Part shown: positions 1 through 64,000 of the stretch, in pieces
Position numbering within the stretch: the stretch's first letter is position 1
How the letters are laid out: each line of letters starts with the position of its first letter
Source: Nitrospirota bacterium
Lineage (GTDB): Bacteria > Nitrospirota > UBA9217
Direction of reading: 5' to 3'
Assembly (NCBI GenBank): GCA_963796285.1
Contig: CAWCKW010000012.1
Location: 1,408,001-1,472,000 of the forward strand
Length of the DNA: 64,000 nucleotides
The notes under the pieces: model-generated
The model's database searches: none
What the model was told of the DNA's origin: nothing
What the model saw: only the letters and a program-made list of their open reading frames with translations
Position numbers and translations under genes: made by a program

Positions 1-790
1 GCTCGATGGATGTCGAGTCCGGCCGTTCCACGGTAATACCGGTACATTCACGTACCAGCAAAGCCACGCCAGGGAGATCGTCCTTCTTCATGATATCTTT
101 CAACTTCATTTCAGGTATGGCGCCGCCGGCAATGAACTCCGGCTGGACCTTCATTCCAAGCCGCAGGTATTTATACAGCCCCAGAATGTTCCGCGCATCG
201 ATAAGCCGAGAAAAGTACGTCTTCAGGAGCCGATGAAGATCGGATTCTATCGTTACAGATAGAAAGGTCCCAATAAGGCGTTGCTCGACGGCGCGAAGTC
301 CGCCCGATTCAAGCGTCGTGCCGAGCCCAAGAAATTGACCCGAAAGAGATGAAAAAAGACGCTCTATTCCTCTCACCGCTGCCGGAAGGTCGGTGCTGAA
401 CAAGAGCTCTTTTTTGATCTCGTCGGAAAGAAGACTCCTGTCCAGAAGGTCATCGATCGCGCCTGCCTTTTTGTCAATTAGATGCCTGAGACAGATAAAG
501 ATCGTCCGGAGCTCTGCATACAGGAAAAAGGAAAAGAAGATATCGCGGAGCTGCTGGTTCATCTGCGAATACACCCACTGGTATTCAGCCATGAGATTTC
601 TCCATACCGCATCTGCGTTTTTGCCTTTTTGAAAACCTCCTGCCCCGCCTGTCGGCAGCGACTCGTACAGCGCAGGATCGAAGAGAAGCTGCTTCCAGTC
701 CCGTATCAGCCATGACCGTCTGCCCTTGATCCTCGACAACAGATACTCAATGGGATATCCGGGGTCAGGACTTTTTCTGAGAAGCTCCAT
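1..790 (-). CDS. V/A-type ATP synthase subunit C-like, runs off the left edge (not in ORF track)
   Basis: Manual translation from ATG at 790 (MELLRKSPDPGYPIEYLLSRIKGRRS...SRLIDARNIL) stays open to the window edge; start overlaps the subunit E stop; operon position I-K-E-C. Confidence 0.75.
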   Translation of the reverse strand, partial: MELLRKSPDPGYPIEYLLSRIKGRRSWLIRDWKQLLFDPALYESLPTGGAGGFQKGKNADAVWRNLMAEYQWVYSQMNQQLRDIFFSFFLYAELRTIFICLRHLIDKKAGAIDDLLDRSLLSDEIKKELLFSTDLPAAVRGIERLFSSLSGQFLGLGTTLESGGLRAVEQRLIGTFLSVTIESDLHRLLKTYFSRLIDARNILGLYKYLRLGMKVQPEFIAGGAIPEMKLKDIMKKDDLPGVALLVRECTGITVERPDSTSIE

Positions 791-1355
791 CGGATACCTC
801 CTGGTAAACATCGCTTATCAGCAGCGGCAGCAGGTCGGCCCATGCCAGCTCAAGCCGCTTCTCGAAGGTGTTGATCACCCTGATCGTTCCGTTCTCCATC
901 GCCGCATCCATGCCTCCCGTGATCGTTTCCACCGGCACGACCTCTGCATCGGAAAGATGCTTTCGGGCAAGATCGATGTCCGAAGGATGTACCTGCACGA
1001 GCTTCCACGGGAGAGAGGGGAGTTCCCTCGCCAGTTTTTCAAAGTTTGCCGGGTAACCGTCACCCCTCAACTGTGCAAGCGACGCACGCGCGATCGAGAA
1101 CAGGCGGTCCGAGAGCGTCTTTTCCGCGGCAAGTTTGATCGCCCGCACCCGGCTGCCTGCCTCCGCACGGGCCCGTCGGGATTCCTCCTTTTCGGCGGCA
1201 GCAAGCTCATCAGCATAGTGCTTGCGCAATTCCGCGATCCGTTTGGCCAGCGAAGCCTGCGCAGCCTCCACTTCCTGCTCCGCTTCCTTCCGGTGAAGAC
1301 GAATACTCTCTTCGCTCGCTCTTCGCAGCGACTCGATCAGCTCCCGGGCACCCAT
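765..1355 (-). CDS. V/A-type ATP synthase subunit E
   Basis: 196 aa; N-terminal coiled coil, C-terminal ITGGM...VINTFEKRL typical of subunit E; operon context. Confidence 0.85.
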   Translation of the reverse strand: MGARELIESLRRASEESIRLHRKEAEQEVEAAQASLAKRIAELRKHYADELAAAEKEESRRARAEAGSRVRAIKLAAEKTLSDRLFSIARASLAQLRGDGYPANFEKLARELPSLPWKLVQVHPSDIDLARKHLSDAEVVPVETITGGMDAAMENGTIRVINTFEKRLELAWADLLPLLISDVYQEVSDGASQKKS

Positions 1356-1356
1356 T

Positions 1357-1581
1357 CTATTTCACCGTGAAGAGGATCATGGTCGACACCACGAAACCGA
1401 GGATTACCATGGTCTCGGGAATGGCCACCAGGATCACGATGGTACCGGTAAGCTCCGGCTTTTCCGCGAGCGCCCCGGCCCCTGCCGCCCCGATCTTCGA
1501 CTGCGCCCAGGCCGTGGCAAGGGCCGTGAGGCCGATGGCAAGCGCAGCGCACAACGCGATAAGAACTTTTTCGAGATTCAT
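1357..1581 (-). CDS. V/A-type ATP synthase subunit K (c-ring proteolipid)
   Basis: Single hydrophobic hairpin with AQSKIGAAG and IPET (ion-carrying Glu); AAGGAGG RBS supports the start at 1581. Confidence 0.92.
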   Translation of the reverse strand: MNLEKVLIALCAALAIGLTALATAWAQSKIGAAGAGALAEKPELTGTIVILVAIPETMVILGFVVSTMILFTVK

Positions 1582-1619
1582 AAGTACCTCCTTGTCTGTA
1601 ATTCGTAATGTCAAAACCT

Positions 1620-1833
1620 GACCACAGAGAACTCTGAGGAAACCTTAAAGATCAGCAAGGTATAGTTATTTAAGTTCCCTCCCCTCTTTGACCGCCCAAA
1701 TTATAAACGTCTGATGACGTCTTTCAATCTTTCAACAGGGAACCTCTTTTATTGAATTCATAAAAACCATCAACCATTGAGTTCACACAAATAATTTTAA
1801 TCAAAAATTATATTCTCTGTGTTCTCTGTGGTC
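1620..1833. repeat. Inverted-repeat element (GACCACAGAGAAC ... GTTCTCTGTGGTC) around an AT-rich degenerate insert
   Basis: 13-bp perfect inverted repeat between subunit I and K genes; same family as 8650, 32080 and 49311. Confidence 0.7.
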
Positions 1834-1935
1834 TGCCTTTTTGTGGTTTCATTTTTCGTACCGGAATATACGTATTTATTCGTGATTTTCATATTCTCAT
1901 TTGCTTCGTGACTCCCTGCCTCCGTGGTGAAGCCT

Positions 1936-3813
1936 TCACTTCTTCAGCGGTTCGAACTTTCTCCCCCCGTGTTCCATGAATTTGCTGAAAAATTCCACGT
2001 AGTGGAGCCTGAGCGAGTGTATGGTCGGCGAGAACACGCCGAGAATGATATTGAGCACATGGATCAGGCTGGCCACGAAAATTCCAGTCACGATGTCCCC
2101 GGTCAGGCCACCCAGATTGTTCGCGACAAAGGCGAGCAGCACTGACGTGAGCCCGATCGCCATAATACGGACATAGGAAACAATGTTGCCGATGCTTTTT
2201 AAAAGCTCGAGCGGCGCCAACAGTCCGCCCGTAAAGAACAGGAGCGGCGTAAGGAACAGGATGGCGATAATGACCGGCCGCGAAAGATATGCGGGGAAGA
2301 CCCCGAAGAAGGATGCGAGAATCACGATCAACCCCAGGATCATGACAATGCTCAAGAGCTTGTAAAATGCCTCTTTTTTTTCCTTCTTCTGGAAACCCGT
2401 GATAACGCCGAAAACAAGCCCGAGGAGCACGTGACCGACGCCCACGGCAAGGGCAAAGAAGATCATGGGGACGATCGCGGTCCGGCGTTCGACGCAGAGC
2501 GGCTGAATATGAAAAATCCGTTCCGGGAGGTCGCCGAAGAATTCTCCAAACAGGACGCCGAAGAACATCGAATACAGAGATGCGACCAGTAGGATCCTGG
2601 CGCCATCCCTGATATATTTCCGCTGTCTGAATTTTCTTATCAGGAAGAATGATAGCGCGGCGAGAAACAGACCATATCCTGCATCGCCGAGGATCATCCC
2701 GAAGAAAACCGGAAAAAAGATTCCGATGAACGGGGTCGGATCGTACGAGGTATAGGCCGGCAGCGGCAGCATGCTCGTGAGGATCTCAAATGGTTTGAAG
2801 TACGGAGGATTTTTCATGATGATCGGGACGCGGTCCAGGTCTTCTTCGCGAAGCTCCTTCTCCGCCAGTATGACATCCCCGTGAAATGCTTCCGTCAGAT
2901 CCGCTCTTACCTTCTTTACATTCTGTGCGGCCATCCAGCCGTTGATGAAGAAACACATCCGTGTTTCAAACGCCGCCGCCGTCGTGAACAGTACGGACAA
3001 ACGGTCATCGATCCATTCCCGTACACTGCGGTAGATCGGCGTCCATCGCCGCGCAAATTGGGAAAGCTCGGCATCGATCCGCCCCAGCTCTGCCGAGACT
3101 TCCGCGATCTTTTTCCTGACGTAAGCGCCCTTTTCCGTGAAACTGAGACCGGCAAACGAGGGAGGGAAAATAAGCTCCGGCACCTGCTCATCGCTCAGGG
3201 TCTTTTTCACCTTGTCGGCATGTTCCTTTTCCACCGTAATGAGTCCCACAAGCGTGCCATCCCCGGCGGTCTCGGTCACGAGCTCATATTTCCAATCGGT
3301 GATGCGCGAGAGCGCTTCCTTGAGATGGACCACCATGTCGGGTTCCCGTATGGTCAGGCCGATGAAATCAATGTCCGGCGTTTCTTTAACGCTCTCGATG
3401 AGCGGCGCAAGCGTGCCGAGAAACGCGGCATATCGCTCTAGTTCCTGTTGCTCTTTCTGGAGTGATTCCTTCCGCTTGTTCTTGTCCGTGATCAGGACAC
3501 GATGCCGCTCGATGATCGCTGCCACGGTATCGATGACCGGACGCGGATCGAGGTAACTGTTCCTGACCTGCAGTTTGGGAAGCTGCGACAACAGTTCTCC
3601 GATCTTGGCGCGAAGCTCCTCGAGAAACATCCGTTCGAATACCGACTTTTCATCAAGCATGAACGAACGGATATCGTCCTCATGGCCTTCTTCGATAAAA
3701 CCGACGGTTGCCGGTTCGATCTGAAAGATCCCGAGCTCCCGGAGGCTTGTCAACACCTCCTGAAGAAGTTCTTTCGCCCCAACGATCTCGACCTTTGCCA
3801 TGCGGACGATCAT
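1936..3813 (-). CDS. V/A-type ATP synthase subunit I (a)
   Basis: 625 aa; FFGMILGDAGYG, SYVRIMA (essential Arg), HSLRLHYVEFFSKF. Confidence 0.95.
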   Translation of the reverse strand: MIVRMAKVEIVGAKELLQEVLTSLRELGIFQIEPATVGFIEEGHEDDIRSFMLDEKSVFERMFLEELRAKIGELLSQLPKLQVRNSYLDPRPVIDTVAAIIERHRVLITDKNKRKESLQKEQQELERYAAFLGTLAPLIESVKETPDIDFIGLTIREPDMVVHLKEALSRITDWKYELVTETAGDGTLVGLITVEKEHADKVKKTLSDEQVPELIFPPSFAGLSFTEKGAYVRKKIAEVSAELGRIDAELSQFARRWTPIYRSVREWIDDRLSVLFTTAAAFETRMCFFINGWMAAQNVKKVRADLTEAFHGDVILAEKELREEDLDRVPIIMKNPPYFKPFEILTSMLPLPAYTSYDPTPFIGIFFPVFFGMILGDAGYGLFLAALSFFLIRKFRQRKYIRDGARILLVASLYSMFFGVLFGEFFGDLPERIFHIQPLCVERRTAIVPMIFFALAVGVGHVLLGLVFGVITGFQKKEKKEAFYKLLSIVMILGLIVILASFFGVFPAYLSRPVIIAILFLTPLLFFTGGLLAPLELLKSIGNIVSYVRIMAIGLTSVLLAFVANNLGGLTGDIVTGIFVASLIHVLNIILGVFSPTIHSLRLHYVEFFSKFMEHGGRKFEPLKK

Positions 3814-4130
3814 GGGTCACCCGGCAGGATCATATGGATATGGTCCGCCACAATTCGTGCTAACGCTTCGTCTTTGAGTTGATTGATATGATCGGCCAGA
3901 AGTTCCGCCTGCTTCACCAGGTCTTCGGCCCCGTTCACCGCTTCTCGCTGCAACATCTCCCGAGATTGACGGAAGGAGTCAACAATCTCTTTTTCTTCAT
4001 TTGCCAAACGTACATCCATTTCTTTTTTGCGGGTCTCAAGCCAGACACGCGCCGTCTCTTTTGCCTGCTCAATGGATTGCTGGATCTCTTTTTCCACGCC
4101 GATGATGTCCCGAAGGATATTGTTTTCCAT
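3810..4130 (-). CDS. V/A-type ATP synthase subunit H/G (peripheral stalk)
   Basis: 106 aa charged helical protein; first gene of the operon, ATGA overlap with subunit I. Confidence 0.7.
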   Translation of the reverse strand: MENNILRDIIGVEKEIQQSIEQAKETARVWLETRKKEMDVRLANEEKEIVDSFRQSREMLQREAVNGAEDLVKQAELLADHINQLKDEALARIVADHIHMILPGDP

Positions 4131-4369
4131 ACTTACATTCTATCAAATAAATTACGCCTTAGTGCTCCTTCCTCCACTTGGCATTTTTATGTTAATTTAT
4201 GCAATTCTCTGTCGCAGTAAAATGCATATCTTTCCCCGGTTCACATACTAGAACCGCAAGAATATTGCGATGCAGAACCATACATGCTGTATGAAAAATT
4301 CAATATCTTTAAAAATGGTTGTCCGATGGGGTACTATTGTGATAGGTTGTTTATGCAAGGGGGTGTTTC

Positions 4370-4957
4370 ATGGTGACCTATAATGGAGTGAACCATCTGG
4401 CCCTCGCGACGGGAGACATGGACGGGACCATCCGTTTCTGGAGAGACCTGCTCGGCATGCGCCTGATCGCCGGTCTTGGCCAGCCGGGCTACCGCCAGTA
4501 CTTCTTTGAGATCTCCAGCAGGGACATGATCACGTTCTTCGAATGGCCGGAGATCACACCTGTTGCGGAAAAAGAGCACGGGAGACCGGTACGCGGACCT
4601 TTCATCTTCGACCATGTCTCGATCGGGCTGGAGAACGAAGATGGCCTTTGGCAGCTCAAGGACAGGATCGACGCGGCCGGGATCTGGGTGTCAGAGGTCA
4701 TCGACCACGGCTTCATCCATTCTATCTATTCATATGATCCGAACGGCATCCCCGTTGAATTCAGCTACCATGTGATCGGAACAGACGTGCGCAACGAACC
4801 GTTAATGGCTGACCGGCAGCCTACTCCGGCCGCACAGGAAGGACCGGAACCGCAATTCGAGAAATGGCCGTGTGTTCAGAATCCGACACCAAAAATGGAA
4901 CGAAAGGTCTATCCTGGGGCGGGAAGTGAGCTGTTCCATGGGAAGAAAAAAGCGTAA
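4370..4957 (+). CDS. VOC/glyoxalase family protein
   Basis: GVNHLAL, FDHVSI and SIYSYDPNGIPVE metal-binding motifs. Confidence 0.85.
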   Translation: MVTYNGVNHLALATGDMDGTIRFWRDLLGMRLIAGLGQPGYRQYFFEISSRDMITFFEWPEITPVAEKEHGRPVRGPFIFDHVSIGLENEDGLWQLKDRIDAAGIWVSEVIDHGFIHSIYSYDPNGIPVEFSYHVIGTDVRNEPLMADRQPTPAAQEGPEPQFEKWPCVQNPTPKMERKVYPGAGSELFHGKKKA

Positions 4958-5019
4958 TAATCGCTTCACCCTTCCCTAACTTGCCCTTCAGGTGTGTGGC
5001 TATCGCAGGGGAACGAGTC

Positions 5020-6177
5020 ATGTACGACGTCATCATAGCCGGCGCAGGACCAGCTGGATCCACCTGCGCCCGTGAATGTGCTCAACAGGGGCTCAAGACC
5101 CTTCTCCTTGACAAGGACATCTTCCCCCGGTCCAAACCCTGCGGAGGCGCGGTCTCCGGTCATGCCCTCTCCCTCCTTGACTTCCCTCTCCCGGAGAATA
5201 TTATCGAAAAAGAATGTTTCAACGCACGCGTGCATTATGGCGGTAGAAGTATTGAAGCGAATAGGCAGTACCGTATCGCGGTTTTCGTGAGCCGGATCCG
5301 CTTCGATGCCTTTCTGGCAGAAAAAGCGGTTGAGTGCAACGCACGGTTCTTGCCCGGAGAGAAGGTCGTTGCTGTGCATACCAGTGGCGATGGGATGACC
5401 GTCGTCACTGAGAAGGCGTCCTACCAGACCCGTTTCCTCATCGGCGCGGACGGCATTCACAGCCGCGTGGCGAATGCGGTCAGGCAGCCCCTGGGTAAGG
5501 ACGAGATGATACTGGGCCTGGTCTCAAACGTTCCAACAAACGATGAAACGATAGACAGACGTCAACACAGGACCGTTGACATGCATTTCGGCATCGCGCC
5601 GCAGGGATATGGGTGGCTCTTCCCGCACGGGGGATATCACTCGCTGGGCATCATGGGTCTTGCGTCAAAAATGAAAGAGCCGAAAAAGGTGCTGTCCGGC
5701 TTTGCCCATTCACTGGGGATGGAACTCTCCGCCGTGCAGGGCCACGTTATTCCGCTGGGGGGATTAAAAAGGCATATTGCGTCAGGCGGCATTTTGCTGG
5801 TCGGCGACGCTGCAGGATTTGCGGACGCATTTCATGGCGAGGGGATCGCCTATGCCATCCTCTCCGGCAAGCTGGCTGCCCGGGCGATCATCGACAGCAT
5901 ACAGGGGAAGAGCGGTCCCGCTTCAGCAGCCGTCCGTTATTGCCGGGAAAGCGAACAGCTCATCAGAAAAAACCTTTTGGTCGCGCTGCGCCTCGCACAG
6001 TTGCTTGACAGATATCCCGACCTCTTCCTTCGCATCTTCTTCGATCATCCAAAGGCGCTTGAGCAGTATCTCGACGTCGTAGGAGGCAAGACCGACTACC
6101 GGCACTTTCAGCGATGGCTGCTCCTTCGAACACCCTGGTATCTGCTTTCAAGCTTTATCCCGAAGATAAGAAAATAA
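5020..6177 (+). CDS. Geranylgeranyl reductase family FAD oxidoreductase
   Basis: MYDVIIAGAGPAG, PRSKPCGG, GADG, GYGWLFP, LVGDAAG, GEGI. Confidence 0.9.
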   Translation: MYDVIIAGAGPAGSTCARECAQQGLKTLLLDKDIFPRSKPCGGAVSGHALSLLDFPLPENIIEKECFNARVHYGGRSIEANRQYRIAVFVSRIRFDAFLAEKAVECNARFLPGEKVVAVHTSGDGMTVVTEKASYQTRFLIGADGIHSRVANAVRQPLGKDEMILGLVSNVPTNDETIDRRQHRTVDMHFGIAPQGYGWLFPHGGYHSLGIMGLASKMKEPKKVLSGFAHSLGMELSAVQGHVIPLGGLKRHIASGGILLVGDAAGFADAFHGEGIAYAILSGKLAARAIIDSIQGKSGPASAAVRYCRESEQLIRKNLLVALRLAQLLDRYPDLFLRIFFDHPKALEQYLDVVGGKTDYRHFQRWLLLRTPWYLLSSFIPKIRK

Positions 6178-6272
6178 TTTTTGTTTTAACTCCAGGGAAT
6201 CTGACCGGAATGCATGAACGGATCCTCATCTCATTGCGGGCGTTTGCGATGAAGAGAGAGATCATCCTGCTT

Positions 6273-6611
6273 TCAGGGTTTGGAGACTTCTTTTATCTCA
6301 AACAGCGGCGCGTAGATCGACTCTCCCTTGCATACCGGGCACTTGCCGGGCTTCTTCAGACGCTCCCGCTTTGCAAACGCAAATCCGCACTTTTTACATT
6401 CAGCAGGCGTGACAACCAGATGCCTCCCGGATAGCGTGATCGTTTTTCTGATATGTTCAAGATGGCCGTAGACCTCCTTTTCGGAGATCCTGACAGCCGC
6501 GGACAGCTCCTTGGCGGACCGTGGTCCCTCTCCCAGCTCCGATATGATCTCGTGACGGACCGTATCATGCATCTCCATGGGAACAAATGGTTCTTTCGGT
6601 TTCTCTTTCAT
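6273..6611 (-). CDS. HTH plus Zn-ribbon transcriptional regulator (COG3357-like)
   Basis: HTH SAKELS...EKEVYGHLEHI followed by CKKC...CPVC. Confidence 0.8.
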   Translation of the reverse strand: MKEKPKEPFVPMEMHDTVRHEIISELGEGPRSAKELSAAVRISEKEVYGHLEHIRKTITLSGRHLVVTPAECKKCGFAFAKRERLKKPGKCPVCKGESIYAPLFEIKEVSKP

Positions 6612-6746
6612 TATTGCCCTGAGATTACAGTATATCGTAAATCGAATGCGCCTTTTGTCTAATTACACATTGTCCAAAATTGTGCTATATTATTACAATC
6701 GACGGTTGTACTATCCCCCGAACGTTGCGCTAATTTTCCACCAGCC

Positions 6747-6774
6747 TTGACAGCATCCTGTTCTTTGCTACAAT
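6747..6774 (+). promoter_or_regulatory. sigma70-type promoter immediately upstream of the multiheme cytochrome ATG
   Basis: TTGACA(6747)-16 bp-TACAAT(6769) with an extended TG. Confidence 0.6.
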
Positions 6775-6780
6775 TACACT

Positions 6781-7749
6781 ATGATACGCTTCTACCTTCT
6801 GCTTGTGTTCGCAATCATCCTGTTCCCCTTCCATGCCGTTTCCGGCGAGAATTGCCGCGACTGCCATGGGCAGAAAGGCATGACGGGATTCATAGACCCA
6901 AAGGCCTTTTCGGAATCAGTGCACGGGGTTTTCGCCTGCACCAATTGTCACATCAGCATCACCTCATACCCGCATGGCAAGGTCGCAAAGGTCAACTGCG
7001 GCATCTGCCACCTCCTTGGCACGAACGGCGCTCCAACGGAACAAGCGCGGGCATTCAAGATGAGCGTCCATAACCGCGTCTCACCGGTTGGACAGACCGT
7101 GGTGCCGACATGCCAGACGTGCCACGGCTCGCATTTCATCTATCCATCCAGCGACAGTCGATCAGCGACCCGGCGGCAGAATATCCCGGCACTCTGTTCG
7201 CAGTGCCATGCACGGGAGTACAAGGAGTACAGTACAAGCATTCACGGCATCGAGGCCATTGACCGGAACAATGCGCAAGCGCCCACCTGCTTCAATTGCC
7301 ATCAGGAACACCTGATCCCGCCGACCGGGGATGCGAAGTGGATGCTGTCCCTGGTCCAAGAGTGCGGAAGCTGCCATAGCAAACAGATGACGACCTATCG
7401 AAAGACCTACCACGGCAAGGTGACGCAGCTCGGCTACACCACCATAGCAAAGTGTTCCGACTGCCACGGGTCGCACCGTATTACCCGGGTCACGGACAAC
7501 ACCTCCGTGCTTTCGGAGCAAAATATCCTGAATACATGCAAAAAATGCCATCCCGGGGCAACCCGGGGGTTCACCAAATTCTATGCCCATGCCGACGAGA
7601 CGAACCGGGCGAAATATCCTGTTATGTTCTATACCTATCTTTTCATGACAACGCTCCTGATCGGTGTCTTTGCCTTTTTCTTCACTCACACCTTCCTGTG
7701 GGCCTACCGCTCGCTGAAAGAGCGGATGAACAAGAAGGGAGGCGGGTAA
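6781..7749 (+). CDS. Nonaheme cytochrome c with signal peptide and C-terminal TM helix (CbcL-like periplasmic domain)
   Basis: Nine CxxCH motifs: CRDCH, CTNCH, CGICH, CQTCH, CSQCH, CFNCH, CGSCH, CSDCH, CKKCH. Confidence 0.9.
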   Translation: MIRFYLLLVFAIILFPFHAVSGENCRDCHGQKGMTGFIDPKAFSESVHGVFACTNCHISITSYPHGKVAKVNCGICHLLGTNGAPTEQARAFKMSVHNRVSPVGQTVVPTCQTCHGSHFIYPSSDSRSATRRQNIPALCSQCHAREYKEYSTSIHGIEAIDRNNAQAPTCFNCHQEHLIPPTGDAKWMLSLVQECGSCHSKQMTTYRKTYHGKVTQLGYTTIAKCSDCHGSHRITRVTDNTSVLSEQNILNTCKKCHPGATRGFTKFYAHADETNRAKYPVMFYTYLFMTTLLIGVFAFFFTHTFLWAYRSLKERMNKKGGG

Positions 7750-7750
7750 C

Positions 7751-8566
7751 GTGTCACAGGTAAAACGCTTTACCGCGTTCCACCGGGTCCTTCATGTCGT
7801 CATGGCCATAAGCTTCATCGGCCTCGTCGCATCCGGCATGCCGATCAAGTATTCCCAGTCACCCTGGGCCGCATGGCTCATGAGCCTCCTGGGAGGGTAT
7901 CAGGGCGCGGCCCTCGTCCACCGCATCTGCGCGGTCCTCACCTTTGGTTATTTCGCTGCCCACATCGGATACGTGATCTACGACATCGCTGTGGTCAGGA
8001 AGTTCAAGTTCAACCCCCTTGGACCGGAATCCATGGTGCCGTGGTTCAAGGACGTCGAGGACATGTACGGTAATTTCAAATGGTTCCTCGGAAAAGGACC
8101 GCGCCCGCAGTTCGACCGCTGGGCGTACTGGGAAAAGTTCGATTACTGGGCGGTGTTCTGGGGAGTCGGGATGATCGGGGTGTCGGGGCTCTTCTTGTGG
8201 TTCCCGGCGTTCTTCGGACGGTTCTTTCCCGGATGGGCATTCAACGTGGCAACGGTCATCCACAGCGACGAGGCGCTCCTCGCCGCCGGTTTCATCTTTA
8301 CGATCCACTACTTTAACACGCACCTGAGGCCGGAAAAATTCCCCATGGACCCGGTCATCTTCACCGGGCGCGTCACCCTTCACGAACTGCAGCAGGAGCG
8401 GCCCCTCGAATATCAGCGTCTGGTCGCGGAAGAACAACTTGAGCGCTATCTGGTCGAACCACAGAAGAACTGGATCACGGATGCCGGGATCTTTTTCGGG
8501 TTCGCGGCAGTATTCATCGGCTTCCTGCTGCTTATGCTGATCATTCTGGGGCAGTTCGTGTACTGA
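7751..8566 (+). CDS. FdnI/HydC-type di-heme cytochrome b
   Basis: RFTAFHRVLH, HRICA, WEKFDYWAVFWG, HSDEALLA, HYFNTH; starts 1 nt after the cytochrome c stop. Confidence 0.88.
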   Translation: MSQVKRFTAFHRVLHVVMAISFIGLVASGMPIKYSQSPWAAWLMSLLGGYQGAALVHRICAVLTFGYFAAHIGYVIYDIAVVRKFKFNPLGPESMVPWFKDVEDMYGNFKWFLGKGPRPQFDRWAYWEKFDYWAVFWGVGMIGVSGLFLWFPAFFGRFFPGWAFNVATVIHSDEALLAAGFIFTIHYFNTHLRPEKFPMDPVIFTGRVTLHELQQERPLEYQRLVAEEQLERYLVEPQKNWITDAGIFFGFAAVFIGFLLLMLIILGQFVY

Positions 8567-8649
8567 TCCAAATACTCTCTTTGCTGAAGGTGAGATCATA
8601 AATTTTTTTATGAAAACGGCAAATAAAAAATGAGGACGCAAAAAGACAA

Positions 8650-8709
8650 ACCACAGAGAACACGGAGAAAAGAATTTCGGACTAACAAAATATCTGTGAG
8701 CTCTGTGGT
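8650..8709. repeat. Palindromic intergenic repeat (ACCACAGAG...CTCTGTGGT)
   Basis: Inverted arms with 9-nt sub-repeats, downstream of the cytochrome b gene. Confidence 0.65.
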
Positions 8710-8851
8710 CAAAGGTTTTTTGTGAATTCACTTAGTTAGAGTCCATTTAAGATGGTTTTTTTACAGAAGCTTCAGGATGGTAAAGGATTTAATGAGAGGT
8801 TCTCCATTCATCCTGTATAATTTGGTTCCGCCTTATCAGGGGTAATAATCC

Positions 8852-9560
8852 ATGTCATTAGAACAAAGAGACCTTTTCATCAAACATATTTTCTCGACAG
8901 TTGCGCCTCATGTCGATCTCCTGAGCAGCGGATTCAGTTTTGGTTTCGACCACTTCTGGCGCAAGCAGGCGGTTTCCAGGTCCGGCATCCATGAGGGCGA
9001 GCAGGTGCTCGATGTCTGTACCGGCACCGGTGAGCTCGCCTTTCTGCTCGCCCAGCGGGTGGGCCCGCGGGGCCTGGTCACGGGAGCCGATTTCTGCCAG
9101 GAAATGCTCGACCGTGCAAAGACCAAGTCCGGACACCAATATCAGAATCTGGCCTTTATCCTCTCAGACGCAAAACGGCTCCCTTTTCCGGATAAGACCT
9201 TTGATGCCGTCACCGTGGCTTTCGGCATGCGGAACATCCCCGATACCTCGCTGGCCCTTCTGGAGATCAATCGGGTGCTTAAGCCCGGCGGAAAGTTCAT
9301 CTGTCTTGAGCTGACGAAACCGCATGCGTCCTGGTTCCGTGCGCTCTATGAGTGGTACGTATTCAGGATCATGCCGTTTATCGGGAATCTGGTCGTTAAA
9401 ACCGCTGCGCCCTATTTGTATCTCCCCCGCTCCATCAATGCATTTTACCCGCCTGATGAGTTCAAGCGCATCATTGCCAACAACGGATTTGCCGAGCGTC
9501 ACCGTCGATTCCCTGACCATGGGGATTGCAACGCTTTACCGGGCGGAAAAACGTGGATAA
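8852..9560 (+). CDS. ubiE: UbiE/MenG quinone C-methyltransferase (frameshift near 9495)
   Basis: VLDVCTGTG, FDAVTVAFGMRN, RVLKPGG, YLPRSI; C-terminus SLTMGIATLYRAEKRG lies in another frame ending at 9560. Confidence 0.88.
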
Positions 9561-10206
9561 GATCGGCATCCTGTGCGAGAAGGACAGGATCATGATGGAG
9601 GAGTTCTCAAGCCGGAGCCTGGGCCACATCAGAGGCAATTCCCTGGTCCTCGCATCCCTGCCGTTCTTTTCGTCATACGTTGCAGCGAATGTGAAAAAAG
9701 AAGTGGACAAGGACCGGCTCATCATCGAGGAAGCCGGTCAAGCGTTCCAGGCGGGCAAACCCGTATGCGATCTCGATCTCGAAGATATCTTCGAAAAAAC
9801 AAAGGCTGTGGACAAGCAGTTCATCCAGAGCCTCAGGATCCCGTCCTTTAGCCTGTCCGTGCGGTACGGCGATATCGCGGATATCCGGATCCAGAGGATC
9901 TGGAGGATATCAAGGGCCGTCTACGAGCTGCTGCGCGAGTGGCCGGACGCCGCATCGTTCGCTGATATCGTACGGAAGGTGTATACCGGGAAGGAGTTCA
10001 AGGACATCCTCATGGACATCCTCCGCCTGTATAACCAGGAGACCCGCATGCTGAGCCACTCCATCAGGCTAATCCCGCCGTTCAACAGCGCGATGAGCTC
10101 CCTTGCCGAGACACTTTTTCAGGCCATGGAAAGCGTGACTGAAGGCATGGCCGATACCTACACCACTCAACTGTTCGGAGACAAGGCCTTCTATGCCGAA
10201 ACCTGA
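9553..10206 (+). CDS. Hypothetical helical protein coupled to ubiE and the radical SAM gene
   Basis: GTG start overlaps the ubiE end; stop overlaps the next start; no recognised motif. Confidence 0.65.
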   Translation: MDKIGILCEKDRIMMEEFSSRSLGHIRGNSLVLASLPFFSSYVAANVKKEVDKDRLIIEEAGQAFQAGKPVCDLDLEDIFEKTKAVDKQFIQSLRIPSFSLSVRYGDIADIRIQRIWRISRAVYELLREWPDAASFADIVRKVYTGKEFKDILMDILRLYNQETRMLSHSIRLIPPFNSAMSSLAETLFQAMESVTEGMADTYTTQLFGDKAFYAET

Positions 10207-11941
10207 CCTGATCCTTCTTCATCCGCCGAGCGTTTTCAAATTCCGGGAAATGCCCCTTTTTTTCGGCCCGGTCAGCGATGTGGTGCCGTCATCGTCCATA
10301 TTCGAGATCTATCCCATCGGGTTCCTCACCATATCCGACTACCTCACCAGACACGGCATCTCGGTGCGGATCATCAACCTCGCCCTGAAAATGCTCCAAA
10401 GCGCGTCGTTCGACCCTGAACCCTATGTCAAAGGACTTGATGCCGCGGCTTTCGGCATCGACCTTCACTGGCTTCCGCATGTGGACGGCAGTCTGAGCCT
10501 TGCCGAGCTCGTCAAAAAGTACCATCCCGATACACCGGTCATACTCGGCGGTCTCAGCGCGACCTATTATCACGAAGAGATCATGCGCGACTATCCCTTT
10601 GTGGATTTCATCGTCCGCGGCGACTCCACCGAAGAACCACTCCGGCAGCTCATGAACGCGATCAAGACGGGTTCGGGATATGAGAACGTGCCGAACCTCG
10701 CATGGCGCGACAGGGAGGGCCGCACAAAGACCAATGAGCCCACGTTTCAGCCTGAGAATCTCGATTACGTCAGCTTCAACTACCCTCATCTCCTGAAGAT
10801 GGCGGTCAAATATCTCGACCCGTCTGGATACATCCCCTTCAAGTACTGGCTCAGCTACCCCGTCACCGCCATTTTTACGGTCCGGGGATGCAACCACAAC
10901 TGCGGGACCTGCGGAGGCTCGATCTCTGCCTTCAACAAGGTCTGCATGAGAAAAAGGCCCTGTTTCCGGTCTCCTGAGCTCGTGGCGGAGGACATGCGCA
11001 CCATTGCGGAATATACCGGCGCACCGATGATGGTGCTGGGTGACCTGCTCCAGGCAGGGCGGGAGTACAGCGAGCGGTTCCTGAATGCGGTGAAGAAACA
11101 TCGCATCAGGAACGAGGTCTGCATCGAGTTCTTCAGTCCGCCCCCCGCTGCCTTTCTCGAAAAGGTCGCTGAATCCTTCTCGAACTTCAATATTGAGATA
11201 TCCCCGGAATCGCATGACATCAATGTCAGGAAAATATTCGGGAAGGATTACAGCAATGCCGCGCTGGAAGACATGATCGATACGCTCATCCGCATCGGAT
11301 GCAAACGGATCGACCTTTTTTTCATGGTCGGCCTCCCCCACCAGGACTACGCCTCGGTCATGGAGACGGTGCGCTACTGCGGGTCTCTCCTCGCCCGGTA
11401 CGGAAACAACGGGAACGCGGGCAGGGTCCTGCCCCTGCTCGCGCCGCTCGCGCCGTTTATCGACCCCGGTAGCGGCATCTTCGAGGATCCGGAAGCGTAC
11501 GGATACAGGTTCTTTTACCGGACGCTCAGGGAGCATCGGCAGGCCATGCTCATGCCGAGTTGGAAATACACGCTGAACTATGAAACGAATTGGATGACGC
11601 GGGACGAGATCGTGAAGGCCACCTATGACGGGGCGCTTGCGCTCATCGAGATCAAGGAACGATATGGCGTGATCGGGGAACGGAACGCGGTAATGGTGAG
11701 GGACCATCTTCAGCGGGCGATGCGATTGAACGAGAAGATCACTGATCCGGAGAATATTGACGATACCTTGCGCGAAGAGATCTTCAACCTGAACACCCTG
11801 GACTCGGTGTGCGGCAAGCACGAACTCGACTGGACCATCGAGGGGTGGAAGGTGAAGGTGCCGGGGCTGCTCAAGCTGCTGTTTAAGCCTGAGAGGTCTA
11901 AGCTGCGCAAAGCGGAAAAAATAAATCCTTTCCTAACCTGA
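10193..11941 (+). CDS. B12-binding radical SAM protein, TIGR04190 (Ta0216)-type
   Basis: N-terminus LILLHPPSV...GPVSDVVPSSSIFEIYPIGF, DLHWLPH, RGCNHNCGTC. Confidence 0.85.
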   Translation: MPKPDLILLHPPSVFKFREMPLFFGPVSDVVPSSSIFEIYPIGFLTISDYLTRHGISVRIINLALKMLQSASFDPEPYVKGLDAAAFGIDLHWLPHVDGSLSLAELVKKYHPDTPVILGGLSATYYHEEIMRDYPFVDFIVRGDSTEEPLRQLMNAIKTGSGYENVPNLAWRDREGRTKTNEPTFQPENLDYVSFNYPHLLKMAVKYLDPSGYIPFKYWLSYPVTAIFTVRGCNHNCGTCGGSISAFNKVCMRKRPCFRSPELVAEDMRTIAEYTGAPMMVLGDLLQAGREYSERFLNAVKKHRIRNEVCIEFFSPPPAAFLEKVAESFSNFNIEISPESHDINVRKIFGKDYSNAALEDMIDTLIRIGCKRIDLFFMVGLPHQDYASVMETVRYCGSLLARYGNNGNAGRVLPLLAPLAPFIDPGSGIFEDPEAYGYRFFYRTLREHRQAMLMPSWKYTLNYETNWMTRDEIVKATYDGALALIEIKERYGVIGERNAVMVRDHLQRAMRLNEKITDPENIDDTLREEIFNLNTLDSVCGKHELDWTIEGWKVKVPGLLKLLFKPERSKLRKAEKINPFLT

Positions 11942-12110
11942 CCATGCCGGTATGGCATATCACACGTTTTGCAATCATCTGCTCGGCGGGCCCACCTCTG
12001 CGAACCTTCACGTGCATCAAGGTACTGAACCCTCTAAGTAACAACGGCCTGCTATCCATTTCAAACAACAGTAGTCCGGGCTCGTCCGGATCGATTTTCA
12101 GAACTATCCC

Positions 12111-12410
12111 CTATAACTTGAGCACGCTCTTGAAAAACCTGTTCATCATAAGACCACCGGCGGCGCCGAGCAGGGCGCCAAAACCGGCCAGGAACCCCAT
12201 CACCAGAACCAGAACCAGCGCGATCGCGAAAGAGTTCTTTCCGCATGACGGGCCGAACATCCTGGTCACGTCCTTGGCAGCCGCGTCCCACCAGGTCCCC
12301 TGGATCGAGCCGGAGAGAAAGAGGTCCATGGACAGGGCCGCACCCAGACTGGCCAGCGCGCCGATCGCCGCACCGATAATGACAGCTTTTTTGAGACCCT
12401 TGTCACTCAT
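12111..12410 (-). CDS. Small membrane protein
   Basis: 99 aa, two Gly-rich TM segments. Confidence 0.65.
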   Translation of the reverse strand: MSDKGLKKAVIIGAAIGALASLGAALSMDLFLSGSIQGTWWDAAAKDVTRMFGPSCGKNSFAIALVLVLVMGFLAGFGALLGAAGGLMMNRFFKSVLKL

Positions 12411-12527
12411 AGCATTGTTTTCTGTAGATGGTAACCAGGTGACGGCAAAAAGAGCGTAATTTTTCTCGCCTGAATGAATGAGACCCCGCCCTCTCCTGCT
12501 TACAATGTACGGCCTCCTCCCTGTTGA

Positions 12528-13670
12528 TTACTTTATTCCGCCCTTCTCCAGCAGCCCGTAGATCGCCATAAACAGGCGCCAGCCTCCCAGGACATACCGT
12601 TGATACCGGTCTCCGACCGAAGGCTCGATCGGCTCGCTCTGCATGAACTGCGGCAGAAGTACGAGGTAAACCCGGTCCTTGTCGCCAACCGCCTCGGCAA
12701 GCTTCACGCTCTCCGTATAGGGAACGAATTGATCATCCATGCCGTGGATGATGATGAATGATGCCGTGATATAAGGTATCGCACGTGACGGTGACAGCTG
12801 ATACACATACTCCCTTACCTGCAAGGGAAGGTTCTCATAGAGCGGCGCGAATCGTTCCTGGCGGGTATTGACGAGTAAAGCGTGGACCGCCCTGCCCTCC
12901 GGACCAAGGGCTCTTGCGAGCGACTCGGCCGCCGCAGTATCGTATCGGTTTCGCGTTTCGATGATCTTCCTGAGCTTCTCCCGGTCATCGGATGAACGCA
13001 GGAGGTCAAGATTCCTGTATGCAACCATCCACCGGAGCGAAGCTTCGGGCCTGACGTATCCCCGGAGTCCACCATACTCAATGGCGCCGGTCAGTGCGAA
13101 GGACATCACCGTGCGGAGGTCGTAATACCCGCCGAAGGTCGTAACCACGCCGACCTTGTCCCGTATCCGCGGGTCAGCCGCGGCAAGCAGCATGGGCCCT
13201 GCGCCATAGCCGATACCGAGCATGCCCCCGCGTGGTCCGGCATGCTCCGTCCTGCTCAGGTACAGGAAGCTTTGAAGAATGTCCTCGGCATCGGAGACCC
13301 TGATCCGAAGGGTCTTCATCCCTTCGAAATCGGGGACCAGGACAAGGAACCCTGCCCGCGCCAGGTCTTCGGCCAGGAGCACGAGCTGCTCATCATCCTT
13401 TCCCGCGGGGTTCACGCCGTGCACAAGGAGCAGAGGGAACTGCCTGCCTTGCCGGAGAGGACGATAGAGATCAGCGTGAATGACCCGGCCCCTGCCCGGG
13501 ACCGTCACCTTCGTCATCGCCGGCCCATCGATGAGCTTCCCCATCATCGCCTTCTCCGGCGACCGCACACTGTCGATAAGGATGAGCAGGCTCAGGCATC
13601 CCCGCTTGATTTGGGCGGGAAACAGGGCGCCGATGATGACCAGTGCGGAAAGGAAGATGATCTTTTTCAT
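12528..13670 (-). CDS. Alpha/beta-hydrolase-fold membrane-anchored protein
   Basis: LLVHG, LARAGFLVLVPD, IIHGMDD; nucleophile elbow reads GIGYG. Confidence 0.7.
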   Translation of the reverse strand: MKKIIFLSALVIIGALFPAQIKRGCLSLLILIDSVRSPEKAMMGKLIDGPAMTKVTVPGRGRVIHADLYRPLRQGRQFPLLLVHGVNPAGKDDEQLVLLAEDLARAGFLVLVPDFEGMKTLRIRVSDAEDILQSFLYLSRTEHAGPRGGMLGIGYGAGPMLLAAADPRIRDKVGVVTTFGGYYDLRTVMSFALTGAIEYGGLRGYVRPEASLRWMVAYRNLDLLRSSDDREKLRKIIETRNRYDTAAAESLARALGPEGRAVHALLVNTRQERFAPLYENLPLQVREYVYQLSPSRAIPYITASFIIIHGMDDQFVPYTESVKLAEAVGDKDRVYLVLLPQFMQSEPIEPSVGDRYQRYVLGGWRLFMAIYGLLEKGGIK

Positions 13671-13753
13671 GGTAAAAAGCCTTCAGCCATCACCGGCCTT
13701 ATTCTGACGCCTGTCTTCCTGCTCCGGATGTTGAACCCCGGACCCCGGATGTT

Positions 13754-14408
13754 TTATTTCAATATCTCCCCGGTCTTTCGGGACCACAGGAGCAGGTCCA
13801 GGTGGTCCATGTCGATGCCGATCTCTTTCGCGAATTGCTCGAGCTTCATCTCGATCGCGAGGTAACCCGCGCGCGTCGTTGAACGCATCCGTGGGCCGAT
13901 CACTCCCATCTCGCGGAGACTGTTCAGAATGTGCTTGTCCAGGATGGCATAGCCGGGGAAGCCGATGTTGCGGAGAAAATGGCTCGCCTCTTTATACCCT
14001 AATCCTTTTACCCCTTTGTTCTTCGCGAAAAAATCGCGCCGAGCATGGCGGCCATCAAAAGATCCGATCAACCGTTTAAGCTTCAGCCCGCATAAATCAT
14101 CGAGATATTCCCTCGTATGGTGAATGTAGGACGGCCGCAGGCGCCAGAACCGCACACGGTGTGCTTGCGCGCGCTGCTGGAGCTCCTTCTCACTGCCGGT
14201 CCGGAGGATGTCCTTGAGACGCGTCTACGGTGCGCATGCCCATTTTCGCGCTGCTGCCCGCGGTCAGGATGCAGTAGCAGAGTTCTTCGAAGATCGCCCG
14301 GTCGCCCTTCTCGTACACTGTTCTGAACTCGGCGAGCCGTTTAACGATCAGCGGCTTTTTCGCGCGATAGTCCCGCCTCAGCTCGTCAATGAGTTCTTTT
14401 CCAGGCAC
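13754..14408 (-). CDS. ogg: 8-oxoguanine DNA glycosylase/AP lyase, archaeal/Thermotoga type (frameshifts near 14160-14215)
   Basis: FEELCYCILT in the N-fragment; HhH VKGLGYKEASHFLRNIG...AILDKH and DLLLWS in the C-fragment. Confidence 0.85.
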
Positions 14409-14754
14409 TATAGCCGCCCTTCAGGTTGAAAAGGTTTTTGTAACCCATGCCCATCAGCCGCTTGATGGCCCAGATGCTCCGGTTGCCGTTCTGGCAGTAT
14501 ACCACCAGCTCCTTGTCCTTCTTGAGCTTCTTGATCTTGTCGCCGATGTCCGAAAGCGGCACATGGATCGCGCCGGGAATATGGCCTCTTTCGTAGTCCT
14601 TGTTCGTGCGTACATCGAGGATCATCATGCCCTTTTTCTGGTCAAGCTCCTTCGGGGAAATCTGTTTGATCCCCAGACGCCCCAGAAGACCGAAGAGTTT
14701 GAAAATAAGATAGATCGCTATAACGCTTACCAGTATCGTTGATGCTGTATCCAA
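14386..14754 (-). CDS. Membrane-anchored rhodanese-domain protein
   Basis: LDVR, GHIPGA, VYCQNGNRS, LKGG. Confidence 0.9.
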   Translation of the reverse strand: MDTASTILVSVIAIYLIFKLFGLLGRLGIKQISPKELDQKKGMMILDVRTNKDYERGHIPGAIHVPLSDIGDKIKKLKKDKELVVYCQNGNRSIWAIKRLMGMGYKNLFNLKGGYSAWKRTH

Positions 14755-14773
14755 GGTGCCCCCTTTAAAGTAA

Positions 14774-14910
14774 GTTCCGAGTAGCGAGTTCAGAGTGCGG
14801 CCAAGTCAACGTCGAAGGTGGTGCTCCGAATTATGAATCAGCCCTCACTATTTTGTTCTGTGACGTCTTACGAACTCCGAACTCCAAAACTCCGAACTAT
14901 GAATTATGAA
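14774..14910. repeat. Heptamer tandem repeats in inverted arrangement (GTTCCGAGT... / GAACTCC x3-5)
   Basis: cgaactccgaactccaaaactccgaactatgaattatgaac at 14871-14910, complementary arm at 14774-14800. Confidence 0.6.
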
Positions 14911-17093
14911 CCTCTCCACTTTTCACCGACGCCGGCAGTTCTATAATGAACCGCGCTCCATGGGGATCATTCTTTGACACGCTGATCGTGCCGCGATGGT
15001 CCTTGATGATCCTGAGCACGATGGCGAGTCCCAGGCCGCTCTTCTTTTTTTTTCGGGAGAACTCCGGCTCGAACAGCTTCGGCACATCCTCTGCCGCGAT
15101 CCCCGGCCCTTCATCGGCAACATCGATCTGCGCCATGCCTGAAGAGGTCATCTTCGCCGCAACCAGTATCCTGCCCTTGCCGCCCATGGCCTCGACCGCG
15201 TTTTCGAAGAGATTGATGAAAACCCGTTTGATCTGCTCACGGTCAATGAACACGTCGGGCAGGTCCGGCATGATATCCTTTACAAACACAATGTCCTTAT
15301 GCGCGCCGCTGTAAAGCTGGACCACGCTCTCGATCACCGGCGCGAGGGGCTGCAGCATGGGGTTCGAGCTCGGCATGCGCGCGAAGTTCGCAAACTCGTC
15401 CACGAGCTTTCGCAGACCGTCAGCCTCCTGAACGATCGTCAGGCTGCACTCATCGAAGACAGCATCGAAGTCCGGCGCGCCTTCCGCGTGTTTCTTGCGC
15501 AGCCGCTCGGCGGAAAGCTTGATGGGCGTGAGCGGGTTCTTGAACTCATGCGCGATCCTTCTCGCCACATCCTGCCAGGTTTCGGCCTTCTTTGCGCGCA
15601 GCAGTTCAGTAAGGTCGTCGAAGGTAATGACCGACCCGATGATGCGTGCCGATGCCGTCCCTGAGTGCGGAGATACGCATCCTGAGCGTCAGCATCCTGC
15701 CCCGCACATTGAGCGACATTTCCTCCTCGGCCCGTCCCTGCCCCTGCTCGAGCCTGCGAAACAGGCCGCGGATCGGGTCCAACTCGAGGAACCCGAAAGC
15801 CTCATCATACCGTTTGCCGAGCACGTCCTGCTCCTGGATGCCAAGGATCTCCGAGGCCGACTGGTTGACCGTCGTGATCCTGCCCGTACGGTCGATGGAA
15901 ACGACGCCCGTTTCGATGTTCGAGAGGATCGTCTTCTTGTAGCTGACCTCCTGCTCGACCTGCTCCCGCGACTGCTGGAGGTCTTGGGTCATCTTGTTGA
16001 ACGAGTCGATCAGCACCCCCACCTCGTCGTCGGACGTTTCGTCGATCCGGTAATCGAACCTGCCCGCCGCTACCGCAGCGGTCCCTTCCGCCAGCTTCCT
16101 GATCGGCACCGTGATGCCGGCGGCCACCCGGAGCGCCACCCAGATAGCCGCAAGGAGGAGCGCCAGCGTGACTGAAAGGAACCCGAGCCGGTATGACAGC
16201 TTGATCGGCTCCTTGCCGCTGAACGCGGACCGGTACTGTGCGTACCCTTCGCGGATGACAACTGACTTTGCGGCCAGGCTCTGAGGAATATAAAAACTGA
16301 CGGCGACCGCCGCAATGACACTGTTTCCTTCACGAGATCTGAACGTTCATAGAGCGGCACGACTGCCCGCATGATGTCGCCCTTTTTTGCTGAACCTGCT
16401 ACATCTGCCGCCTCCTGCCCTGCAAAGGCCTTGGCCACGAGGTCGGACGGTGTCTGTGTGAATGTTTTCGCCGGGTATTGACTCGTAACAACGGCCACGG
16501 ACCGCTCGCGGGGGGAGGTGAAGAGTTCAACCGATCCTAGGCCGTACTCTTCAGCCTTCTTGGCCAGATACTCCTTGAGCACCTGCTTCTCGAACTGGGG
16601 CAGGAGCCGGGCATCGGTCATCTGACTGCTGATCTGTTTGCCGAAAACAAAGGCCTCTTTCTGGAGACGGTCGTAGTACTCCTGGGAAACCGAGACCGCG
16701 TCCTTGAGCGAATTCTCGATCCTGAGGCTGAAGAGCCGCTCGATGCTTCTGGTGAACATTCCGCTCCCGATCAAAAAAAGGAGCACAGGAGGAATGAATG
16801 ACAGGCTGACAAAAGCAAAGACCAGTTTGGTCCTGAACCGCGCCCCCAACACGCCCTGTCTCCGCTCCATCGAGAGTTTCCAGAGGCTCCTGGCCATCAT
16901 GAAGATGACCGCAGCCAGGAGCAGGAAATTCGCATTGATGAGGATGAGGATCAGGATATTGTCGGACAGCGGCCCTTCAAACCCCCGGTATTGGAGCTGA
17001 AGCACGATGGCGAGCGCCGTCAGGAGGAGAAAAGAAGCGAGATAGATCACGCCTTTCCACCCGCCCTTGGCCTCTGGAGTGTCAGGTCCTCAT
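14897..17093 (-). CDS. NtrY-like PAS/HAMP sensor histidine kinase (several frameshifts)
   Basis: GARFRTKLV N-terminus, HAMP DEVGVLIDSFNKMT, PAS, H-box ARRIAHEFKNPLTPI, N/G boxes; three fragments. Confidence 0.85.
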
Positions 17094-17163
17094 GGTCTCG
17101 GCAGAATACCAAAAAGACCCATCAAAAGCAAGGTCTGCTTTAGATCCTGCCTGATTAATTCTC

Positions 17164-17192
17164 TTGACAAACAAGAGGTTTCTCGATATCTT
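17164..17192 (+). promoter_or_regulatory. sigma70 promoter
   Basis: TTGACA(17164)-17 bp-TATCTT(17187). Confidence 0.65.
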
Positions 17193-17442
17193 TAGGAAAA
17201 TCTACCACGGAAAACCCCTCTCGTGTTGCGCCATTGAGGGGCACTGGATCGAGTCGACGGGAAGCTCAGAATCGAGACAGTCACCGCAAAACTCAATGCC
17301 CTTGCAGTAAGACAGCTTGCTTTGAGCAAACCGCAGAGCGAGACATGATGAATGGACATGGCACAGGAAGCTTCGGAGAAAAAGTACCCCCGGGATAGAA
17401 AAGTAACTGGTAATAAACGAAGAAAAAAATCAGGAGGCAGGA

Positions 17443-18732
17443 ATGACCACACGGTTGAAACACATCATGCAATCACTTTGTATCGTTCTTATCCCCATTC
17501 TCTTTTCCTGCACATCTCATCTCCAGCAACAAAAAGAAGAACCCATACCGCCTCCGGCGGCAGAGCCGCAGGCTGAGGCTCCTGTTCCTGCTGCAGAAAC
17601 CGCGGCAGTCGAGCCCGCTCCCGCAACACCGGAATCCGAGCCGGCCGCGCCAACACCGGCAGTAATAGAAACCGCGGTAGTCGAGCCCGCACCTGCAACT
17701 GAAGAACTTCACCCCTATATCATCAAACAGGGAGACACCCTCTGGGACATCTCAAATACGTTCTTTAAAGACCCCTTCCTCTGGCCGTTCATATGGAAGG
17801 CAAACCCGTCAATCACCAATCCGGACTTGATATTCACCGGGAACAAGCTGGTGATCCCCAGCCTCACTCCGGTCGAACGGGCCTTGAAGGCCGAAGCGGT
17901 GCCGAAAGAACCGCTTGGTGAGAAGCGAGCTGCTGCTGAAGAGCCGATCCCGCCGCAGGCAGCGACTCAGCAAGAAGGGATCTCGGCAGCCCCTATTACC
18001 ACCCCGCAACCGACCGGAGAGAAGACAGCGGAAGTGGGGAGCAGGGTCATCATGCCCGAGGAGCAGATCTATCCTATTATTGATAAATACGCCATGATCA
18101 GCGCGGGGTTTGTGAATGAAGAAGAAACGCGGGATACTATCACGGGAGCACCGGAGGAAGGCAAGTCCATATTCGGATATGATGATATCGTGTATGTCTC
18201 GATGCACGACGCTGACAGTGTAAAGATTGGGGACAAATATCTCATTTATACCACCTTGCACAAGGTCAAACACCCGATAACAAACAAGTCCTTCGGCAGG
18301 CTGATAAAGGGCCTCGGCCTTCTCCAGATCATCGCCAAAGACCCGGATGCCAAGATGCTCACTGCCCGTATCACTCTTTCCTTCGCTGAGATCGAAAAAG
18401 ACAACATGCTGATCCCCTATCAGGAGCCCATGCCGATCTATAATTCATCTCAAAAGAAGTCCAAGGACATCTCGGGATACATCCTCGAAGTAACGGACAG
18501 GCGCACCATCAATGCGCAGTCGGACGTCGTGTACCTTGACAAAGGCAGCGCGGATGGCGTCGAGCCAGGGGATAGTTTTCTCGTGTATGAAGAACCGGCC
18601 GAAAAGGGTTTCCCGAAGAAGGTGGTCGGTGAAGTACAGGTATTTCTTGTAAAGGAGCATACTTCGACTGCAATAGTGAAAAAGAGTACCGAGCCCATGG
18701 GCAAAGGCAATGGCGTTGATTTCAAGAAATAA
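17443..18732 (+). CDS. LysM-domain lipoprotein (TsaP-like architecture) with Pro/Ala linker
   Basis: Lipobox LFSC, YIIKQGDTLWDIS...NPDLI, C-terminal VYLDKGSADGV; AGGAGG RBS; 32-nt near-duplication at 17596 and 17668. Confidence 0.85.
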   Translation: MTTRLKHIMQSLCIVLIPILFSCTSHLQQQKEEPIPPPAAEPQAEAPVPAAETAAVEPAPATPESEPAAPTPAVIETAVVEPAPATEELHPYIIKQGDTLWDISNTFFKDPFLWPFIWKANPSITNPDLIFTGNKLVIPSLTPVERALKAEAVPKEPLGEKRAAAEEPIPPQAATQQEGISAAPITTPQPTGEKTAEVGSRVIMPEEQIYPIIDKYAMISAGFVNEEETRDTITGAPEEGKSIFGYDDIVYVSMHDADSVKIGDKYLIYTTLHKVKHPITNKSFGRLIKGLGLLQIIAKDPDAKMLTARITLSFAEIEKDNMLIPYQEPMPIYNSSQKKSKDISGYILEVTDRRTINAQSDVVYLDKGSADGVEPGDSFLVYEEPAEKGFPKKVVGEVQVFLVKEHTSTAIVKKSTEPMGKGNGVDFKK

Positions 18733-18751
18733 GCCGCGCAGGTAGTCTCGT

Positions 18752-19493
18752 CTATTGTATAGTGGGTGACGCGTTCGGATCGAAGGGATTCATCCGCACG
18801 GCGAACGAGAACAGATAAGGGTAATCGTGTTTCAGATGTTTCATGTAGGCAAGCCACTCAACGATGAGAATGGTATATGCCCGCCTGATGTCGCCGGCGA
18901 TGTGATTGCCATCCGAAGGCGGCAGATGGTGCAGGTCCTCGCGTACAGCAAGTTCCTCGGACAGATGGAAAACCGCCCACAGAAGTTCGGTAAATGACTC
19001 GTGTTCGAGCAGATTGGGATTCTCGAGCAATCCAAGAAGAAATTTCCGTTTCCCCATTAAAAAGGTCTTGAGCGCTTCCAGGTCACTCTCTGTATAGTGT
19101 ATCTGGTAATCATAGCTGCGGACCTGCTTGGCAACTGCGGCAAACTGCTGGTCCGACCACTCGCCTTTTACCAAGAGTTCCCCCCTGATTTTTCCCGTGT
19201 TTTGATCAAACGCTGCGAATGACTTGAGAAGCGTGGCCCCGACCTCGCTGAAGAACGTACCGATGACCATGTTCAGCTTGTTCAGCATCGAGAGCTTCTC
19301 GCGCACATTCAGAAGTTGGTTCAGGATCAGGGTGACCAGCAGCACCTGAATGGGGATAAAAGCGAGGTCTTGAAATAAATAAAAGAAAGTATCACGCGTT
19401 GAATGAAAGATCATTGATCTGTACATCGTACAAGATGACCGATATGGCTACCAGCAGTACTCCTAATGCGATCTGCCACTTGACGCGATTCAT
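18752..19493 (-). CDS. Conserved hypothetical membrane protein (frameshift near 19420)
   Basis: DLAFIPIQVLLVTL, LENPNLLEHESFTELLWAVFHL; N-terminal TM from ATG 19493 lies in another frame. Confidence 0.7.
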
Positions 19494-19583
19494 CTCCGGC
19501 CTCCCTCATTGTACGTGAACGAAGTTTCTGCCGCATTCTATCAGAAAACAACGCGCGGAGCGGTCTTCAAACCACTCCGCTGT

Positions 19584-20132
19584 TTATTTATCACTTACTT
19601 CACTATAGAGAAAAAAACCATTGAAAAAATACACCAGGCCGAATACACCGGCCCCCATGCCGATGAACCAGAAAAGCTTCCTCTTCATTAACGCTGCAAT
19701 GGAAGAGAGCAGGATGGCGATCTGGAGGAACATGGCAGCCAGGCCGAATGCCCCGGAGTGCGTTTGAGCGTCGTCACGCCGCTTTTCCAGCTCCTCCGCC
19801 TTTTTCTTGATATCGTCCTTTTCCTTTTCGTAGCGGTCTATCTTTTCCCGGTACGCCGCGATCCGCTTCTCATAATCAGCCGCCAGTGCGCGGGGCATGC
19901 CCTTGATCGTCTTGAGGTCCATCTCGAACTTCTCCTTTTGAAGTTCGTAGACATAGCCTTTGATGCTCTTGGACTGATAATAGGCCCACTGGTCCGAGGC
20001 CTGCGCCTGGGACATCACCGACCGTGTCGAGAATCCGCCGCCTTTGAGCGTCGAGAGCGTGGCGCATACGGCGAAGATCACCGTGGTGAGCGCGAGATAG
20101 TTGAGCCATGGTTCTTTTTTTTCTTCTGCCAT
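19584..20132 (-). CDS. DUF4337 family protein
   Basis: ASDQWAYYQSKSIK and LQIAILLSSI; GAGG RBS. Confidence 0.8.
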   Translation of the reverse strand: MAEEKKEPWLNYLALTTVIFAVCATLSTLKGGGFSTRSVMSQAQASDQWAYYQSKSIKGYVYELQKEKFEMDLKTIKGMPRALAADYEKRIAAYREKIDRYEKEKDDIKKKAEELEKRRDDAQTHSGAFGLAAMFLQIAILLSSIAALMKRKLFWFIGMGAGVFGLVYFFNGFFLYSEVSDK

Positions 20133-20279
20133 ATGAATTCTTCCTCCTTATACTCAATGTTATTGAAAGCCCATACTACCGAAAAGCGGCGGATTAGTCA
20201 ACACGACCCTGGTACGAGCGCGCAGCTTCCTTGAAATCCCCCGAAGAACATGATACATTTTACACAGGAGAGCAAGGCC

Positions 20280-21372
20280 ATGATCATTGGCGTACCCAGG
20301 GAGATCAAGATCGAGGAATTCCGCGTAGGACTCACGCCCGTCGGCGCGCGGGAGCTGGCGCACGGCGGCCATACGGTCCTGGTGGAGACGGACGCCGGAG
20401 CAGGGAGCGGATTCCTCAATGATGCATACTGCAAGGCGGGCGCGGAAACCGTGCCAGAGGGAGACGGTCTTCAGTCGTGCGGAACTGATCGTAAAAGTGA
20501 AGGAACCCGTTTCGTCGGAATATCCCCTGCTTCGTGAAGGCGTCGCCCTCTTCACCTATCTCCACCTCGCGCCAAACCCGGAACTGACAAAGCTGCTGCT
20601 CGCCAAACAAGTGACCGGCCTCGCGTATGAAACCCTTGAACGCGATGGAAAACTCCCGCTCCTTGCCCCCATGAGCGAGATCGCCGGCAGAATGGCGCCG
20701 ATCATGGCCGCGTTCTATCTCCAGAAGTTCAAAGGCGGATCCGGCGTCCTCCCCACCGGTGTCTCCGGGGTGCGGCCGGGAAAGATCGTGATCCTGGGCG
20801 CTGGCGTGGTGGGGAGCAACGCTGCCCGGGTTGCGTATGGGGCTGGGGATGGAGACCGTTGTCATCAACAAGGACGCCGGCCGGCTGCAGAGGATCGACG
20901 AACTGTTCAAAGGCCGCGTAAGAACGCTGCCGATGACCACCCACGCAATCGAAGAGGAGATCGTCGATGCCGACATCATCGTCGGCGCGGTGCTCGTCCC
21001 CGGGGGCAGGACGCCGGTTTTGATCACGCGGGAAATGTTGGGTGCCATGAACAAGGGAGCTCGGTGATCGTGGACGTGTCCGTGGACCAGGGCGGGTGCG
21101 TCGAGACCTCGCACCCAACGACCCATGACGATCCCGTATTCGTCGTTGACGGCATCGTGCACTACTGCGTGGCCAACATGCCCGGCGCCTATCCGCGCAC
21201 GTCAACCCTGGCGCTCACGAACGCAACTCTTCCTTACGTCAAATTGCTGGCAACCAAAGGGATTGTTAATGCCATCGCGGAGAGTGCGGAGATACGAAGC
21301 AGCTTGAATACCTACCAGGGAAGAGTCACCAATAAGGCCCTCTCTGAGACAATGGGGATCAGGACGATGTAA
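20280..21372 (+). CDS. ald: Alanine dehydrogenase (frameshifted)
   Basis: [51 protein letters not shown]. Confidence 0.92.
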
Positions 21373-21519
21373 TATAACATGAACGTCTGTTATGTTGACA
21401 AAATGGGCAGACCCGCAATCACATACCGGTGTGCGATTAAAATGCTAAGAAATTCCGATTGAAACATGATAATTGCAGCAATTAAGTCACAGCACCGTTG
21501 TTAATGAGAGGATATGCCA

Positions 21520-21894
21520 TCACTTAATTGAGGCAACCTTCTTTTCGACCGCCGTCAGCAGGTCTACGACCTCATCGGAGATCGGTCCGATCTTCAGATA
21601 CTCGGCTTCGGCATCGGCGACCTTCCCCTGATTTTTAAGCGACACGATGCGCTTCACGGTATCGTGCAGATTGATATGCACCTTCTCCAGGGTCTTCATC
21701 TCCGGTATGGTCCCGCACTGGACGATCCCCTCGGCGTACATCCACTTGCCCAGGTCGCAGTCCTTGTGCGAGACGGCCTGCGCTTCGGTAAGGCCGCCCT
21801 TCCCTTCTAGAAAGTCCTTGAGCCTCGTCTTCCATGCCCGGTGCTTGATTTTAAAGGTCCTGAATGTCATTGCATTCATCGTTTCACCCTCCAA
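21520..21894 (-). CDS. Stand-alone CZB (chemoreceptor zinc-binding) protein
   Basis: HRAWK, SHKDCDLGKW, VHINLH. Confidence 0.85.
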   Translation of the reverse strand: MEGETMNAMTFRTFKIKHRAWKTRLKDFLEGKGGLTEAQAVSHKDCDLGKWMYAEGIVQCGTIPEMKTLEKVHINLHDTVKRIVSLKNQGKVADAEAEYLKIGPISDEVVDLLTAVEKKVASIK

Positions 21895-22132
21895 ATAATA
21901 AATATAATGGTTTTCTGGTTAATCACTGTATCATAAATCCGCGTCTTTCGAAAGATGTTTTTTATAAGTGGTAATGTTACAACTTCTCCAGGATATTCGA
22001 TATACAGGGAGCAAATCATTTAGTCTACAAACTATGATGGGCCGTTAATTTCAGATCATAGTCTTCCCTTTAGAAAAAAGCACCAATCCGGGCTAAAAAA
22101 AAGTCCTTACTTGCGATCCGGGTCAACCACGT

Positions 22133-23678
22133 TCATGTCAGCAGCAACTGGTTCTCCTTCGACCTGCTCTCCCCTACACTCGAAACAGTGATCGCGGGCT
22201 TGCCGAGCACAGGACACTTTGTTTCGCAGATACCGCAGCCGATGCAGAGCTCGAGGTCGACGCGGGGCTGCTGCAGCGTCAGGACCCTTCCCTTCCGGTC
22301 GCGCACCTGCGCCTTCTCGAACCACACGGCCTTCTTCGGCGTGGGGCAGACCTCTTCGCACATGATGCACGGGGTCGCATGCGCCCAGGGCAGGCACCTT
22401 CCCTTATCGATCATCGCGAGACCGAGTTTGACCTTGGCCTTTTCCTCGAGCGTAAGCTTTTTGATCGCGCCCGTGGGGCAGACCTGTCCGCAGAGCGTGC
22501 AGCGATATTCGCAATACCCAATGCGCGGAATGAGCATGGGAGACCAGATGCCTTCTAGCCCTGCCTCGAGGAGCGCGGGCTGAAGACCGTTCGTGGTGCA
22601 GACCTTCATGCACTCCCCGCACTTCACGCACCGTTTGAGAAATTCTTTTTCCTCGAGCGACCCCGGCGGCCGGATAAGCCCGGGATTCTGGGAATTCGTT
22701 TTGGCAAGCGGCGTGATACGCAGAAGCGGCACCGCGGCAACCCCACCCAACACCGACGCGATGACCCTTCTTCTGCCGAGGTCCATGCCTGCAGCAGCGT
22801 GTTTTGGTCCGAACCCGAAGCGCACTGCATTCTCCGGACAGATATCGTCGCAGTTCCAGCACATGAGACATTCCGTATCTCTCCAGTGCTCCCTGGTGTC
22901 GGGCTGGGCATTCCCCTGGCAAACGGTAGCGCACGCCCCGCAGGACGTACAACCTTCGCTCACCGACCGTTTGAGAAGTGAATAACGCGAAATGACCCCG
23001 AGGAACGCGCCGAGAGGGCAGAGGTACTTGCACCAGAACCGCTTTTCGATAAAATTGAGCCCGAGGACCACGAAGAAGAGCACCCCGATGAACACGCTCT
23101 GATTGTAAAACGGCTGCACGAACGTGAGCACGGTCTTCTTAAGAAAAGCATAAACAGGCTCGCTCAATGACAGCGATGCCGATGGGGTTCGCTGTGTAGA
23201 TAGTATCAAAAACAGACCGGACCGAGTAGTTGAACAAGGGGGAAACGCTCACCGAGAACGACCGTATCAGGAGCGAGAGCGGGTCCATGATCCCCACGGG
23301 CTGGAGCGTAAAGAGCGCCGACGCCAGGATGCCGATGAGCAGGTAGTATTTCACCCGATACCATTTCTCATACATTCCCACGGGACGCCTTCTCCTGATC
23401 GAGCCGACAATGTTGTTCAGCGTGCCGAGCGGACAGGCCCAGCCGCAGAATACCCTGCCAAAAAAGACCGTAATGATGATGGTGATGATGGAAAAGTAGA
23501 ATGCCTTGGCAACAGCATGGGCGGACAGGAGGGTTGAAACGAGGATAAGCGGGTCGAAATCGAGGAAAAGACGCACGGGATAGCCAAGCTCATCATTGCC
23601 CTTGGACTCGGTCTGGATGAACAGAAAGAGGAAAAAGAGCAGGAACAGCCCCTGGACAAGCCTGCGCATGTTCTTCAT
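22133..23678 (-). CDS. Membrane polyferredoxin (NapH/MauN plus MauM/NapG-like; frameshift near 23160)
   Basis: GRVFCGWACPLG, RFWCKYLCPLG, RPPG and multiple CxxCxxCxxxCP motifs. Confidence 0.85.
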
Positions 23679-23733
23679 AGTAAAGGATCGCATGATCTCT
23701 CGTGGCTCCGACGCTTTTCCTAACCACCTAACG

Positions 23734-23800
23734 AACCTCCCCTTAGAAAGAGAGGAAGTTTAAAACTCCCCACCCTTGTCAAAGAGGGGTTGGGGGAGGT
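23734..23800. repeat. REP-like palindromic element (ACCTCCCC...GGGGAGGT)
   Basis: Terminal inverted repeat with internal purine/pyrimidine hairpins. Confidence 0.55.
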
Positions 23801-23839
23801 CAATTATTACTCACCTGAGACAACTTATTGTATCCGCGG

Positions 23840-24742
23840 CTAAACCTGTAGGTTTTTAATATGCAGTTTGCTCAGATCCATCTGCCCGAGCCCGATTTTA
23901 TGACCGAGCGTCACGTACCCGAGGTCGCTCCCCTTCATGCCAAAGAGCGTGGCGCCATACGAGTCAATGGCCACCTGGTCCACACCGACGATGATCGTGT
24001 CGAGTTTCTTCACGTCAGCGAGACTGCCTCCCTGCGGCCCGTTCGCGGTAAGAATGCGTACCGCATCGAGGATCGTGAGGGTAGGTTTGATCTTCGTCGA
24101 GAGATCAACGAGGCTTTCATCCAGTTTCTGATGGATCTGGCGCCTTGATCCGCCCATCACCCCCATCCAGTTCTTCATGGACATGGTAAGTTTCGCAAGA
24201 CCGTGATGCTTCGCGATCGGGATGTTGATCACCTTGTCCGCTTCAAATATATCGGTATAGAGCGGCCATGACTTGAGGGCCTGTCCATTGATGGCCATGT
24301 CCTTGAACTTGCGGTCATCAACATAGTCCGCCTCCGCGCCCAGCGCGCTTACCGCCGGGGCGATCCCGCTCTGGACATAGCACCGCCGGGGATCGTTCAC
24401 CGGCCGGTCAAAGACCTTCACCTTCTTGGCCCCTGCTTCGAAGCAGAGCTTGACCACGGCCGCGACCACCTCGGGGTTCGTGTTCCCCGCCTGCTCCGGC
24501 GTCCGGTCCCAGCCGATGTTCGGCTTGATCACCACGATATCGCCGCGGGCGATGAACTTCCTGATGCCGCCCAAGGCGTCAAGGGCCGCCTTCACGATCT
24601 TCTCAGGAGAAGCGCCATGCGCCACGACAAGATCCGGCCTGGTCGATGATTCAACTGCCTCAGCGACACGATGTAAGCCCTGTGGCATTGATAATACAGC
24701 GCCGCTCAATGCCGCAAGTTTTATGAAAGTTCGTCTGTCCAT
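23840..24742 (-). CDS. Tat-exported DUF362 protein
   Basis: MDRRTFIK Tat motif; VVIKPNIGWDR, TNPEVV, AKHH, MKNWMG, DQVAID. Confidence 0.85.
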   Translation of the reverse strand: MDRRTFIKLAALSGAVLSMPQGLHRVAEAVESSTRPDLVVAHGASPEKIVKAALDALGGIRKFIARGDIVVIKPNIGWDRTPEQAGNTNPEVVAAVVKLCFEAGAKKVKVFDRPVNDPRRCYVQSGIAPAVSALGAEADYVDDRKFKDMAINGQALKSWPLYTDIFEADKVINIPIAKHHGLAKLTMSMKNWMGVMGGSRRQIHQKLDESLVDLSTKIKPTLTILDAVRILTANGPQGGSLADVKKLDTIIVGVDQVAIDSYGATLFGMKGSDLGYVTLGHKIGLGQMDLSKLHIKNLQV

Positions 24743-24748
24743 CGGTCA

Positions 24749-25060
24749 CCTCACCTTTCCCCACACGAGCGATGCGAACATGCCGCCGACACAGAAAGGA
24801 GCAAAGACGATGAATGCAAAATCCGGCAACATCAGGCCGGGATGACGGATCCAAGGTGGGTGTCCGGGTCAATGAACGTGAACAGGAACACGCCCACAGC
24901 AGAAAAACCCCATACCGATGGAAACAACGACCCTTGTTTCTATTTTATCAGAAAGTCCGCCGGTAAGCGGGGAAAAGAATGTCATCCACATAGACTGGGC
25001 GATCAGGACAATGCCCGCGTGCCGGGCCGAGTAACTTCTTAAACATAGTTGGATATTCAT
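24749..25060 (-). pseudogene. Remnant of an MFS (DHA2-like) transporter C-terminus
   Basis: AGIVLIAQS..FSPLTGGLSDKIETRVVVSIGMG and, in another frame, AFIVFAPFCVGGMFASLVWGKVR*; most of the gene is absent. Confidence 0.55.
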
Positions 25061-25073
25061 CGCAGTGAACATC

Positions 25074-25292
25074 CTACCTGAACTTATTGATGAGGTACAG
25101 GATCAGACTGATGATAATGCTGATGACGATGCTCGTGGCCAGGGGAAAGTAAAAGGTGAGATTTTCTTTTTTGATCAGGATGTCTCCTGGCAGCCTTCCC
25201 AAAAAAGGGAACCGCGGGAGGACCAGCATCACGAGGCCGATCACGATCAGGACAACCCCGATGATGATCATGACCCTGGCCAGCTCTCCCAT
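25074..25292 (-). CDS. DUF2905 family small membrane protein
   Basis: LGRLPGDI...FYFPLATSI. Confidence 0.85.
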   Translation of the reverse strand: MGELARVMIIIGVVLIVIGLVMLVLPRFPFLGRLPGDILIKKENLTFYFPLATSIVISIIISLILYLINKFR

Positions 25293-25302
25293 GGCAACGC
25301 TC

Positions 25303-26145
25303 CTACTCAGCGAAGAAGTCGAGTATTTTCCCGAGCACGACGCGCATCTCCCGCCGCGGCACGATCGCATCGATCATGCCATGCTCCTGGAGAAACTCGG
25401 CCCGCTGGAACCCTGCCGGAAGCTGCTGCTTGATCGTCTGCTCGATCACGCGGGGGCCGGCGAAGCCGATGAGGCTCTTCGGTTCTGCGATGATGATGTC
25501 GCCGAGCATGGCAAAACTTGCGGTGACCCCGCCGAAGGTCGGATCGGTCAGCACCGAGATGAAGGGAAGGCCGGCCTCGCCCAGCCGCGCCGCAGCAGCA
25601 GAGGTCTTCGCCATCTGCATGAGCGAAAGGATCCCTTCCTGCATTCGCGCGCCGCCTGATGACGCCACCGACACAAAAGGCGTCCTCTTCTCGATGGCCC
25701 GCTCGATGGCCCGTGCGATTTTCTCACCCACCACCGAGCCCATGCTGCCGCCCATGAAGTCGAAGTCCATGACCACGATCGACACGGGCTTTCCGCCGAT
25801 CTTTGCCTCGCCGGAGATGACCGCGTCCTTGAGCCCCGTCTTCTTGCGGCTGCTCTTCAGCTTGTCCTTGTAGTCCTTGAAGTTCAGGAAATCCTTGGGC
25901 GAAAGGCCGTCCTCCACTTCGACGAAACTGCCCTCGTCCACAAGGTAGGGGAGGCGCTCCGATGCCGAGATGCGAAAGTGGTAATCGCACTTGGGGCAGA
26001 CCTTGAAGTTCTTCTCAACCTCTTTGCGGTAGATGATTTCCTTGCAGTTGTCGCATTTGACCCAGAGCCCCTCGGGGATCTTCACCTTTTTGGGCGCTGC
26101 CTCCGGCGCGGCGCTCTCGGGTCGTTCTTTCTTAAACCAAGCCAT
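25303..26145 (-). CDS. accD: Acetyl-CoA carboxylase carboxyltransferase beta subunit
   Basis: GLWVKC Zn finger, [27 protein letters not shown]. Confidence 0.97.
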
Positions 26146-26232
26146 GACTCTCCTATGAAAACAATGTCAAATGACAAAACTCAACGTTCAAGCACTTCAT
26201 GTTAATATTTGGATGTCTAACATTGAGTTTGC

Positions 26233-27000
26233 TTAAAAATGATACGTCTTCCCTTCCTGCAATATCTTCACGTTCTTCCGTCCCAAGGCCTTTAATTCCC
26301 TGATCACCGCCTTTTCATGGAGCGGCTTTATATGGTAAATGTAGAGCGGCACGCCAGAATCGACCCGCGCCTTCTGGAGGTCCTGATGCAGCTTGTCCGG
26401 CGTGAAGTGGCCGCTCAGGCCGGCTACGATCTTCATGCTGTTGGGGAACGACGTGTCGACAATGATCGCGCTGAGGTTATTTGCTTTGGCCGCTTCCTTC
26501 CACAGTCCTTCGTTGGGGCCGGTGTCGGCGCTGTAGATGAATGACGACGTGCCGTCGCTCACGAGGAAACCGACGGCGGGGACCGGATGGTTCATGGGGA
26601 TCGCCTTTACCTTCAGCCCGGCGATGGTCACCGTCTTTCCGAGCAACAGCGGCGCATAGGTCAGCACCGGATTTTTGGCGGTCGGTATCCTGGTGAAATC
26701 CGGCCAGATGAGGCCATTCATCACGTGTTTTTTGATAGCGTCAAGTACCTTGGGGATCGACCGGATGTTCACCGGCTTTTTGATGCGGCCGACGATGTTG
26801 TCGGCCAGGAACAAAAGGGACTTGATATGATCGAGATGGGTATGGCTGATCAGGATGTCGGTGATCCTGCTCTGCGCATCGATGCCGAGCGCAGCGGTAA
26901 TGGTCCCCGCATCCAGCATCATGACATCGTTTACGAGCAAGCCCGGCGGATTATGTCCTCTTGCTTCGGATCCGGAGCAGCCCAGTATCTTTACCTTCAC
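26233..27000 (-). CDS. Class II 3',5'-cyclic nucleotide phosphodiesterase (MBL fold)
   Basis: VKILGCSG, LDAG, SHTHLDH, HPVP, ADTG, SFPN, HFTP; GTG start with GGAGGG RBS. Confidence 0.85.
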   Translation of the reverse strand: MKVKILGCSGSEARGHNPPGLLVNDVMMLDAGTITAALGIDAQSRITDILISHTHLDHIKSLLFLADNIVGRIKKPVNIRSIPKVLDAIKKHVMNGLIWPDFTRIPTAKNPVLTYAPLLLGKTVTIAGLKVKAIPMNHPVPAVGFLVSDGTSSFIYSADTGPNEGLWKEAAKANNLSAIIVDTSFPNSMKIVAGLSGHFTPDKLHQDLQKARVDSGVPLYIYHIKPLHEKAVIRELKALGRKNVKILQEGKTYHF

Positions 27001-27135
27001 GCACCCTCCCTGGTCCGACATATCCAAAATCCCAATTACCAAATCTCAAGCCCGCTCAAAAAAACGATCTCCGGAGTCTCATATTGAACTTTGATCATTG
27101 AAATTTACTCGGTACTTGAGATCTGGTGCATTGTA

Positions 27136-27270
27136 TCATCCTTTCAACCCTGCCAGATCATAGATAATCACTGGCCGCTATTTACCCTTGATGGCCACTG
27201 AACCAAGTTCGTTCACCGTTGTTATATTCTTCGCCTTACTGTAGGTAAATTCCGATATGATGTTACGATT
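27136..27270 (-). pseudogene. C-terminal remnant of a class III adenylate/guanylate cyclase
   Basis: Manual translation NIISEFTYSKAKNITTVNELGSVAIKGK*RPVIIYDLAGLKG*; in-frame TAG at 27178-27180. Confidence 0.6.
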
Positions 27271-27331
27271 ATTATAGCAGCCTCGGGACAACGTTGATAG
27301 TGTAATGCGTTATGACTCTCTTTCCATAGGA

Positions 27332-27404
27332 TGTCATTCCGAGAGCAGCCAGGAATCCTGTATTTCTTGGCCGTTACAAGACCCTTTCTTCGTTCAGGGT
27401 GACA
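27332..27404. repeat. REP-like element TGTCATTCCGAG...TCAGGGTGACA
   Basis: Terminal TGTCA/TGACA inverted repeat downstream of trpA. Confidence 0.55.
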
Positions 27405-27436
27405 GCATTAAGTCAAGAAGTGTTGGACTCACTATA

Positions 27437-28258
27437 CTAGCTTTGCCGTCCGCCCTGTCCTGCAAGCACTCCTTGCTTCAGGGATTTTACAAAAGTCACC
27501 GCATGGTGCACGAGTTCAGGGCTCCCGATGCTCTCCTCGATCACCTTCACGAGAGCGCTGCCCACGATCACCCCATCAGCGCCCCACATGGCCACCTGTG
27601 CCGCCTGATCGGGCGAGGAGATACCGAACCCGACGGAGACCGGCTTGTCCGTCACGGCCTTGATCCGCACAAGGGCGTCCTTGATGGAATTCTGGACAGC
27701 CAGTTTTGCACCGGTGACCCCGGTGAGCGATACATAATAAACAAAACCCTGGGATACCTTCGAGACAAGCTTGATCCGGCTGTCAGTGCTGGTCGGAGCG
27801 AGCAGGAAGATGGTATCAAGGCCGGCCTTCTTCGCGAGCGGCATCAGTGTCCCTGCTTCTTCGGGCGGAAGGTCCGGCAGGATGAGCCCGTCCAGGCCCG
27901 CTGCAACAGCGTCGTGAACAAAGCGTTCTTCCCCATATTTGAAGATCAGGTTGTAGTAGGTCATGAGAATGAGCGGGACCTTGCTCGTCTTCCGCACATC
28001 AGCCACCAGGCCGAGGACATCGGCGACGCTGGTGCGGTTCCTGAGCGACCGGATGGCGGCCTTCTGGATGGTGGGACCGTCAGCCAGGGGATCGGAGAAC
28101 GGCGCGCCGAGCTCGATGATGTCACAGCCCGCCTTTTCCATTTCGAGGATCAGGGTCTTTGTCGTGGCAAGGTCCGGGTCTCCCGCCATGATATACGGGA
28201 TGAGCGCGGTCTCGTTCTTTTTCTTCAACCGGTTGAATGTGTTTTTGATCCTGGACAT
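27437..28258 (-). CDS. trpA: Tryptophan synthase alpha chain
   Basis: ELGAPFSDPLADGPTIQ, YYVSLTGVTG, VGFGI. Confidence 0.97.
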   Translation of the reverse strand: MSRIKNTFNRLKKKNETALIPYIMAGDPDLATTKTLILEMEKAGCDIIELGAPFSDPLADGPTIQKAAIRSLRNRTSVADVLGLVADVRKTSKVPLILMTYYNLIFKYGEERFVHDAVAAGLDGLILPDLPPEEAGTLMPLAKKAGLDTIFLLAPTSTDSRIKLVSKVSQGFVYYVSLTGVTGAKLAVQNSIKDALVRIKAVTDKPVSVGFGISSPDQAAQVAMWGADGVIVGSALVKVIEESIGSPELVHHAVTFVKSLKQGVLAGQGGRQS

Positions 28259-28303
28259 AGGCCTCTACGTTTTAATTTTGAATATTGAATTTTGAATATG
28301 TCG

Positions 28304-29496
28304 TTACAGTTCCACACCCTTGATCTTGGCCACCTGCATCACGTCCTTGTCACCGCGGCCCGACAGGTTCACGATGATCACCTGGTCTTTTCGGAGCGTG
28401 GGGGCAAGTTTGAGGCAGTAGGCGACCGCATGGGCGCTCTCAAGCGCCGGAATGATGCCTTCAAGGCGTGCGAGCAGGTCAAAGGCCTCCATGGCCTCCT
28501 CATCGACGGCATAGGTGTACTCGATGCGGCCGGTGTCATGATAGAACGAATGCTCCGGCCCTATGGCCGCGTAATCAAGACCGGCGGAAACAGAATGGGT
28601 CATCTCGATCTGGCCATGCTCATCCTGGAGCACGAAGGTCTTGCAGCCCTGGAGAACGCCGAGGGAGCCGCCGGCAAAGCGTGCCGCGTGCTTGCCGCGC
28701 TCGATCCCGAGGCCGCCTGCCTCGACACCGTACATCTTTATAGAGGCATCTTCAAGAAACTCATGGAACAGGCCCATCGCGTTCGAACCGCCGCCGACGC
28801 ACGCTACGAGGGCGTCAGGAAGCCGGTTCTTCGAATTTCATTATCTGCTTCTTTGCCTCGCGGCCGATCACGGACTGAAAGTCGCGCACCATCATGGGAA
28901 AAGGATGGGGACCGTAGACCGTGCCGAGCACATAATGGGTAGTCGGCCACGTTCGTGATCCAGTCGCGCATGGCCTCGTTGATCGCGTCCTTCAGCGTCT
29001 TGCTGCCGCTGTCCACGGGCCGGACGACGGTCCCGAGGAGCTTCATGCGGAAGACGTTCAAGGACTGGCGCGCCACATCTTCAGTGCCCATATACACTTC
29101 GCAGTCAAGACCGAACATGGCGGCGGCCGTTGCCGTCGCCACGCCGTGCTGGCCTGCGCCGGTCTCGGCAACCACGCGGGTCTTGCCCATGCGCTTCGCG
29201 AGAAGGACCTGGGCAAGGGAGTTGTTGATCTTGTGCGCGCCGGTGTGGCAGAGGTCCTCGCGCTTGAGATAGACCTTCGCTCCGCCGAGATGCTCCGTCA
29301 GTCTCTTCGCAAAATAAAGCGGCGTGGGCCGGCCGATGAATTCCCGGTTATAGAACTCAAGCTCGGCCAGGAATGCCTTGTCCTTCTTTGCAGCAAGATA
29401 GGCCGTTTCGAGCTCGGCAAGCGCGGGCATCAGCGTTTCAGGCGCGAACTTCCCGCCGTAGATGCCGAAGTGTCCTTTTTTGTCCGGAATGCTCAT
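28304..29496 (-). CDS. trpB: Tryptophan synthase beta chain (frameshifts near 28800-28950)
   Basis: [40 protein letters not shown]. Confidence 0.95.
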
Positions 29497-30112
29497 GGCC
29501 GCGACGCCCTCCGGACCTCGGCAATGAACTTTTTGACCTTCGCATGGTCCTTTATCCCTTTTTCCTTTTCCACGCCGCCCGCGACATCTACGGCATAAGG
29601 CTGAACAAGCTTCACTGCCTCGGCCACGTTCTCGGGCGTGAGCCCGCCGGCAAGAATGATCTTGCCGAAAGTCTTTGCCACGACTGCGAGATGCCAGTCG
29701 AAGCTCACCCCTGTTCCGCCCCGCATTCCATCGCGGTAGCTGTCGAGCAGGAAGGCGCCGACACGGTAGTGTGCCATGGCCTTGAGGCTTTCCTTGTCCT
29801 TTATCTGGAACGCCTTGATCACGCGGCCTCCGAACCGCTGGCAGAACTCCGGACTTTCGTCGCCGTGGAACTGGATCGCCTGCATGCAGGTCATGTGCTG
29901 GATCTCCCGGATCCTGTCCTCGTGCTCGTTCACGAAAATGCCGACAGGCATGACAAAGGGCGGCAGTTGGACGATGATGTCAGCCGCCTTCTGGGGATCG
30001 ATATAGCGCGGGCTCTTCTTGTAAAAGTTAAAGCCCAGCGATCTGCCCCGCACTCCGTCGCGTCCAGCGCGTCGTCCAGATTGGTAATGCCGCAGATTTT
30101 TATTTTTATCAT
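29493..30112 (-). CDS. trpF: Phosphoribosylanthranilate isomerase (frameshift near 30040)
   Basis: [26 protein letters not shown]. Confidence 0.93.
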
Positions 30113-30127
30113 AGTTATACCCCTGTT

Positions 30128-30215
30128 TCTCGCAGAGGCGCAGAGAGCGCAAGTTTTGAATCCTGAATTATAAATCTTGAATTTCTTTCTTTGCGTTCTT
30201 TGCGTCCAAGCGTGA
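30128..30215. repeat. Palindromic element CGCAGAGGCGCAGAG...CTTTGCGTTCTTTGCG
   Basis: Inverted arms with a 9-nt period, between trpC and trpF. Confidence 0.65.
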
Positions 30216-30217
30216 AA

Positions 30218-30995
30218 TTATCTTTCCAAAAGTTCCTTCACTTTCTTTCCGATATCCTTCTCCCGCATCAGGCTCTCACCCACCAGGACCGCGTCCACAC
30301 CAGCCTGACTGGAGCTTCACCACGTCGTCCCGTGTCCTGATGCCGCTCTCGCTCACCACCATACGGTCATCGGGAATGTCGTTCAGAAGATCAAGCGTCG
30401 TTTGCAGGCTCACCGTGAAGGTCGTCAGGTCCCGGTTGTTGATCCCCACGAGCGTTGCCCCCGCCCGCAAGGACCTGTCCAGTTCCTTGTAGGTATGCGA
30501 CTCGACCAGCACATCGAGGCCGAGTTGGTGTGCGATCGCGAGATAGTCCTCGATCTGCTGTTTCTCCAGGCACGCCGCGATCAGCAGAATGGCGTCCGCT
30601 CCGGCAGCCCGCGCCTCATGGATCTGATACTCGTCGATGATAAAATCCTTGCGCAGGAGCGGAAGCTTGACGGCCTTCCTGATCAGACCCAGATACTCGA
30701 GCTTGCCCTGAAAGAACTTGCTTCTCCGTCAGGACCGAGAGGCACGATGCGCCGGACTCCTCATAGATCTGTGCGATCTTGACCGGATCAAATTCTCGCG
30801 GATCACGCCTTTCGACGGTGATGCCTTCTTTACCTCGGCGATCAGCCGGATATCACCCGGGCCAATAAGCGATTTGCCGAATCCCCGGGCCGGTTCCGCA
30901 TGTGATGCCTTTGTCTTGATGTCAGGAAACGGCACTTGACGTTTCGTCTCCGCCAGTTCCTCTTTTTTATTTGCGATAATCGCGTCTAAAATCAT
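30218..30995 (-). CDS. trpC: Indole-3-glycerol-phosphate synthase (frameshifted)
   Basis: IAEVKKASPSKG, LRKDF, GINNRDL, SESGI. Confidence 0.93.
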
Positions 30996-31053
30996 AGGCA
31001 ATGCTTTTTACGAGATGTTCCTCGACCCCTGACCCTGCGTCTTGATTTTGATT

Positions 31054-32067
31054 CTAGGGCTTATTCGTAAACGCCTTCAATTGTTCCACTTTCTTCAACG
31101 CAGCACCGGAATCTATCGATGCCGCCGCTAGCCTGAGGCCTTCCTTGAAATCCATCGCCTTGCCCGAAGCAACGAGTCCTGCCGCGGCATTCAGCAGTGT
31201 TACATCGCGGCGAGAGCCTTTCTGACCATTCAATACTTCAAGGGTGATGGCGGCATTCTCTTTTGCATCCCCTCCCCTGAGATCTTCGGCCTTTCCGACG
31301 GGCAGGCCGAAATCCGATGGATGGATGAAGTAGTCCTTCACCTTCCCGTCCTTGAACTCCGAAACCCCGGTCTTGTCCGTGATCGTGATCTCGTCCAGCC
31401 CATCCATTCCGTGCACAACAAAAGCATGCGTGGCGCCGAGATTGCCGAGCACCTGAGCAAGAGGAGCCGTCAAAGCCGCCGCATACACCCCCATGATCTG
31501 CGACGTCACCATCGCCGGGTTGGTGAGCGGGCCAAGGACATTGAAAATGGTGCGGATGCCGATCTCCCGGCGCGGGCCGATCGCGTACTTCATGGCCTGG
31601 TGCATCAGGGGCGCGAACAGAAAGGCGATGCCCACCTCTTTCAGGCACTCTTCCACGCGATGTGACGGGATCTCGATATTGACTCCCAGGGCCTGGAGCA
31701 CATCGGCGCTGCCGCTCTTGCTCGAGACCGAACGGTTCCCGTGCTTGGCAACCGTAACACCCGCGCCGGCGACCACGAAGGCGACCGTTGTCGAAATATT
31801 GAACGTATGCGCCATGTCGCCGCCCGTGCCGCAGGTATCGACATGATATTTGGCATCCAGTTTGATCGGCACGGCCTTCTCGCGCATGACCCGCGCGGAG
31901 CCGGTGATCTCTTCAACGGTCTCGCCCTTCATGCGGAGCGCGGTGATGTAGGACGCGATCTGGGCGTCCGTGGCCTCGCCCTGCATGATCTCGCGCATCA
32001 CGGCCTCAGCCTCGGCCTCGGTGAGGTTTGCTTTCGTGACGACCTTTGCGATAGCTTCTTTGATCAT
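31054..32067 (-). CDS. trpD: Anthranilate phosphoribosyltransferase
   Basis: [21 protein letters not shown]. Confidence 0.97.
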
Positions 32068-32232
32068 AACGGTTCCTTAACCACAGAGGCCACAGAGAAA
32101 GTCGTTATCAAGATCAGAATTTCTCTTGTAACGCGACTTCATTAAAATCACTTATCCGTGTCTATCCGCCTGTGCCCGGCGTTTACGAGTGGTACCGCAA
32201 GTGCAGGGTATGTCCATCCATGGTTGATAACA

Positions 32233-32796
32233 TCACAGCTTCAAAAAGTTCCTGAGCAGGTCCTTCCCCGCCCCGGTCAAGATGGACTCGGGGTGGAACT
32301 GCACCCCTTCGACCTTGAACTGCCTGTGCCTCACGCCCATGATGATGCCGTCGTCGGTCCATGCCGTCACTTCGAGCACCGGCGGCAGGGTATCGCGCTT
32401 GATGATGAGCGAATGGTAGCGCGTGGCCTCAAACGGGTTCGGGAGGCCGCTGAAGATGGTCTTGTTGTCGTGATGGATCATCGAGGTCTTGCCGTGCATC
32501 AGGTAGGGCGCGCGGATCACGTCGCCGCCAAAGGCCTCGCCGATCGACTGGTGGCCGAGGCAGACGCCGAGGAGCGGTACCCTGCCCGCGAAGTGTTTGA
32601 TCACGTCGATCGAGATCCCCGCTTCTTTTGGCGTACAGGGCCCGGGCGAGATCACGATGCGCTCGGGCCTCATCTTCTCGATCTCAGGGATCGTGATCTT
32701 GTTGTTCCGGTACACCTTCAGGTCCTGCCCCAACTCGCCCAGATACTGGACCAGGTTGTAGGTGAAGGAATCGTAATTGTCGATCATCAAAAGCAT
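32233..32796 (-). CDS. trpG: Anthranilate synthase component II (glutamine amidotransferase)
   Basis: [21 protein letters not shown]. Confidence 0.95.
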
Positions 32797-32816
32797 AAAA
32801 AACCTCTAAAATCGTC

Positions 32817-32965
32817 TCTCGCAAAGGCGCAAAGTACCAAAGTTTTAAGTCTGAATGCGTCAAAATCTTTGAGAGTACCTTTGCTTTTTTCCGTGTCCAA
32901 AGCGTTTTCTCTAACATTTTTTGGTCTTGTTTTTCTTTTCTTTGCATCTTTGCGACTTTGCGCGA
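32817..32965. repeat. Palindromic element TCGCAAAGGCGCAAAG...CTTTGCGACTTTGCGCGA
   Basis: Inverted arms between trpE and trpG. Confidence 0.65.
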
Positions 32966-32997
32966 AAACCGTCTTGGCTTTTGTTTATGTCTGCGTC

Positions 32998-34486
32998 TTA
33001 ATCCAACCCCTTCTCCGCCATCTCCACGGCCCGCATCATGGCCTTGGCCTTGTTCACCGTTTCCTGATACTCGGCGGCCGGGTCGCTGTCCGCCACCACG
33101 CCGCCGCCTGCCTGGATGTAGGCAATGTTGTCCTTGATCACGAGCGTGCGGATCGTGATGCAGGTGTCCATGTTGCCCGAGAACCCGAAATATCCGACCG
33201 CGCCCGCATACGGCCCGCGCCGCGTAGGTTCAAGCTCATCGATGATCTGCATGGCGCGGATCTTGGGGGCGCCCGACACCGTGCCGGCCGGAAAACACGC
33301 CCGGATCACGTCATAGGAGTCATTGTTGACCGACAATTTTCCGCGCACGTTCGACACGATATGCATCACGTGCGAGTACCGCTCGATCACCATAAGTTCG
33401 CTCACCTTCACGCTGCCCGGTTCGCTCACCCGGCCCACGTCGTTCCTGCCGAGGTCCACGAGCATGATATGCTCGGCCCGCTCTTTCGGATCTGCAAGCA
33501 GTTCTCCGGCGAGCGCCTTGTCCTCTTCCTCCGTGGCGCCTCGTCGGCGCGTGCCCGCGATCGGCCTGAGGTCGATCGTGCCGCCCTCGAGCCTCACCAT
33601 GACCTCGGGAGACGCGCCCACAACCGTCGCGTCGCCGCAGCGGAGAAAATACATGTACGGCGACGGGTTGACCAGCCGCAGCGCGCGATAGATCTCATAG
33701 GGCTCGACATTGATCTTCGTCTGGAACCGCTGGGACGGCACGACCTGGAAGATGTCCCCTGCCTTGATGTACTCCTTTGCCTTCAGCACCGCCTGCTCGT
33801 ACTGCGGCTGGGTAAAATTGGAGGTGAGCGTGTGTCCCGTTGTCTTCGCTTTCTCTCTTGACCCCTGCCCCTTGCCCCTTGACCCCCGCTTTCAGCTTCC
33901 TGACGAGGGCGTTGATCTTCTTCGTCGCCTCATGGTAGGCCGCCTCGACGGATCTGCCCTTCACATGCGCGTTCGACACCACCTTGATCATGTGGGTGAT
34001 GTTGTCGAAGATCACGAGCGTGTCGGTGATCATGAAAAAGACATCGGGAATATCGAGACCGCTCTTCTCGCGGCCCGGCAGTTCCTCGAAAAAACGGACC
34101 ACATCGTAGCCCATGAACCCGACGGCGCCGCCGAAGAAACGCGGCAGCGACGGATCGGGCACGGGCACATACGCGGACAGGACCTTCTTGATCACCTCAA
34201 GCGGGTCGCGCTCAAAGGACCGCTTTTGAGTTTTTCCGTCCCTGATGACCTCGACGGTGCGGCCGAAGCTCCTGACCACGACCGACGGCCTGCTTCCGAG
34301 GAACGAATAACGCGCCCACTTCTCGCCGCCTTCCATGCTTTCAAGAAGGAAGGAATGGCGGCCATCGTCGATCTTCTGAAATGCGGACACCGGCGTTTCC
34401 ATGTCCGCAAGGATCTCGCGATACACGGGGATGAGGTTGCCTTTTTTCGCCTTCTTTTTGAACTCCTCAAGAGAGGGCTGGAACAT
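32998..34486 (-). CDS. trpE: Anthranilate synthase component I (frameshift near 33830)
   Basis: [43 protein letters not shown]. Confidence 0.95.
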
Positions 34487-34516
34487 AAAACTCCTTGCAA
34501 AATAAGAGGTTTGCGT

Positions 34517-34546
34517 ACTATACCAGATAATTTAAAGAAGTGTCAA
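34517..34546 (-). promoter_or_regulatory. sigma70 promoter of the trp operon
   Basis: TTGACA-18 bp-TATAGT with an extended TG, about 30 nt upstream of the trpE ATG; AAGGAG RBS. Confidence 0.65.
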
Positions 34547-34751
34547 TCAGAAAGAAATCTTGAGCGATGTTAGAGCTTGGCGAGGGAGTCCGGAGCGGTT
34601 ACTGAAGCGATTGCTGTCGATGAATACTTACAAACAATAAGGTCAGCCTACACTGAACAAGCGGTTAGGAATCACATGACATTCGATAATAGATGTGGCA
34701 ATAAGTATGCTGCGAACGCTCTTCGACGTTCACACGAAACATCGTCCTGGG

Positions 34752-36652
<1,901 letters not shown>

Positions 36653-36806
36653 TGGATAACCTCCTATCTCCTGACTACTACCTGGTGACTTTCCTCTTTT
36701 CGCGGCAGATTATAGATCATGAGGAACGATAAAGCAATATGAAGTTTGGCTTGCACCGTTTTGCCGCTCACGCAGCGCGTCTAACTCCATGCCGTATCTT
36801 ACTGCC

Positions 36807-37964
36807 CTATAGCATTGATTCCACCATCTTCCTGAAGTATCGGCAGTTATCCTCCAGGTCCGGGCCGTGCTTGAACAGCCCGCCGCCGATCAGAAATATC
36901 AGGTCCCGACCGTACGTCTCGAGCATTTCAGGGATGCGGTCAAGGCCCATGCCGCCGCCCGGTGCGGGGAAGATGGATTTAAGATGCCCCATGGGCTCGG
37001 ACGTTGCCTTGACGATCTCCCGGCACTCCTCGCGGCTAAATGAGAAGCGTCCGCCGAAGTTCGGGAAGATGGTCGCATCCGCGCCGGCCAGGCGCGCAAG
37101 CTGGCCGAAAATAACGCCGTGGGACATCCCATTGGCACTCGTCACAAAACTCCCTTGCAAAGCCGGATGCGTAAGGATCGGCAGCGCGATCGAGTCGTCA
37201 TCCGCCAGCTCCCGCATCAGATCAAAGCCGATCAATCCCGGCGCAACCATCAGACCGCCTGCTCCCGCGTCCTTTGCCATCCTGCCCCTCTTGACGACCT
37301 CGCTATGAGGAGCGGTAATATTTGCGACATAGATCGTCCGATGGCCGGTTTCCTTGGCCGCCCGCTGTACTGCCTCGGCACATCGCTTTACCCGTTCCTC
37401 GAAAGGCGAACAGCCTTGATTGGTCAGGCCGTGGTCGTCCTTGATGATGTCCATGCCTCCCCGGGCGAGCTGGTATGCCAGGTCTGCAAGCTCCTGTGAC
37501 GAAAGACCCATGGGTTTGATCGCCGAAGAAAGCAGCGGCCGCTTCGGTATGTTCAGGAGGCTTCTTAGCCCCTCCCTGCCAAAGCGCGGCCCTTTGAAGC
37601 GGCGCAGAAGCGATTCAGGCAGATCAAGATGTTCGACGCGGATGCCCGGCTTGATGCTGCTGTTGCCGAACACGACATTCAGGAACTGCGTCAGTTCGCC
37701 AGCAGCGATCTCAACTGCATAGCTGATGACTGCCCTGAAATGTTTACGATCAAGCGGTTCAAACAGTTCGATCCGGCCAAAGACATGGTCCCTGATGATC
37801 CCTTCCGGCACTTCGTCCGCGGGGAATTCCACCGTCTGTTCGATACAGATGTCCTCTGCCCTGGCACGCGCTTCCTTCTCACTGCCGGTAAGGCGGTATG
37901 TCACGGAGAAGCGGTCGCCGGAAAAAAGAGCGGCCTGGGTGCAGGTCTTCTGGATAATAGACAT
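36807..37964 (-). CDS. RuBisCO-like protein (form IV), R. rubrum/DeepYkr-like; probable methylthio-/deoxy-ribulose-1-P isomerase
   Basis: CIEQTVE, FGN, IKPMG, IIKDDHGL (E204 to H), HPA, FPNFGGRF, PAPGGG, IGGG. Confidence 0.88.
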   Translation of the reverse strand: MSIIQKTCTQAALFSGDRFSVTYRLTGSEKEARARAEDICIEQTVEFPADEVPEGIIRDHVFGRIELFEPLDRKHFRAVISYAVEIAAGELTQFLNVVFGNSSIKPGIRVEHLDLPESLLRRFKGPRFGREGLRSLLNIPKRPLLSSAIKPMGLSSQELADLAYQLARGGMDIIKDDHGLTNQGCSPFEERVKRCAEAVQRAAKETGHRTIYVANITAPHSEVVKRGRMAKDAGAGGLMVAPGLIGFDLMRELADDDSIALPILTHPALQGSFVTSANGMSHGVIFGQLARLAGADATIFPNFGGRFSFSREECREIVKATSEPMGHLKSIFPAPGGGMGLDRIPEMLETYGRDLIFLIGGGLFKHGPDLEDNCRYFRKMVESML

Positions 37965-38033
37965 CGGGAGAAGATGTGCTCCTTTGATATTATTGGACGA
38001 ATACAGTTAAAGAACCAGAACTAAACCAGTTCT

Positions 38034-38112
38034 AACCGCCGAGACGCGGAGGCGCAGAGAAAATCTTTCTTTCAATCTGCATTTCTCCCGCAATTCTCCG
38101 CGCCTCAGCGGT
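38034..38112. repeat. Palindromic element ACCGCCGAGACGCGGAG...CTCCGCGCCTCAGCGGT
   Basis: Inverted arms between the SDR and RLP genes. Confidence 0.65.
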
Positions 38113-38121
38113 AAATTATAA

Positions 38122-39642
38122 CTACCAGTCAATGGGGAAATAATCCTTGAGAAATTTTCCGCACCAGTGCCTCCCTGTTAAGATCCCGTCAAAGAAGGGA
38201 TCGCAGACCCTGGCAGCTCCATCCACAATATCCAGGGGAGGTTGGAAATCATGTACTGTTTGCTTGTAATGGGAAAGCTCCGCGGGATCTTCATCAGTGA
38301 CCCAGCCCGTATCAACGGCATTCATAAAGATACCGTCTTTGGCAAGGTCTTCCGCCGAGGTATGGGTCATCATATTCAGGGCCGCTTTCGCCATATTCGT
38401 ATGAGGATGACGCGCGTCTTTTTTGAATCTGAAAAACTTTCCTTCCATGGCAGTTACGTTGACAATATGCTTTTGGCCGGTATGAGCACGCCGCATCAGC
38501 GATGCCAATCTATTGCACAGCACAAAGGGAGCCACGGCATTCACCAGCTGTACTTCAAGCATTTCCGTTGTCGGGATCTCTCCCAACCGCAAACGCCAGC
38601 TGTTTGTCTTGCGCAGATCCACCTGTTGAAGGTCGGCGTCCAGTTGCCCTGTGGGGAATATCTCCTCAGCCGCGAGCGAGCTGTCGTGACTGTACGGGAT
38701 CTGTGACAGCTGGGCCGATTCGCGTAAACCTATGCCGGGGTTCTGATTATGCCATGCAACAGGAAGGTCAGAGTTTTCGTTCTGGCAAATAGATTGGATT
38801 TGCTTCTTGCACTCCTCATGGTCAGCGAGAAGCCTCTGCGCCTCCCTGGACAATCCGCTGAAACCGACTTTTTCATGTTCCATCAGATGGGCATAAAAAC
38901 CCGGAGGCCGCCTCACCGTCTGAGCGGCATTATTGATCAGGATATCAAGACGCCCGTATCTCTGTTCCAGATAACTGGTAAATAGCTCAACACTGGGGAT
39001 ATGCCTCAGATCAAGACCGTGAATATGCAGCCTGTCTCCCCATACAGCATAGCCCTCTTCTTTGGAATATCTGATAGCCGCGTCAACGGGAAAACGTGTC
39101 GTGGCGATCACCGTTGCCCCGGCGCGCAGCAACATCAGGGTCGCCTGGTAGCCGATCTTAAGCCGTGCGCCGGTGATGAATGCAACCTGCCCCTGAAGCG
39201 ATGCGGACTGAAACCGTTTCCGGTAATTCAGGTCGCCGCATTTCTTGCACATCGTGTCATAGAAATGATGCAGCTGGGTATACTCTTCTTTGCATATATA
39301 GCAATTGCGCGGCGAATCCAGTTTTTCACTCTTTTGTTTGGCCTCAGATGAATGACCTTCGATCTGCTCCGGCGCAACAAAGGTTGCATCAGCACGCGCA
39401 CTCCTGATCCCCGTGCTGTTTCTGGCGCGCCGATTATTCTCAAGAGTTGACAGCCTCTTTGTTTTGCTTGCCGTCTTGTTTCTCTTTTTCCGTTCCGCTC
39501 TGTCGGGACGGGATATATCGCCGGTCGCTTTCAGAAGGGCGATTCGCTGTTCTTCTGGAAGGTTAGCAAGCTGGTCCGTATCTTTTACGAGATTTGCGAG
39601 AAGGGCAATGCAATTTTCAATTTCTTCGGAAGAGTGTTTCAT
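38122..39642 (-). CDS. Atypical long SDR oxidoreductase with N-terminal CxxC...CxxC
   Basis: [37 protein letters not shown]. Confidence 0.82.
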
Positions 39643-39707
39643 TAGACAATATTCTCTATTCTCATTTATAAGGTTTCTCATTCCGCACGCAAAAATCCGA
39701 AATGGCT

Positions 39708-41699
39708 CTAAAGCGCCTCAGCCTTTGCCATGCTGTGCACCGCTGTAATATGCGCTTCTGCAAGCTCGTCTTCGGAGACATTGAACCGCTGACCAATCAT
39801 TGCTTCAACTTCCCTGATCAACGAAAGCGCATCCATCTTGTGTTCCTTCAGGAGATACTGTTTGCTCGCCCCGTGGCTGAAGGTATCCTGGAGGCCGATC
39901 CTGACGAGTTTCTTCGCAATGCCTGCTTCCGCCATCTTCTCGGCGATGATGGAACCCAGGCCGCCGACGATGGTGTGGTTCTCCATGGTGATCACGCCAA
40001 AGCGTGACTTGCGCTATCGCATCGAGAACAGTCTGGTCATTGAATGGTTTTAAGTGTTGAGATATGCATATGCTGGATAGACAGGCCGCGCTTCTTGAGC
40101 ACCTGTATTGCCCGCATGGCCTCCTCGGTCATGATGCCGCTTGACAGGACCGTTATGTCGTTCCCTTCGGACAACACCCGCGCCTTGCCGAATTTCATCG
40201 GGCTGTCGAAGAGCCGCGGGATCTCGCCCCGGAGCATTCTCACATACACCGGCCCGTTGATTTTTTCGATCACTTCGAGGACGGATCTCTACCTCGGTCG
40301 CGTCCCCGCACTCGAGCACGGTCATGTTCGGCAAGGCGCGCATGACCGCGATGTCCTCGATGGCCTGATGGGTCGCCCCGCCCGGCGTGGTAATGCCCGG
40401 AAGGAAGCCGATCATCCGGACCGGCAGATTGGGATACGCGACGGACATGGCGATCTGGTCATACGCGCGGCGGTAGATAAAGACCGCGAAGGTATGCACA
40501 AAGGGAATGAACCCTTCCCGCGCAAGGCCCGCGGCAAAGCTCAGCATGTTCTGCTCGGCAATGCCCATGGACAGGAAGCGGTCGGGATAGGTGATCGCGG
40601 AACAGGTCGATCTCCGTGGAGCTCGTGAGGTCGGCGGAGAGCACCAGCACTTTTGGTTTGTCCGCTGCCCATCGTACGAGGTTCTTTGCATGGACCCTGG
40701 TAACGATCTCAGGACCTGATGGAGGCTTTTGCGGGGGCCTTCTCCTTCTTTTGTCTCAGGCGGACACTCCCTGCCGCATAGCTCCGCATAGGCGGCCACA
40801 TAGCGGCCCTTTTCCTCTTCGCTCGTAAAGCGGACATAGTGCATCTTCGGGGCGCGGGCTTCAGGACGTCGAGTCCCCGTGCCGCATCGGTGTCGCACAG
40901 CACAACAACGGGCCGTCCATCAGGAGTAAGCGATCCGGCATCTGCCAGACGCTTGATGTCGTGCCCATTCACCCGGAGCACCCGGCAGCCGAAGGATTCA
41001 AGCCTCTTGTCCAGCGGTTCGATGTCCATGACCGTGCACATCTTGCCGTCGCACTGGAACCCGTTCACATCAACGTAGATGATCACGTTGTCGAGCATGT
41101 GGATGCGAAAGGGCCTGGAGCGCCTCCCAGGTCTGGCCGATCTGGAACTCGCCATCGGACATGAAGATGAACACCCTGCCCTTCTCTTCCTTTCGTTTTC
41201 TTGCCATGGCAATGCCGGCTGCCTGGCTGATGCCCTGTCCCAGAGAACCGGTCATGGTCTCCATGCCCGGCGAGTGCTCCGCGCCGATCATCTCGACGGA
41301 GCTTCCATCCTTATTGAACTGGAGAAGCCCTTCCTCGGCCATGCGGCCGGTCTCGATCAGGGTCGCGTACAGGACCAGGGCGTACTGGGCCGGAGAGAGG
41401 AAGAAGCGGTCGTGGTCCGGGCCCGGGCCGTTAAATGAAGCGCCGGTAAAGTAATCCGGGTTGTCCGGGCCAGGCACGCCGGGAAAGGGCCGGGGCACGA
41501 GCGGAGTCTCGATCGTGCCGAGGTCCATGACCTTCACATAGAGCGTTGCCAGGATCTCGGCTGATGAACAGGCCTGGGAGAGATATCCTCCGTTGTTCCT
41601 GATCGTATGCTCCAGCACGCGACGCCGGATGCCTGCTGCCACGCGCCTGACCTCGTCCTGCCAGGTCGATGATTCCTTTTTTTTATCTGCTGACTTCAT
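39708..41699 (-). CDS. Transketolase-family ThDP enzyme; N- and C-terminal halves possibly fused; multiple frameshifts
   Basis: [20 protein letters not shown]...N, GHD; SADL, GIAEQNM, GGATHQ, YVR, ENH..GGLG. No clear separate start for the C-half. Confidence 0.85.
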
Positions 41700-41774
41700 T
41701 GCTCTCACAAATGCTCCTTATCATATAATTCTAACCCGGACAAGCCGGACTAAAATGAAAAAAGCTAAAAGGCG

Positions 41775-41892
41775 TCTCGCGCAAAGACGCAAAGCCGCAA
41801 AGAAAGGCTAAATCATGGTTTTTAAACTAGGCCTGAAGCTTTCCTTTGCGTCTTTGCGGCTCAGTGTGGCCCTCTTCTTGGCCATTGCGCGA
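41775..41892. repeat. Palindromic element TCGCGCAAAGACGCAAAG...CTTTGCGTCTTTGCG
   Basis: Same family as 30128, 32817 and 47844. Confidence 0.65.
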
Positions 41893-41902
41893 AAAAAGGT
41901 TT

Positions 41903-43012
41903 CTATCTTTCGTCTTTTAAGACCACGCTCCTCAGCTGCTCAGCCGCGTCCTCGGGGCAGATCGTATTCACAAAGAGGCCGGACCCCAGTTCAAATCCCG
42001 TGGGAATGCTCGTGCGCGGGCAGATCTCGATATGCCAGTGAAACGCCGGCGCGCTCGCCGCGTACTCAGCGCCGTGCGGCAGCGAATGGACAAAATAGTT
42101 GTACTGCGCGCCGCCGAGCACGGCATTGAGCCGCGCCATGGTCCTCCTGAAGAGGCCCGCCAGATCGACAAGGTCCTCAGAGGTCGCATCGAGAAAATCA
42201 GCCTGGTGAGCAAGCGGCAGGATATGCACCTCCCACTCGTAGCGGCTCGCAAAGGGTTTTATGGCAATGAACCGGCTGCTGCGCTCGATGACGAACTGTC
42301 CCACGTTGATCTTCCGGCGGAGTGCGCCCGACTCCCGGTCGTACAGGGTCGCTTCAAAGGTGAGCGCCTCATCGATGAGGCTGCAAAAAACGCATTGGCG
42401 AGCGGTCCGGTAAAACACCGTGCTGTGGCGGACCTCCGCCAGCACATTGCGGGGCACCACGGGCATGGCGATCATCTGGCTGTGGGTGTGGCTGATGCTG
42501 GCACCCGCGGCAGGACCGAAGTTTTTGAACACGAGCACATACTGCAGCCGGTCGTCAGTATGATAGAGCTGCTCCATCCGGCCGCGATAGGTCGACAGGA
42601 GCAGTGCAAGGTGTTCTTCCGCCATTTCATGGACCCTGATGCCGTGCGAAGCATGGTCGATGATCACTTCGTGCCGTCCGTAACCGTCGATCGTCTGCTG
42701 AAGACCAAAGGCAAAATTCGGGTTCTCCCGGTCGTCCCCGAGCACGGGATAGAGGTTCTCCACGATGCGGAGCTGCCAGACCCCCTCCGCAGGGACCTGC
42801 GCGATCAACGCGGGGGTCATCGCCTCATTGCCGCGGCAGAATGGGCACGTGGCCACGTGCGGCCGTTCGTCGTACGGCGCCAGGGCTTCCTCTTTTTTGG
42901 GGCGCATGCTGCGCGCCGTGGCCACGAGCACGGACTCGCTCGGTACGATCGGATTGATCCGTATCTCGCGTATGATCTTTGCTCCCGGCATTTGGACTGG
43001 CTGCGCACTCAT
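41903..43012 (-). CDS. GalT-family (HIT) nucleotidyltransferase
   Basis: CPFC.GNE, NLYP, GRHEVII, FKN.G..AGASISHTHSQ, HWHIEI, GFELG. Confidence 0.88.
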   Translation of the reverse strand: MSAQPVQMPGAKIIREIRINPIVPSESVLVATARSMRPKKEEALAPYDERPHVATCPFCRGNEAMTPALIAQVPAEGVWQLRIVENLYPVLGDDRENPNFAFGLQQTIDGYGRHEVIIDHASHGIRVHEMAEEHLALLLSTYRGRMEQLYHTDDRLQYVLVFKNFGPAAGASISHTHSQMIAMPVVPRNVLAEVRHSTVFYRTARQCVFCSLIDEALTFEATLYDRESGALRRKINVGQFVIERSSRFIAIKPFASRYEWEVHILPLAHQADFLDATSEDLVDLAGLFRRTMARLNAVLGGAQYNYFVHSLPHGAEYAASAPAFHWHIEICPRTSIPTGFELGSGLFVNTICPEDAAEQLRSVVLKDER

Positions 43013-43098
43013 TCACATTCTCCAGGACCCCAGGGAGTCGTTGTTGTTTTCCAGCGCAAGATACCCGGTCCGATACCGCATTCGCATGACCAGGGCAG

Positions 43099-43473
43099 TT
43101 AAACGCTAATCGCGACGTCCCGATGAACGCTTTCCGGAGAAAAAGCAGGCGTACAAACGGCAATATACTCCGCACCGTCGGGGCCGGGTGTGCTGTACTG
43201 CACCCATTCGCCCCTGCCGGCGATAATGGCTTCACCAGCTTGTACTTCATGAACACCCGACCTCGTCATAACTCGCAGCATGCCTTTCAGGACAAGCGTG
43301 TATTCATCGAATTCAGGCGTCTGGCCCGGCTCGCTCCACTCTGCGGGGCTTTTCATCCGCGCGATGCTTACTGCTTCGGTCTTCGAATTTACCCGGCCGA
43401 TGAACTCCTCGATCGTTTTTGGTTTGTTACCAACAGCCCGTATCACCGTCGGCTTTGTGAAATGGGTCGTCAT
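43099..43473 (-). CDS. EutQ-like cupin
   Basis: IEEFIGRVN, EPGQTPEFDEYTLVL, WVQYSTP, AVC.PAF. Confidence 0.8.
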   Translation of the reverse strand: MTTHFTKPTVIRAVGNKPKTIEEFIGRVNSKTEAVSIARMKSPAEWSEPGQTPEFDEYTLVLKGMLRVMTRSGVHEVQAGEAIIAGRGEWVQYSTPGPDGAEYIAVCTPAFSPESVHRDVAISV

Positions 43474-43804
43474 GGGGTCCTCCGAATGAACGCTGCGGTT
43501 CCATCGTCTTTGTGAATGAAGCGTAGAATATCGAGATCGACATTCAGGGTGCCGAGGGTGCACTATCTGTCCCCGCGTTTGAGAAAAGCGTACTATAACT
43601 GAACAAATTAGCCAAGATTTTTGATGAGCTACCGCTGAGGTTGTTATTGCTCTGCACCGATAAAAGCTCAATGACAGGTAATACTGATATTTATTGCAGA
43701 TTATGAAACACGCTACCTACTCATCGTATATGCCTGACCGGACCTGCTCCATGCCTGATAAAGGGAAAAGTGCAAGCTCGCGCACTTGCAGATCCCACGA
43801 CATC

Positions 43805-44455
43805 CTATTTCCACACCCGGTGCTTCAGTCCCGCGATATCCGCCATCCGCAGCTCTGCCGCATGCGTCTTACCCTGCCTGATGAGATCAATGACGTCGGA
43901 GTCCACGATCGCCTGAAACACCTGCCTCCGTTTGCTCTCATCAGGGACCTCTTCAAGGACCCGCTTACGGATCGCCGACAGCTTCTCGAGGAAGATCTCA
44001 TACTCAGTGCCATACCTCTGTTCGATATCCTGCCTGATCTTCTTCGAAAGTGCCGGGCTTGCGCCGCTCGTGGAAATCGCGATCAGGAGATCTCCCCGCT
44101 CCACTACCGAGGGCACTATGAAGCTGCTCTCCTCGGGAGGCACGGCCACGTTCACCAGCACATGTTTTTTCCTGCATGCCGACGCCACCAGGGTGTTCAC
44201 CTCGGCCGAATCGCGTCGCGGCGATCACGAGGAACTGCGCCGGAGAGGTCCTTTTCATCATACTTTTTCTGGAGATGGGTGATTTTGCCGGAGTCGGAGA
44301 GCTCGTGCAGTTTCGGAGTGAGCGCGGGGCTATATGATCGTTACCACAGCCCCTGCTTCAAGAAGCGCGAGCGCCTTGCGCTCGGCCACGGCGCCGCCGC
44401 CGATGACCAGGCAGGGCCGCTCGCGCAGATCCAGATACGCGGGGTAATATTTCAT
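43805..44455 (-). CDS. Precorrin-2 dehydrogenase / sirohydrochlorin ferrochelatase (frameshifted)
   Basis: [24 protein letters not shown]; [15 protein letters not shown]. Confidence 0.88.
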
Positions 44456-45179
44456 GGCTTTTGCAGTTTATGAATGTGGGAAATGGCCGTTTCCTTCATG
44501 GCCGGATATTTCTGCGCAAGCGTTTCGAACCTGGCGCGCGCCAGGTCCCGCTCGCCGAGCTTCATATAGGAAAGTCCCGCGTAGTAGAGCGCGTCTTTTT
44601 CCGAGGGCGTGCCGGGATAATCATGCAACAGCTTCTCGCACCTTCCCGCGGCCGCCTTATATGACCCCTTCTTGTAGATAGAAATGCGCAACGTAGAGCT
44701 CGTACTCCGCGATCCAGTCCGTGCAGATGGAAATATATTTCCTCGCCTGTTCTTCATAGCCGCTCTTTGGATACTTGTCGAGGAGCTTCCGCATCTCTCT
44801 GATCACGGCATGGGCCGGCGCGGGGTCCCGGTCGATGGTCAAGAGTTCCTTGTAGCTGCACATCGCGATCTGGTACTGGGCGTAGGCCGCGTCTTTGTGC
44901 ACCGGATGGTAGTTCAGAAAGGCCTGATACTCGACCAGCGCCTCGCTGTATTTCTCATCGCCGTAGTACGTGTCGGCGATGCGAAGCATCAGGACAGCGT
45001 CATAGCTCTTGTCCGGCGACTTTTCCTGCATCTGCTGGTAGCCCTTGCGCGCCTTTTCGTATGCCTCATTCCGCATGTTCTCTTCGGCTTCTTTGAACAC
45101 CGCCACCGCGTCATAGGGCGGCGGCTTCGACGCATCCGGCAAGGAGGGAAAGGATCACTATGAAGAAGATTTTTTTCAT
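44452..45179 (-). CDS. bamD: Outer membrane assembly lipoprotein BamD (frameshifted)
   Basis: Lipobox LAGC from ATG 45179; TPRs, [25 protein letters not shown]. Confidence 0.85.
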
Positions 45180-45308
45180 AAGAAGGGGAAATTCCGGATA
45201 ACGAGCACCAAATCGCCAACAAGCTCAGAGAAGAATCAAAGACCAATTTTAAACTCCGGGTCATCGAAATTGATAATTGAATTTAGGGATCGAAATTCGA
45301 ATTAAGTA

Positions 45309-45395
45309 TGGTGCCGAAGGGGGGACTCGAACCCCCACAGGATTGCTCCCACTGCGCCCTGAACGCAGCGCGTCTACCAGTTCCACCACTTCGGC
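45309..45395 (-). tRNA. tRNA-Leu(CAG)
   Basis: GCCGAAG/CTTCGGC acceptor stem with ACCA, D-loop TGGTAG, anticodon arm CTGCG-TTCAGGG-CGCAG, long variable arm, GTTCGAGTC. Confidence 0.97.
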
Positions 45396-45404
45396 ACGGG
45401 TGAC

Positions 45405-45433
45405 ATGATAAGGTGAAAGCCCTCGATTGTCAA
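45405..45433 (-). promoter_or_regulatory. sigma70 promoter of tRNA-Leu (probably also bamD-sirC)
   Basis: TTGACA-17 bp-TATCAT. Confidence 0.7.
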
Positions 45434-45544
45434 GGATGTTTTTATTTCTGTGACTGCAAAATTGCTCCGCGCATACTCATCTGTTAATGAATATCCGGGG
45501 ATGCTTTTTTGATGTCAGACGATCGACCAGACGCATTTATCCTG

Positions 45545-45610
45545 GTAGTCGCAGGCTTTAGCCTGAGTTTATACTGTATTGAAAACCCGCAAACTAAAGT
45601 TTGCGGCTAC
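45545..45610. repeat. GTAG-type REP doublet
   Basis: GTAGTCGC...GCGGCTAC with internal palindromes CAGGCT-TT-AGCCTG and CCGCAAACT-AA-AGTTTGCGG. Confidence 0.7.
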
Positions 45611-45676
45611 CTGTATGAATCTGGATTTTTGCAAAACCTCGCGTGCATACGTTATCGAATTTACCAGCCGACGTAC

Positions 45677-46900
45677 TTAGATAACGATCCCCCCTGCCAC
45701 CGGGTGTCCCGCGTGCTCCAGCACGAACCTGCCCATCTCGGGGATCTCTGCAAAGGCGTCCACAAGGACCGGCCTGTTTAGTTTGATCAGGACATCAGCG
45801 ATCTCCGCTGCCTTGATCTTGCGAGCGTCCTGCTCGATCACTTCGATGGTAGCCGGGTCGAAGCGCCGGTAGATCCTCTCGATAACGCCCTGTGCCTCCT
45901 GCGTGGCGCACCGAAAGGTGAGCGGAATGCCAAGTTCATAGTCTTTATCAATGAGCCAGAAGATGGTGGCGCGGACCGCGTCGGTTACCGCCGGCGTCGG
46001 TTTGTCGACAAGGACATCGCCCCGCTTCACAGGAGGACCTTGAAAGCGAATGCCTATGCAGTGCCCTGCTTCGGCCTGGGGCATGTCATTCTGCATGAAT
46101 TTTTTTACCTCGACAACGATGCCGGCCGCCTTTTGAGGGAAAACATGGACGTTCTGCCCTCTCCTGATTGTTCCCGACTCGACACGTCCTACAACAACGG
46201 ATTGTCCGTCGACGTGATAGATATCCTGCACCGGGAAACGAAGGTCCTTGTCCTCTGCCGTGACAAGGGAGAAGCTGTCCAGCGCCTCCAGGACAGTGGG
46301 GCCGTCGAACCAGGATAACTGTTCGGATCTTGTTGCCACATTCTCCCCCCGCTGCGCGGAAATGGGAAGAACATGGGTGGGCGTGATCTTCAGCTGGCCC
46401 AGCGCGGTCTCTATCTCGCCCTTGATGGCACGGAAGCGGGCTTCGGAATAGGCAACGGCATCCATCTTGTTGACAAGGACGGCTATCTGTTTGAACCCGA
46501 GCAACCCCAGGATGAAGCAGTGACGCAGCGTCTGCTCCCTGATGCCTTCGGTGATGTCGACCAGGAGCAGCGCGGCCTCGGCCTGGGAAGAACCGGTGAT
46601 CATGTTCTTGAGAAACTCCTTATGCCCCGGCGCGTCGATGATGACATACCTTCGCTTGGCCGTGCGGAAGAAGGTATGGGAGATATCGATGGTGATGCCC
46701 CTGTCGCGCTCCTCTTCGAGCTGGTCCATGACATAGGCAAATTCCATCACCTTGCCCTGGGCTTCCGACGCCTGCCGGAGGGCCTCCATCCTGTCCGGCG
46801 GCAGACAGCCGGTATCATAGAACAGCCGGCCGACGAGAGTGCTCTTGCCGTGGTCCACGTGGCCGGTAATGACAATGTGCATGGATCGTTCGTCAGTCAT
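45677..46900 (-). CDS. cysN: Sulfate adenylyltransferase GTPase subunit (no APS-kinase domain)
   Basis: GHVDHGKS, GITID, DAPGH, NKMD; adjacent to cysD. Confidence 0.85.
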   Translation of the reverse strand: MTDERSMHIVITGHVDHGKSTLVGRLFYDTGCLPPDRMEALRQASEAQGKVMEFAYVMDQLEEERDRGITIDISHTFFRTAKRRYVIIDAPGHKEFLKNMITGSSQAEAALLLVDITEGIREQTLRHCFILGLLGFKQIAVLVNKMDAVAYSEARFRAIKGEIETALGQLKITPTHVLPISAQRGENVATRSEQLSWFDGPTVLEALDSFSLVTAEDKDLRFPVQDIYHVDGQSVVVGRVESGTIRRGQNVHVFPQKAAGIVVEVKKFMQNDMPQAEAGHCIGIRFQGPPVKRGDVLVDKPTPAVTDAVRATIFWLIDKDYELGIPLTFRCATQEAQGVIERIYRRFDPATIEVIEQDARKIKAAEIADVLIKLNRPVLVDAFAEIPEMGRFVLEHAGHPVAGGIVI

Positions 46901-46909
46901 TGGTTCTCC

Positions 46910-47713
46910 TTACATGTATCCCAGTGAACGGAGCTTCTGCATGGTGTACACGTCTTCCTTGTCCTGTGCCCGCCCCGCGCGCTCCGAGGTGCTGGACGTT
47001 TCCAGTTCAATGATGATATCGTCCACGCTGGCGGCGTCGGAGTCAATGGGGCTGCAGCACGGCATGCAGCCGATGCTGCGGTACCGCTTCCCCCCCTTGC
47101 TCAGATACAGGTCGACGATGGGGATATTCTCTTGCTTCATGTACTTCCAGATGTCCAGCTCCGTCATGTGCAGCAGGGGGTGCACACGGACGTGATTGTC
47201 CTCGGCAGTTGTCGTCCGGTACTGCTCCCAGAGCTCCGCAGGCTGGTCCTTGTAGTTCCAGGAAAAATTCTCGTCCCGAGGCGAGAAAACGCGCTCCTTT
47301 GCCCGGATGCCGTGCTCATCCCGACGTATGCCGACAAGGACGGCCTGGAACCCTTCCCGTGCGATAATACTCTTGAGCGCGTTCGTTTTGAGTTCGTTGC
47401 AGCAGTCGAGCTTGGCGCCCGTGTTCGGCCCCATGCATTTGGCAATCTGCTCCTCGTTCTTTCCAACGATGAGGTTCAAGCCCCACTGCTTTGCATACTC
47501 CTCCCGAAAGCGATAGATCTCCGGAAACTTGTACGACGTATCTATGTGGATGACCGGGAATGGGACCTTCCCGAAAAAGGCCTTGCGGCACAACCAGAGC
47601 AGCGTGGTCGAGTCCTTGCCGATGGACCAGAGCATGGCCATGTTCTTGAAACGCGCATAGGCTTCTCGTATGATATAGATGCTTCTGTTCTCCAGATCGG
47701 TCAAATGATCCAT
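46910..47713 (-). CDS. cysD: Sulfate adenylyltransferase subunit 2
   Basis: WSIGKDS, GIRRDE..RAKERVFS, RVHPL, YRSIGC, ERAGR. Confidence 0.93.
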   Translation of the reverse strand: MDHLTDLENRSIYIIREAYARFKNMAMLWSIGKDSTTLLWLCRKAFFGKVPFPVIHIDTSYKFPEIYRFREEYAKQWGLNLIVGKNEEQIAKCMGPNTGAKLDCCNELKTNALKSIIAREGFQAVLVGIRRDEHGIRAKERVFSPRDENFSWNYKDQPAELWEQYRTTTAEDNHVRVHPLLHMTELDIWKYMKQENIPIVDLYLSKGGKRYRSIGCMPCCSPIDSDAASVDDIIIELETSSTSERAGRAQDKEDVYTMQKLRSLGYM

Positions 47714-47906
47714 ACGGTATCCTTTCACATCAGGCGATTACGCCTCTACCATCGACAGTACATTGTCAATCTTTTCTATGCTGAAAGACAAGACATTGTC
47801 ACATAAAGAGAGAAATTCAAGATTTAAAATTCAAGATGCAAAACTTGGCGTCCTTTGCGTCTTTGCGAGAGACGCCTTTGACACTGCCTTGTTATTTTTC
47901 CCCCGA

Positions 47907-49272
47907 CTAGGACGCAGTCATCCGCTCAAGCAGAATGCGTGCCAGTCCCTCGATATGCATCCGTTCATTGGGCTGCTGCGCCTCCGGCAGGATGCAGTGG
48001 GCATCTGCGCGGGTATGCATGCCCGCAAAATTGCCTTTGCCGAAGATCTCCTGCTTCTTGAGCGACCCCTTCAGGTCGTATCCGTCATGCGGCAGACAGA
48101 CCAGATCAGGCGCGCGGTCACCCGCCGGTCCCGGATACAGGTCGACGCCATCATAGACGGCCTTGATCACTGAATTTCCTTTTTCGTCTTTAAACGAATT
48201 CCAGCGCTGCTCGTATCCGGGAGAGAACTTCGTTCTTCGCCGATGCCTTCACAGACCCCCGGGGATACTTGTTCTCAAAGTTGACGTAGATCCGCGCGGG
48301 GTCCATGGCAAAGGCCTGCGTCCCCGTGTTGATCTGCTCATAATACTCACGGACGGGATCGAGCGTGAGCAGCCCCTGCTGCTTGAGCCAGGCATTGATA
48401 TATACTTCCTGTTTGAGCACGGTGAACCCGTGGTCCGACAACGTCAGGAAGAGTCCCTTGCCATCCGTGATCTCCATGAACCGCTCATAGAGCCTCCCGA
48501 TGATGCTGTCCATCTGTTGATAAAAGGAGCGGAACACGTCGTAGCGGGGGTGCTTCGCGTCCTGCGCCGCGTCATAGAAAAAATGATGCAGCCGGTCCGT
48601 CTCGGTGATGACGCCGATGAAGAGGTCCCAGGGCTCGTGCGTCAGAAAGTGCTCGAACGCCTCTGCCCGCTTTTCCAGCGCCAGGAACAGTTCCCGAAAG
48701 AACGCGTCCTGCTGGTCCACGGCCTTGTTGGAATCTACGTCGGGAAGATAGCCCATGGAACTCAGATAGGTGTATGCCGTCTCGGGATAGGTGCCTTTCC
48801 GGAAGTCGGGGCACACGAATCCCGCTGTCAGGATCCCGTTCAGAGGCCGCGCCGGATAGGTCTGGGGGATGTTCAGGACAATGGACCGCAGGGGGCTGCG
48901 CAATCTTGTCCGGAACTGTTCGTACAGCGTCGAGGTCTTGTTGTTCACGGTCTGCCCGATCATGTCCCAGATCGTAGGGGCCTGCACACTTCCGGAATTC
49001 GGGAACATAAGCTGGTATGTCCCCGGACGGAGGTCCATGAACCCGTAGATCCCGTGTTCGCCCGGATTTACGCCGGTCATAAAGGACGTCCACGACGTGG
49101 AAGAGACGTCTGGTATGGAAGCGTCCATCTGGTGCAGGCGAAATCCGGCTGACAGGATCTTTTGCACGTTCGGCAGGATCCCTTCCCGCAGATAGTCATT
49201 GAGCAGTGAATAGGGTACACCGTCAAGGCCGATGACACAGCATCTCTGGTTGTTGTTGACCGGTACGCTCAT
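47907..49272 (-). CDS. Alkaline-phosphatase-superfamily enzyme (type I phosphodiesterase-like; frameshift near 48190)
   Basis: IGLDG, WTSFMTGVNPGEHGIYGF, TDRLHH, SDHGF, APDL, GMH. Confidence 0.85.
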
Positions 49273-49310
49273 CTGTTCTCCTAACCCGGACAATCCGGAA
49301 CCAAACCTTT

Positions 49311-49418
49311 TTTGCCACAGAGTACACGGAGGTCACAGAGGGGAAATGAACGGAAAATATTTTAGCTATGAAATTACTTTCAGCCTTTCTCCGCGTGCTT
49401 TGTGACCTTTGTGGCAAA
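49311..49418. repeat. Palindromic element TTTGCCACAGAG...CTTTGTGGCAAA
   Basis: Inverted arms with 9-nt sub-repeats. Confidence 0.65.
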
Positions 49419-49456
49419 ATATTCTTGCCTTTTGAGTAGAATTTGTTCTTAACTTA

Positions 49457-51577
49457 CTACGCCCTCTTCTCGATCCTGCACAGCAGGCCCCTGAGCTGGT
49501 ACGAGCCGAAGGCCGGGTCGTACGGCGGCGCGTTGTTCGTGAGCACGTTCGCATTGGAGTCCCAGATCCCGTGCTCCGGCCCGTGCTTTTCCGGGAACCA
49601 CCAGCCGTGCTCGACATTGATGACGCCCGGCGTCATGTCCTCGGTGACCAGGGCCTTCATCATTATGCTCCCGCGTGGCGATGTTATCCGGACATCATCA
49701 CCCTGGCTGATCCCGTGCTTTGCGGCGGTCTGAGGATGGAGTTCCACCTGGGGATGCGGTCGCTGCTTCCTGAGCGACTGGATCTGCCGGTGCTCGCTGT
49801 GAAAGAACTCGCGCCGTCTGCTGCCCGTGGTGAGCACATAGGGATACTCTTCAGCGAGCTTCGGCGTCGAGACCGGGCTTTCAGGCGGCTCCTTAAAGGT
49901 CGGGAGAGGATCATATCCCATGCGCTCCAGCGACTTGCAATAGAGCTCTACCTTTTTCGACGGCGTCCTGAATCCCTTCTTCTCGAATTTCCGGTATTCG
50001 TGCGGCGGATAGTGGAAGACCTTCTCCTTAAGCTCATCATAGGTGATCCCGAGCGGCTCGAGCTGGTAGTTCATGACGTCCCGCAGGCTTTCCCCGCTGC
50101 CCGGCAGATCGAGCCGTTTTGCCAGCATGTCCATGATCCATTCATCCTGCCTGCACTCGGCGCGCTGGGTCATCTTGCGCTGGGCCATGACCATGTTCTC
50201 CACCACGAGGGGATAGCCGATCACCTGCTCCACCTCGGTTCCGAACGCGGCAGGCAGGACGTAGTCGGCAAGCTCGGCTGAGGGCGTCATGAACAGGTCC
50301 GTCGCCACCAGGAGGTCGAGCTTCTGCAGGCTTTCGTAGACCTCGCGGGAATTCGCCACCGTTGCCAACGGGTTGTTGCCGAAGAGCAGCAGGGCGCGTA
50401 CTCGATAGGGATCGCCGGTCCTCATGGCCTTGAACAGGGCGGGAATGTGGGCTGACGGCATGAAGGCGCGCCACCCGCCGAGGAGTTTAAAGGTCTCGCC
50501 GCCGAGGCGCTTTTTCAACATGCCTTCCGGAAGCTTGTCCTTGAGCGTTGGATAGGCCCGGATGATGTTCATGCCCAGGATGTCGCCGCCGGGGACATCG
50601 ATGTTGCCGGTGATGGCCCGCAGGATCGCCAGCGCCCTTACCGTCTGGAGGGAGTTGACGTTCTGCTCGATGGCAAGCCCCCAGTCGAGGATCGCCGGCT
50701 TGTTCAAGGCGTAGGTGCGGGCAGCCAGGACGATATCCGAAGACTTGACCCCGGTGATCTTCTCGGCCCACTCAGGCGTATAGCCGGCAACGTGTGACTT
50801 CAGTTCATCAAAACCGATGGTCCATTTCTCCACGAACTCCCGGTCATAGATGCTTTCCGTGATAATGACATGGACCATGGCCAGGGCCAGTGCCGCGTCC
50901 GTGCCGGGCCGTACGGGCAGCCACTGCTTGCAGCGTTTGGCAGTCTCGGATTTCCGCGGGTCCACGGCGATCCCGATGCTGCCCGAGTCCAGCGCGCGCT
51001 TGATGGCAATGGAGAGCTCGCCGTCGGGACTGGACACGATGGGGTTATGCCCCCAGAAGAGGATACACTTGGGATGCACCTGGCCGTAGTAGTCGCCCAC
51101 CACGAAACCGCCATAGGTCAGATTGCTCACGGTGATTCGCGGAATGAAGCAGTTGGCCAGACCAGGCTCGTACCAGTTCGGCGTGCCCAGGGCATTGGCA
51201 AACCGCACCACGTGCATGTAGTGGTGCCGTCCCGTGCCCTGGCCCAGGGCGATGGATTCCGGGCCGGTCTCTTTGCGGATCTCGTCCAGGCGGGAGGCGA
51301 TCCCGTCGATCGCCTCTTCCCAGGAGATCCGTTCCCATTCTCCCGCGCCGCGCCGGCCCTTTCTTCGCAGGGGGTGCTCCAGGCGGTCTGGATGGTTCGC
51401 GATCTCCGGCGATGCCAGACCTTTGACGCACATCCATCCCTGTGACATGGGCGAAGCCGTATCGCCTTTGATTTCCGTGACCTTGCCGTTCCTGATCGTA
51501 ACGATCGTCCCGCAACCGCCGTGGCAGATCCGGCATACGCTTCTCAATACCTGTTCCTGCTCATGCTGCTCCGTCAT
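49457..51577 (-). CDS. Mo/W-bis-PGD oxidoreductase, acetylene-hydratase-like subfamily, cytoplasmic
   Basis: CRICHGGC..C [4Fe-4S], HPDRL..PL, ISWEEA, GTPNW..LANC, PGTDAAL, DYVLPAA; no Tat signal. Confidence 0.85.
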   Translation of the reverse strand: MTEQHEQEQVLRSVCRICHGGCGTIVTIRNGKVTEIKGDTASPMSQGWMCVKGLASPEIANHPDRLEHPLRRKGRRGAGEWERISWEEAIDGIASRLDEIRKETGPESIALGQGTGRHHYMHVVRFANALGTPNWYEPGLANCFIPRITVSNLTYGGFVVGDYYGQVHPKCILFWGHNPIVSSPDGELSIAIKRALDSGSIGIAVDPRKSETAKRCKQWLPVRPGTDAALALAMVHVIITESIYDREFVEKWTIGFDELKSHVAGYTPEWAEKITGVKSSDIVLAARTYALNKPAILDWGLAIEQNVNSLQTVRALAILRAITGNIDVPGGDILGMNIIRAYPTLKDKLPEGMLKKRLGGETFKLLGGWRAFMPSAHIPALFKAMRTGDPYRVRALLLFGNNPLATVANSREVYESLQKLDLLVATDLFMTPSAELADYVLPAAFGTEVEQVIGYPLVVENMVMAQRKMTQRAECRQDEWIMDMLAKRLDLPGSGESLRDVMNYQLEPLGITYDELKEKVFHYPPHEYRKFEKKGFRTPSKKVELYCKSLERMGYDPLPTFKEPPESPVSTPKLAEEYPYVLTTGSRRREFFHSEHRQIQSLRKQRPHPQVELHPQTAAKHGISQGDDVRITSPRGSIMMKALVTEDMTPGVINVEHGWWFPEKHGPEHGIWDSNANVLTNNAPPYDPAFGSYQLRGLLCRIEKRA

Positions 51578-52566
51578 TGCACGGTCCTCCCCCGTTCCTG
51601 TCGCAGGACACCCCAGAGGAATCCAAGTCCCAGCGAGGCGGCCCTGATTGAAAGAAAAAAAGGCGAGAGCATGCCGACAACCGGGTCCCTTCTGACCGCA
51701 AGCAGAGCGAAGGGAGCCATGCTCAGACCGTACAGGAAGAGCGTGGCCGCCATCGGATATACGATGACCTTTGGCCAGAGCAGCATCGCCGGCAGCCAGC
51801 CGAGTGCCAGAAACAAAAAGAGGATCTGGAGCTTCAGCGTTTGCGGGGTATAGGAGTCCTTCATCATCTTATCGGGATATCTCCGGTAGACCACCATCCT
51901 CCAGTATCCCCGCCAGAACTTGAGCCGCGCGTAACTCCTGAGGGAATCGGGATGATTGAGATGATAGACCACGGCATCAGGGTTAAAGACCATCTTTCTT
52001 CCCATGCGGGAAAGTTTGTAGGAAAGCTCCGTGTCCTCGTTGTTCGCAACAGGAAAGGATTCATCGAACCCTCCGGCCTGTCTGAAAACGTCCGATCGGT
52101 ATGCAGCGGAGTAGGTGTCCACCATGTCTATTGATGCGGCGCGTTTGAGCAGCTCAAAGCGCTCCTCGAACTCCACCTGGGCGAATCGGGCGATGAGTGC
52201 GCGCTGGTTCGTCCTGTACGCCCCTTTGACCGCCACTACGTCGGGGTCGCCAAAGGGTTTTGTCATCTCAGCGATCCAACCCGTTGAAGGGACGCAGTCC
52301 GCGTCCGTAAAGAGGATGATCTCGCCGCGGGCTTCCCGCGCTCCATGGTTCCGCGCCGTTGCGGGGCCCCGGTTCAACTGGCGAAGGTATTTCACGGGAA
52401 ATGTTCTTACAATTTCGGCCGTGCCATCCCGCGAACCGTCGTCCACCACGATGACCTCATAGTCGGTCGCATCCATAGACTGGCCGGTAAGCGCGCCCAG
52501 ACAATCGCCAATGGTCTTCCCGGCATTGTAGGCCGGAACGATGACGGAATATTTCACGACGCTCAT
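51574..52566 (-). CDS. GT2 glycosyltransferase with C-terminal TMs
   Basis: SVIVPAYN, VDDGS, ARN.G, FTDAD, NEDTE. Confidence 0.9.
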   Translation of the reverse strand: MSVVKYSVIVPAYNAGKTIGDCLGALTGQSMDATDYEVIVVDDGSRDGTAEIVRTFPVKYLRQLNRGPATARNHGAREARGEIILFTDADCVPSTGWIAEMTKPFGDPDVVAVKGAYRTNQRALIARFAQVEFEERFELLKRAASIDMVDTYSAAYRSDVFRQAGGFDESFPVANNEDTELSYKLSRMGRKMVFNPDAVVYHLNHPDSLRSYARLKFWRGYWRMVVYRRYPDKMMKDSYTPQTLKLQILFLFLALGWLPAMLLWPKVIVYPMAATLFLYGLSMAPFALLAVRRDPVVGMLSPFFLSIRAASLGLGFLWGVLRQERGRTVQ

Positions 52567-52576
52567 GTCAGCTTCC

Positions 52577-54061
52577 TCACTTACAGCTCTTGCACGCTCC
52601 CTCAGTGCCCTTGACATCGGAACCTTTAATGAGGTACTTCAGGAACGTCCTGGCCGACTTCAGGTTCCGCTTCCTTTCCGAAGGGTCCATCAACGTCTGC
52701 TTTAATTTATAGAGCAGATAGCGGGGACGGAGATAGAACTCCCGTCGCGCGTGGTCGCAGAACCGTACCAGGTCTTCGGACGAGAGCGCCTCGGTCCGCA
52801 CCACGGTGTTGTGGAGCCCCGCGGGCGTGATCCATTTGGAAAAATCGTCAGTGGTGATCAGACCTCGCTCCCGGTACCAGCGGTAGGCCTCGGTGCCGGG
52901 GTAGACCATGATGGGGTAGAACTGGACCGTGTCGGGAGTGAGCTGTTTCGCAAGCTCCAACGTCTGTTCCATCGTTTCTTTCGTTTCTCCGGGATGGCCG
53001 ACCATGAAACAGCCATGTACGAGAATTCCGGCCTTCCGCGCGTCAGCCACGAATTGATGCATTTTCTCGATCGTCATCTTTTTCTTGATGTTTTCGAGCA
53101 ATAGTTTGCTGCCGCTCTCGAATCCGACACACATGCACCTGCAGCCGGCGGCCTTCATGACCTTCATGGCCTCGTAATCGAGGTCCGCCCGCGCGTTGAT
53201 GGACCAGGAGATCTTGATCCCCCGCCTGATGATCTCCTCGGAGATCTCGATGCACCGCTTTCGGATCGCCGCGAAGGTATCGTCTTCGAAGAAGATCGCC
53301 TTCACCCCGGGGAAATTCTTGACGATGTAGTCCATCTCATCCACCACGTTGGTCACACTCCGCAGCCGCACGCGGTGCCCCATCATGGTCTGGGGATACA
53401 CGCAAAAAATGCACTGGAACGGGCATCCCCTGCTTGTCGTGATCGTGACCATCGGGAAGAGGGCATTGGGATTAAAGTAGTTCTCGATGCGCAGGAACTT
53501 CCTGTACATTGCGCTTACAAAGGGTATCGCGTCGAGGTCATCGATAAACGGCCGCCCTGCTGTCTGGACGAAGGTTCCGTTCTCCCTGAGCGTCAACCCG
53601 GCCACCGTGCGGACATCCCCCTTCCGGCCCAGCGTCTCCGCGAGGTCAAGAAGGGTATTGTCGTATTCGCCCCGGGCAACGGCGTCCACGCGTTCGTTCA
53701 GGGCAAGCGTCTCCTCCGGCAGCGCGGAAACATGGGTGCCGACGAGGACCACGAAGGACTTCGGGAACGCATCCTTGAGCTGAGCGGCAATGCCCACGTC
53801 ATTGGCAATGCTCGGTGTGCTCGTGTCCACCACGATCAGGTCCGGCTGGAATCCCTGCGCGCGCTGAAGCACATACCCCATGTCACGGCCATCGGCCGGG
53901 GCGTCGATCAGGTCCACGCCGATGCCCCTGCTCTCGAGCAGACCCGCTGCGGAGGCGAGCCACAGGGGAAAATAGAGGGTGCCGCTTTTGGTCACCGCAG
54001 GGCTTCTCTGGGACCGGGAAAAATTTTTCAGGAACGGGGGATTCAGGAGCAGTACGTTCAT
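52577..54061 (-). CDS. B12-binding radical SAM protein (HpnJ/BchE-like)
   Basis: LLNPP, PLWLA, RGCPFQCIFC, FEDD, GFES. Confidence 0.88.
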   Translation of the reverse strand: MNVLLLNPPFLKNFSRSQRSPAVTKSGTLYFPLWLASAAGLLESRGIGVDLIDAPADGRDMGYVLQRAQGFQPDLIVVDTSTPSIANDVGIAAQLKDAFPKSFVVLVGTHVSALPEETLALNERVDAVARGEYDNTLLDLAETLGRKGDVRTVAGLTLRENGTFVQTAGRPFIDDLDAIPFVSAMYRKFLRIENYFNPNALFPMVTITTSRGCPFQCIFCVYPQTMMGHRVRLRSVTNVVDEMDYIVKNFPGVKAIFFEDDTFAAIRKRCIEISEEIIRRGIKISWSINARADLDYEAMKVMKAAGCRCMCVGFESGSKLLLENIKKKMTIEKMHQFVADARKAGILVHGCFMVGHPGETKETMEQTLELAKQLTPDTVQFYPIMVYPGTEAYRWYRERGLITTDDFSKWITPAGLHNTVVRTEALSSEDLVRFCDHARREFYLRPRYLLYKLKQTLMDPSERKRNLKSARTFLKYLIKGSDVKGTEGACKSCK

Positions 54062-55303
54062 TCGGTTACCTTTCGTGTGATAGCATCATATTGTTTCAAT
54101 TGATCGGACATGAATCCGAGCGTGCCCCGGAATTCAATGGCCCTCGTGGGACAGACCAGATAGCAGTACTGGCACCCGATGCATCCGCTGTCCCGCTTTT
54201 CGAGCTGCTCCGGCAGGGCCAGTCCTAGCGGACAGTAGTCTTTGCAGCGGGTGCAGCCGGCGCGGCATTTTTCAGCATGGAGGACAAAGCCCTCGAAGCG
54301 CATCTCGCCGGGGATGAAATTGTCCTGACGCAGGCCCGACCGGAACAACAGGTAGCCGAAGGCCCGTGTGGAGGCAAGGTAGGTGAAGAACCGGGTGTTC
54401 CGGACCGCGAGAAAGTATTTCTGTCTCTTTGGGCTGTGCACAAAGGAAACCAGCGGGTTGGCCTCGGGTTTCTTGAACGTCCTCGCTATGCCCTCCAGGG
54501 CCAGCTCATCGACGAACCGTTTGTGTTTACCGGTCAGCAGGCCCAGTTCTTCCGCGAGCTTGAGGGTCCTCACCTTGCGATAGTCAAAGCGCGCGGCCTT
54601 GCTGCACGCAAGGTCGATCAGGTACGGGTCCGTGCCGATCATGATGAACCCGGTGTTCACCGGCGTCCCCCGCGTGGGCCCCAGGCCTTCCATGGATATC
54701 AGGCCGTCAACGATGTGCAGGTGCGGTTTGAGGGCCTTGTTGATGTTCAGGATGTTTCGGGCAAGGCTCTGGTGCACCTTCTTCTTGTTCTCCTGGCCGA
54801 CGAGACAGCCCATCAGATTCTTGAGACAGACGCTCATGCCGTTCTCGAAGTGGGTCTTGACCTTCGGCATGTTGATGAGCATCGCGGCCTCGACACACTC
54901 CCGCGCAATGCCGGCCTTGATCCCATCCTCAAAATCGATCAGGACCTTCTCGGAATAGTTCAGGTCCTTTATTGCCACGCCGTAATGGTCCGCGAGCCTG
55001 TCCACCATGAGCCGGGAAATGACGTTGATGTTGCTTCGGTAAAAGCCGCTGTTGGTGCCCTCTCCGATGGTGATGTTGGAATACCCCGCATCCTTCAGAA
55101 ACCCGATCACCGCCCCGACAAGACGGAGGTCCGTGGTGTTCCCGGTCAGGGCGTTCATGTTGCTGTTGAGGTTCGGCTTCAGGAGAATGGGCGCCTTTTT
55201 GTCGCGGGGCAGCAGATCGCTGTACTTTTTCCCCAGGGTATCCATTGATCCCGGCCGTTATTGCCGCGATCTTCCGCGCTTGCAGGATATCAAATCTGAA
55301 CAT
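54058..55303 (-). CDS. DUF362 protein with C-terminal 4Fe-4S ferredoxin (start 55245, or 55303 with a frameshift)
   Basis: LLKPN, KVKTH, LKNLMG, EGLGP, DP..ID; CxxCxxxCP twice. Confidence 0.82.
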
Positions 55304-56447
55304 GTTTTTCAGTGCTCCTTAGCAGTTCTTCAGCCGCATGGAAAACGTCATCCACGGAAAGATCCTCCATGCAGGCGTTGTACCGCTCGTAACGGCATGA
55401 ATTTTCATCACAGGCGGAGCGGCACGGGAATTCCTTCTCCACGACACAATGCCCCTCTCCGTAAGGCCGGGTCTCCACGCTCTTGGACGGTCCGAAGATC
55501 GCCACCGTCGGCGTCTTTATGGCCGCGGCAAGGTGCATGGGCGCGCTGTCGTTGCAGATGAACAGGTCGGCCCGGGCCAGCACGCCCGCCATCTCCCGGA
55601 GGCTGAGCGCTCCGGCAAGCGAGACCGGTTTTCGTTTCATGCATGAGGCCATTTCCGCGACCAGGGCTTTTTCACTCCCCGCTCCGAACACGACCACGGG
55701 CATGCCGTATTTTTCCATCAGTCCGTCGCACAGCGCGCTGTACCGCTGCACAGGCCACCGCTTAAGCAACAGCCTGCTGCCGGGATGGACCGCGATAAAC
55801 GGCTTTCCGATGCCCTGCTCCGCCATGATCGCGCTGACCCGCTGCTGCTCCTTGCCGTCCAGGTAGATCCCCCATTCCAGACCGTTGCCCCGGTACCCCA
55901 GATAGCGGACCAGATCGAGATGGTATTCCACCTTGTGCTTTAACCCCGGATAGGGAACAACATTGGTGAGCAGATAACCCCCGCCTCCGACGTCGTAGCT
56001 CAGGCGGTACCGCGCCCTGAAGCGCCAGGCGAGCAACAAAATATCCCGAATGTCCGCCCTGGCCTCGATCACCAGATCGAAGGTCCTCGTGCGCATCTGC
56101 TGTATGAACTCCCGGTACGCCCGTATCGAGGACGGGTAGAACCAGAAGGGATCGTGCTCGATCACCTCGTCCACGAAGGGGTTGTTCTTCAGCACCTCGG
56201 CGGCCCCTGTTGCGGTCAAAAAGGAGATCTTCACGCCCGGGTACAGTTCCTTCAACGGCTTGAGCACCGGAAGGGTCATCACCACATCGCCGATGTAGGC
56301 GGTGCGGATGATCAGAATGTTTTTGATCTCATCTGTCCGTACCTTACCGTTCTTTCGGAACAGCCGGTAAGCACCGAAGAGGAGACGACCGATCCCGTCC
56401 GCAACAGCAGTGGCGACGAGCTTTTTTTTATTTATGATCTTGTACAT
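55290..56447 (-). CDS. GT9 glycosyltransferase (heptosyltransferase-like)
   Basis: IGDVV, HPGS...KRWP, NDSAPMHLAAA, IFGPS. Confidence 0.9.
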   Translation of the reverse strand: MYKIINKKKLVATAVADGIGRLLFGAYRLFRKNGKVRTDEIKNILIIRTAYIGDVVMTLPVLKPLKELYPGVKISFLTATGAAEVLKNNPFVDEVIEHDPFWFYPSSIRAYREFIQQMRTRTFDLVIEARADIRDILLLAWRFRARYRLSYDVGGGGYLLTNVVPYPGLKHKVEYHLDLVRYLGYRGNGLEWGIYLDGKEQQRVSAIMAEQGIGKPFIAVHPGSRLLLKRWPVQRYSALCDGLMEKYGMPVVVFGAGSEKALVAEMASCMKRKPVSLAGALSLREMAGVLARADLFICNDSAPMHLAAAIKTPTVAIFGPSKSVETRPYGEGHCVVEKEFPCRSACDENSCRYERYNACMEDLSVDDVFHAAEELLRSTEKHVQI

Positions 56448-57292
56448 AATGTCTGCACAGCAAGCAGATAGTTCAGGATCCGTGCCTTCTGGTTTGCCTG
56501 CCGAGGGACCCAGTGGTAATCCCCGATCTTTCCCTCGTCAAATAACGTATTGAGGGGATTGTCATTGCACTTCGTCCATGCCGCCTTTCCCCGGGTCGCC
56601 AGGTTTATGAGCTCGATGGCATGTCCCTTATAGGCGCCCTGCATGTGGTCTTCTTCTCCCTGGTAGCGGAAGTATCCGCAGGGTACGTCACCCATGAACC
56701 GCGATGGTTCCCGTTCGTTCCAGAAAAGGTCATTCGCTGTGGGAAAACCCTTCAACGGCTTGTGCGTATCTTTCTTGGTGATGTTGAACCTGTTCGAAGG
56801 TCCTTCCCAGTCAAAAAGATATTGCACCGGCAGGTCGAACCGTGCCAGCGCGCCCGCGGCTATGGCGACCCCGATCGAAAACGAAAAGATGCCGATTTGG
56901 TCCATGTCCACCGAGGAATGCTTTGAAAATGAGTCTACGACGCGCGCAAACTCCTCCTGATGCAGGGGGCCCCAAAAATCCTCCTGCCCTCCTGTCTTTC
57001 CCCTCCCTAAGGGATCATAGTGGAGGACCGTGAATCCCAGGGCAGCGACATCGTCGGCAGTAATTTCCGTGTTCCCGTCATAATCCGTTCCCGTGCTGCC
57101 TCCGCCGGGTACGAAAACGACACCAGGATATCGGCCCGCGGAGACCGGACGATGAATGTGAGCATAGACAGGTACCCCCCCGGGACGAACGATCCAGGCC
57201 TCGTCACAGGCAGTGGAAACGACGCGGTATCCGGCCACGTTCTCAAAAACATGTTGTTTGTTCTTCCGGAACAGTCTCTGCAGAATGTTCAT
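56432..57292 (-). CDS. Alpha/beta-hydrolase-fold protein
   Basis: VFVPGG, YDPLGRG, SFSIG elbow. Confidence 0.7.
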   Translation of the reverse strand: MNILQRLFRKNKQHVFENVAGYRVVSTACDEAWIVRPGGVPVYAHIHRPVSAGRYPGVVFVPGGGSTGTDYDGNTEITADDVAALGFTVLHYDPLGRGKTGGQEDFWGPLHQEEFARVVDSFSKHSSVDMDQIGIFSFSIGVAIAAGALARFDLPVQYLFDWEGPSNRFNITKKDTHKPLKGFPTANDLFWNEREPSRFMGDVPCGYFRYQGEEDHMQGAYKGHAIELINLATRGKAAWTKCNDNPLNTLFDEGKIGDYHWVPRQANQKARILNYLLAVQTLCTRS

Positions 57293-57359
57293 ACCAGCTG
57301 AAATCTCCGAAACCTATTCATGGTAAGCGGCATTGTGGATCGTATGCATGGTCCCTGGT

Positions 57360-58319
57360 TCAGCCCGAGCCTTCGACCTTCTCGGGCTCGATCATTTTCC
57401 CCACCATGAAGCGGTCGAGAAAATGCATCCAGCCCGGAAAGCGGGAAACATAATACTCCATTCTTTCGATGAACTGCCCGGTAACGGCCTTGATGCTCTC
57501 TTCTCCTTTTCCGCTTGAGGTCAAAGGCCGCTCGATCACGATCCGGTACCGTTTCCGCTCACCGGGTACGATGAACATCGGAAGAATAGAAGCCCCTGTT
57601 TTGTCGGCAAGGATGGCCGGGCCAAGAGGGAACAAGACCTTCCGTCCGAAGAAGCTGAAGATCTCGTATCTTCCCACCCGTTTCTCCGTACCGCTTCCAT
57701 CGCCGGTTATCATAATGACCCCGTTGTCGTGCAGCCACCGAAAGGCGGACCGCAGGAAGCCGTCTGCCATGATTATCTCGGCGGGAATCTTTGCCTCATA
57801 GCGCAGGCGAAGTCTGAACGCCACGTTCCTGCCGATCCAGCTGAGCCCCTCATCTGAGGGGAGCCCGATCTGCTTCATCCTGTAGCCGAGCCGTGCAAGC
57901 ACCACCAGCGGCAAATGCACCGGACCGAAGTGACCATGAACAAGAACCACACCCTTTCCACGTTTCAGCGCTTCGTCCAGATGTTCCAGACCATCCATTT
58001 CCACCAGCCGCTCCACGTCTCGAGCGCGGAACTTTGGAAAAACAAAAATCAGAAGGCGGTCCACATAATGGTTTCGGAAGTACTCCCGGACGCCGGCCGC
58101 CATCGATGCCCTTGTCCCCTCTGGTTTATCTTTCTGCAAGAGCGCAAGATTCTTGAGAAGCAGGGTCTTCCCCCCCTTCGAGAGGGAGAAGTGAATATCT
58201 CCAAAAGCGCTGAGCAAGGCAATACCCTGCTTGACAGGAATGATGGTTATTACCCACCTCAGCGGATACCACACAAAGAGGCGAAGTACATCACGAAAAA
58301 TACTTTCACGTACCTGCAT
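57360..58319 (-). CDS. LpxL/lysophospholipid acyltransferase family protein
   Basis: GLEHLDEAL..GKGVVL..HFG, FFGR..FP.GP.LA, P.W. Confidence 0.82.
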   Translation of the reverse strand: MQVRESIFRDVLRLFVWYPLRWVITIIPVKQGIALLSAFGDIHFSLSKGGKTLLLKNLALLQKDKPEGTRASMAAGVREYFRNHYVDRLLIFVFPKFRARDVERLVEMDGLEHLDEALKRGKGVVLVHGHFGPVHLPLVVLARLGYRMKQIGLPSDEGLSWIGRNVAFRLRLRYEAKIPAEIIMADGFLRSAFRWLHDNGVIMITGDGSGTEKRVGRYEIFSFFGRKVLFPLGPAILADKTGASILPMFIVPGERKRYRIVIERPLTSSGKGEESIKAVTGQFIERMEYYVSRFPGWMHFLDRFMVGKMIEPEKVEGSG

Positions 58320-58326
58320 TTTTACC

Positions 58327-58497
58327 TTAAGCCCCTGGCAACTGCTGCACGGTCCTATCGCAAATAATAATAAACTTTATCACGGCACTGAGAAGAGCAT
58401 GGTTCTCTTCTCTGTTGAGGTGTTTCGAAGTGGGACCCTCCTCGAAGGGGGCCGCCGCACTGTCATGATAAAACGCTGAAATTCCCATGACATTCAT
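58327..58497 (-). pseudogene. Truncated carbamoyltransferase N-terminus (56-aa ORF)
   Basis: MNVMGISAFYHDSAAA then unrelated sequence; AAGGAG RBS. Confidence 0.65.
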
Positions 58498-58537
58498 TGT
58501 TCAGGAAACTCCTTGTTCTCGACCTGTCGGAAATCCT

Positions 58538-59791
58538 CTAGTTGAATGCATCGAGTTTCCTCTGGAGATCCGACAGCTTCTTATCTTTATCGCTGACCAC
58601 AAGAAGATCCTTCTGTAAAATATATTGCGATACCAGCAGGGACAACAGATCATTTCCCTTGATGTTCAAGTGCGGATCGTTGCCCCAATACAAGTCTTGA
58701 TCGCGATTCAGCACATGACGGGTCTGGCGGGCCCTTTTCTTGAAAAGAGGCAATACATCGAGATGATCAATGCCTTCTTTATTGAAAAAATCGCGCAGCA
58801 TGTTCTGCGGTTTTTCCCTGTCCATTCCCTCCCAGCTGGTAAGGAAGGGATAGACCTGTTCCCGGTAAGGAATGATCACCACCAGAAGCCGGGACCCATG
58901 CCGGTCCGCAAGCGCTTTGAACGTCCGGAGATTTGAAAAATGAACGGACCAGGCCCGATCCACCCATGGTTTGTCGGAAAACGCGAGGGTGAAAGGGGTT
59001 ATCGCCTTGGTCTTTACGAGGATGTCCTTGACAAACGGCACCCTGAGGAGCATCGAACGCGCAGAGTATTTAAGCATATGGTATACGATCGATTGCCGTT
59101 CGGCCCGCCATTTAAAATTTTTGAGTAAAATGTTGTGCGGGTATTCCTTGACCCCGAATGCCTTATCTTCTTCCAGTGCGGCCTTTTCTTTATCGACAAT
59201 TTTGCCCGTTTCCATGTCCTGGATTTCCCGCGTAACGACCGGATAACCATCAATGACCGTAGCGTTGGGGAACAGGTAGTCATCTTCAAGATCGTTCAGA
59301 AAATATCCGACGATGATAAGTTTCGGCGATCGTTTTGTCCTTGAGATAACATCGGCGGCTTTTAACAGCTCCTGTCTTGTACCGTATCCGCCAACGCCGC
59401 ATTTTAATATCCGTTGCCCCAGAAGGTTCTCCGTCTTCGTTCCCCATTTGTCATTGAACGGCGCAAAGCCAAAGGTAAAACTGTCACCCACCAACAGGGT
59501 AAAATCCTTCTCTCCTGTATAGGGCATGTCAAAACAACCGAGCTCGTTCGACCAGATGCTATATTTTAGTCCGTCGACAAATGCCGAGGAGAGCGGGGCG
59601 TTATCGCGGATATCGTAACCCTTAACCGGATCAGCCTTTAGATAGTTTCGTAAGGGCTCGATCTGTATGGCAGGCAACAGGTTCTTATACGGGGTAAATC
59701 TCAGGACTATTTCCGTCAGAACAAGCATGACAAGAATGCTGGTCAATGCCAGAACAAGGTTTACAGCATATCGCGTTAATGCCCTTTTCAT
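58538..59791 (-). CDS. Membrane-anchored SGNH/GDSL protein (AlgX/AlgJ/PatB-like)
   Basis: N-terminal TM, GDSFTFG, GVGGYG, NDL, DPHLN. Confidence 0.85.
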   Translation of the reverse strand: MKRALTRYAVNLVLALTSILVMLVLTEIVLRFTPYKNLLPAIQIEPLRNYLKADPVKGYDIRDNAPLSSAFVDGLKYSIWSNELGCFDMPYTGEKDFTLLVGDSFTFGFAPFNDKWGTKTENLLGQRILKCGVGGYGTRQELLKAADVISRTKRSPKLIIVGYFLNDLEDDYLFPNATVIDGYPVVTREIQDMETGKIVDKEKAALEEDKAFGVKEYPHNILLKNFKWRAERQSIVYHMLKYSARSMLLRVPFVKDILVKTKAITPFTLAFSDKPWVDRAWSVHFSNLRTFKALADRHGSRLLVVIIPYREQVYPFLTSWEGMDREKPQNMLRDFFNKEGIDHLDVLPLFKKRARQTRHVLNRDQDLYWGNDPHLNIKGNDLLSLLVSQYILQKDLLVVSDKDKKLSDLQRKLDAFN

Positions 59792-61065
59792 TTTAAGTCC
59801 TTCAAGGTGAGTAAAAGATTAAATATCTTTTCAATAAACAGCGTGGAGGGGTTCGTAAAATACTGTGGGTAGAGAAGGGTTTCCCCAGCCTGTAGGGAGC
59901 CGTTCTTGAGAGCAATGTCATAAAGTTTTGTATTCGGTTCGATCCGCATGGAGTTAAATTCAAAGTGCACCCTCTTGCCCATTTGCATCTTTGCTTTGAG
60001 CACGAAATAAATGAGGCGAAAAAACGCCGCTACACTCTGTCCGGGAGGATTTTTGAAAAAATTGTAACTGACCTCGAACCCATCGATACTTTTCAGAAGG
60101 TCATACGTGGCAATGATGTCGCGGGTGTGAATGTTTTTGCCGAGGTTCTGCAATACTTCATCGGAAAACCCGTCAGGAGACAGAATAATATTCCTGCAGC
60201 CGGCGCTCTTGAGCAGCTCAATAAATTCTCTCGTAAGCCCCTTTTCCGTGAACCAGGCAGACCATTTCAGCGTGAGGCCGCGTCGTTTTATCTCGGTACA
60301 GATTTTTACGGCATGGTCCTGCGGCAGGTTGAAGACTGAATCCACAAACGTGAACTGTTCGACCCCCTCTTCCGCCAGCGCTTCAATCTCGTCGACGACC
60401 CTCTGTGCACTTCTGAGCCTCATTTTCTTCCCGTTCAGAAAGCCGTAGATACAGTAAACACATGCAAGGGCGCAGCCCCGCTTTGATTCGATTCCGATGG
60501 CCTCTCTCGTTTTTTGATAGGGTGCGACGGGGATCAATTTTCTATCGGGTAGCGGAGCGGCATCAAGGTCTATTTTATCGTCACTGCCGCCGGTGAAGAC
60601 CACTTCGCCGTTCTTGCGGTAATAAACCGATTTTACCTTATGAGGGGCCGTCGGATCTTCAAGAAGCTTTTGAAAGGACGCCTCCCCCTCAAGCATGACG
60701 CCGATATCGATGCGCGGTTCATCCTTCATGATTTCCGCTGCGAACATCGAAAAGCCGGAACCTCCGATTACGATCGGCGCCCCGGAGCAGTTCTTAATAA
60801 CACCGACGGTCTCTTTTAAAAAAGGATAATAGAATACGACCTTCTTTTTATTTGTGGAGTCGATGTTCCGAAGAGATATCCCGACTATGTCCGGGTGAAA
60901 ATCCTTTAAGATTACGCCTAAATCCTGGAAAGGGTCGGCAGAGAGATTGGAATCAAAGACCCGTATTTCATGGTTTTTCAACGATGAGACGAGGCAAGCC
61001 AAGCCGATCGGATATACCACCGGCTCGTTCCCGCCGAGATATGATTGCACAAGAAGCACTTTCAC
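59788..61065 (-). CDS. B12-binding radical SAM protein (resembles the lipid-biosynthesis-associated SLRNID type)
   Basis: YPIGL, GISLRNID, KRGCALACVYC, FVDSVFN. Confidence 0.85.
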   Translation of the reverse strand: MKVLLVQSYLGGNEPVVYPIGLACLVSSLKNHEIRVFDSNLSADPFQDLGVILKDFHPDIVGISLRNIDSTNKKKVVFYYPFLKETVGVIKNCSGAPIVIGGSGFSMFAAEIMKDEPRIDIGVMLEGEASFQKLLEDPTAPHKVKSVYYRKNGEVVFTGGSDDKIDLDAAPLPDRKLIPVAPYQKTREAIGIESKRGCALACVYCIYGFLNGKKMRLRSAQRVVDEIEALAEEGVEQFTFVDSVFNLPQDHAVKICTEIKRRGLTLKWSAWFTEKGLTREFIELLKSAGCRNIILSPDGFSDEVLQNLGKNIHTRDIIATYDLLKSIDGFEVSYNFFKNPPGQSVAAFFRLIYFVLKAKMQMGKRVHFEFNSMRIEPNTKLYDIALKNGSLQAGETLLYPQYFTNPSTLFIEKIFNLLLTLKDLK

Positions 61066-62558
61066 GATTTGCCCATCATTCGCTTGAATAATTTATACAT
61101 CATTTGTAATGATCGGTACAGCCATTTAAAAAACGGCCTCAAGGGCCTGCTGTTCAAAGTCTCAACAAGCGGGGAACTGACCAGAAACTTGAGCAGCGCA
61201 CTGGGAAACTTCCCCCCCTTGGCAAGCGTCATAAGCAAGTTGAGATAATTCGGCTCGCGCATGGTATAACTCTTGGCGTACACCTCTTTCCGCTCGTCCC
61301 GGACCAGACCGTCCCGCTTCGCCATCTCGTGCAGCTTCGTGCCGGGGTACAGCACCAGGGCGAAGGGCTGGAGCTGGAAGGGCTTGGGGAACTGCGCGAT
61401 CAGCTTCAAACTCTCGATCACGTCCTGCTCCGTTTCGTAGGGGACGTCCAGGATGAAATCATAGCTGGGCGGAAACATCTTGTCTTTATACTTGTTGATG
61501 ATCCGAACGGCCTGCATGACCTTCTCGTTCGACATGGTCTTCCGGTTGAAGAGCTCCTGGATCTTGCAGCTGCCGGTCTGGATGCCCATCTGGACATAGA
61601 TAAGCCCCGCATCGACGAGGAGTTTCATCTTTTCCTCGTTCACCGTCAGGGGGCTCGCCAGGCAGCTGAAAGGGAGGCCGATCTTTTCCTTGTACTCCCG
61701 GCAGAACTCCTCGAGGGCCTTCGTATTGCGGGCAAAGAATGCGTCGTCCGAGATCCAGATGAAGCCCACATAGGGCATGTGCTTCCGGACCCGGATCAGT
61801 TCCTCCATCACATGGGCCGTGGAGCGCCATCGCAGATAGCCTTCGCTGCCGTAGATGTTCTTGATCGCATCGTTGATGCAATAGGTGCATTTGTGAGGGC
61901 AGCCCCGTCCGGTCATGGTCTGGTACCCGATCCGGTGCAGGTAGTGCGATACGGTGCCGCGCTCGAGGAACTGCTTCGTCAGCTCCTCGGTCAGCGGCTG
62001 CACGCGGCCCTCGAACAGGACATGGTGGTCCTCCATGCTGTAGTCCGGCACGGGATAGGCATCAAGGTTAGTGGTGAGGGGGCGCACAGGGTTCTTGATG
62101 ATCCCGCCGTCCTTCTTCAGCCACATGTTCCGGGTTGTGGAATAATCCTGGCCCGCGGCCATCCGGTTTACCAACTCAAGCAGCGCTTCTTCTCCGTCGC
62201 CGACGCAGACCAGGTCGGCATGCTGCAGCGATTCTTCAGGCCTGATGGTGGGATGCACACCGCCCCATATCACGGGGACCGTGAGCTCCCGCTTTATGCG
62301 TTCCGTCACCTGAACGGCGCCGTCGAAGAAATTGGTCATCAGGGTCATGCCGATCAGGTCCGTATCCCTGCACAAGGAAACAACCTCGTCCAGGATATGG
62401 TCATCATACCGCTTGACGCCATAGAGTAAGTTGTCCCCCATTGGATCAGGAATAAAGATCATCCTCGTCTCGTGGCCATTGCGTTTTAAGTACGCGGAAA
62501 TCGTTCTTAGACCAAAAGAGGTTATGTCGGGATAGGGAGATATAAGTGCTATTTTCAT
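61062..62558 (-). CDS. B12-binding radical SAM protein
   Basis: WGGVHPT, GDGE, RGCPHKCTYC, SDDAF, YPGT. Confidence 0.88.
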   Translation of the reverse strand: MKIALISPYPDITSFGLRTISAYLKRNGHETRMIFIPDPMGDNLLYGVKRYDDHILDEVVSLCRDTDLIGMTLMTNFFDGAVQVTERIKRELTVPVIWGGVHPTIRPEESLQHADLVCVGDGEEALLELVNRMAAGQDYSTTRNMWLKKDGGIIKNPVRPLTTNLDAYPVPDYSMEDHHVLFEGRVQPLTEELTKQFLERGTVSHYLHRIGYQTMTGRGCPHKCTYCINDAIKNIYGSEGYLRWRSTAHVMEELIRVRKHMPYVGFIWISDDAFFARNTKALEEFCREYKEKIGLPFSCLASPLTVNEEKMKLLVDAGLIYVQMGIQTGSCKIQELFNRKTMSNEKVMQAVRIINKYKDKMFPPSYDFILDVPYETEQDVIESLKLIAQFPKPFQLQPFALVLYPGTKLHEMAKRDGLVRDERKEVYAKSYTMREPNYLNLLMTLAKGGKFPSALLKFLVSSPLVETLNSRPLRPFFKWLYRSLQMMYKLFKRMMGKS

Positions 62559-62878
62559 CGTGGTGTACCCCTTGCGTGACCATAAGGATTGAACAGTATG
62601 CTGAGACACATATCGCTGGCTGTTCAGGCGAGGAAAAAGACGACAACCTCGACGAAATGTCGCCTTGATAACATCACCGGCAGACTATTTCTTCGGTTGT
62701 GATTCCCGCAATGACCGGTAGTGGAGCTTTTGGCGCAATCGCTTAACCTACCTAAAGTCCGCCCCTTGTGCGAGGCCATGGGCAATCGACTGTTAAAAAA
62801 CTTTCCGCAAAAAATCGTACACCCGATTCCTGTGAAAGGGCGCGCGTTGTGTCTCCAGGGTGTAAGCGTCCGCGGTCA

Positions 62879-62993
62879 TTGAAACTCCCTGCTGCAAGCT
62901 GCACGGCATCTCGATTCTTAAGGTAAGGACATAATCGTATTCGCTCGCTAACCCAGCAGCAAGCCCGGGGAATGCGCTCACCCCAGAATTTAA
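62879..62993. repeat. Small non-autonomous repeat with two CCC.GC.GCAAGC hairpin cores (possible IS200/IS605-end derivative)
   Basis: ccctgctgcaagctgcacgg and cccagcagcaagcccgggg copies about 65 nt apart. Confidence 0.4.
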
Positions 62994-63148
62994 AACAACG
63001 TATACACGAACGGCGCAATCGCGGAGCCAGACGTAAAAACGATCAAGGCGCTTAATAACAATAGAAAGATAATGATGGGTATTAACCACCATTTCTTTCG
63101 TACCTTCAGAAAATCCCAGATCTCGCGGAGTATTGCTGCTTTGCCCAT
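62990..63148 (-). CDS. DUF5989/SxtK-like small membrane protein
   Basis: WDFLKVRKKWWLIPII...SAIAPFVYTLF; AGGAGG RBS. Confidence 0.88.
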   Translation of the reverse strand: MGKAAILREIWDFLKVRKKWWLIPIIIFLLLLSALIVFTSGSAIAPFVYTLF

Positions 63149-63158
63149 GTGCCTCCTC

Positions 63159-63581
63159 CTAAAATTGCCTTTTATATTGTTCCCGGTCGCTGACCGCGTC
63201 ATGCTTCTTCCAGTAGGTAGGGGTCTCCTTCTGGATACGCTCATCCAGCAAATCCTTACCCATTAATTTCAGCAGCCTTCCCCAGGGCGTCATGATCAGG
63301 AAAAATGCAGCCGTCAAGACCAGCCTCGTCATCAGCCAGCCCATCACAAAAGCCAGCGCCATCCACAACCGATAGGGCAGACCTAATGTCATCGGGAAAA
63401 AGATACCCGCCAGAAGAAACACCATGCTCGCGCCGGCAGGCCACATTCCGTTCGGGCTTCCTTTCCAAAACAGAGCCCCCGCCCAGACGCCGAAGAGGGC
63501 GCAAAAGAGCAGGGCGAAACTGCGCAGTGTCTTGGGCGTCACCTCGAGGCCGGTCAGTTCCTTTTTGATCTCCGAAATCAT
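63159..63581 (-). CDS. SxtJ family membrane protein
   Basis: LRSF, LWMALAFVMGW, MTP.G, KDLL, TYW, QF. Confidence 0.85.
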   Translation of the reverse strand: MISEIKKELTGLEVTPKTLRSFALLFCALFGVWAGALFWKGSPNGMWPAGASMVFLLAGIFFPMTLGLPYRLWMALAFVMGWLMTRLVLTAAFFLIMTPWGRLLKLMGKDLLDERIQKETPTYWKKHDAVSDREQYKRQF

Positions 63582-63588
63582 AGGCACC

Positions 63589-64000
63589 TCAATCCAGTTC
63601 ATACTCCTTCTTCCAGTCCACGTCATGCCGCCACTCCGGCTGCTTCGTTTTGTCCAGAACGTACGAGCCCATGACCAGATAGTCCATGTGCGTTCTCATG
63701 AAACATCGATAGGCATCCTGCGGCGTGCAGACGATCGGTTCCCCGCGCACATTGAACGACGTGTTGATAATGACGGGGCACCCCGTTTTCCGATAAAATT
63801 CTTCGAGCGTCGCATGGTAGAGCGGGTTCGTTTCCTTGTGTACCGTCTGGATGCGGGCGGAGTAGTCCACATGCGTAACGGCTGGTATCGTGCTTCTAAT
63901 GACGTTCAACTTGTCAATGCCCCAGAGCCGTTCTTCATCTGCAGTCATCGTTCGCCGCCTGTCTTTTTTCACATCTGCCACCAACAGCATGTACGGGCTT
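63589..64000 (-). CDS. NodU/CmcH/SxtI-family carbamoyltransferase, C-terminal part (5' truncated)
   Basis: SPYMLL, PAVTHVDYSARIQTV, NTSFNVRGEPIVC. Confidence 0.92.
   Translation of the reverse strand, partial: SPYMLLVADVKKDRRRTMTADEERLWGIDKLNVIRSTIPAVTHVDYSARIQTVHKETNPLYHATLEEFYRKTGCPVIINTSFNVRGEPIVCTPQDAYRCFMRTHMDYLVMGSYVLDKTKQPEWRHDVDWKKEYELD

Follow-up and report, generated by a model that had tools for sequence, protein, structure and literature searches.

The MTA-isoprenoid shunt of Rhodospirillum rubrum and Rhodopseudomonas palustris comprises MtnP, MtnA, a RuBisCO-like protein (RLP) of the DeepYkr type (Rru_A1998/RPA2169) and a cupin MTXu-5P methylsulfurylase (Rru_A2000/RPA2170). RLPs also take part in the apiose and tetronate pathways, which are examples of pentose-type roles unrelated to SAM. 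Among the ThDP enzymes, DXS forms or cleaves the bond between C2 and C3 in a 1-deoxy-xylulose-5-P skeleton, while in canonical transketolases (TKs) the Asp residue D477 binds the C4 hydroxyl of donors. The residue numbers of TK sites used here are those of yeast transketolase. PMC4958253 assigns the MTXu-5P sulfurylase activity to Rru_A2000 and the isomerase activity to the RLP Rru_A1998. A DHAP shunt for MTA/5'-deoxyadenosine, as outlined in PMC5893883 and PMC6079011, uses MtnK or MtnP, MtnA and a class II aldolase (Ald2/DrdA).

In this study, a stretch of 64,000 nucleotides from a Nitrospirota bacterium (the window) was analyzed, in which an RLP occurs together with a TK; no published description of such a pairing was found in the literature. 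Five co-oriented genes on the minus strand encode the RLP, an SDR oxidoreductase, the TK, a GalT/HIT-like protein and a small cupin. The preliminary description had reported this run, and all five genes were found at their place with matches to the respective families; as a whole, however, the run is not conserved, and the conserved unit consists of TK and RLP only. Also the reported RLP motifs and the cupin without His ligands were recovered, whereas the TK, which had been taken as a single open reading frame, is frame-broken here, which had been overlooked. Of the interpretation, the type of RLP and the dedicated TK were retained, while roles for the SDR, the GalT-like gene and the cupin had to be given up, as these are local neighbors not kept elsewhere. 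With moderate confidence, we propose that the KDDH-type RLP and the divergent TK form a downstream branch of MTA/5'-deoxyadenosine salvage or catabolism, the break in the TK being most likely an assembly error.

The RLP gene (36807..37964, minus strand) is intact and encodes a form IV protein of 385 aa, on which Pfam RuBisCO_large scored 111 bits (cut-off 30.1); no second RuBisCO-family match was found in the genome. The motifs KDDH, HPA and FPNFGGRF are all present in the translation. Scores of the NCBIfam models stayed below their cut-offs (MtnW 235 vs 409; form III 161 vs 497; OiaX 92 vs 700). The closest solved relative was the RLP 3qfw, presumably a protein of R. palustris (E 5e-75; 256 bits over 361 aligned residues), which has KDDH, HPA and FPNxGGRF in common with the RLP, and whose moderate identity lies below the level within the TK-linked clade (at least 57% identity to the window's RLP). 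By scores and motif, MtnW and OiaX were rejected, and neither an apiose/tetronate nor a YkrW enolase affiliation was indicated for the RLP. The assignment to the KDDH type tied to 5-methylthioribulose-1-P isomerization could thereby be upheld, and we regard the RLP as a putative 5-methylthioribulose-1-P/5-deoxyribulose-1-P 1,3-isomerase.

The TK gene (39708..41708, minus strand; about 665 aa expected) is fused from N- and C-terminal parts in this Nitrospirota family, while elsewhere it is split into N and C subunits. TK domains were recognized on its pieces by Pfam and NCBIfam, with Transketolase_N and Transket_pyr (Pfam) located within 40050-41708. The best NCBIfam TK model scored 370.9 (cut-off 488) on the RLP-linked TK, compared to 891.9 on the housekeeping TK, a separate 624-aa protein encoded next to a transaldolase-like gene; the genome additionally harbors a split TK. 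The second-best family was DXS with 191 bits, far under its cut-off of 466; the similarity is found mainly in the Pyr and C-terminal parts, and a separate DXS (511 bits) is encoded in the genome. The best solved relatives were the split TK of Carboxydothermus hydrogenoformans (6yaj/6yak) and human TKT (3mos/4kxu), with 227 and 216 bits. With such short-type and split TKs the RLP-linked TK shares the domain order, the ThDP-activating Glu, the metal-binding Asp/Asn, H263, H481 and the distal phosphate-binding Arg/Arg/Ser set; the residues kept in the subfamily are H263, E418, H481, S386, R528 and R359 (R or K). It differs from them by a shifted H103 loop and by the replacements H30→Y (58/60), K→P (58/59), H69 to Q in 38 or H in 20 sequences, GDG→SDG (58/58), H469→L (62/62) and D477→G (62/62), while the two canonical paralogues of the same genome retain H, K, H, G, H and D at these sites. 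Together with the score below the cut-off and the co-occurrence with RLPs, these replacements bear out the idea of a dedicated, re-tuned TK subfamily. The exchange D477→G and the loss of one phosphate-binding His are not predicted by a simple model of a 1-substituted Xu5P donor.

In a survey of 41 related genomes, an RLP with at least 58% identity and a TK with at least 62% identity occurred together in 18, without a single discordant case; the next-best TK matches reached at most 42%. The co-occurrence persisted when the two genes were separated by 20 kb or came from separate contigs. A TK was present in 56 of 80 RLP loci; considering the 69 informative loci whose upstream sequence covers 2.1 kb or more, it ended no more than 1 kb upstream of the RLP on the same strand in 48. 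The TK-linked loci belong to at least nine phyla, namely Bacillota (21), Chloroflexota (16), Nitrospirota (10), Planctomycetota (3) and five further phyla with one locus each, including an Asgard archaeon. The association is far beyond chance, and the pairing of the RLP with this TK subfamily, for which a neighborhood survey had been suggested, is recurrent. In other phyla, the pair is also embedded in mtnK-mtnA operons: mtnK and/or mtnA occurred within the fetched stretch in 11 of 56 TK loci (MtnK 469 bits, cut-off 275; MtnA 472 bits, cut-off 271), and a ribose-type ABC permease in seven of 56, then usually in the order SBP-ATPase-permease-MtnK-MtnA-TKN-TKC-RLP. Examples of mtnK-mtnA or importer loci are those of Clostridium ljungdahlii (L079), C. 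drakei (L085) and Chloroflexus (L098). The pairing is kept in many anaerobes beside methylthioribose-recycling genes and points to an undescribed recycling of SAM waste.

Instead of the TK, an Rru_A2000-like cupin (PDB 3jzv, E 3e-45) was found in eight of 80 RLP loci, four of them with an O-acetylhomoserine sulfhydrylase; no locus among the 80 contained both TK and cupin. The RLPs of the cupin loci are as similar as those of the TK loci. In the tree, RLPs linked to the TK and those linked to the cupin are intermingled, with six parsimony changes, at least two of which are forced by starred branches; the two groups have 104 conserved positions in common and not one group-specific residue. These comparisons support that the TK would occupy the place of the methylsulfurylase cupin beside equally similar RLPs.

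The genes mtnA and mtnP, noted before as missing from the window, are carried by the same contig and precede the start of the window by about 63 kb and 52 kb, respectively (MtnA 438 bits, cut-off 279; MtnP 285.6, cut-off 274.85), so that the upstream part is the same as in the MTA-isoprenoid shunt. In this genome, which is 96% complete, neither MtnK nor a class II aldolase (MtnB or Ald2) nor an Rru_A2000-type cupin (query: the cupin of L063) was found, and RLP and TK are, given the missing aldolase and cupin, the only downstream route detected. Among the 41 related genomes, MtnA and MtnP were present in 37, with or without RLP/TK, and a class II aldolase in six of the 18 genomes with RLP and TK versus 15 of the 23 others; in some operons, e.g., that of L087, it is even encoded together with TK and RLP. 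The aldolase is therefore not strictly alternative to the pair. The previously reported four radical SAM enzymes correspond to four Radical_SAM domain matches in the window (48 in the genome), the clustering, however, is mild and they are not adjacent.

In the proposed branch, 5-methylthio- or 5-deoxy-ribulose-1-P would be provided by MtnA together with either MtnP, as in this genome, or, in other phyla, MtnK and an ABC importer; genes for this step were detected. The RLP, an orthologue of those encoded alongside an R. rubrum-type methylsulfurylase cupin, would isomerize these compounds to 1-methylthio- or 1-deoxy-xylulose-5-P. In the cupin's stead, the TK would then split the C2-C3 bond, yielding glyceraldehyde-3-P (G3P) and a ThDP-bound C2 unit, which may be released as (methylthio)acetaldehyde or acetaldehyde or processed further. 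With the TK in place of the cupin, G3P and a C2 unit are thus the expected products, in contrast to DXP and methanethiol-glutathione in the MTA-isoprenoid shunt. The operon logic of importer, MtnK-type kinase, MtnA and C-C cleavage to a triose phosphate and a C2 aldehyde resembles the DHAP shunt; here, two enzymes, the RLP isomerase followed by a ThDP enzyme, would carry out the cleavage, and G3P instead of DHAP would be formed. Substrates, the order of the RLP and TK steps and the C2 product are predicted from gene content and residues.

As the TK reading frame is broken, the frame was mapped against the intact TK of L016, the DNA was aligned with L014, L016 and L045, and short-read contigs of four public runs (X1-X4) from three studies were compared. 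Compared to intact orthologues of 661-673 aa, the frame falls into nine segments, the breaks being seven 1-nt insertions (near 41104, 40753, 40725, 40593, 40286, 40054 and 40013) and one 1-nt deletion (near 40859). Eight indels within 2 kb are an unusual clustering for random error, and since the adjacent RLP, SDR and GalT-like genes have none, a genuine pseudogene with a dead or decaying branch in this organism, the module being real elsewhere, was considered. Decay of the module seems to occur, since G013 has in-frame stops in both TK and RLP and MtnA was not found there in the survey of related genomes. Several sites show a divided contig depth, of which only a part opposes the window; the letter at 40594, for example, is omitted by 12.3 of 28.7 in X1. 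However, the contigs of the four runs contradict the window at seven of the eight sites by omitting or adding exactly those letters, and at 41103, 40859 and 40287 the entire covering depth of X1-X3 does so. The in-frame TK segments have 67-98% identity to the TK of L016, similar to the 83% of the RLP to the same genome, and therefore carry no excess of substitutions; with a net indel sum of +6, the final segment is back in the starting frame. DXS, MtnP, ParE and a TrpE-like gene are frame-split in the same assembly as well, and broken TK/RLP copies occur in few-contig assemblies (G001, G004 and G013; 20-30 contigs), whereas many-contig relatives are intact. A true pseudogene is therefore unlikely. 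With seven of them contradicted by contigs of four runs, the eight indels most likely represent errors in the assembly consensus, and the pathway is thus probably intact in the organism.

Still less probable is that RLP and TK degrade another pentose or deoxy-sugar phosphate unrelated to SAM, or that the TK precedes the RLP or uses MTRu-1P directly. This would agree with the gene order TK then RLP, with the 45 of 56 TK loci lacking mtnK or mtnA in the fetched stretch, with the ribose-type importers opening the operons, and with a TK devoid of the Asp that reads the C4 hydroxyl of Xu5P-type donors. Where a kinase and isomerase are present, however, they are MtnK and MtnA well over the curated cut-offs, members of this RLP orthogroup are also encoded beside an Rru_A2000-type MTXu-5P sulfurylase and an O-acetylhomoserine sulfhydrylase, OiaX scored far too low, and the TK retains its distal phosphate-binding residues. 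That the TK is an ordinary pentose-phosphate enzyme merely adjoining the RLP is very improbable: its Pfam domains are standard and similar structures in the ESM Atlas belong to generic 'transketolase family' clusters, but the genome has two other TKs, the RLP-linked one stays under the model cut-off, its active-site replacements are invariant, and it was found only in RLP-bearing genomes (18/18). There is equally little reason to expect an MtnW-type 2,3-diketo-5-methylthiopentyl-1-P enolase of classical methionine salvage, although the MtnW model PRK09549 was the top NCBIfam match of the RLP, since this match is under its cut-off, MtnW structures have KDDE in place of KDDH, and no class II aldolase/MtnB dehydratase supplying the enolase substrate was found in the genome.

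Between TK and RLP, the SDR gene (38122..39681, minus strand; 519 aa; Pfam adh_short and adh_short_C2) encodes a protein that contains a large insert and whose N-terminal extension is rich in Cys. Of 16 loci in relatives, L014 alone has a homologue next to the pair, and none was found in the 80 other loci; contigs of other populations diverge at 38033-38068; the SDR is a variable guest and no conserved partner. The GalT/HIT-family nucleotidyltransferase-like gene (41903..43012, minus strand; 369 aa) matched DUF4921, DUF4931_N, GalP_UDP_transf and HIT in Pfam, while NCBIfam GalT models scored under their cut-offs. Cupin and GalT genes lie beside the pair in one of 96 other loci, the GalT-like gene only in L045, so that the latter is not a conserved partner either. 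On the small cupin (43099..43476, minus strand), the Cupin_2 match, given for 43099-43671, was weak (20.1 bits, cut-off 27.2). In this cupin, described before as EutQ-like and without His metal ligands, an HxH motif is absent and EutQ was the only structural match (E 0.45), which ruled it out as an Rru_A2000-type methylsulfurylase. A further divergence of contigs from other populations is seen at 41780-41895, between TK and GalT-like gene. In a consensus scan for terminator-like sites (19 in the region vs 9 expected), a hairpin followed by a T-rich tail was detected at 41772..41790 (minus strand), which separates the GalT-like gene from the TK and may represent a transcription-unit boundary.

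MTA and 5'-deoxyadenosine (5dAdo) are unavoidable and inhibitory by-products of SAM chemistry. Judged by comparative genomics, a RuBisCO-like protein (RLP) together with the transketolase linked to it (TK) would be a widespread variant of the known salvage routes for these compounds, and the conserved unit in this region is TK plus RLP. The core of the preliminary description, in which an RLP and a transketolase work together, is supported by the genome comparisons: of 41 related genomes, 18 contain an RLP (identity 58% or higher), and exactly these 18 contain a TK (identity 62% or higher), all remaining TK matches being at most 42% identical. The co-occurrence extends to genomes in which RLP and TK are 20 kb from each other or on separate contigs. 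For a broader survey, one genome per species was searched by a pattern scan, giving at least 600 matching stretches and at least 525 RLP relatives confirmed by tblastn, and the best 80 of these, each at least 57% identical, were taken as loci. Among these best 80 of at least 525, a TK was present at 56 loci, and of the 69 loci whose upstream sequence reached 2.1 kb or more, 48 had a co-oriented TK ending within 1 kb on the upstream side of the RLP. The TK loci of this set (best 80 of at least 525) belong to Bacillota (21), Chloroflexota (16), Nitrospirota (10) and Planctomycetota (3), with one each in Calditrichota, Synergistota, Spirochaetota, Vulcanimicrobiota and Promethearchaeota and one unassigned. 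A fused TK was seen in Nitrospirota relatives only; outside the family of the window, the enzyme consists of separate N and C subunits.

The RLP gene (36807-37964, minus strand) is intact, encodes 385 amino acids and is the only RuBisCO-family match in its genome. Pfam detects the catalytic domain of the RuBisCO large subunit (PF00016, 111 bits, cut-off 30.1), and the protein scores below every curated equivalog cut-off (form III 161 vs 497; MtnW 235 vs 409 and 185 vs 514; OiaX 92 vs 700). The motifs KDDH, HPA and FPNFGGRF are all present in the translation. Its best solved relative, 3qfw (E 5e-75, alignment residues 18-378), which we take to be RLP1 of R. palustris, has KDDH, HPA and FPN(F/Y)GGRF in common with it; these residues are kept across the TK-linked (56) and cupin-linked (8) RLPs. 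In 4nas and 2oek, two MtnW structures, KDDE stands in place of KDDH and the loops differ. An assignment as MtnW or OiaX was rejected because of the scores below cut-off, KDDH instead of KDDE, and no class II aldolase being found in the genome (96% complete). In the passages retrieved from the respective texts, 3qfw is given as an RLP structure (PMC13454268), Rru_A1998 as an RLP acting as isomerase of 5-methylthioribulose-1-P (MTRu-1P), and Rru_A2000, a cupin of R. rubrum, as sulfurylase of 1-methylthio-xylulose-5-P (MTXu-5P) (PMC4958253). We infer that the RLP of the window is a form IV, DeepYkr-type protein and a putative 5-methylthioribulose-1-P 1,3-isomerase, whose orthologues partner cupins of the Rru_A2000 type.

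Of the run of five genes described before, all are there, but the transketolase has no open frame in this assembly. Transketolase_N and Transket_pyr matches lie on pieces at 39708-41708 (minus strand), and set against the TK of locus L016, one of the loci used for comparison, the gene falls into nine frame segments. Intact TK genes of relatives are single open frames of 661-673 aa abutting the RLP gene. By DNA alignment with L016 and two further loci (L014, L045), seven 1-nt insertions (near 41104, 40753, 40725, 40593, 40286, 40054 and 40013) and one 1-nt deletion (near 40859) were located, none of the eight in a homopolymer run, with a net change of +6. The window was also compared over 36800-43700 with Logan contigs from three studies (four public metagenome runs, X1-X4), which contradict seven of the eight sites, omitting one letter at 40012, 40054, 40287, 40594, 40724 and 41103 and adding a T behind 40859; at the eighth, in a variable linker, the alignment is ambiguous. 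Among the indels listed (12 of 21), all are inside TK. At 41103, 40859 and 40287 the entire covering depth in X1-X3 disagrees with the window; at 40594, 40054 and 40012 a part of the contig depth does. Frame-split genes also occur elsewhere in the assembly, namely a TrpE-like gene and ParE (window 33695-34486 and 34730-36652), DXS (contig C12, 1511781-1513629) and MtnP (C12, 1355259-1355979), and among relatives broken TK or RLP copies are found in few-contig assemblies (G001, G004, G013), intact genes in many-contig assemblies. The breaks in TK are probably consensus errors. A pseudogene specific to this strain is a conceivable alternative, and eight indels within 2 kb beside intact neighbours would be odd for consensus errors. 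Single-base indel errors seem to be numerous in this assembly, and its gene calls should be treated with caution. In the related genome G013 (100% complete), where MtnA was not found, in-frame stops were seen in both TK and RLP (C15, 1032373-1035518), perhaps as a result of joint decay of the module or of poor assembly.

Sequence comparison sets the RLP-linked TK apart as a distinct, re-tuned subfamily. A full-length orthologue aligns to transketolase models over positions 69-624 of 627, covering the ThDP-binding, Pyr and C-terminal domains. It stays under the equivalog cut-off (NF004559, 370.9 vs 488), the housekeeping transketolase of the same genome, which adjoins a transaldolase-like gene, reaching 891.9; the DXS cut-off is missed as well (TIGR00204, 191 vs 466), and the genome has a separate DXS. 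The closest solved relatives are the split transketolase of C. hydrogenoformans (227 bits) and human transketolase (216 bits), with DXS at 121 bits or less. None of the curated NCBIfam families covers the RLP-linked TK, and a look-up in the ESM Atlas returned generic transketolase clusters and nothing else. For the active site, columns were mapped via an alignment with human transketolase and two canonical paralogues of the window's genome, using yeast numbering and residue roles and what we take to be the canonical list (H30, H69, H103, H263, R359, S386, H469, D477, H481, R528). In the subfamily, H30 is replaced by Y (58/60), the Lys of SKGH by P (58/59), GDG by SDG (58/58), H469 by L (62/62) and D477 by G (62/62); H69 is Q in 38 sequences and kept in 20, and the H103 loop is displaced (MIGAEH). 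H263, E418, H481, S386, R528 and R359 (R or K) are kept, and the canonical paralogues of the same genome have all canonical residues. A role as housekeeping transketolase was rejected in view of the separate canonical enzymes, the replaced residues, the score below cut-off and the presence in exactly the RLP genomes. The changed residues presumably sit where a canonical transketolase reads the C1-OH and C3-OH of the donor, which fits a 1-substituted donor; the exchanges D477→G and H469→L are not explained by such a donor. A canonical split transketolase was also found in two near-identical copies (C13, 246656-248540, and C7, 13406-15296), either by duplication or as redundant contigs, the estimated contamination of the genome being 5%.

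Further evidence came from the neighbours of the surveyed loci, whose ORFs were clustered and the representatives scanned with profiles. Among the 56 TK loci (best 80 of at least 525), 11 had MtnK (469 bits, cut-off 275) and/or MtnA (472 bits, cut-off 271), and seven a ribose-type ABC permease. The usual order is binding protein, ATPase, permease, MtnK, MtnA, the N and C subunits of TK, and RLP; loci with importer, MtnK and MtnA include those of Clostridium ljungdahlii (L079), C. drakei (L085), Chloroflexus (L098) and an Asgard archaeon (L082). Downstream of the operon, SAM riboswitches were detected in C. drakei (L085, 9239-9351 and 12101-12212) and C. ljungdahlii (L079, 12402-12512), where they control the next genes and not the TK-RLP operon; the search covered eight operon loci, with the operon leaders lying outside the stretches scanned. 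A gene for a family-1 solute-binding protein (SBP_bac_1, ~380 aa) was noticed at seven TK-RLP loci, mostly of Chloroflexota (L064, L077, L086, L087, L093, L098, L106), in most of them directly after RLP.

At eight of the 80 loci (best 80 of at least 525), a 145-aa cupin resembling Rru_A2000 was present (PDB 3jzv, E 3e-45, with the cupin of locus L063 as query), in four of these in the order cupin, O-acetylhomoserine sulfhydrylase, CoA-binding protein, RLP. TK and this type of cupin were found together at none of the best 80 of at least 525 loci. In a quick IQ-TREE tree of 80 RLP sequences, TK-linked and cupin-linked RLPs interleave, a starred Syntrophomonadaceae/Pelotomaculum clade holding two TK-linked and three cupin-linked members; by parsimony the label changes six times, at least two changes being forced by starred branches. 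Both groups have 104 conserved positions in common, including K150, KDDH 175-178, H266-P267, PNxGGRF 301-307 and the GG pairs, and no residues specific to either the TK-linked or the cupin-linked RLPs were found. Most simply, the RLP would catalyse one and the same reaction whether linked to TK or to the cupin, and these two would be alternative consumers of its product.

In the genome of the window (96% complete), mtnA and mtnP, which are not in the window, were both found on contig C12 (1344348-1345337 and 1355259-1355979). MtnK, a class II aldolase (PF00596; MtnB, Ald2/DrdA) and, with the L063 query, an Rru_A2000-type cupin were not found in this genome at 96% completeness; MtnN gave a weak match, and the best match to O-acetylhomoserine sulfhydrylase reached 167+121 bits vs a cut-off of 495. 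The gene set differs from the DHAP shunt in the class II aldolase, not found here at 96% completeness; MtnA and MtnP are present. MtnA and MtnP each occur in 37 of the 41 related genomes, so the upstream steps seem to be common and the downstream branch to vary. Class II aldolase was found in 6 of the 18 genomes with RLP and TK vs 15 of the 23 others, kin not being independent, and its role as a strict alternative to RLP and TK is only partly borne out. At one locus (L087, 1789-9107), MtnK, MtnA, class II aldolase, binding protein, both TK subunits and RLP form a single operon, so the TK-RLP branch does not exclude an aldolase of the DHAP-shunt type.

From gene content, linkage and residue pattern, the following steps can be proposed. 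MtnP and MtnA would yield MTRu-1P or 5-deoxyribulose-1-P, which the RLP would convert to 1-methylthio- or 1-deoxy-xylulose-5-P. The ylide of TK would then attack C2, and cleavage between C2 and C3 would free glyceraldehyde-3-P (G3P). The C2-ThDP adduct might leave as (methylthio)acetaldehyde or acetaldehyde, be transferred, or lose methanethiolate to give acetyl-ThDP. No recurrent clusters of aldehyde or alcohol dehydrogenase, phosphotransacetylase or acetate kinase were found among the neighbours in three or more loci (best 80 of at least 525), so what becomes of the C2 unit is not encoded nearby. A bolder and rather unlikely version makes TK a ThDP-dependent lyase, not a transferase, that would close an anaerobic, glutathione-independent methionine salvage: the (methylthio)hydroxyethyl-ThDP enamine would expel methanethiolate, much as phosphoketolase expels water, and the resulting acetyl-ThDP would give acetyl-phosphate or acetate. 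If so, methanethiol for the resynthesis of methionine would be set free by a single enzyme that also provides triose phosphate and an energy-rich C2 unit, the same pair would turn 5-deoxyribose into G3P and acetaldehyde, or simply into DXP, and H30→Y, H469→L, D477→G and SDG would be the signature of that chemistry.

A full-text search, with supplements and the 2012 primary papers beyond its reach, returned no literature that connects RLP and transketolase in the metabolism of MTA or 5dAdo. It included term searches within individual papers (PMC6079011, PMC6302742, PMC5893883, PMC13454268, PMC4958253, PMC10663253, PMC13474568), and in the parts so covered a 2026 review discusses cleavage of MTXu-5P by the cupin only (PMC13474568). 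The pairing of an RLP isomerase with a dedicated transketolase would represent a third route. It would give a function to a large RLP group (at least 525 tblastn-confirmed relatives in species-representative genomes, the best 80 examined here) and to a transketolase subfamily that curated models leave unnamed, and would show a transketolase whose active site has been remodelled in nature. The way in which many strict anaerobes deal with these by-products would be accounted for as well, among them acetogens such as Clostridium ljungdahlii and also Chloroflexota, Planctomycetota and Nitrospirota.

The other genes of the run are a 519-aa SDR (38122-39681), a GalT/HIT-like gene (41903-43012) and a small cupin lacking the HxH metal motif (43099-43476), all on the minus strand. 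A terminator-like hairpin (41772-41790) lies between the GalT-like/cupin pair and TK. ParE follows downstream of the run; upstream are a tRNA and, named from their translations alone, CysN and CysD, on the same strand 2-4 kb from the GalT-like/cupin pair. Across the 96 loci compared (16 of relatives and the best 80 of the survey), SDR stands beside the TK-RLP pair at L014 only, and cupin plus GalT at L045 only, the closest relative. A five-gene operon was rejected since these genes are not conserved with TK-RLP, and a role of SDR, GalT and cupin in the pathway found no support. The window cupin matches EutQ alone (E 0.45) and was rejected as a methylsulfurylase of the Rru_A2000 type, there being no match to Rru_A2000 (PDB 3jzv). 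In other Nitrospirota, an AhpD/CMD-family gene takes the slot of SDR between TK and RLP (L035, L036, L039, L040, L041), and a GAPDH gene follows RLP (L032, L035, L037, L044), a weak hint at G3P as product. At its N-terminus the SDR is extended by ~160 aa that contain two CxxC pairs and are covered by no family, and ~110 aa are inserted between the Rossmann halves. A search for RNA elements including SAM riboswitches at 30000-50000 detected the tRNA only. Radical_SAM domain matches were seen at 10877-11377 (plus strand) and, on the minus strand, at 52949-53440, 60082-60483 and 61398-61913, none adjacent to RLP-TK; with 48 such matches genome-wide, about one is expected in the window by length vs the four seen.

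Follow-up and report, generated by a model that had tools for sequence, protein, structure and literature searches.

Gene content of the locus

We analysed a window of 64,000 nucleotides from the genome of an anaerobic Nitrospirota bacterium of wetland or sediment source. Positions 45677..64000 carry 16 co-oriented genes on the minus strand. A preliminary description had listed these genes together with four 4-base start/stop overlaps (61062/61065, 59788/59791, 54058/54061 and 51574/51577); all 16 open reading frames were recovered, 14 of them at Pfam gathering scores, and their coordinates give the overlaps. The gene set is the distal half of an island of about 39.7 kb and about 28 genes, which runs on for about 20 kb past the right edge of the window, as had been anticipated.

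The window edge cuts a NodU/CmcH-type carbamoyltransferase, whose C-terminal part lies at 63589..64000. The full protein has 608 amino acids (L002:589-2415) and matches Carbam_trans_N with 347 bits and Carbam_trans_C with 250 bits. Next come an SxtJ-family membrane protein (63159..63626; PF19588, 32.4 bits versus 24.4; three predicted helices) and a small DUF5989 membrane protein (62990..63244; PF19451, 85.7 bits, E 2.2e-24, residues 38-84). The PF19451 match is confined to this reading frame, being absent from longer overlapping ones, and the sequence indicates that the true start is probably an inner ATG near 63148.

The three B12-binding radical SAM (rSAM) genes counted previously are present in the window, and a fourth, of 531 amino acids, lies beyond its edge and brings the cluster total to four. 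Each of the three window proteins combines B12-binding and Radical_SAM domains with a CxxxCxxC motif. The Pfam-supported rSAM515 (61062..62609) and the fourth enzyme are paralogues with 42% identity. rSAM425 (59788..61065) resembles BzaD and the ‘lipid biosynthesis B12-rSAM’ family, with scores of 283.5 bits for TIGR04385 and 243.1 bits for TIGR04072, both below cut-off. The HpnJ-like rSAM494 (52577..54061) matches TIGR03471 (HpnJ) over its full length with 425.8 bits (E 2e-127), short of the cut-off of 577.6; its best solved relative is AprD4, and the names of the at least 120 protein clusters with ≥65% identity to it are all generic. The gene overlaps by 4 bases that of a DUF362 protein fused to a 2x[4Fe-4S] ferredoxin (54058..55245; PF04015, 145.5 bits, plus Fer4 families), which has two CxxCxxC motifs. 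On its other side is a GT2 glycosyltransferase (51574..52617; PF00535, 115.7 bits), for which about three membrane helices are predicted towards the C-terminus, with hydrophobic segments from residues 260, 289 and 320.

Between the two groups of radical enzymes, two labels of the preliminary description rest on sub-threshold matches. The ‘SGNH’ gene (58538..59791; GDSL_2 and ALGX matches, 20.3 bits) encodes a membrane-anchored SGNH/AlgX-like protein of 417 amino acids that has a hydrophobic helix at its N-terminus and contains a GDS block; the gene occupies a variable slot of the locus, where G+C drops to 0.48. The ‘hydrolase’ gene (56432..57292; Abhydrolase_6, 19.7 bits) encodes a putative alpha/beta-fold protein of 286 amino acids; its orthologues (52-55% identity; G001, G004, L009 and L010) directly follow the rSAM425 orthologue in the latter three. 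An LpxL/PatA-type acyltransferase (copy 1; 57360..58319; PF03279, 74.3 bits) has a His130 and an Asp207 that are invariant in 10 paralogues and orthologues; in the LpxL-like proteins the acid residue of the HX4D/E motif is missing. The heptosyltransferase-like GT9 (55290..56447; PF01075, 126.2 bits) falls under every NCBIfam heptosyltransferase cut-off and has orthologues of 52-56% identity in G002, G003, G005 and G159.

A gene for a cytoplasmic Mo/W-bis-pyranopterin enzyme of 706 amino acids and three Pfam domains (49457..51577) follows, its start sharing 4 bases with the end of GT2. Judged by its sequence, the enzyme belongs to the acetylene-hydratase/polysulfide-reductase branch: among solved structures acetylene hydratase ranks first (2e7z, E 2.8e-106, whole length) and polysulfide/thiosulfate reductase second. 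C15, C18, C22, C50, H19 and C143 are invariant in seven aligned orthologues, and a second alignment of eight agrees. The Cys/Sec-His motif carried by formate dehydrogenases is absent.

The family assignment of the next gene, AP1, to the alkaline-phosphatase superfamily (Phosphodiest/NPP-type; PF01663, 119.4 bits) was upheld, but its extent is corrected to about 47907..49293, since a frameshift near 48190 splits it; alignment with the G003 orthologue switches from frame -3 to frame -1. Frameshifts are present in the assembly. No transmembrane segment or signal peptide was predicted for AP1, placing it in the cytoplasm. Gaps of 163 and 178 bp flank it, and the 182-188 bases that separate it from the Mo/W gene are missing in metagenome relatives (joints 49274 to 49457/49463). 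The spacer to cysD holds a short palindromic repeated element (47844..47879, no strand assigned) with very high depth, many loose contig ends and ‘opposite strands’ joints in three DNA metagenome runs. CysD, the sulfate adenylyltransferase small subunit (46910..47728; NF003587, 355 bits, cut-off 195), is preceded by promoter-like hexamers; the genome also has a Sat-type sulfurylase, on a different contig. The CysN-like GTPase of 407 amino acids (45677..46900; GTP_EFTU and related Pfam domains) scores 302.6 bits for TIGR02034 (cut-off 336.1) and has no fused APS kinase. Directly after cysN, a terminator-like hairpin (45587..45606, minus strand; a consensus match only, with an 8-pair stem and five G-C pairs) is likely the end of island transcription. 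Transcription may also be divided at a gap of about 430 bp after DUF5989 and at the 178-bp gap before cysD, which holds a hairpin.

Upstream of the carbamoyltransferase, beyond the window, we identified genes for SGNH, rSAM531, LpxL copy 2, AP2, Wzx, a secreted 581-aa protein, Wzy, Wzc, Wza, a Zn-dehydrogenase, an acyl-CoA ligase and an initiating sugar-phosphate transferase, which is a nucleotidyltransferase-fused phosphoglycosyl transferase (PGT). Wzc exceeds the TIGR01007 cut-off (187.9 versus 108), and Wza, Wzx, Wzy_C and Bac_transf exceed their Pfam cut-offs. The island's gene content, supported by Pfam and NCBIfam matches, is ordered along one strand. Signal peptides are absent from all tailoring enzymes, and the SGNH proteins are predicted to be anchored by their N-terminus.

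Island boundaries and recurrence

Conserved flanks bracket the island. On the left are a tRNA-Leu(CAG) (45309..45395, minus strand; ARAGORN) and the adjoining BamD gene (44657-45142; PF13525), and on the other side RlmN and a hydrolase. In the congener G038 the site is empty, with 418 bp separating this tRNA and BamD from the other flank. The flank-to-flank interval, 39.7 kb here, measures 4.3 kb in G080 and 13 kb in G136; in G010 it is filled by 43 kb of unrelated cargo. An rSAM515 or Mo/W orthologue was found in only one of eight other genomes of the genus, and four of the seven without them, inspected at the site, have no island-gene homologue there. The cysDN genes are island cargo, as had been proposed: they lie inside the variable interval, cysD is the only PAPS_reduct-family gene of the genome, and it is rare in the taxonomic family (4/64 genomes). 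We consider it probable that the island is accessory and exchangeable and encodes a Wzx/Wzy-dependent surface polysaccharide of capsule/EPS type.

Sequence comparison indicates that polysaccharide loci of Nitrospirota and Desulfobacterota contain modules of the island in reshuffled arrangements, and this conservation across phyla bears out the earlier proposal of one glycan-building cluster. The modules are rSAM515-rSAM425; the DUF362-ferredoxin, HpnJ-like rSAM, membrane GT2 and Mo/W enzyme; and the carbamoyltransferase cassette. rSAM425 is beside rSAM515 in 10 of 11 loci, the DUF362-ferredoxin gene immediately precedes rSAM494 in 8 of 11, and GT2 is downstream of the rSAM494 orthologue in all 11. 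Gene order across carriers is mosaic, with PGT, acyl-CoA ligase, Wza, Wzc, LpxL-like, rSAM, GT9 and Mo/W genes in one neighbourhood but in shuffled order in G002, G003, G004, G005 and G159. Among 401 genomes sampled from the phylum, 10 bear rSAM515 orthologues, and a Mo/W orthologue accompanies them in all 10, lying in one Nitrospirota family on a separate contig or 2.2 Mb away (G111).

cysDN is less constant. In G001 and the metagenome locus L071 (74% identity) the Mo/W gene is followed by co-linear AP, CysD and CysN, and the Mo/W gene and CysD are adjacent in L077; cysDN is absent from the clusters of G002, G004, G005, G159 and G282, and also from G253. The related cluster of G002 has a canonical sulfotransferase beside rSAM425, in the slot taken here by SGNH. 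Genes for Sulfotransfer_1 and Sulfotransfer_3 were not found in this genome; the island has no APS kinase, and the only copy in the genome is 63 kb away. A sulfate module is probably part of the decorating set, and sulfation is a possible outcome in this genome.

Alternative readings

The tailoring genes might instead make a free membrane glycolipid or special lipid head group, for example a cyclitol-type one made as by HpnI/HpnJ or calditol synthase, and merely travel with the export genes. This is rather unlikely, even though the full-length match of rSAM494 to HpnJ, its constant membrane-anchored GT2 partner, the likeness of rSAM425 to a lipid-biosynthesis family, the several LpxL/PatA-type acyltransferases with an acyl-CoA ligase in the loci, and an LpxL-like domain fused to a CrtI/amine-oxidase-type flavoprotein in G002 all point that way, as does the contraction of a lipid-linked hexose ring proposed for HpnJ and Cds (PMC13459092). 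The modules lie among same-strand PGT, Wzx, Wzy, Wzc or Wza genes in all six other fully mapped neighbourhoods (G001-G005, G159), the Mo/W gene is beside Wza in G111, rSAM494 stays under the HpnJ cut-off, and the island has no lipid-backbone genes. Identity with a hopanoid locus, named earlier as something that would refute the interpretation, was rejected, as no squalene-hopene cyclase was found in this 96%-complete genome.

Remodelling of LPS, with the LpxL-like and GT9 enzymes acting on Kdo-lipid A and the remainder decorating the core, is very unlikely, and the earlier suggestion of an LPS decoration is not supported. Matches to Lip_A_acyltrans and GT9, and the inclusion of O-antigen ligases in the Wzy_C family, are consistent with it. 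However, the island acyltransferases score 74-81 bits for PF03279 against 247.8 bits for an LpxL elsewhere in the genome and fall below all LpxL/LpxM equivalog cut-offs, four further GT9 loci exist, and rSAM515/Mo/W orthologues are missing from seven of eight other genomes of the genus. Wzx, Wzy, Wzc, Wza and an initiating transferase are in the island itself; it is therefore a Wzx/Wzy-dependent polysaccharide locus rather than one for LPS or hopanoid synthesis.

It is also unlikely that the right and left parts are mere neighbours, with the Mo/W gene, AP1 and cysDN forming an unrelated sulfur/redox operon. The four metagenome loci with the closest Mo/W homologues (L054-L057, 79-80% identity) have no other island-gene homologue alongside, and annotation of L054 and L056 shows unrelated neighbours, namely genes for AhpC and a sigma-54 regulator. 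The polysulfide/thiosulfate reductase relative, the gaps around AP1, the hexamers before cysD and the lack of cysDN in most related clusters would also fit a separate operon. Against this, the Mo/W and GT2 genes overlap, and the Mo/W gene is directly after GT2 in eight loci, the order recurring in G001, G159, G282, L051, L052, L059 and L071. Elsewhere it adjoins Wza, PGT or acyl-CoA ligase genes (G002, G003, G004, G005, G111), and neighbours of this kind are seen in 19 of the 29 metagenome loci at ≥61% identity. Moreover, the Mo/W gene, AP1 and cysDN all lie within the inserted interval. We counted several points against our main reading, the polysaccharide island: the ~430-bp and 178-bp gaps, mosaic order, frameshifts, the missing HX4D/E acid, isolated Mo/W homologues, a branch of about 41 loci at 52-57% identity that is almost never linked to glycan genes (1 of 41), cysDN gaps among carriers, the lack of a Sulfotransfer_1 or Sulfotransfer_3 gene and the distant APS kinase.

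Proposed synthesis and comparison with known systems

For the surface polysaccharide we infer a course of synthesis from the observed gene content and its conservation; the chemistry of every step is a proposal. The PGT would begin a repeat unit on polyprenyl phosphate at the inner membrane face, and GT9 and GT2 would lengthen it. The two PatA/LpxL-type acyltransferases may attach fatty-type acyl groups supplied by the acyl-CoA ligase. The four cytoplasmic cobalamin-type rSAM enzymes could alter unactivated carbons of sugars or acyl chains without O2, the likely reaction being C-methylation; the HpnJ-like enzyme, partner of the membrane GT2, would more likely rearrange a lipid-linked sugar. 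The DUF362-ferredoxin, perhaps the source of electrons, and the Mo/W enzyme would belong to the same sub-module, the latter perhaps performing an oxygen-independent hydration, hydroxylation or dehydroxylation. Carbamoyl groups would come from the cassette of carbamoyltransferase, SxtJ, DUF5989 and anchored SGNH protein, and activated sulfate for a sulfur-bearing decoration from CysDN with the AP-family enzyme. Wzx would flip the unit, Wzy polymerise it and Wzc/Wza export the polymer. The carbamoylation, fatty-type acylation and radical tailoring expected from the preliminary description are encoded in the island.

Our searches found no described equivalent of the island. Its decorating set, comprising four B12 radical enzymes, a W/Mo enzyme and fatty-acyl, carbamoyl and probably sulfate modules, fits no studied pathway. 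The machinery for initiation, flipping, polymerisation and export is the island's own, as in capsule/EPS-type loci.

Gene content and boundaries of the island

The 16 minus-strand genes listed in the preliminary description are present between 45677 and 64000, and the four 4-base start/stop overlaps it reported are borne out by the ORF coordinates (gene calls are simple longest ORFs). Pfam and NCBIfam agree with nearly all of its labels. Confirmed on the minus strand are a Lip_A_acyltrans protein, a GT9, a DUF362 protein fused to a two-cluster ferredoxin (DUF362-ferredoxin), a GT2, a three-domain molybdopterin oxidoreductase (Mo/W enzyme, 49457-51577), a Phosphodiest protein of the alkaline-phosphatase (AP) superfamily (AP1), CysD and a CysN-like GTPase. 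Two labels, ‘SGNH’ (58538-59791) and ‘hydrolase’ (56432-57292), have only sub-threshold matches. The window edge cuts the minus-strand carbamoyltransferase gene, leaving the C-terminal 136 residues of a 608-aa protein. Three B12-binding radical SAM genes, rSAM515, rSAM425 and rSAM494 (named by length in aa), lie inside the window as described, each with a CxxxCxxC motif; for the cluster as a whole that count falls short, since a fourth (rSAM531) lies beyond the right edge. The expectation that the cluster continues past this edge proved correct, with 13 further genes on the same strand: the full 608-aa carbamoyltransferase, an anchored SGNH protein and rSAM531 (531 aa); a second LpxL-like protein, a second AP-family enzyme (AP2), Wzx and a secreted 581-aa protein without family; a Wzy_C protein, the tyrosine autokinase Wzc and Wza; and a Zn-dehydrogenase, an acyl-CoA ligase and a 586-aa nucleotidyltransferase-hexapeptide-Bac_transf fusion, the initiating sugar-phosphate transferase (PGT). 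A 101-aa ORF between the last two has no family match, appears non-coding and was discarded.

The PGT (L003:1105-2865; L002 and L003 are stretches of the same genome beyond the edge) matches PF02397 (Bac_transf) with 228 bits and carries the nucleotidyltransferase domain in fusion. Wzx (PF01943, 72 bits) has 14 hydrophobic segments, Wza matches PF02563 (77.3 bits) and has SLBB in addition, and Wzc passes TIGR01007 (187.9 bits, cut-off 108). The Wzy_C protein, with 9 hydrophobic segments, passes PF04932 (41.1 bits, cut-off 31.7), a match that does not distinguish polymerase from ligase. Judging from these family matches, the locus is predicted to hold the full machinery for a Wzx/Wzy-dependent, Wza/Wzc-exported polysaccharide. 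The Zn-dehydrogenase by Wza (L002:15998-17158) passes the model for the scyllo-inosose 3-dehydrogenase IolM (487 against 450 bits) and has orthologues at 54-56% identity in the comparison genomes G003 and G159; it represents a cyclitol enzyme within a polysaccharide locus.

Conserved genes of the genus flank the site: RlmN and a 295-aa hydrolase lie at one end, tRNA-Leu and BamD at the other. The interval between them is 39.7 kb in the source genome (G000, in which the window is C12:1408001-1472000), where it is the island itself, mapped at C12:1453309-1492836; it is 418 bp in G038 (tRNA only), 4.3 kb in G080 (no island-protein homologue), 13 kb in G136 (no island-gene orthologue and one weak 24% DUF362-like match) and 43 kb in G010 (G010:C3:232714-276123; no homologue of any island protein; homology maps by tblastn, E 1e-8 or better). 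Because these intervals differ between genomes, we conclude that the genes from cysN through the PGT are inserted cargo. The BamD-to-hydrolase site is a hot spot for large accessory loci, as illustrated by the different 43-kb cargo of G010. No direct repeats of 12 or more bases were found between the two island borders, and integrase-type attachment sites are therefore not seen; such borders are more easily reconciled with replacement through flank recombination, the mode seen at O-antigen and capsule loci, than with an integrase.

Orthologues of rSAM515 (E 1e-150 or better) were detected in 10 of 401 sampled genomes of the phylum, G000 counted, and those of the Mo/W enzyme (E 1e-180 or better) in 14, including all 10 with rSAM515, a co-occurrence that is not a statistical test because the carriers are related to one another. 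One of the eight other genomes of the genus has rSAM515/Mo orthologues.

Several features of the sequence bear on its recent history and assembly. G+C content drops to 0.48 at 58000-60000, against 0.55-0.61 around it, over the SGNH417 gene and the end of the rSAM425 gene; this low value, together with the presence of other genes in the SGNH417 slot of related loci, suggests a recently swapped cassette. A frameshift near 48190 interrupts the AP1 gene, and from the two-frame alignment of the G003 orthologue we place the true gene at about 47907-49293. The genes for IleRS, a class A PBP and anthranilate synthase component I also look split or truncated (L003:9199-11574, 11849-14123; window 33695-34486), and in view of these further split genes (IleRS, PBP) frameshift-type assembly errors are probable. 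Contigs of relatives from an RNA library (X20) and two DNA metagenome runs (X1, X2) contain just 7-13 other letters between 49274 and 49457/49463, which indicates that the 163-bp spacer between the Mo/W and AP1 genes (49294-49456) is an insertion peculiar to G000. At a short palindrome in the AP1-cysD spacer (47844-47879), three DNA metagenome runs (X1, X2, X4) show ‘opposite strands’ joints along with numerous loose contig ends and a very high summed depth; the element behaves like a dispersed repeat or hairpin common to many organisms. Left of the island, on the minus strand at 36807-41708, are genes for a 385-aa RuBisCO-large-chain-like protein, a 519-aa double SDR, two transketolase halves and a GalT/HIT-like protein, which may constitute a RuBisCO-like-protein sugar pathway.

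Recurrence of gene modules in other lineages

A scan of species-representative genomes with rSAM515 yielded eight true loci, in MAGs labelled Nitrospirota, delta proteobacterium, Desulfarculales, Syntrophobacteraceae and Smithella, and was extended by adding further Nitrospirota genomes; metagenome contigs were scanned with the Mo/W enzyme alignment. The co-conservation that the preliminary description proposed to check is found at the level of modules, which recur across lineages, though in shuffled order, and remain in loci with PGT, Wza, Wzc and Wzx. In module (a), rSAM515 and then rSAM425 are adjacent in 10 of 11 loci (the exception is G159), frequently accompanied by rSAM531, AP2 and two to four LpxL-like genes. 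In module (b), GT2 follows rSAM494 in all 11 loci, within 50 bp in nine, DUF362-ferredoxin precedes rSAM494 in eight, and the Mo/W gene lies directly after GT2 in G000, G001, G159, G282, L051, L052, L059 and L071 (G, genomes; L, other loci, including metagenome contigs). Module (c) places the acyl-CoA ligase, dehydrogenase and Mo/W genes by PGT/Wza (G002, G004, G005, L058, L066, L068). Module (d) consists of SGNH, carbamoyltransferase, SxtJ and DUF5989 genes (G000, G001, G004 and L009, with L010 ending after DUF5989) and differs in position between G000 and its congener G001. Module (e), Mo/W followed by AP1-CysD-CysN, occurs in G000, G001 and L071 (Mo/W enzyme 74% identical); Mo/W and CysD genes are adjacent in L077, and in G003 GT2 is followed by an SDR, a PAPS_reduct-family gene and AP1. 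GT9, DUF362-ferredoxin, the HpnJ-like rSAM494, the membrane GT2 and the His-variant Mo/W enzyme are a conserved module, after which AP-family and CysDN genes follow in some lineages.

The association of the Mo/W gene with island genes is frequent and not universal. Among the matches listed, 19 of 29 metagenome Mo/W loci with at least 61% identity have an island-gene neighbour, two have a weak one and eight have none. Four of these eight (L054-L057, Mo/W identity 79-80%) have flanks of 0.6-8 kb on each side, and in L054 and L056 the neighbours encode AhpC, sigma-54 regulators and Ig-domain proteins. The Mo/W gene and rSAM515 of one Nitrospirota family are on different contigs, or 2.2 Mb apart in G111, a single-contig genome that may come from an isolate; there the Mo/W gene belongs to a small operon with GT2, Wza and an EF-hand protein. 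At 52-57% identity, island-type neighbours occur in 1 of 41 loci (L103), among the matches listed. The split contigs, the neighbourless L054-L057 and the 52-57% branch run against a strict link between the Mo/W enzyme and the island.

Contigs from the X20 metatranscriptome library match at least eight island genes with 90-96% identity, and two cross the cysN/cysD and DUF362/rSAM494 junctions; being assembled from relatives and possibly from DNA, they are not evidence of co-transcription. Promoter and terminator scans gave results not above shuffled expectation.

Predicted functions of the tailoring enzymes

All four radical SAM proteins contain B12-binding and Radical_SAM domains and the CxxxCxxC motif, and are predicted from these domains to be class B, cobalamin-type enzymes. 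rSAM531 is 42% identical to rSAM515, for which an ESM Atlas search returned only generic B12/radical SAM clusters. rSAM494 matches the HpnJ model TIGR03471 over its full length with a score below the cut-off (425.8 against 577.6 bits), and its best solved relative is the sugar-modifying enzyme AprD4. Its close family is large, with 65% identity or more to at least 120 protein clusters from Nitrospirota, Planctomycetota and others, all with generic names only. A 2026 review presents ring contraction of a lipid-linked hexose to a carbocycle as the proposed reaction of HpnJ and Cds (PMC13459092). We did not find a squalene-hopene cyclase (PF13243) in the 96.2%-complete genome; given this and the sub-cut-off HpnJ score, we conclude that this is not a hopanoid locus, a match that the preliminary description had considered. 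About three C-terminal hydrophobic helices are predicted in GT2. DUF362 and the N-terminal domain of LarA share a Pfam clan, according to the available text of one study (PMC11770544). Searching solved-structure sequences with DUF362-ferredoxin returned ferredoxin-domain matches only, an AlphaFold2 model from a 7-row alignment (mean pLDDT 47.8) was too poor for a fold search, and a predicted complex with rSAM494, run without controls, scored under the mark.

The Mo/W enzyme has no predicted signal peptide. Its best solved relatives are, in order, acetylene hydratase (2e7z, full length, E 2.8e-106), polysulfide/thiosulfate reductase and FdhF. Cys143 aligns with the tungsten ligand Cys141 of acetylene hydratase and C15/C18/C22/C50 with its [4Fe-4S] cluster cysteines; all five are invariant in seven aligned orthologues (eight in another alignment). 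His19, found in all eight orthologues, lies in an invariant CRxCHGGC motif at the position of acetylene hydratase Asp13, a residue described as essential and subfamily-specific in PMC12096430. Catechol dehydroxylases, which adjoin acetylene hydratase, are the other characterised enzymes of the branch, as far as the available text of PMC7028382 goes. A formate dehydrogenase feeding electrons to the radical SAM enzymes was considered and rejected, as Cys143-Phe144 stands where 1aa6 and 7qv7 have Sec/Cys-His; the score against the formate dehydrogenase alpha model TIGR01591 is 328.7, below 666. Among the matches listed, 563 of 646 pattern-matching metagenome stretches encode a relative. A large sister branch at 52-57% identity (L078-L120) has the same CRxCHGGC and HGWWFP motifs, stands alone and has varied contexts (amino-acid genes, transporters, cyanase). 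This branch constitutes a separate, uncharacterised family of His-variant acetylene-hydratase-like enzymes.

CysD passes NF003587 (355 against 195 bits), and CysN, at 302.6 bits, falls narrowly under the TIGR02034 cut-off of 336.1 and has a resemblance to EF-1-alpha models as well. The genome has no PAPS_reduct-family gene other than CysD, which is found in 4 of 64 genomes of the family, and a Sat-type sulfurylase is encoded on another contig; we therefore regard cysDN as cargo and not as housekeeping genes. Sulfotransfer_1 and Sulfotransfer_3 (PF00685, PF13469) were not found in the genome, and its only APS kinase is 63 kb away (C12:1535145). In G002, a 201-aa sulfotransferase gene lies right after rSAM425. 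A solved-structure sequence search with AP2 returned nothing.

In the LpxL-like proteins an HFG motif contains an invariant His, and an Asp-Gly pair is likewise invariant; the residue five past the His is not acidic, so the acid of HX4(D/E) is missing, and scores are far below all LpxL/LpxM model cut-offs. Among NCBIfam models, copy 1 is best matched by that for phosphatidylinositol mannoside acyltransferase, which would fit O-acylation of sugars with fatty-type chains. G002 (L005:2127-4433) encodes a 768-aa fusion of an LpxL-like protein with an amine-oxidase/CrtI-type flavoprotein, a hint that lipid-like chains are handled. The carbamoylation trio stands in a row: the carbamoyltransferase (Carbam_trans_N 347 bits, Carbam_trans_C 250 bits), SxtJ (minus strand, Pfam, 32.4 bits) and DUF5989 (62990-63244, minus strand; PF19451, E 2.2e-24, 85.7 bits), the last not carried by the longer overlapping ORFs. 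We take DUF5989 to correspond to SxtK, and the motifs in the SGNH protein are presumably of AlgX type.

Proposed pathway, alternatives and relation to known systems

The analysis establishes gene content, predicted topology, module conservation and island status. We consider it probable that the tailoring genes belong to a Wzx/Wzy-dependent surface-polysaccharide island, and hold each specific chemical step with much less confidence. PGT, GT9 and GT2 would build a repeat unit on polyprenyl phosphate, which the LpxL/PatA-type enzymes may acylate with acyl-CoA from the island ligase. The four cobalamin-type radical SAM enzymes would modify unactivated carbons, with C-methylation a likely outcome, and rSAM494 may act on the GT2 product in an HpnJ/Cds-like rearrangement, with DUF362-ferredoxin as the probable electron carrier. 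The Mo/W enzyme would probably catalyse an oxygen-independent hydration, hydroxylation or dehydroxylation. The SxtI/J/K-like cassette and its anchored SGNH partner are predicted to carbamoylate the unit, sulfation is possible through CysDN and AP1, and the finished unit would be flipped, polymerised and exported.

Three other explanations were weighed. The preliminary description read the cluster as building a glycolipid or LPS decoration. The LPS reading is not supported: the island LpxL copies score 74-81 bits against 247.8 for a canonical-scoring LpxL elsewhere in the genome, and the island has its own PGT, Wzx, Wzy, Wzc and Wza. As that LpxL and four other GT9 loci lie elsewhere, the locus is not the main LPS pathway, and we regard an LPS remodelling locus as very unlikely. 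The acyltransferases and the HpnJ-like rSAM494 with its membrane GT2 also bring to mind a free glycolipid or lipid head group; with the same assembly and export genes on the island, we consider such a product unlikely. That an unrelated Mo-AP-cysDN operon is merely adjacent to a glycan locus is improbable: the separated and neighbourless Mo/W genes speak for it, and the recurrence of the Mo/W gene directly after GT2, or by PGT/Wza, speaks against it.

Within the surface-polysaccharide reading, we tentatively put forward a more specific version, which taken jointly is itself rather unlikely to hold in full. The conserved module would be a new oxygen-independent route to a rearranged (carbocyclic or branched) lipid-carrier sugar, sulfur-bearing in some lineages and exported in a fatty-acylated polysaccharide. 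The metal enzyme would hydrate or dehydroxylate a carbohydrate or lipid, and the AP enzyme would use APS directly, with no canonical sulfotransferase. By analogy to AlgI/J/X acetylation, the carbamoyltransferase-SxtJ-DUF5989-SGNH set might carbamoylate the polymer outside the cytoplasm.

The statement that no characterised pathway has this combination agrees with the literature searched. Searches with few subscription journals in their coverage found nothing joining B12-radical SAM enzymes with a lipid-A acyltransferase, or acetylene hydratase with polysaccharide biosynthesis; nothing related was found for SxtJ, carbamoyltransferase and polysaccharide, and the phrase ‘cobalamin-dependent radical SAM’ did not occur together with Wzx among the matches listed. 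The word ‘lipopolysaccharide’ is absent from the 2026 review on radical SAM enzymes that modify lipids, and no comparable system appears among its section headings (PMC13459092).

The chemistry of the surface polysaccharides of uncultured peat, wetland and sediment anaerobes is almost unknown, and the island indicates that such bacteria exchange cassettes of enzymes able to functionalise unactivated carbons without oxygen. It ties two large unstudied families, the HpnJ-like radical SAM and the His-variant acetylene-hydratase-like Mo/W enzymes, to glycan synthesis, and gives DUF362-ferredoxin a testable partner. Its enzymes are candidates for new biomarkers or biocatalysts, as well as for sugar and lipid reactions of a new kind: C-methylation, rearrangement of rings, carbamoylation and an unusual form of sulfation.

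Parts of the island resemble known systems. As in the HpnI-HpnJ pathway to bacteriohopanetetrol cyclitol ether, rSAM494, a full-length HpnJ match, has a membrane-anchored GT2 partner. The island departs from HpnI-HpnK-HpnJ in that rSAM494 scores under the HpnJ cut-off, the HpnI model gives no match to GT2 and an HpnK-like deacetylase is not recognised; unlike both that system and Cds, the context is a polysaccharide locus to which DUF362-ferredoxin and the Mo/W enzyme are added. The latter resembles the acetylene hydratase of Pelobacter acetylenicus (2e7z) in its monomeric, cytoplasmic nature, in the N-terminal Cys motif for a [4Fe-4S] cluster and in a Cys that aligns with the tungsten ligand Cys141, and differs in the invariant His that replaces Asp13 and in its glycan-synthesis context. 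PatA of mycobacteria and CruD of green sulfur bacteria are sugar-acylating members of the LpxL family; the island proteins share their PF03279 fold and the conserved His of the HFG motif, but score below all curated cut-offs and occur in two to four copies per locus. As in SxtI/SxtJ/SxtK and NodU/NolO/CmcH systems, SxtJ-family and DUF5989 membrane proteins come after a carbamoyltransferase with both of its domains. Unlike in Sxt systems, this trio joins a membrane-anchored SGNH/AlgX-like protein as a four-gene cassette (module (d)), which changes place inside polysaccharide loci and has no toxin pathway genes. Characterised Wzx/Wzy loci with Wza/Wzc export include those for the E. coli group 1 capsule and colanic acid, as well as Psl-type loci. 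Like such capsule and exopolysaccharide loci, the island carries an initiating transferase, Wzx, Wzy_C, Wzc and Wza on one strand between conserved flanks, with other cargo at the site in congeners. Its tailoring set is not known from characterised loci of this kind: besides four cobalamin-type radical SAM enzymes and CysDN, it includes DUF362-ferredoxin, the acetylene-hydratase-like Mo/W enzyme, a pair of LpxL/PatA-type acyltransferases and a pair of cytoplasmic AP-family enzymes. In its framework the island is a common Wzx/Wzy locus occupying a variable site; the tailoring set is out of the ordinary.

Follow-up and report, generated by a model that had tools for sequence, protein, structure and literature searches.

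Mo/W-pterin enzymes serve in respiration, catabolism and C1 metabolism, to which one thiol biosynthesis has recently been added. Polysulfide/thiosulfate reductases (Psr/Phs) are exported through Tat and operate with PsrB/PsrC subunits, and formate dehydrogenases of the FdhH type carry a His directly after the Sec/Cys ligand. In the literature searched, no Mo/W-pterin enzyme is described in LPS or polysaccharide assembly, nor is a Mo/W tailoring enzyme described in envelope clusters of the kind considered here. Likewise, we know of no Mo/W enzyme in the hopanoid pathway, and to our knowledge both radical-SAM (rSAM) and Mo/W enzymes lie outside the textbook lipid A/LPS-core pathway. A precedent for biosynthetic use in anaerobes is the metallopterin ergothioneine synthase (MES) of Caldithrix abyssi, an enzyme related to acetylene hydratase (AH) which, according to extracts of its description, forms a C–S bond, is 27 % identical to AH and is fused to a PLP cysteine desulfurase (PMC9516567). 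For hopanoids, extracts of a further source give HpnJ as proposed to contract lipid-bound glucosamine into a cyclitol (PMC13459092).

The enzyme considered here, P0001, is encoded in a 64,000 nt window (the whole stretch of DNA that was analysed), among the following features:

45677..46900, minus strand: CysN-like GTPase subunit without an APS-kinase domain (TIGR02034, 302.6 bits, cut-off 336.1)
46910..47728, minus strand: CysD, sulfate adenylyltransferase small subunit (NF003587, 355 bits, cut-off 195)
48190..49293, minus strand: alkaline-phosphatase-superfamily ‘Phosphodiest’ protein (PDE), translation probably beginning at the ATG some 21 nt into the ORF as listed, without a visible signal peptide
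49294..49456, no strand assigned: 163 bp copy of a dispersed intergenic repeat, which in this genome alone comes between the genes for the enzyme and PDE
49457..51577, minus strand: Mo/W-bisPGD enzyme P0001, 706 aa, motif C15-R-I-C18-H19-G-G-C22 plus C50, metal-ligand Cys143
51574..52617, minus strand: GT2 glycosyltransferase with hydrophobic segments towards the C-terminus and a stop that overlaps the enzyme start (ATGA)
52577..54061, minus strand: HpnJ-like B12-binding rSAM protein (TIGR03471, full-length match, 425.8 bits, below the cut-off of 577.6)
54058..55245, minus strand: DUF362 (LarA-clan) domain fused to a 4Fe-4S ferredoxin-type domain
55290..56447, minus strand: GT9 (heptosyltransferase-family) glycosyltransferase, just under the heptosyltransferase cut-offs
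56432..57292, minus strand: ORF with a weak alpha/beta-hydrolase match only
57360..58319, minus strand: divergent LpxL-family (lipid A biosynthesis) acyltransferase paralogue
58538..59791, minus strand: ORF with weak SGNH/AlgX-like matches
59788..61065, minus strand: B12-binding rSAM enzyme (BzaD and ‘lipid biosynthesis’ models, below cut-offs)
61062..62609, minus strand: B12-binding rSAM enzyme
63159..63626, minus strand: SxtJ-like small protein
from 63589 and off the window edge: carbamoyltransferase, upstream of the SxtJ-like gene

The cluster extends upstream on the same strand through carbamoyltransferase, GDSL, rSAM, LpxL-like, PDE, Wzx, Wzy_C, Wzz/kinase, Poly_export, Zn-ADH and AMP-ligase genes, and polysaccharide-assembly genes of the Wzx/Wzy/Wza/Wzc types are in this way joined to it. 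The LpxL-like genes of the cluster are divergent paralogues (74–82 bits); the canonical copy lies elsewhere in the genome (248 bits).

At the junction ...GGGGGAGGACCGTGCAATGACG..., the start codon of the enzyme gene (ATG, 51577–51575) and the TGA that ends the upstream GT2 ORF lie in a 4-base overlap, and GGAGG is located 8 nt 5′ of the start. Most neighbouring cluster genes likewise overlap, by 4–41 nt, and thus the ATGA overlap is not peculiar to this pair. The N-terminus, MTEQHEQEQVLRSVC, leads directly into the Fe-S motif at residue 15, leaving no space for a twin-arginine signal. No DmsB/PsrB-type Fer4_11 subunit or NrfD-type membrane subunit was found among the 38 ORFs scanned in the window; the immediate neighbours of the enzyme are the GT2 and the PDE protein. 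ORF coordinates, N-terminus and ORF scan thereby bear out three features noted in an earlier sequence-only reading: the overlap with the GT2 gene and the lack of a Tat signal and of partner subunits.

All three Pfam domains of the MopB/DMSO-reductase superfamily pass their cut-offs in P0001: Molybdop_Fe4S4 at residues 9–62 (44.1 bits), Molybdopterin at 65–488 (130.8 bits) and Molydop_binding at 581–691 (86.1 bits). Bis-PGD and [4Fe-4S] cofactors are predicted from the ligand residues C15, C18, C22, C50 and C143. AH (2e7z_A) is the nearest solved structure (phmmer, E 2.8e-106, 359.5 bits, residues 14–698), and in that alignment C15, C18, C22 and C50 fall on its Fe-S cysteines, H19 on chain residue Asp10 and C143 on chain residue Cys138. 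Since the chain index runs 3 below the published AH numbering, these last two are the positions of Asp13 and Cys141; the published ligands are Cys9/12/16/46, Asp13 and Cys141 according to extracts of PMC12096430. The reading of CRICHGGC as bearing a His where AH has Asp13, and of a Cys at the metal-ligand position, is thus confirmed by the alignment and the review numbering. P0001 resembles AH of Syntrophotalea (Pelobacter) acetylenica (2E7Z) in its three-domain MopB layout, as a cytoplasmic monomer without partner subunits, and in the four-Cys [4Fe-4S] motif, the Cys metal ligand, a Lys after the fourth Cys (K52) and Trp293, kept as W299 by hand count on the printed alignment.

The differences from AH lie at the catalytic residues. 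The same extracts describe Asp13 as subfamily-specific and essential in AH, D13A being inactive, and place Trp179 and Trp472 near it in the active site (PMC12096430). The clade of P0001 has an invariant His19 in place of Asp13, and Trp179 and Trp472 align to P184 and P456 (hand count, printed alignment). There are 40 clade-specific invariant positions, including H118, H119, H122, E137, D185, E187, N461 and E479, and these named residues fall in the loops aligned to AH Ile113, Cys141, Trp179 and Trp472. An active site lined by these residues would be polar, which is counted as support for the reading proposed below. All 11 aligned members have the metal-ligand C143, and C-R-x-C-H-G-G-C is present in 111 of the 120 best homologues, so the Fe-S motif of P0001 is not a chance variant; the other 9 gave no motif match, several being shorter proteins without a match to the Fe4S4 domain.

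Within the large acetylene-hydratase-like branch of the MopB superfamily, P0001 falls in a separate clade that evolves slowly. Members are 60–98 % identical across Nitrospirota, anammox Planctomycetota, Desulfobacterota and one Chromatiaceae isolate (68–100 % for the best 120 homologues, from several phyla), identity between phyla is about 70–79 %, and the nearest representative outside the clade is 48 % identical. A MopB phylogeny, proposed as a check by the earlier reading, recovered the clade as monophyletic (145-row tree, SH-aLRT 100, stem 0.28) with P0121 as its sister. AH-type sequences, represented in this tree by the CxxCD-type P0166 and not by AH itself, branch in the other half. Additionally, all 150 of the listed 50 %-identity cluster representatives score at least 398.8 bits against P0001, above the 359.5 bits of AH in the separate PDB search. 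The earlier label ‘acetylene-hydratase-like’ therefore holds as to the nearest solved structure, but not as to closest kinship. Among these 150, the residue after the second Cys is most commonly His (35) and seldom Asp (4). Identity with AH itself (EC 4.2.1.112) was rejected on Asp13, Trp179/Trp472 and tree placement, although C143 supplies the Cys141-type metal ligand of that subfamily.

Among the nearest 150 representatives, several carry an electron-input module: P0125 is fused to Fer4 and a [FeFe]-hydrogenase-like domain (44 % identical, CRGCHGGC), P0167 and P0194 to GltD-like NAD(P)H modules and P0159 to Fer4_11. These fusion proteins, 41–44 % identical to P0001 and excluded from the tree as too long, give a hint of redox chemistry. 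AH keeps its Fe-S cluster without net redox, and retention of the cofactor is thus no proof of redox chemistry. An enzyme of the same pathway could instead catalyse a non-redox, AH-like hydration of an enol ether or C=C bond, or dehydration of a sugar or cyclitol, with the Fe-S cluster merely keeping the metal reduced. The nearest solved structure, the monomeric state, the Cys ligand and the retained W299 agree with such chemistry, as does the lack of a reductase gene that consistently adjoins the enzyme. However, the Asp13 that AH requires in the extracts cited above is an invariant His in the clade, the two Trp positions are Pro with polar residues close by, AH-type sequences branch far off in the tree and near relatives carry the electron-input fusions; non-redox catalysis is accordingly considered unlikely.

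The second-best solved relative of P0001 is the polysulfide/thiosulfate reductase 2vpw (E 1.9e-80), and PhsA (NF012032) is the second-best NCBIfam model. The PhsA score of 297.4 is nevertheless below the cut-off of 694, and none of the NCBIfam respiratory models attains its cut-off. PsrA/PhsA membership was rejected on this score and on the lack of a Tat signal and of adjacent PsrB/PsrC genes, P0001 differing from 2VPW in having no signal peptide and no Fer4_11 or NrfD neighbour genes. An FdhH-type formate dehydrogenase alpha subunit was likewise rejected (TIGR01591, 328.7 against 666.25; Phe144 after Cys143). Relatives are annotated in their source records as ‘thiosulfate/polysulfide reductase chain A’ or ‘anaerobic dehydrogenase’, in keeping with a respiratory or catabolic Mo/W enzyme, that is, a Psr/Phs/Dms-like terminal reductase or a true acetylene hydratase. 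The sub-threshold models, the lack of a Tat signal and of Fe-S or membrane-anchor subunit genes nearby, the loss of AH Asp13 and the biosynthetic context of 61/80 loci all stand against this role, which is already disfavoured and highly improbable.

That context was assessed in 80 related loci. A glycan-type neighbour (GT2, HpnJ-like rSAM, GT9, Bac_transf, AMP-ligase, Poly_export or Wzz) is present within 8 kb of the enzyme in 61, and in 45 of the 80 a GT2, Bac_transf, Poly_export or AMP-ligase gene is no more than 300 bp away. Tight coupling involves three glycan-gene partners, GT2, Bac_transf and Poly_export, which differ by lineage. The gap from GT2 stop to enzyme start is at most 13 nt in 19 of 26 loci, with the ATGA overlap itself in 4 of the 26, including Marichromatium gracile DSM 203, and in one locus (L058) a heptosyltransferase II/GmhB fusion overlaps the enzyme start. 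Marichromatium gracile DSM 203 is a carrier in culture, and its locus (L064) has the gene order rSAM-GT2-enzyme-Bac_transf-AMP-ligase-ADH. By tblastn criteria the remaining 19 of the 80 have no glycan neighbour; the majority of them are short or break off close to the enzyme gene, but L080 and L012 have long flanks. Four high-GC loci (L064, L068, L078 and L080) gave spurious long ORFs with the simple gene caller; all four were left out of the protein-model scan (PEP-CTERM models and the L058 fusion), and the 10 ORFs of L080 out of the neighbour-ORF scan.

The sister clade has no such surroundings: in 25 of its loci no homologue of the cluster proteins besides the enzyme was found, the sole other match being to an unrelated sigma-54 regulator query at one locus, and 31 neighbours in 5 loci included no glycan families. 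The clade is thus recurrently embedded in glycosyltransferase clusters, and adjacency is not unique to this genome. Together with the lack of a Tat signal and partner subunits, this supports the earlier proposal of a biosynthetic rather than respiratory DMSO-reductase-family enzyme, which the survey of homologues did not refute. Contigs from metatranscriptome libraries (90–95 % relatives) cover the enzyme and its neighbours, one of 245 nt spanning the GT2/enzyme junction; DNA carry-over is possible and strand, level and single transcript cannot be read from them, and they are taken as a weak hint of expression.

Downstream genes raise the possibility of a sulfur-linked reductase which, with PDE-CysD-CysN, would reduce or transfer activated sulfur (APS-derived, polysulfide- or thiosulfate-like) for a sulfated or sulfur sugar. 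Of the 66 loci with at least 1.5 kb downstream, 13 have PDE no more than 300 bp beyond the enzyme, CysD is found in 11/80 and CysN in 10/80, only the repeat insertion lies between enzyme and PDE in this genome, and both 2vpw and the PhsA model rank second. MES furthermore shows that an AH-like enzyme can form a C–S bond (PMC9516567). However, most enzyme loci have neither PDE nor CysDN, the PhsA score is far under its cut-off, and P0001, unlike MES, is unfused, without a cysteine desulfurase, and set in a different gene context. Sulfation machinery within the cluster was also rejected: in this genome the APS kinase is encoded some 75 kb away from the enzyme, and a search for Sulfotransfer_3, the one sulfotransferase family covered, gave no match. 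A sulfur-linked role is therefore held to be improbable.

The neighbouring rSAM gene accompanies the enzyme beyond physical linkage. In 5 of 5 tested genomes where the two are not adjacent, an rSAM orthologue (57–68 % identical) is present; in 4 of these it lies within an LpxL-GT9-DUF362Fd-rSAM block, with GT2 next in 3, and in the fifth GT9, another rSAM and LpxL flank it. This block adjoins fabZ-lpxA-lpxI in Candidatus Electrothrix laxa and is close to a Wzy_C O-antigen-ligase-type gene in Candidatus Kuenenia hertensis. Within the window’s own phylum the enzyme is present in 9/251 genomes and an rSAM at least 64 % identical in exactly the same 9, with 7 further genomes at 51–54 %. In a second phylum the enzyme was found in 10/251 and the rSAM in 8/251, with an overlap of 7; with an rSAM threshold of E 1e-150, 3 of the 10 enzyme genomes gave no match, and the rSAM is present without the enzyme in 1 genome. 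These counts overstate the number of independent events because kin share genes.

The patchy distribution, with the enzyme in only 1 of 8 other congeners, would also fit a bystander, a general cytoplasmic reductase or repair enzyme (e.g. for S- or N-oxides) carried in mobile envelope-gene islands. Several Brocadiaceae loci, where AhpC is the nearest neighbour and AhpC and a sigma-54 regulator are the only ones, and cable bacteria, where the enzyme lies apart from the rSAM block, point the same way. Against this stand the close coupling to GT2, Bac_transf and Poly_export in separate lineages, the genome-wide co-occurrence with the rSAM block even if unlinked, and a sister clade without such context, which leave the bystander role quite improbable.

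Across the 80 loci, a DUF362-ferredoxin gene accompanies the rSAM 23 times and never occurs in its absence, and at many loci the enzyme is present but a DUF362-ferredoxin is not. The gene tracks the rSAM, and thus no dedicated electron donor accompanies the enzyme; the suggestion that this protein could supply its electrons is not borne out by this distribution. DUF362 is, moreover, a LarA-clan domain and not a plain ferredoxin, according to extracts of PMC11770544.

The membrane GT2 and the rSAM, whose closest paralogue family is HpnJ, recall the HpnI (GT2)/HpnJ pair. However, HpnJ identity was rejected on the TIGR03471 score and on the hopanoid pathway marker, and the cluster GT2 has no HpnI model match. 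A hopanoid acceptor was likewise rejected because no squalene-hopene cyclase (SQHop_cyclase_C match) was found in the 96 % complete host genome. The block’s LpxL- and GT9-family genes, and its position beside fabZ-lpxA-lpxI in one genome, resemble lipid A/LPS-core assembly (LpxL, WaaC/WaaF), from which the divergent LpxL-like genes and the sub-threshold GT9 set it apart.

The genomic setting of the clade, envelope biosynthesis as against acetylene fermentation for AH, suggests a dedicated enzyme of an envelope-glycoconjugate pathway, a single-subunit Mo/W-bisPGD protein performing oxygen-independent two-electron tailoring; this is the favoured reading, at close to an even chance. P0001 would be a soluble cytoplasmic enzyme with W- or Mo-bis(pyranopterin guanine dinucleotide), one [4Fe-4S] cluster and a Cys metal ligand, and is probably a redox tailoring enzyme of an LPS-like or polysaccharide pathway. 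The pathway core may be an LPS-like glycolipid module of LpxL-like acyltransferases, GT9, the DUF362-Fe-S protein, HpnJ-like B12 rSAM and membrane GT2, connected to Wzx/Wzy/Wza/Wzc-type polysaccharide assembly. Acting at the cytoplasmic face ahead of export, the enzyme could reduce or dehydroxylate a polar intermediate of sugar, cyclitol or sugar-acid type, or hydroxylate it using water. The co-translated GT2 and the rSAM would make this intermediate or receive it, and electrons would pass from a ferredoxin-type donor through the [4Fe-4S] cluster. The domains, the cofactor motifs, the clade and its conserved linkage within loci and across genomes are observed directly, and from there we infer the redox chemistry, substrate class, donor and choice of metal.

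A bolder version, tentative and rather doubtful, is that this is the first Mo/W-bisPGD enzyme of bacterial envelope biosynthesis, replacing oxygenase-type tailoring in anaerobes and acting on the product of the membrane GT2 and an HpnJ-like ring-contracting rSAM, so that the head group of an LPS-like glycolipid or of a polysaccharide becomes carbocyclic (of cyclitol type) or is deoxygenated or hydroxylated in some other way. Were this so, the head-group structure would be common to Nitrospirota, anammox bacteria, cable bacteria, other Desulfobacterota and some purple sulfur bacteria.

Strong conservation between phyla and travel with glycan genes point to an unrecognised, strongly constrained envelope structure, to an unrecognised oxygen-free tailoring step in its biosynthesis and to a new reaction type for the Mo/W family. 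The carriers are environmentally important, among them anammox bacteria, cable bacteria, magnetotactic Nitrospirota and groundwater sulfate reducers, and the gene, its partners and a cultured carrier provide a concrete handle on the structure. The automatic labels polysulfide/thiosulfate reductase and ‘anaerobic dehydrogenase’ are corrected for genes of this clade.

An XrtA/PEP-CTERM exopolysaccharide system was also considered and rejected, the only exosortase match in the genome being about 1 Mb away from the locus. In related loci the pepcterm_export, TyrKin, ChnLen and ligase_PEP_1 models score below their cut-offs, the generic EPS_sugtrans model TIGR03025 being the only one to pass.

The Mo/W-bisPGD (MopB) enzyme is encoded on the minus strand among the following features.

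54058..55245, minus strand, protein with DUF362 and ferredoxin-type domains (DUF362-Fe-S protein)
52577..54061, minus strand, HpnJ-like B12 radical-SAM enzyme (rSAM)
51574..52617, minus strand, GT2 glycosyltransferase gene, upstream of the Mo/W enzyme
49457..51577, minus strand, Mo/W enzyme ORF, 706 residues
49294-49456, 163-bp spacer between enzyme and PDE, one copy of an intergenic repeat dispersed in the genome
48190..49293, minus strand, alkaline-phosphatase-superfamily 'Phosphodiest' protein (PDE)

The ATG of the enzyme gene and the TGA of the GT2 gene share 4 bases, the ATGA overlap described in the sequence-only reading, and a GGAGG is located 8 nt upstream of the ATG. Three MopB catalytic-subunit domains are present, all above the Pfam cut-off. 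Because the N-terminus leads directly into the Fe-S motif at residue 15, the protein has no Tat signal, and no DmsB/PsrB-type or NrfD-type partner occurs among the 38 ORFs scanned in the window; both absences agree with the sequence-only reading. No NCBIfam model reaches its cut-off, the top two being Fdh-alpha (328.7 vs 666) and PhsA (297 vs 694). The cofactor-binding architecture is established at the sequence level, and the chemistry is a prediction.

In a PDB search the closest solved relative is acetylene hydratase (AH; 2e7z, E 2.8e-106), followed by polysulfide/thiosulfate reductase (2vpw, E 1.9e-80). In a pairwise alignment with 2e7z, whose chain index is the published numbering minus 3, C15, C18, C22 and C50 match the AH Fe-S cysteines Cys9, 12, 16 and 46, and C143 matches the tungsten ligand Cys141. 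H19 matches the catalytic Asp13; thus the metal-ligand Cys and the His in place of Asp were both read correctly from the sequence. These residue roles follow excerpts of a review (PMC12096430), according to which Asp13 is specific to the AH subfamily, D13A is inactive, D13E is tolerated, and Trp179 and Trp472 lie near Asp13. Counting the alignment by hand, Trp293 is shared with the enzyme as W299, whereas Trp179 and Trp472 are replaced by P184 and P456. As a feature that defines AH is missing, the enzyme is not an acetylene hydratase.

A word-indexed search gave 3288 proteins at E <= 1e-50 among 8000 candidates scored. The best 120 of these are 68–100 % identical to the enzyme and mostly ~705 aa long (few shorter, one of 814 aa). 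Those with names are labelled Nitrospirae/Nitrospirota, Deltaproteobacteria, Planctomycetota, Schekmanbacteria and Magnetococcales, and a Candidatus Kuenenia (Planctomycetota) homologue is 77 % identical. The motif C-R-x-C-H-G-G-C is present in 111 of the 120, the other 9 giving no match to the motif search. An exhaustive search of 50 %-identity representatives placed the nearest protein outside this clade at 48 % identity (746 bits) and the remainder at no more than 44 %. All 150 listed representatives score at least 398.8 bits, compared with 359.5 bits for AH in the separate PDB search; therefore, AH represents just one remote member of a large and uncharacterised radiation. Following the second Cys, 35 of the 150 have His, 13 Tyr and 4 Asp, and in 43 the regular expression used matched no motif. 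Two representatives of 38–44 % identity, P0160 and P0125, carry extra fused parts, either a BtrH_N/DUF4872 module or Fer4 with an [FeFe]-hydrogenase-like domain.

In a tree of 16 clade members and 129 representatives of 640–840 aa (21 outside that length were omitted; 145 sequences), the clade is recovered with SH-aLRT 100 and a stem of 0.28. Its sister is P0121, and P0166, a representative of the CxxCD type, falls in the tree's other half. The earlier description 'acetylene-hydratase-like' thus stands as to the nearest solved structure, and fails as to this placement and the scores of the listed representatives. At 40 positions conservation reaches at least 97 % in 111 clade members, and at most 12 % of the 129 representatives share the residue; these positions include G112, Q113, H118, H119, H122, W135, Y136, E137, H177, D185, G186, E187, Q451, N461, E479, W480 and E590. 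By the AH alignment several fall in loops around AH residues Ile113, Cys141, Trp179 and Trp472, which suggests a polar rather than hydrophobic pocket.

Genomic context was surveyed by a one-genome-per-species scan that yielded 195 relatives, of which the best 80 loci (60–98 % identity) were kept. The tblastn queries were the cluster proteins of the window and polysaccharide genes from Pfam-annotated loci.

Neighbours of the enzyme gene in the 80 loci (within 8 kb; within 300 bp)
GT2 orthologue: 39; 28 (27 among the 70 loci whose upstream flank is at least 1.2 kb)
HpnJ-like rSAM: 31; 1
DUF362-ferredoxin: 23; 0
Poly_export: 17; 11
Bac_transf: 16; 9
GT9: 15; 0
PDE: 13; 13
CysD / CysN: 11 / 10; 0 / 0

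The recurrent embedding in glycosyltransferase clusters raised by the sequence-only reading is apparent: 61 loci have at least one glycan-type neighbour (GT2, rSAM, GT9, Bac_transf, AMP-ligase, Poly_export or Wzz), and in 45 a GT2, Bac_transf, Poly_export or AMP-ligase gene lies within 300 bp of the enzyme. The gap from GT2 stop to enzyme start, with the start chosen heuristically, is at most 13 nt in 19 of 26 loci; ATGA is seen in 4. Nineteen loci lack a glycan-type neighbour by tblastn. Most of them are short or end near the gene, and in one (L058) a heptosyltransferase II/GmhB fusion overlaps the enzyme gene start; L080 and L012, whose flanks are long, gave no glycan-type tblastn match. Several Brocadiaceae loci carry AhpC and a sigma-54 regulator in place of glycan-type genes. 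NCBIfam assigns the Bac_transf genes to EPS polyprenyl glycosylphosphotransferase (above cut-off) and one Zn-ADH to IolM-type scyllo-inosose 3-dehydrogenase (526 vs 450). Together with the missing Tat signal, partner subunits and NCBIfam assignment, these neighbours argue for a biosynthetic enzyme, as first proposed; a respiratory role is the last-ranked alternative and highly improbable.

The association extends beyond adjacency. Five genomes in which enzyme and rSAM genes stand apart were tested (those of L043 and L070, Ca. Electrothrix laxa, Ca. Magnetomicrobium and Ca. Kuenenia hertensis), and all five encode an rSAM orthologue of 57–68 % identity. In four it sits in an LpxL-like/GT9/DUF362-Fd/rSAM block; a GT2 orthologue comes next in three of these, none being detected in the locus of Ca. 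Magnetomicrobium. In Ca. Electrothrix laxa, fabZ, lpxA and lpxI immediately precede the block; in Ca. Kuenenia hertensis the rSAM is accompanied by GT9, a further B12 rSAM, an LpxL-like gene and Wzy_C. Within the window's phylum the enzyme is found in 9 of 251 sampled genomes (and only 1 of 8 other congeners), and an rSAM at least 64 % identical in exactly those 9; 7 further genomes have an rSAM of 51–54 % identity and no enzyme. Of 251 genomes from the second phylum sampled, 10 have the enzyme and 8 the rSAM: both are present in 7, the enzyme only in 3 and the rSAM only in 1. Genomes within both samples are related, and the counts are not independent events. In 25 loci of the sister clade (L092-L116) no homologue of the cluster proteins besides the enzyme was found, the sole other match coming from an unrelated regulator query, and 31 neighbours in 5 of these loci include no glycan families. 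The pathway association is established; that the enzyme is a bystander reductase is improbable.

In the source genome the cluster runs ~17 kb beyond the right end of the window (L091, G000:C12:1470001-1489000, beginning at window position 62001), with these genes on the same strand:

carbamoyltransferase, GDSL hydrolase, B12 rSAM, LpxL-like
537-aa second PDE, Wzx (Polysacc_synt), ORF without assigned family, Wzy_C
Wzz/kinase, Poly_export, Zn-ADH, AMP-ligase

As genes of the Wzx/Wzy_C/Poly_export type continue past the window on the same strand, the two context types of other genomes are here parts of one ~40-kb cluster. Its LpxL-like genes are weak matches (74–82 bits; a canonical copy elsewhere scores 248 bits). 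An SxtJ-like small protein (63159-63626) adjoins the NodU/CmcH-type carbamoyltransferase (63589-64000, running off the window) inside the cluster; this pairing also occurs in saxitoxin clusters and suggests, by analogy, O-carbamoylation of the product.

The hydrophobic C-terminal third of the GT2 suggests a lipid-linked acceptor. In the HpnI/HpnJ system, as excerpted from PMC13459092, a GT2 adds a hexosamine that the rSAM is proposed to contract to a cyclitol. By analogy with this shared GT2/rSAM pair, the pair here may assemble a head group of carbocyclic type; a search of the source genome for squalene-hopene cyclase found none. The DUF362-ferredoxin had been put forward as a possible electron donor to the Mo/W enzyme. 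Across the 80 loci it occurs 23 times with the rSAM and never alone, the rSAM occurring alone 8 times, so its partner is more likely to be the rSAM than the Mo/W enzyme. Since DUF362 belongs to the LarA clan (excerpts of PMC11770544), the protein may be an enzyme in its own right.

For the Mo/W enzyme, a redox tailoring step within the glycan pathway is tentatively favoured because the enzyme lacks the AH acid, its pocket loops appear polar and some of the 150 nearest representatives are joined to electron-input modules (Fer4 with an [FeFe]-hydrogenase-like domain, GltD-like modules or Fer4_11). The main rival, a non-redox hydratase/dehydratase role in the same pathway, would suit the kinship with AH and is unlikely given the missing acid.

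A sulfur-linked role with PDE and CysDN is less likely again, ranking just ahead of the bystander. The spacer repeat has an imperfect 31-nt inverted repeat and matches the genome at 16 places; two of these matches are nearly full-length (85–88 % identity). In related strains the repeat is absent (the joint 49274->49457 is seen in two contigs, one of DNA and one from an RNA library), from which it is read that enzyme, PDE, CysD and CysN were once contiguous. Parts of the enzyme, GT2, rSAM, DUF362-Fd and CysD/N genes are represented in contigs from three metatranscriptome libraries (relatives 90–95 % identical), and one contig of 245 nt crosses the GT2/enzyme junction; these are only a hint of expression, as such libraries can contain DNA.

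A search of the open literature returned no paper on a Mo/W enzyme in LPS/polysaccharide clusters. The nearest precedent for an AH-like enzyme with a biosynthetic function, from excerpts of PMC9516567, is MES.

Elsewhere in the window, another DUF362 gene (23840-24742) that lacks a ferredoxin domain neighbours a polyferredoxin-like ORF with many Fer4 matches (22133-23209); by position it is unrelated to the glycan cluster. A 385-aa protein resembling the RuBisCO large chain, likely a RuBisCO-like protein, is encoded close to a split transketolase pair (window 36807-37964, 40050-41708) and, at 41903-43012, a GalT/HIT-family gene. Short tryptophan-pathway ORFs (28804-29496, 33695-34486), a 230-aa PALP fragment and a 263-aa ORF with only the anthranilate synthase I N-terminal domain, may be assembly frame errors or split genes. 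The genome has about ten further MopB genes, one at C12:1393338, only ~64 kb from the enzyme gene; three MopB matches contain an in-frame TGA and may be selenocysteine formate-dehydrogenase-type enzymes.
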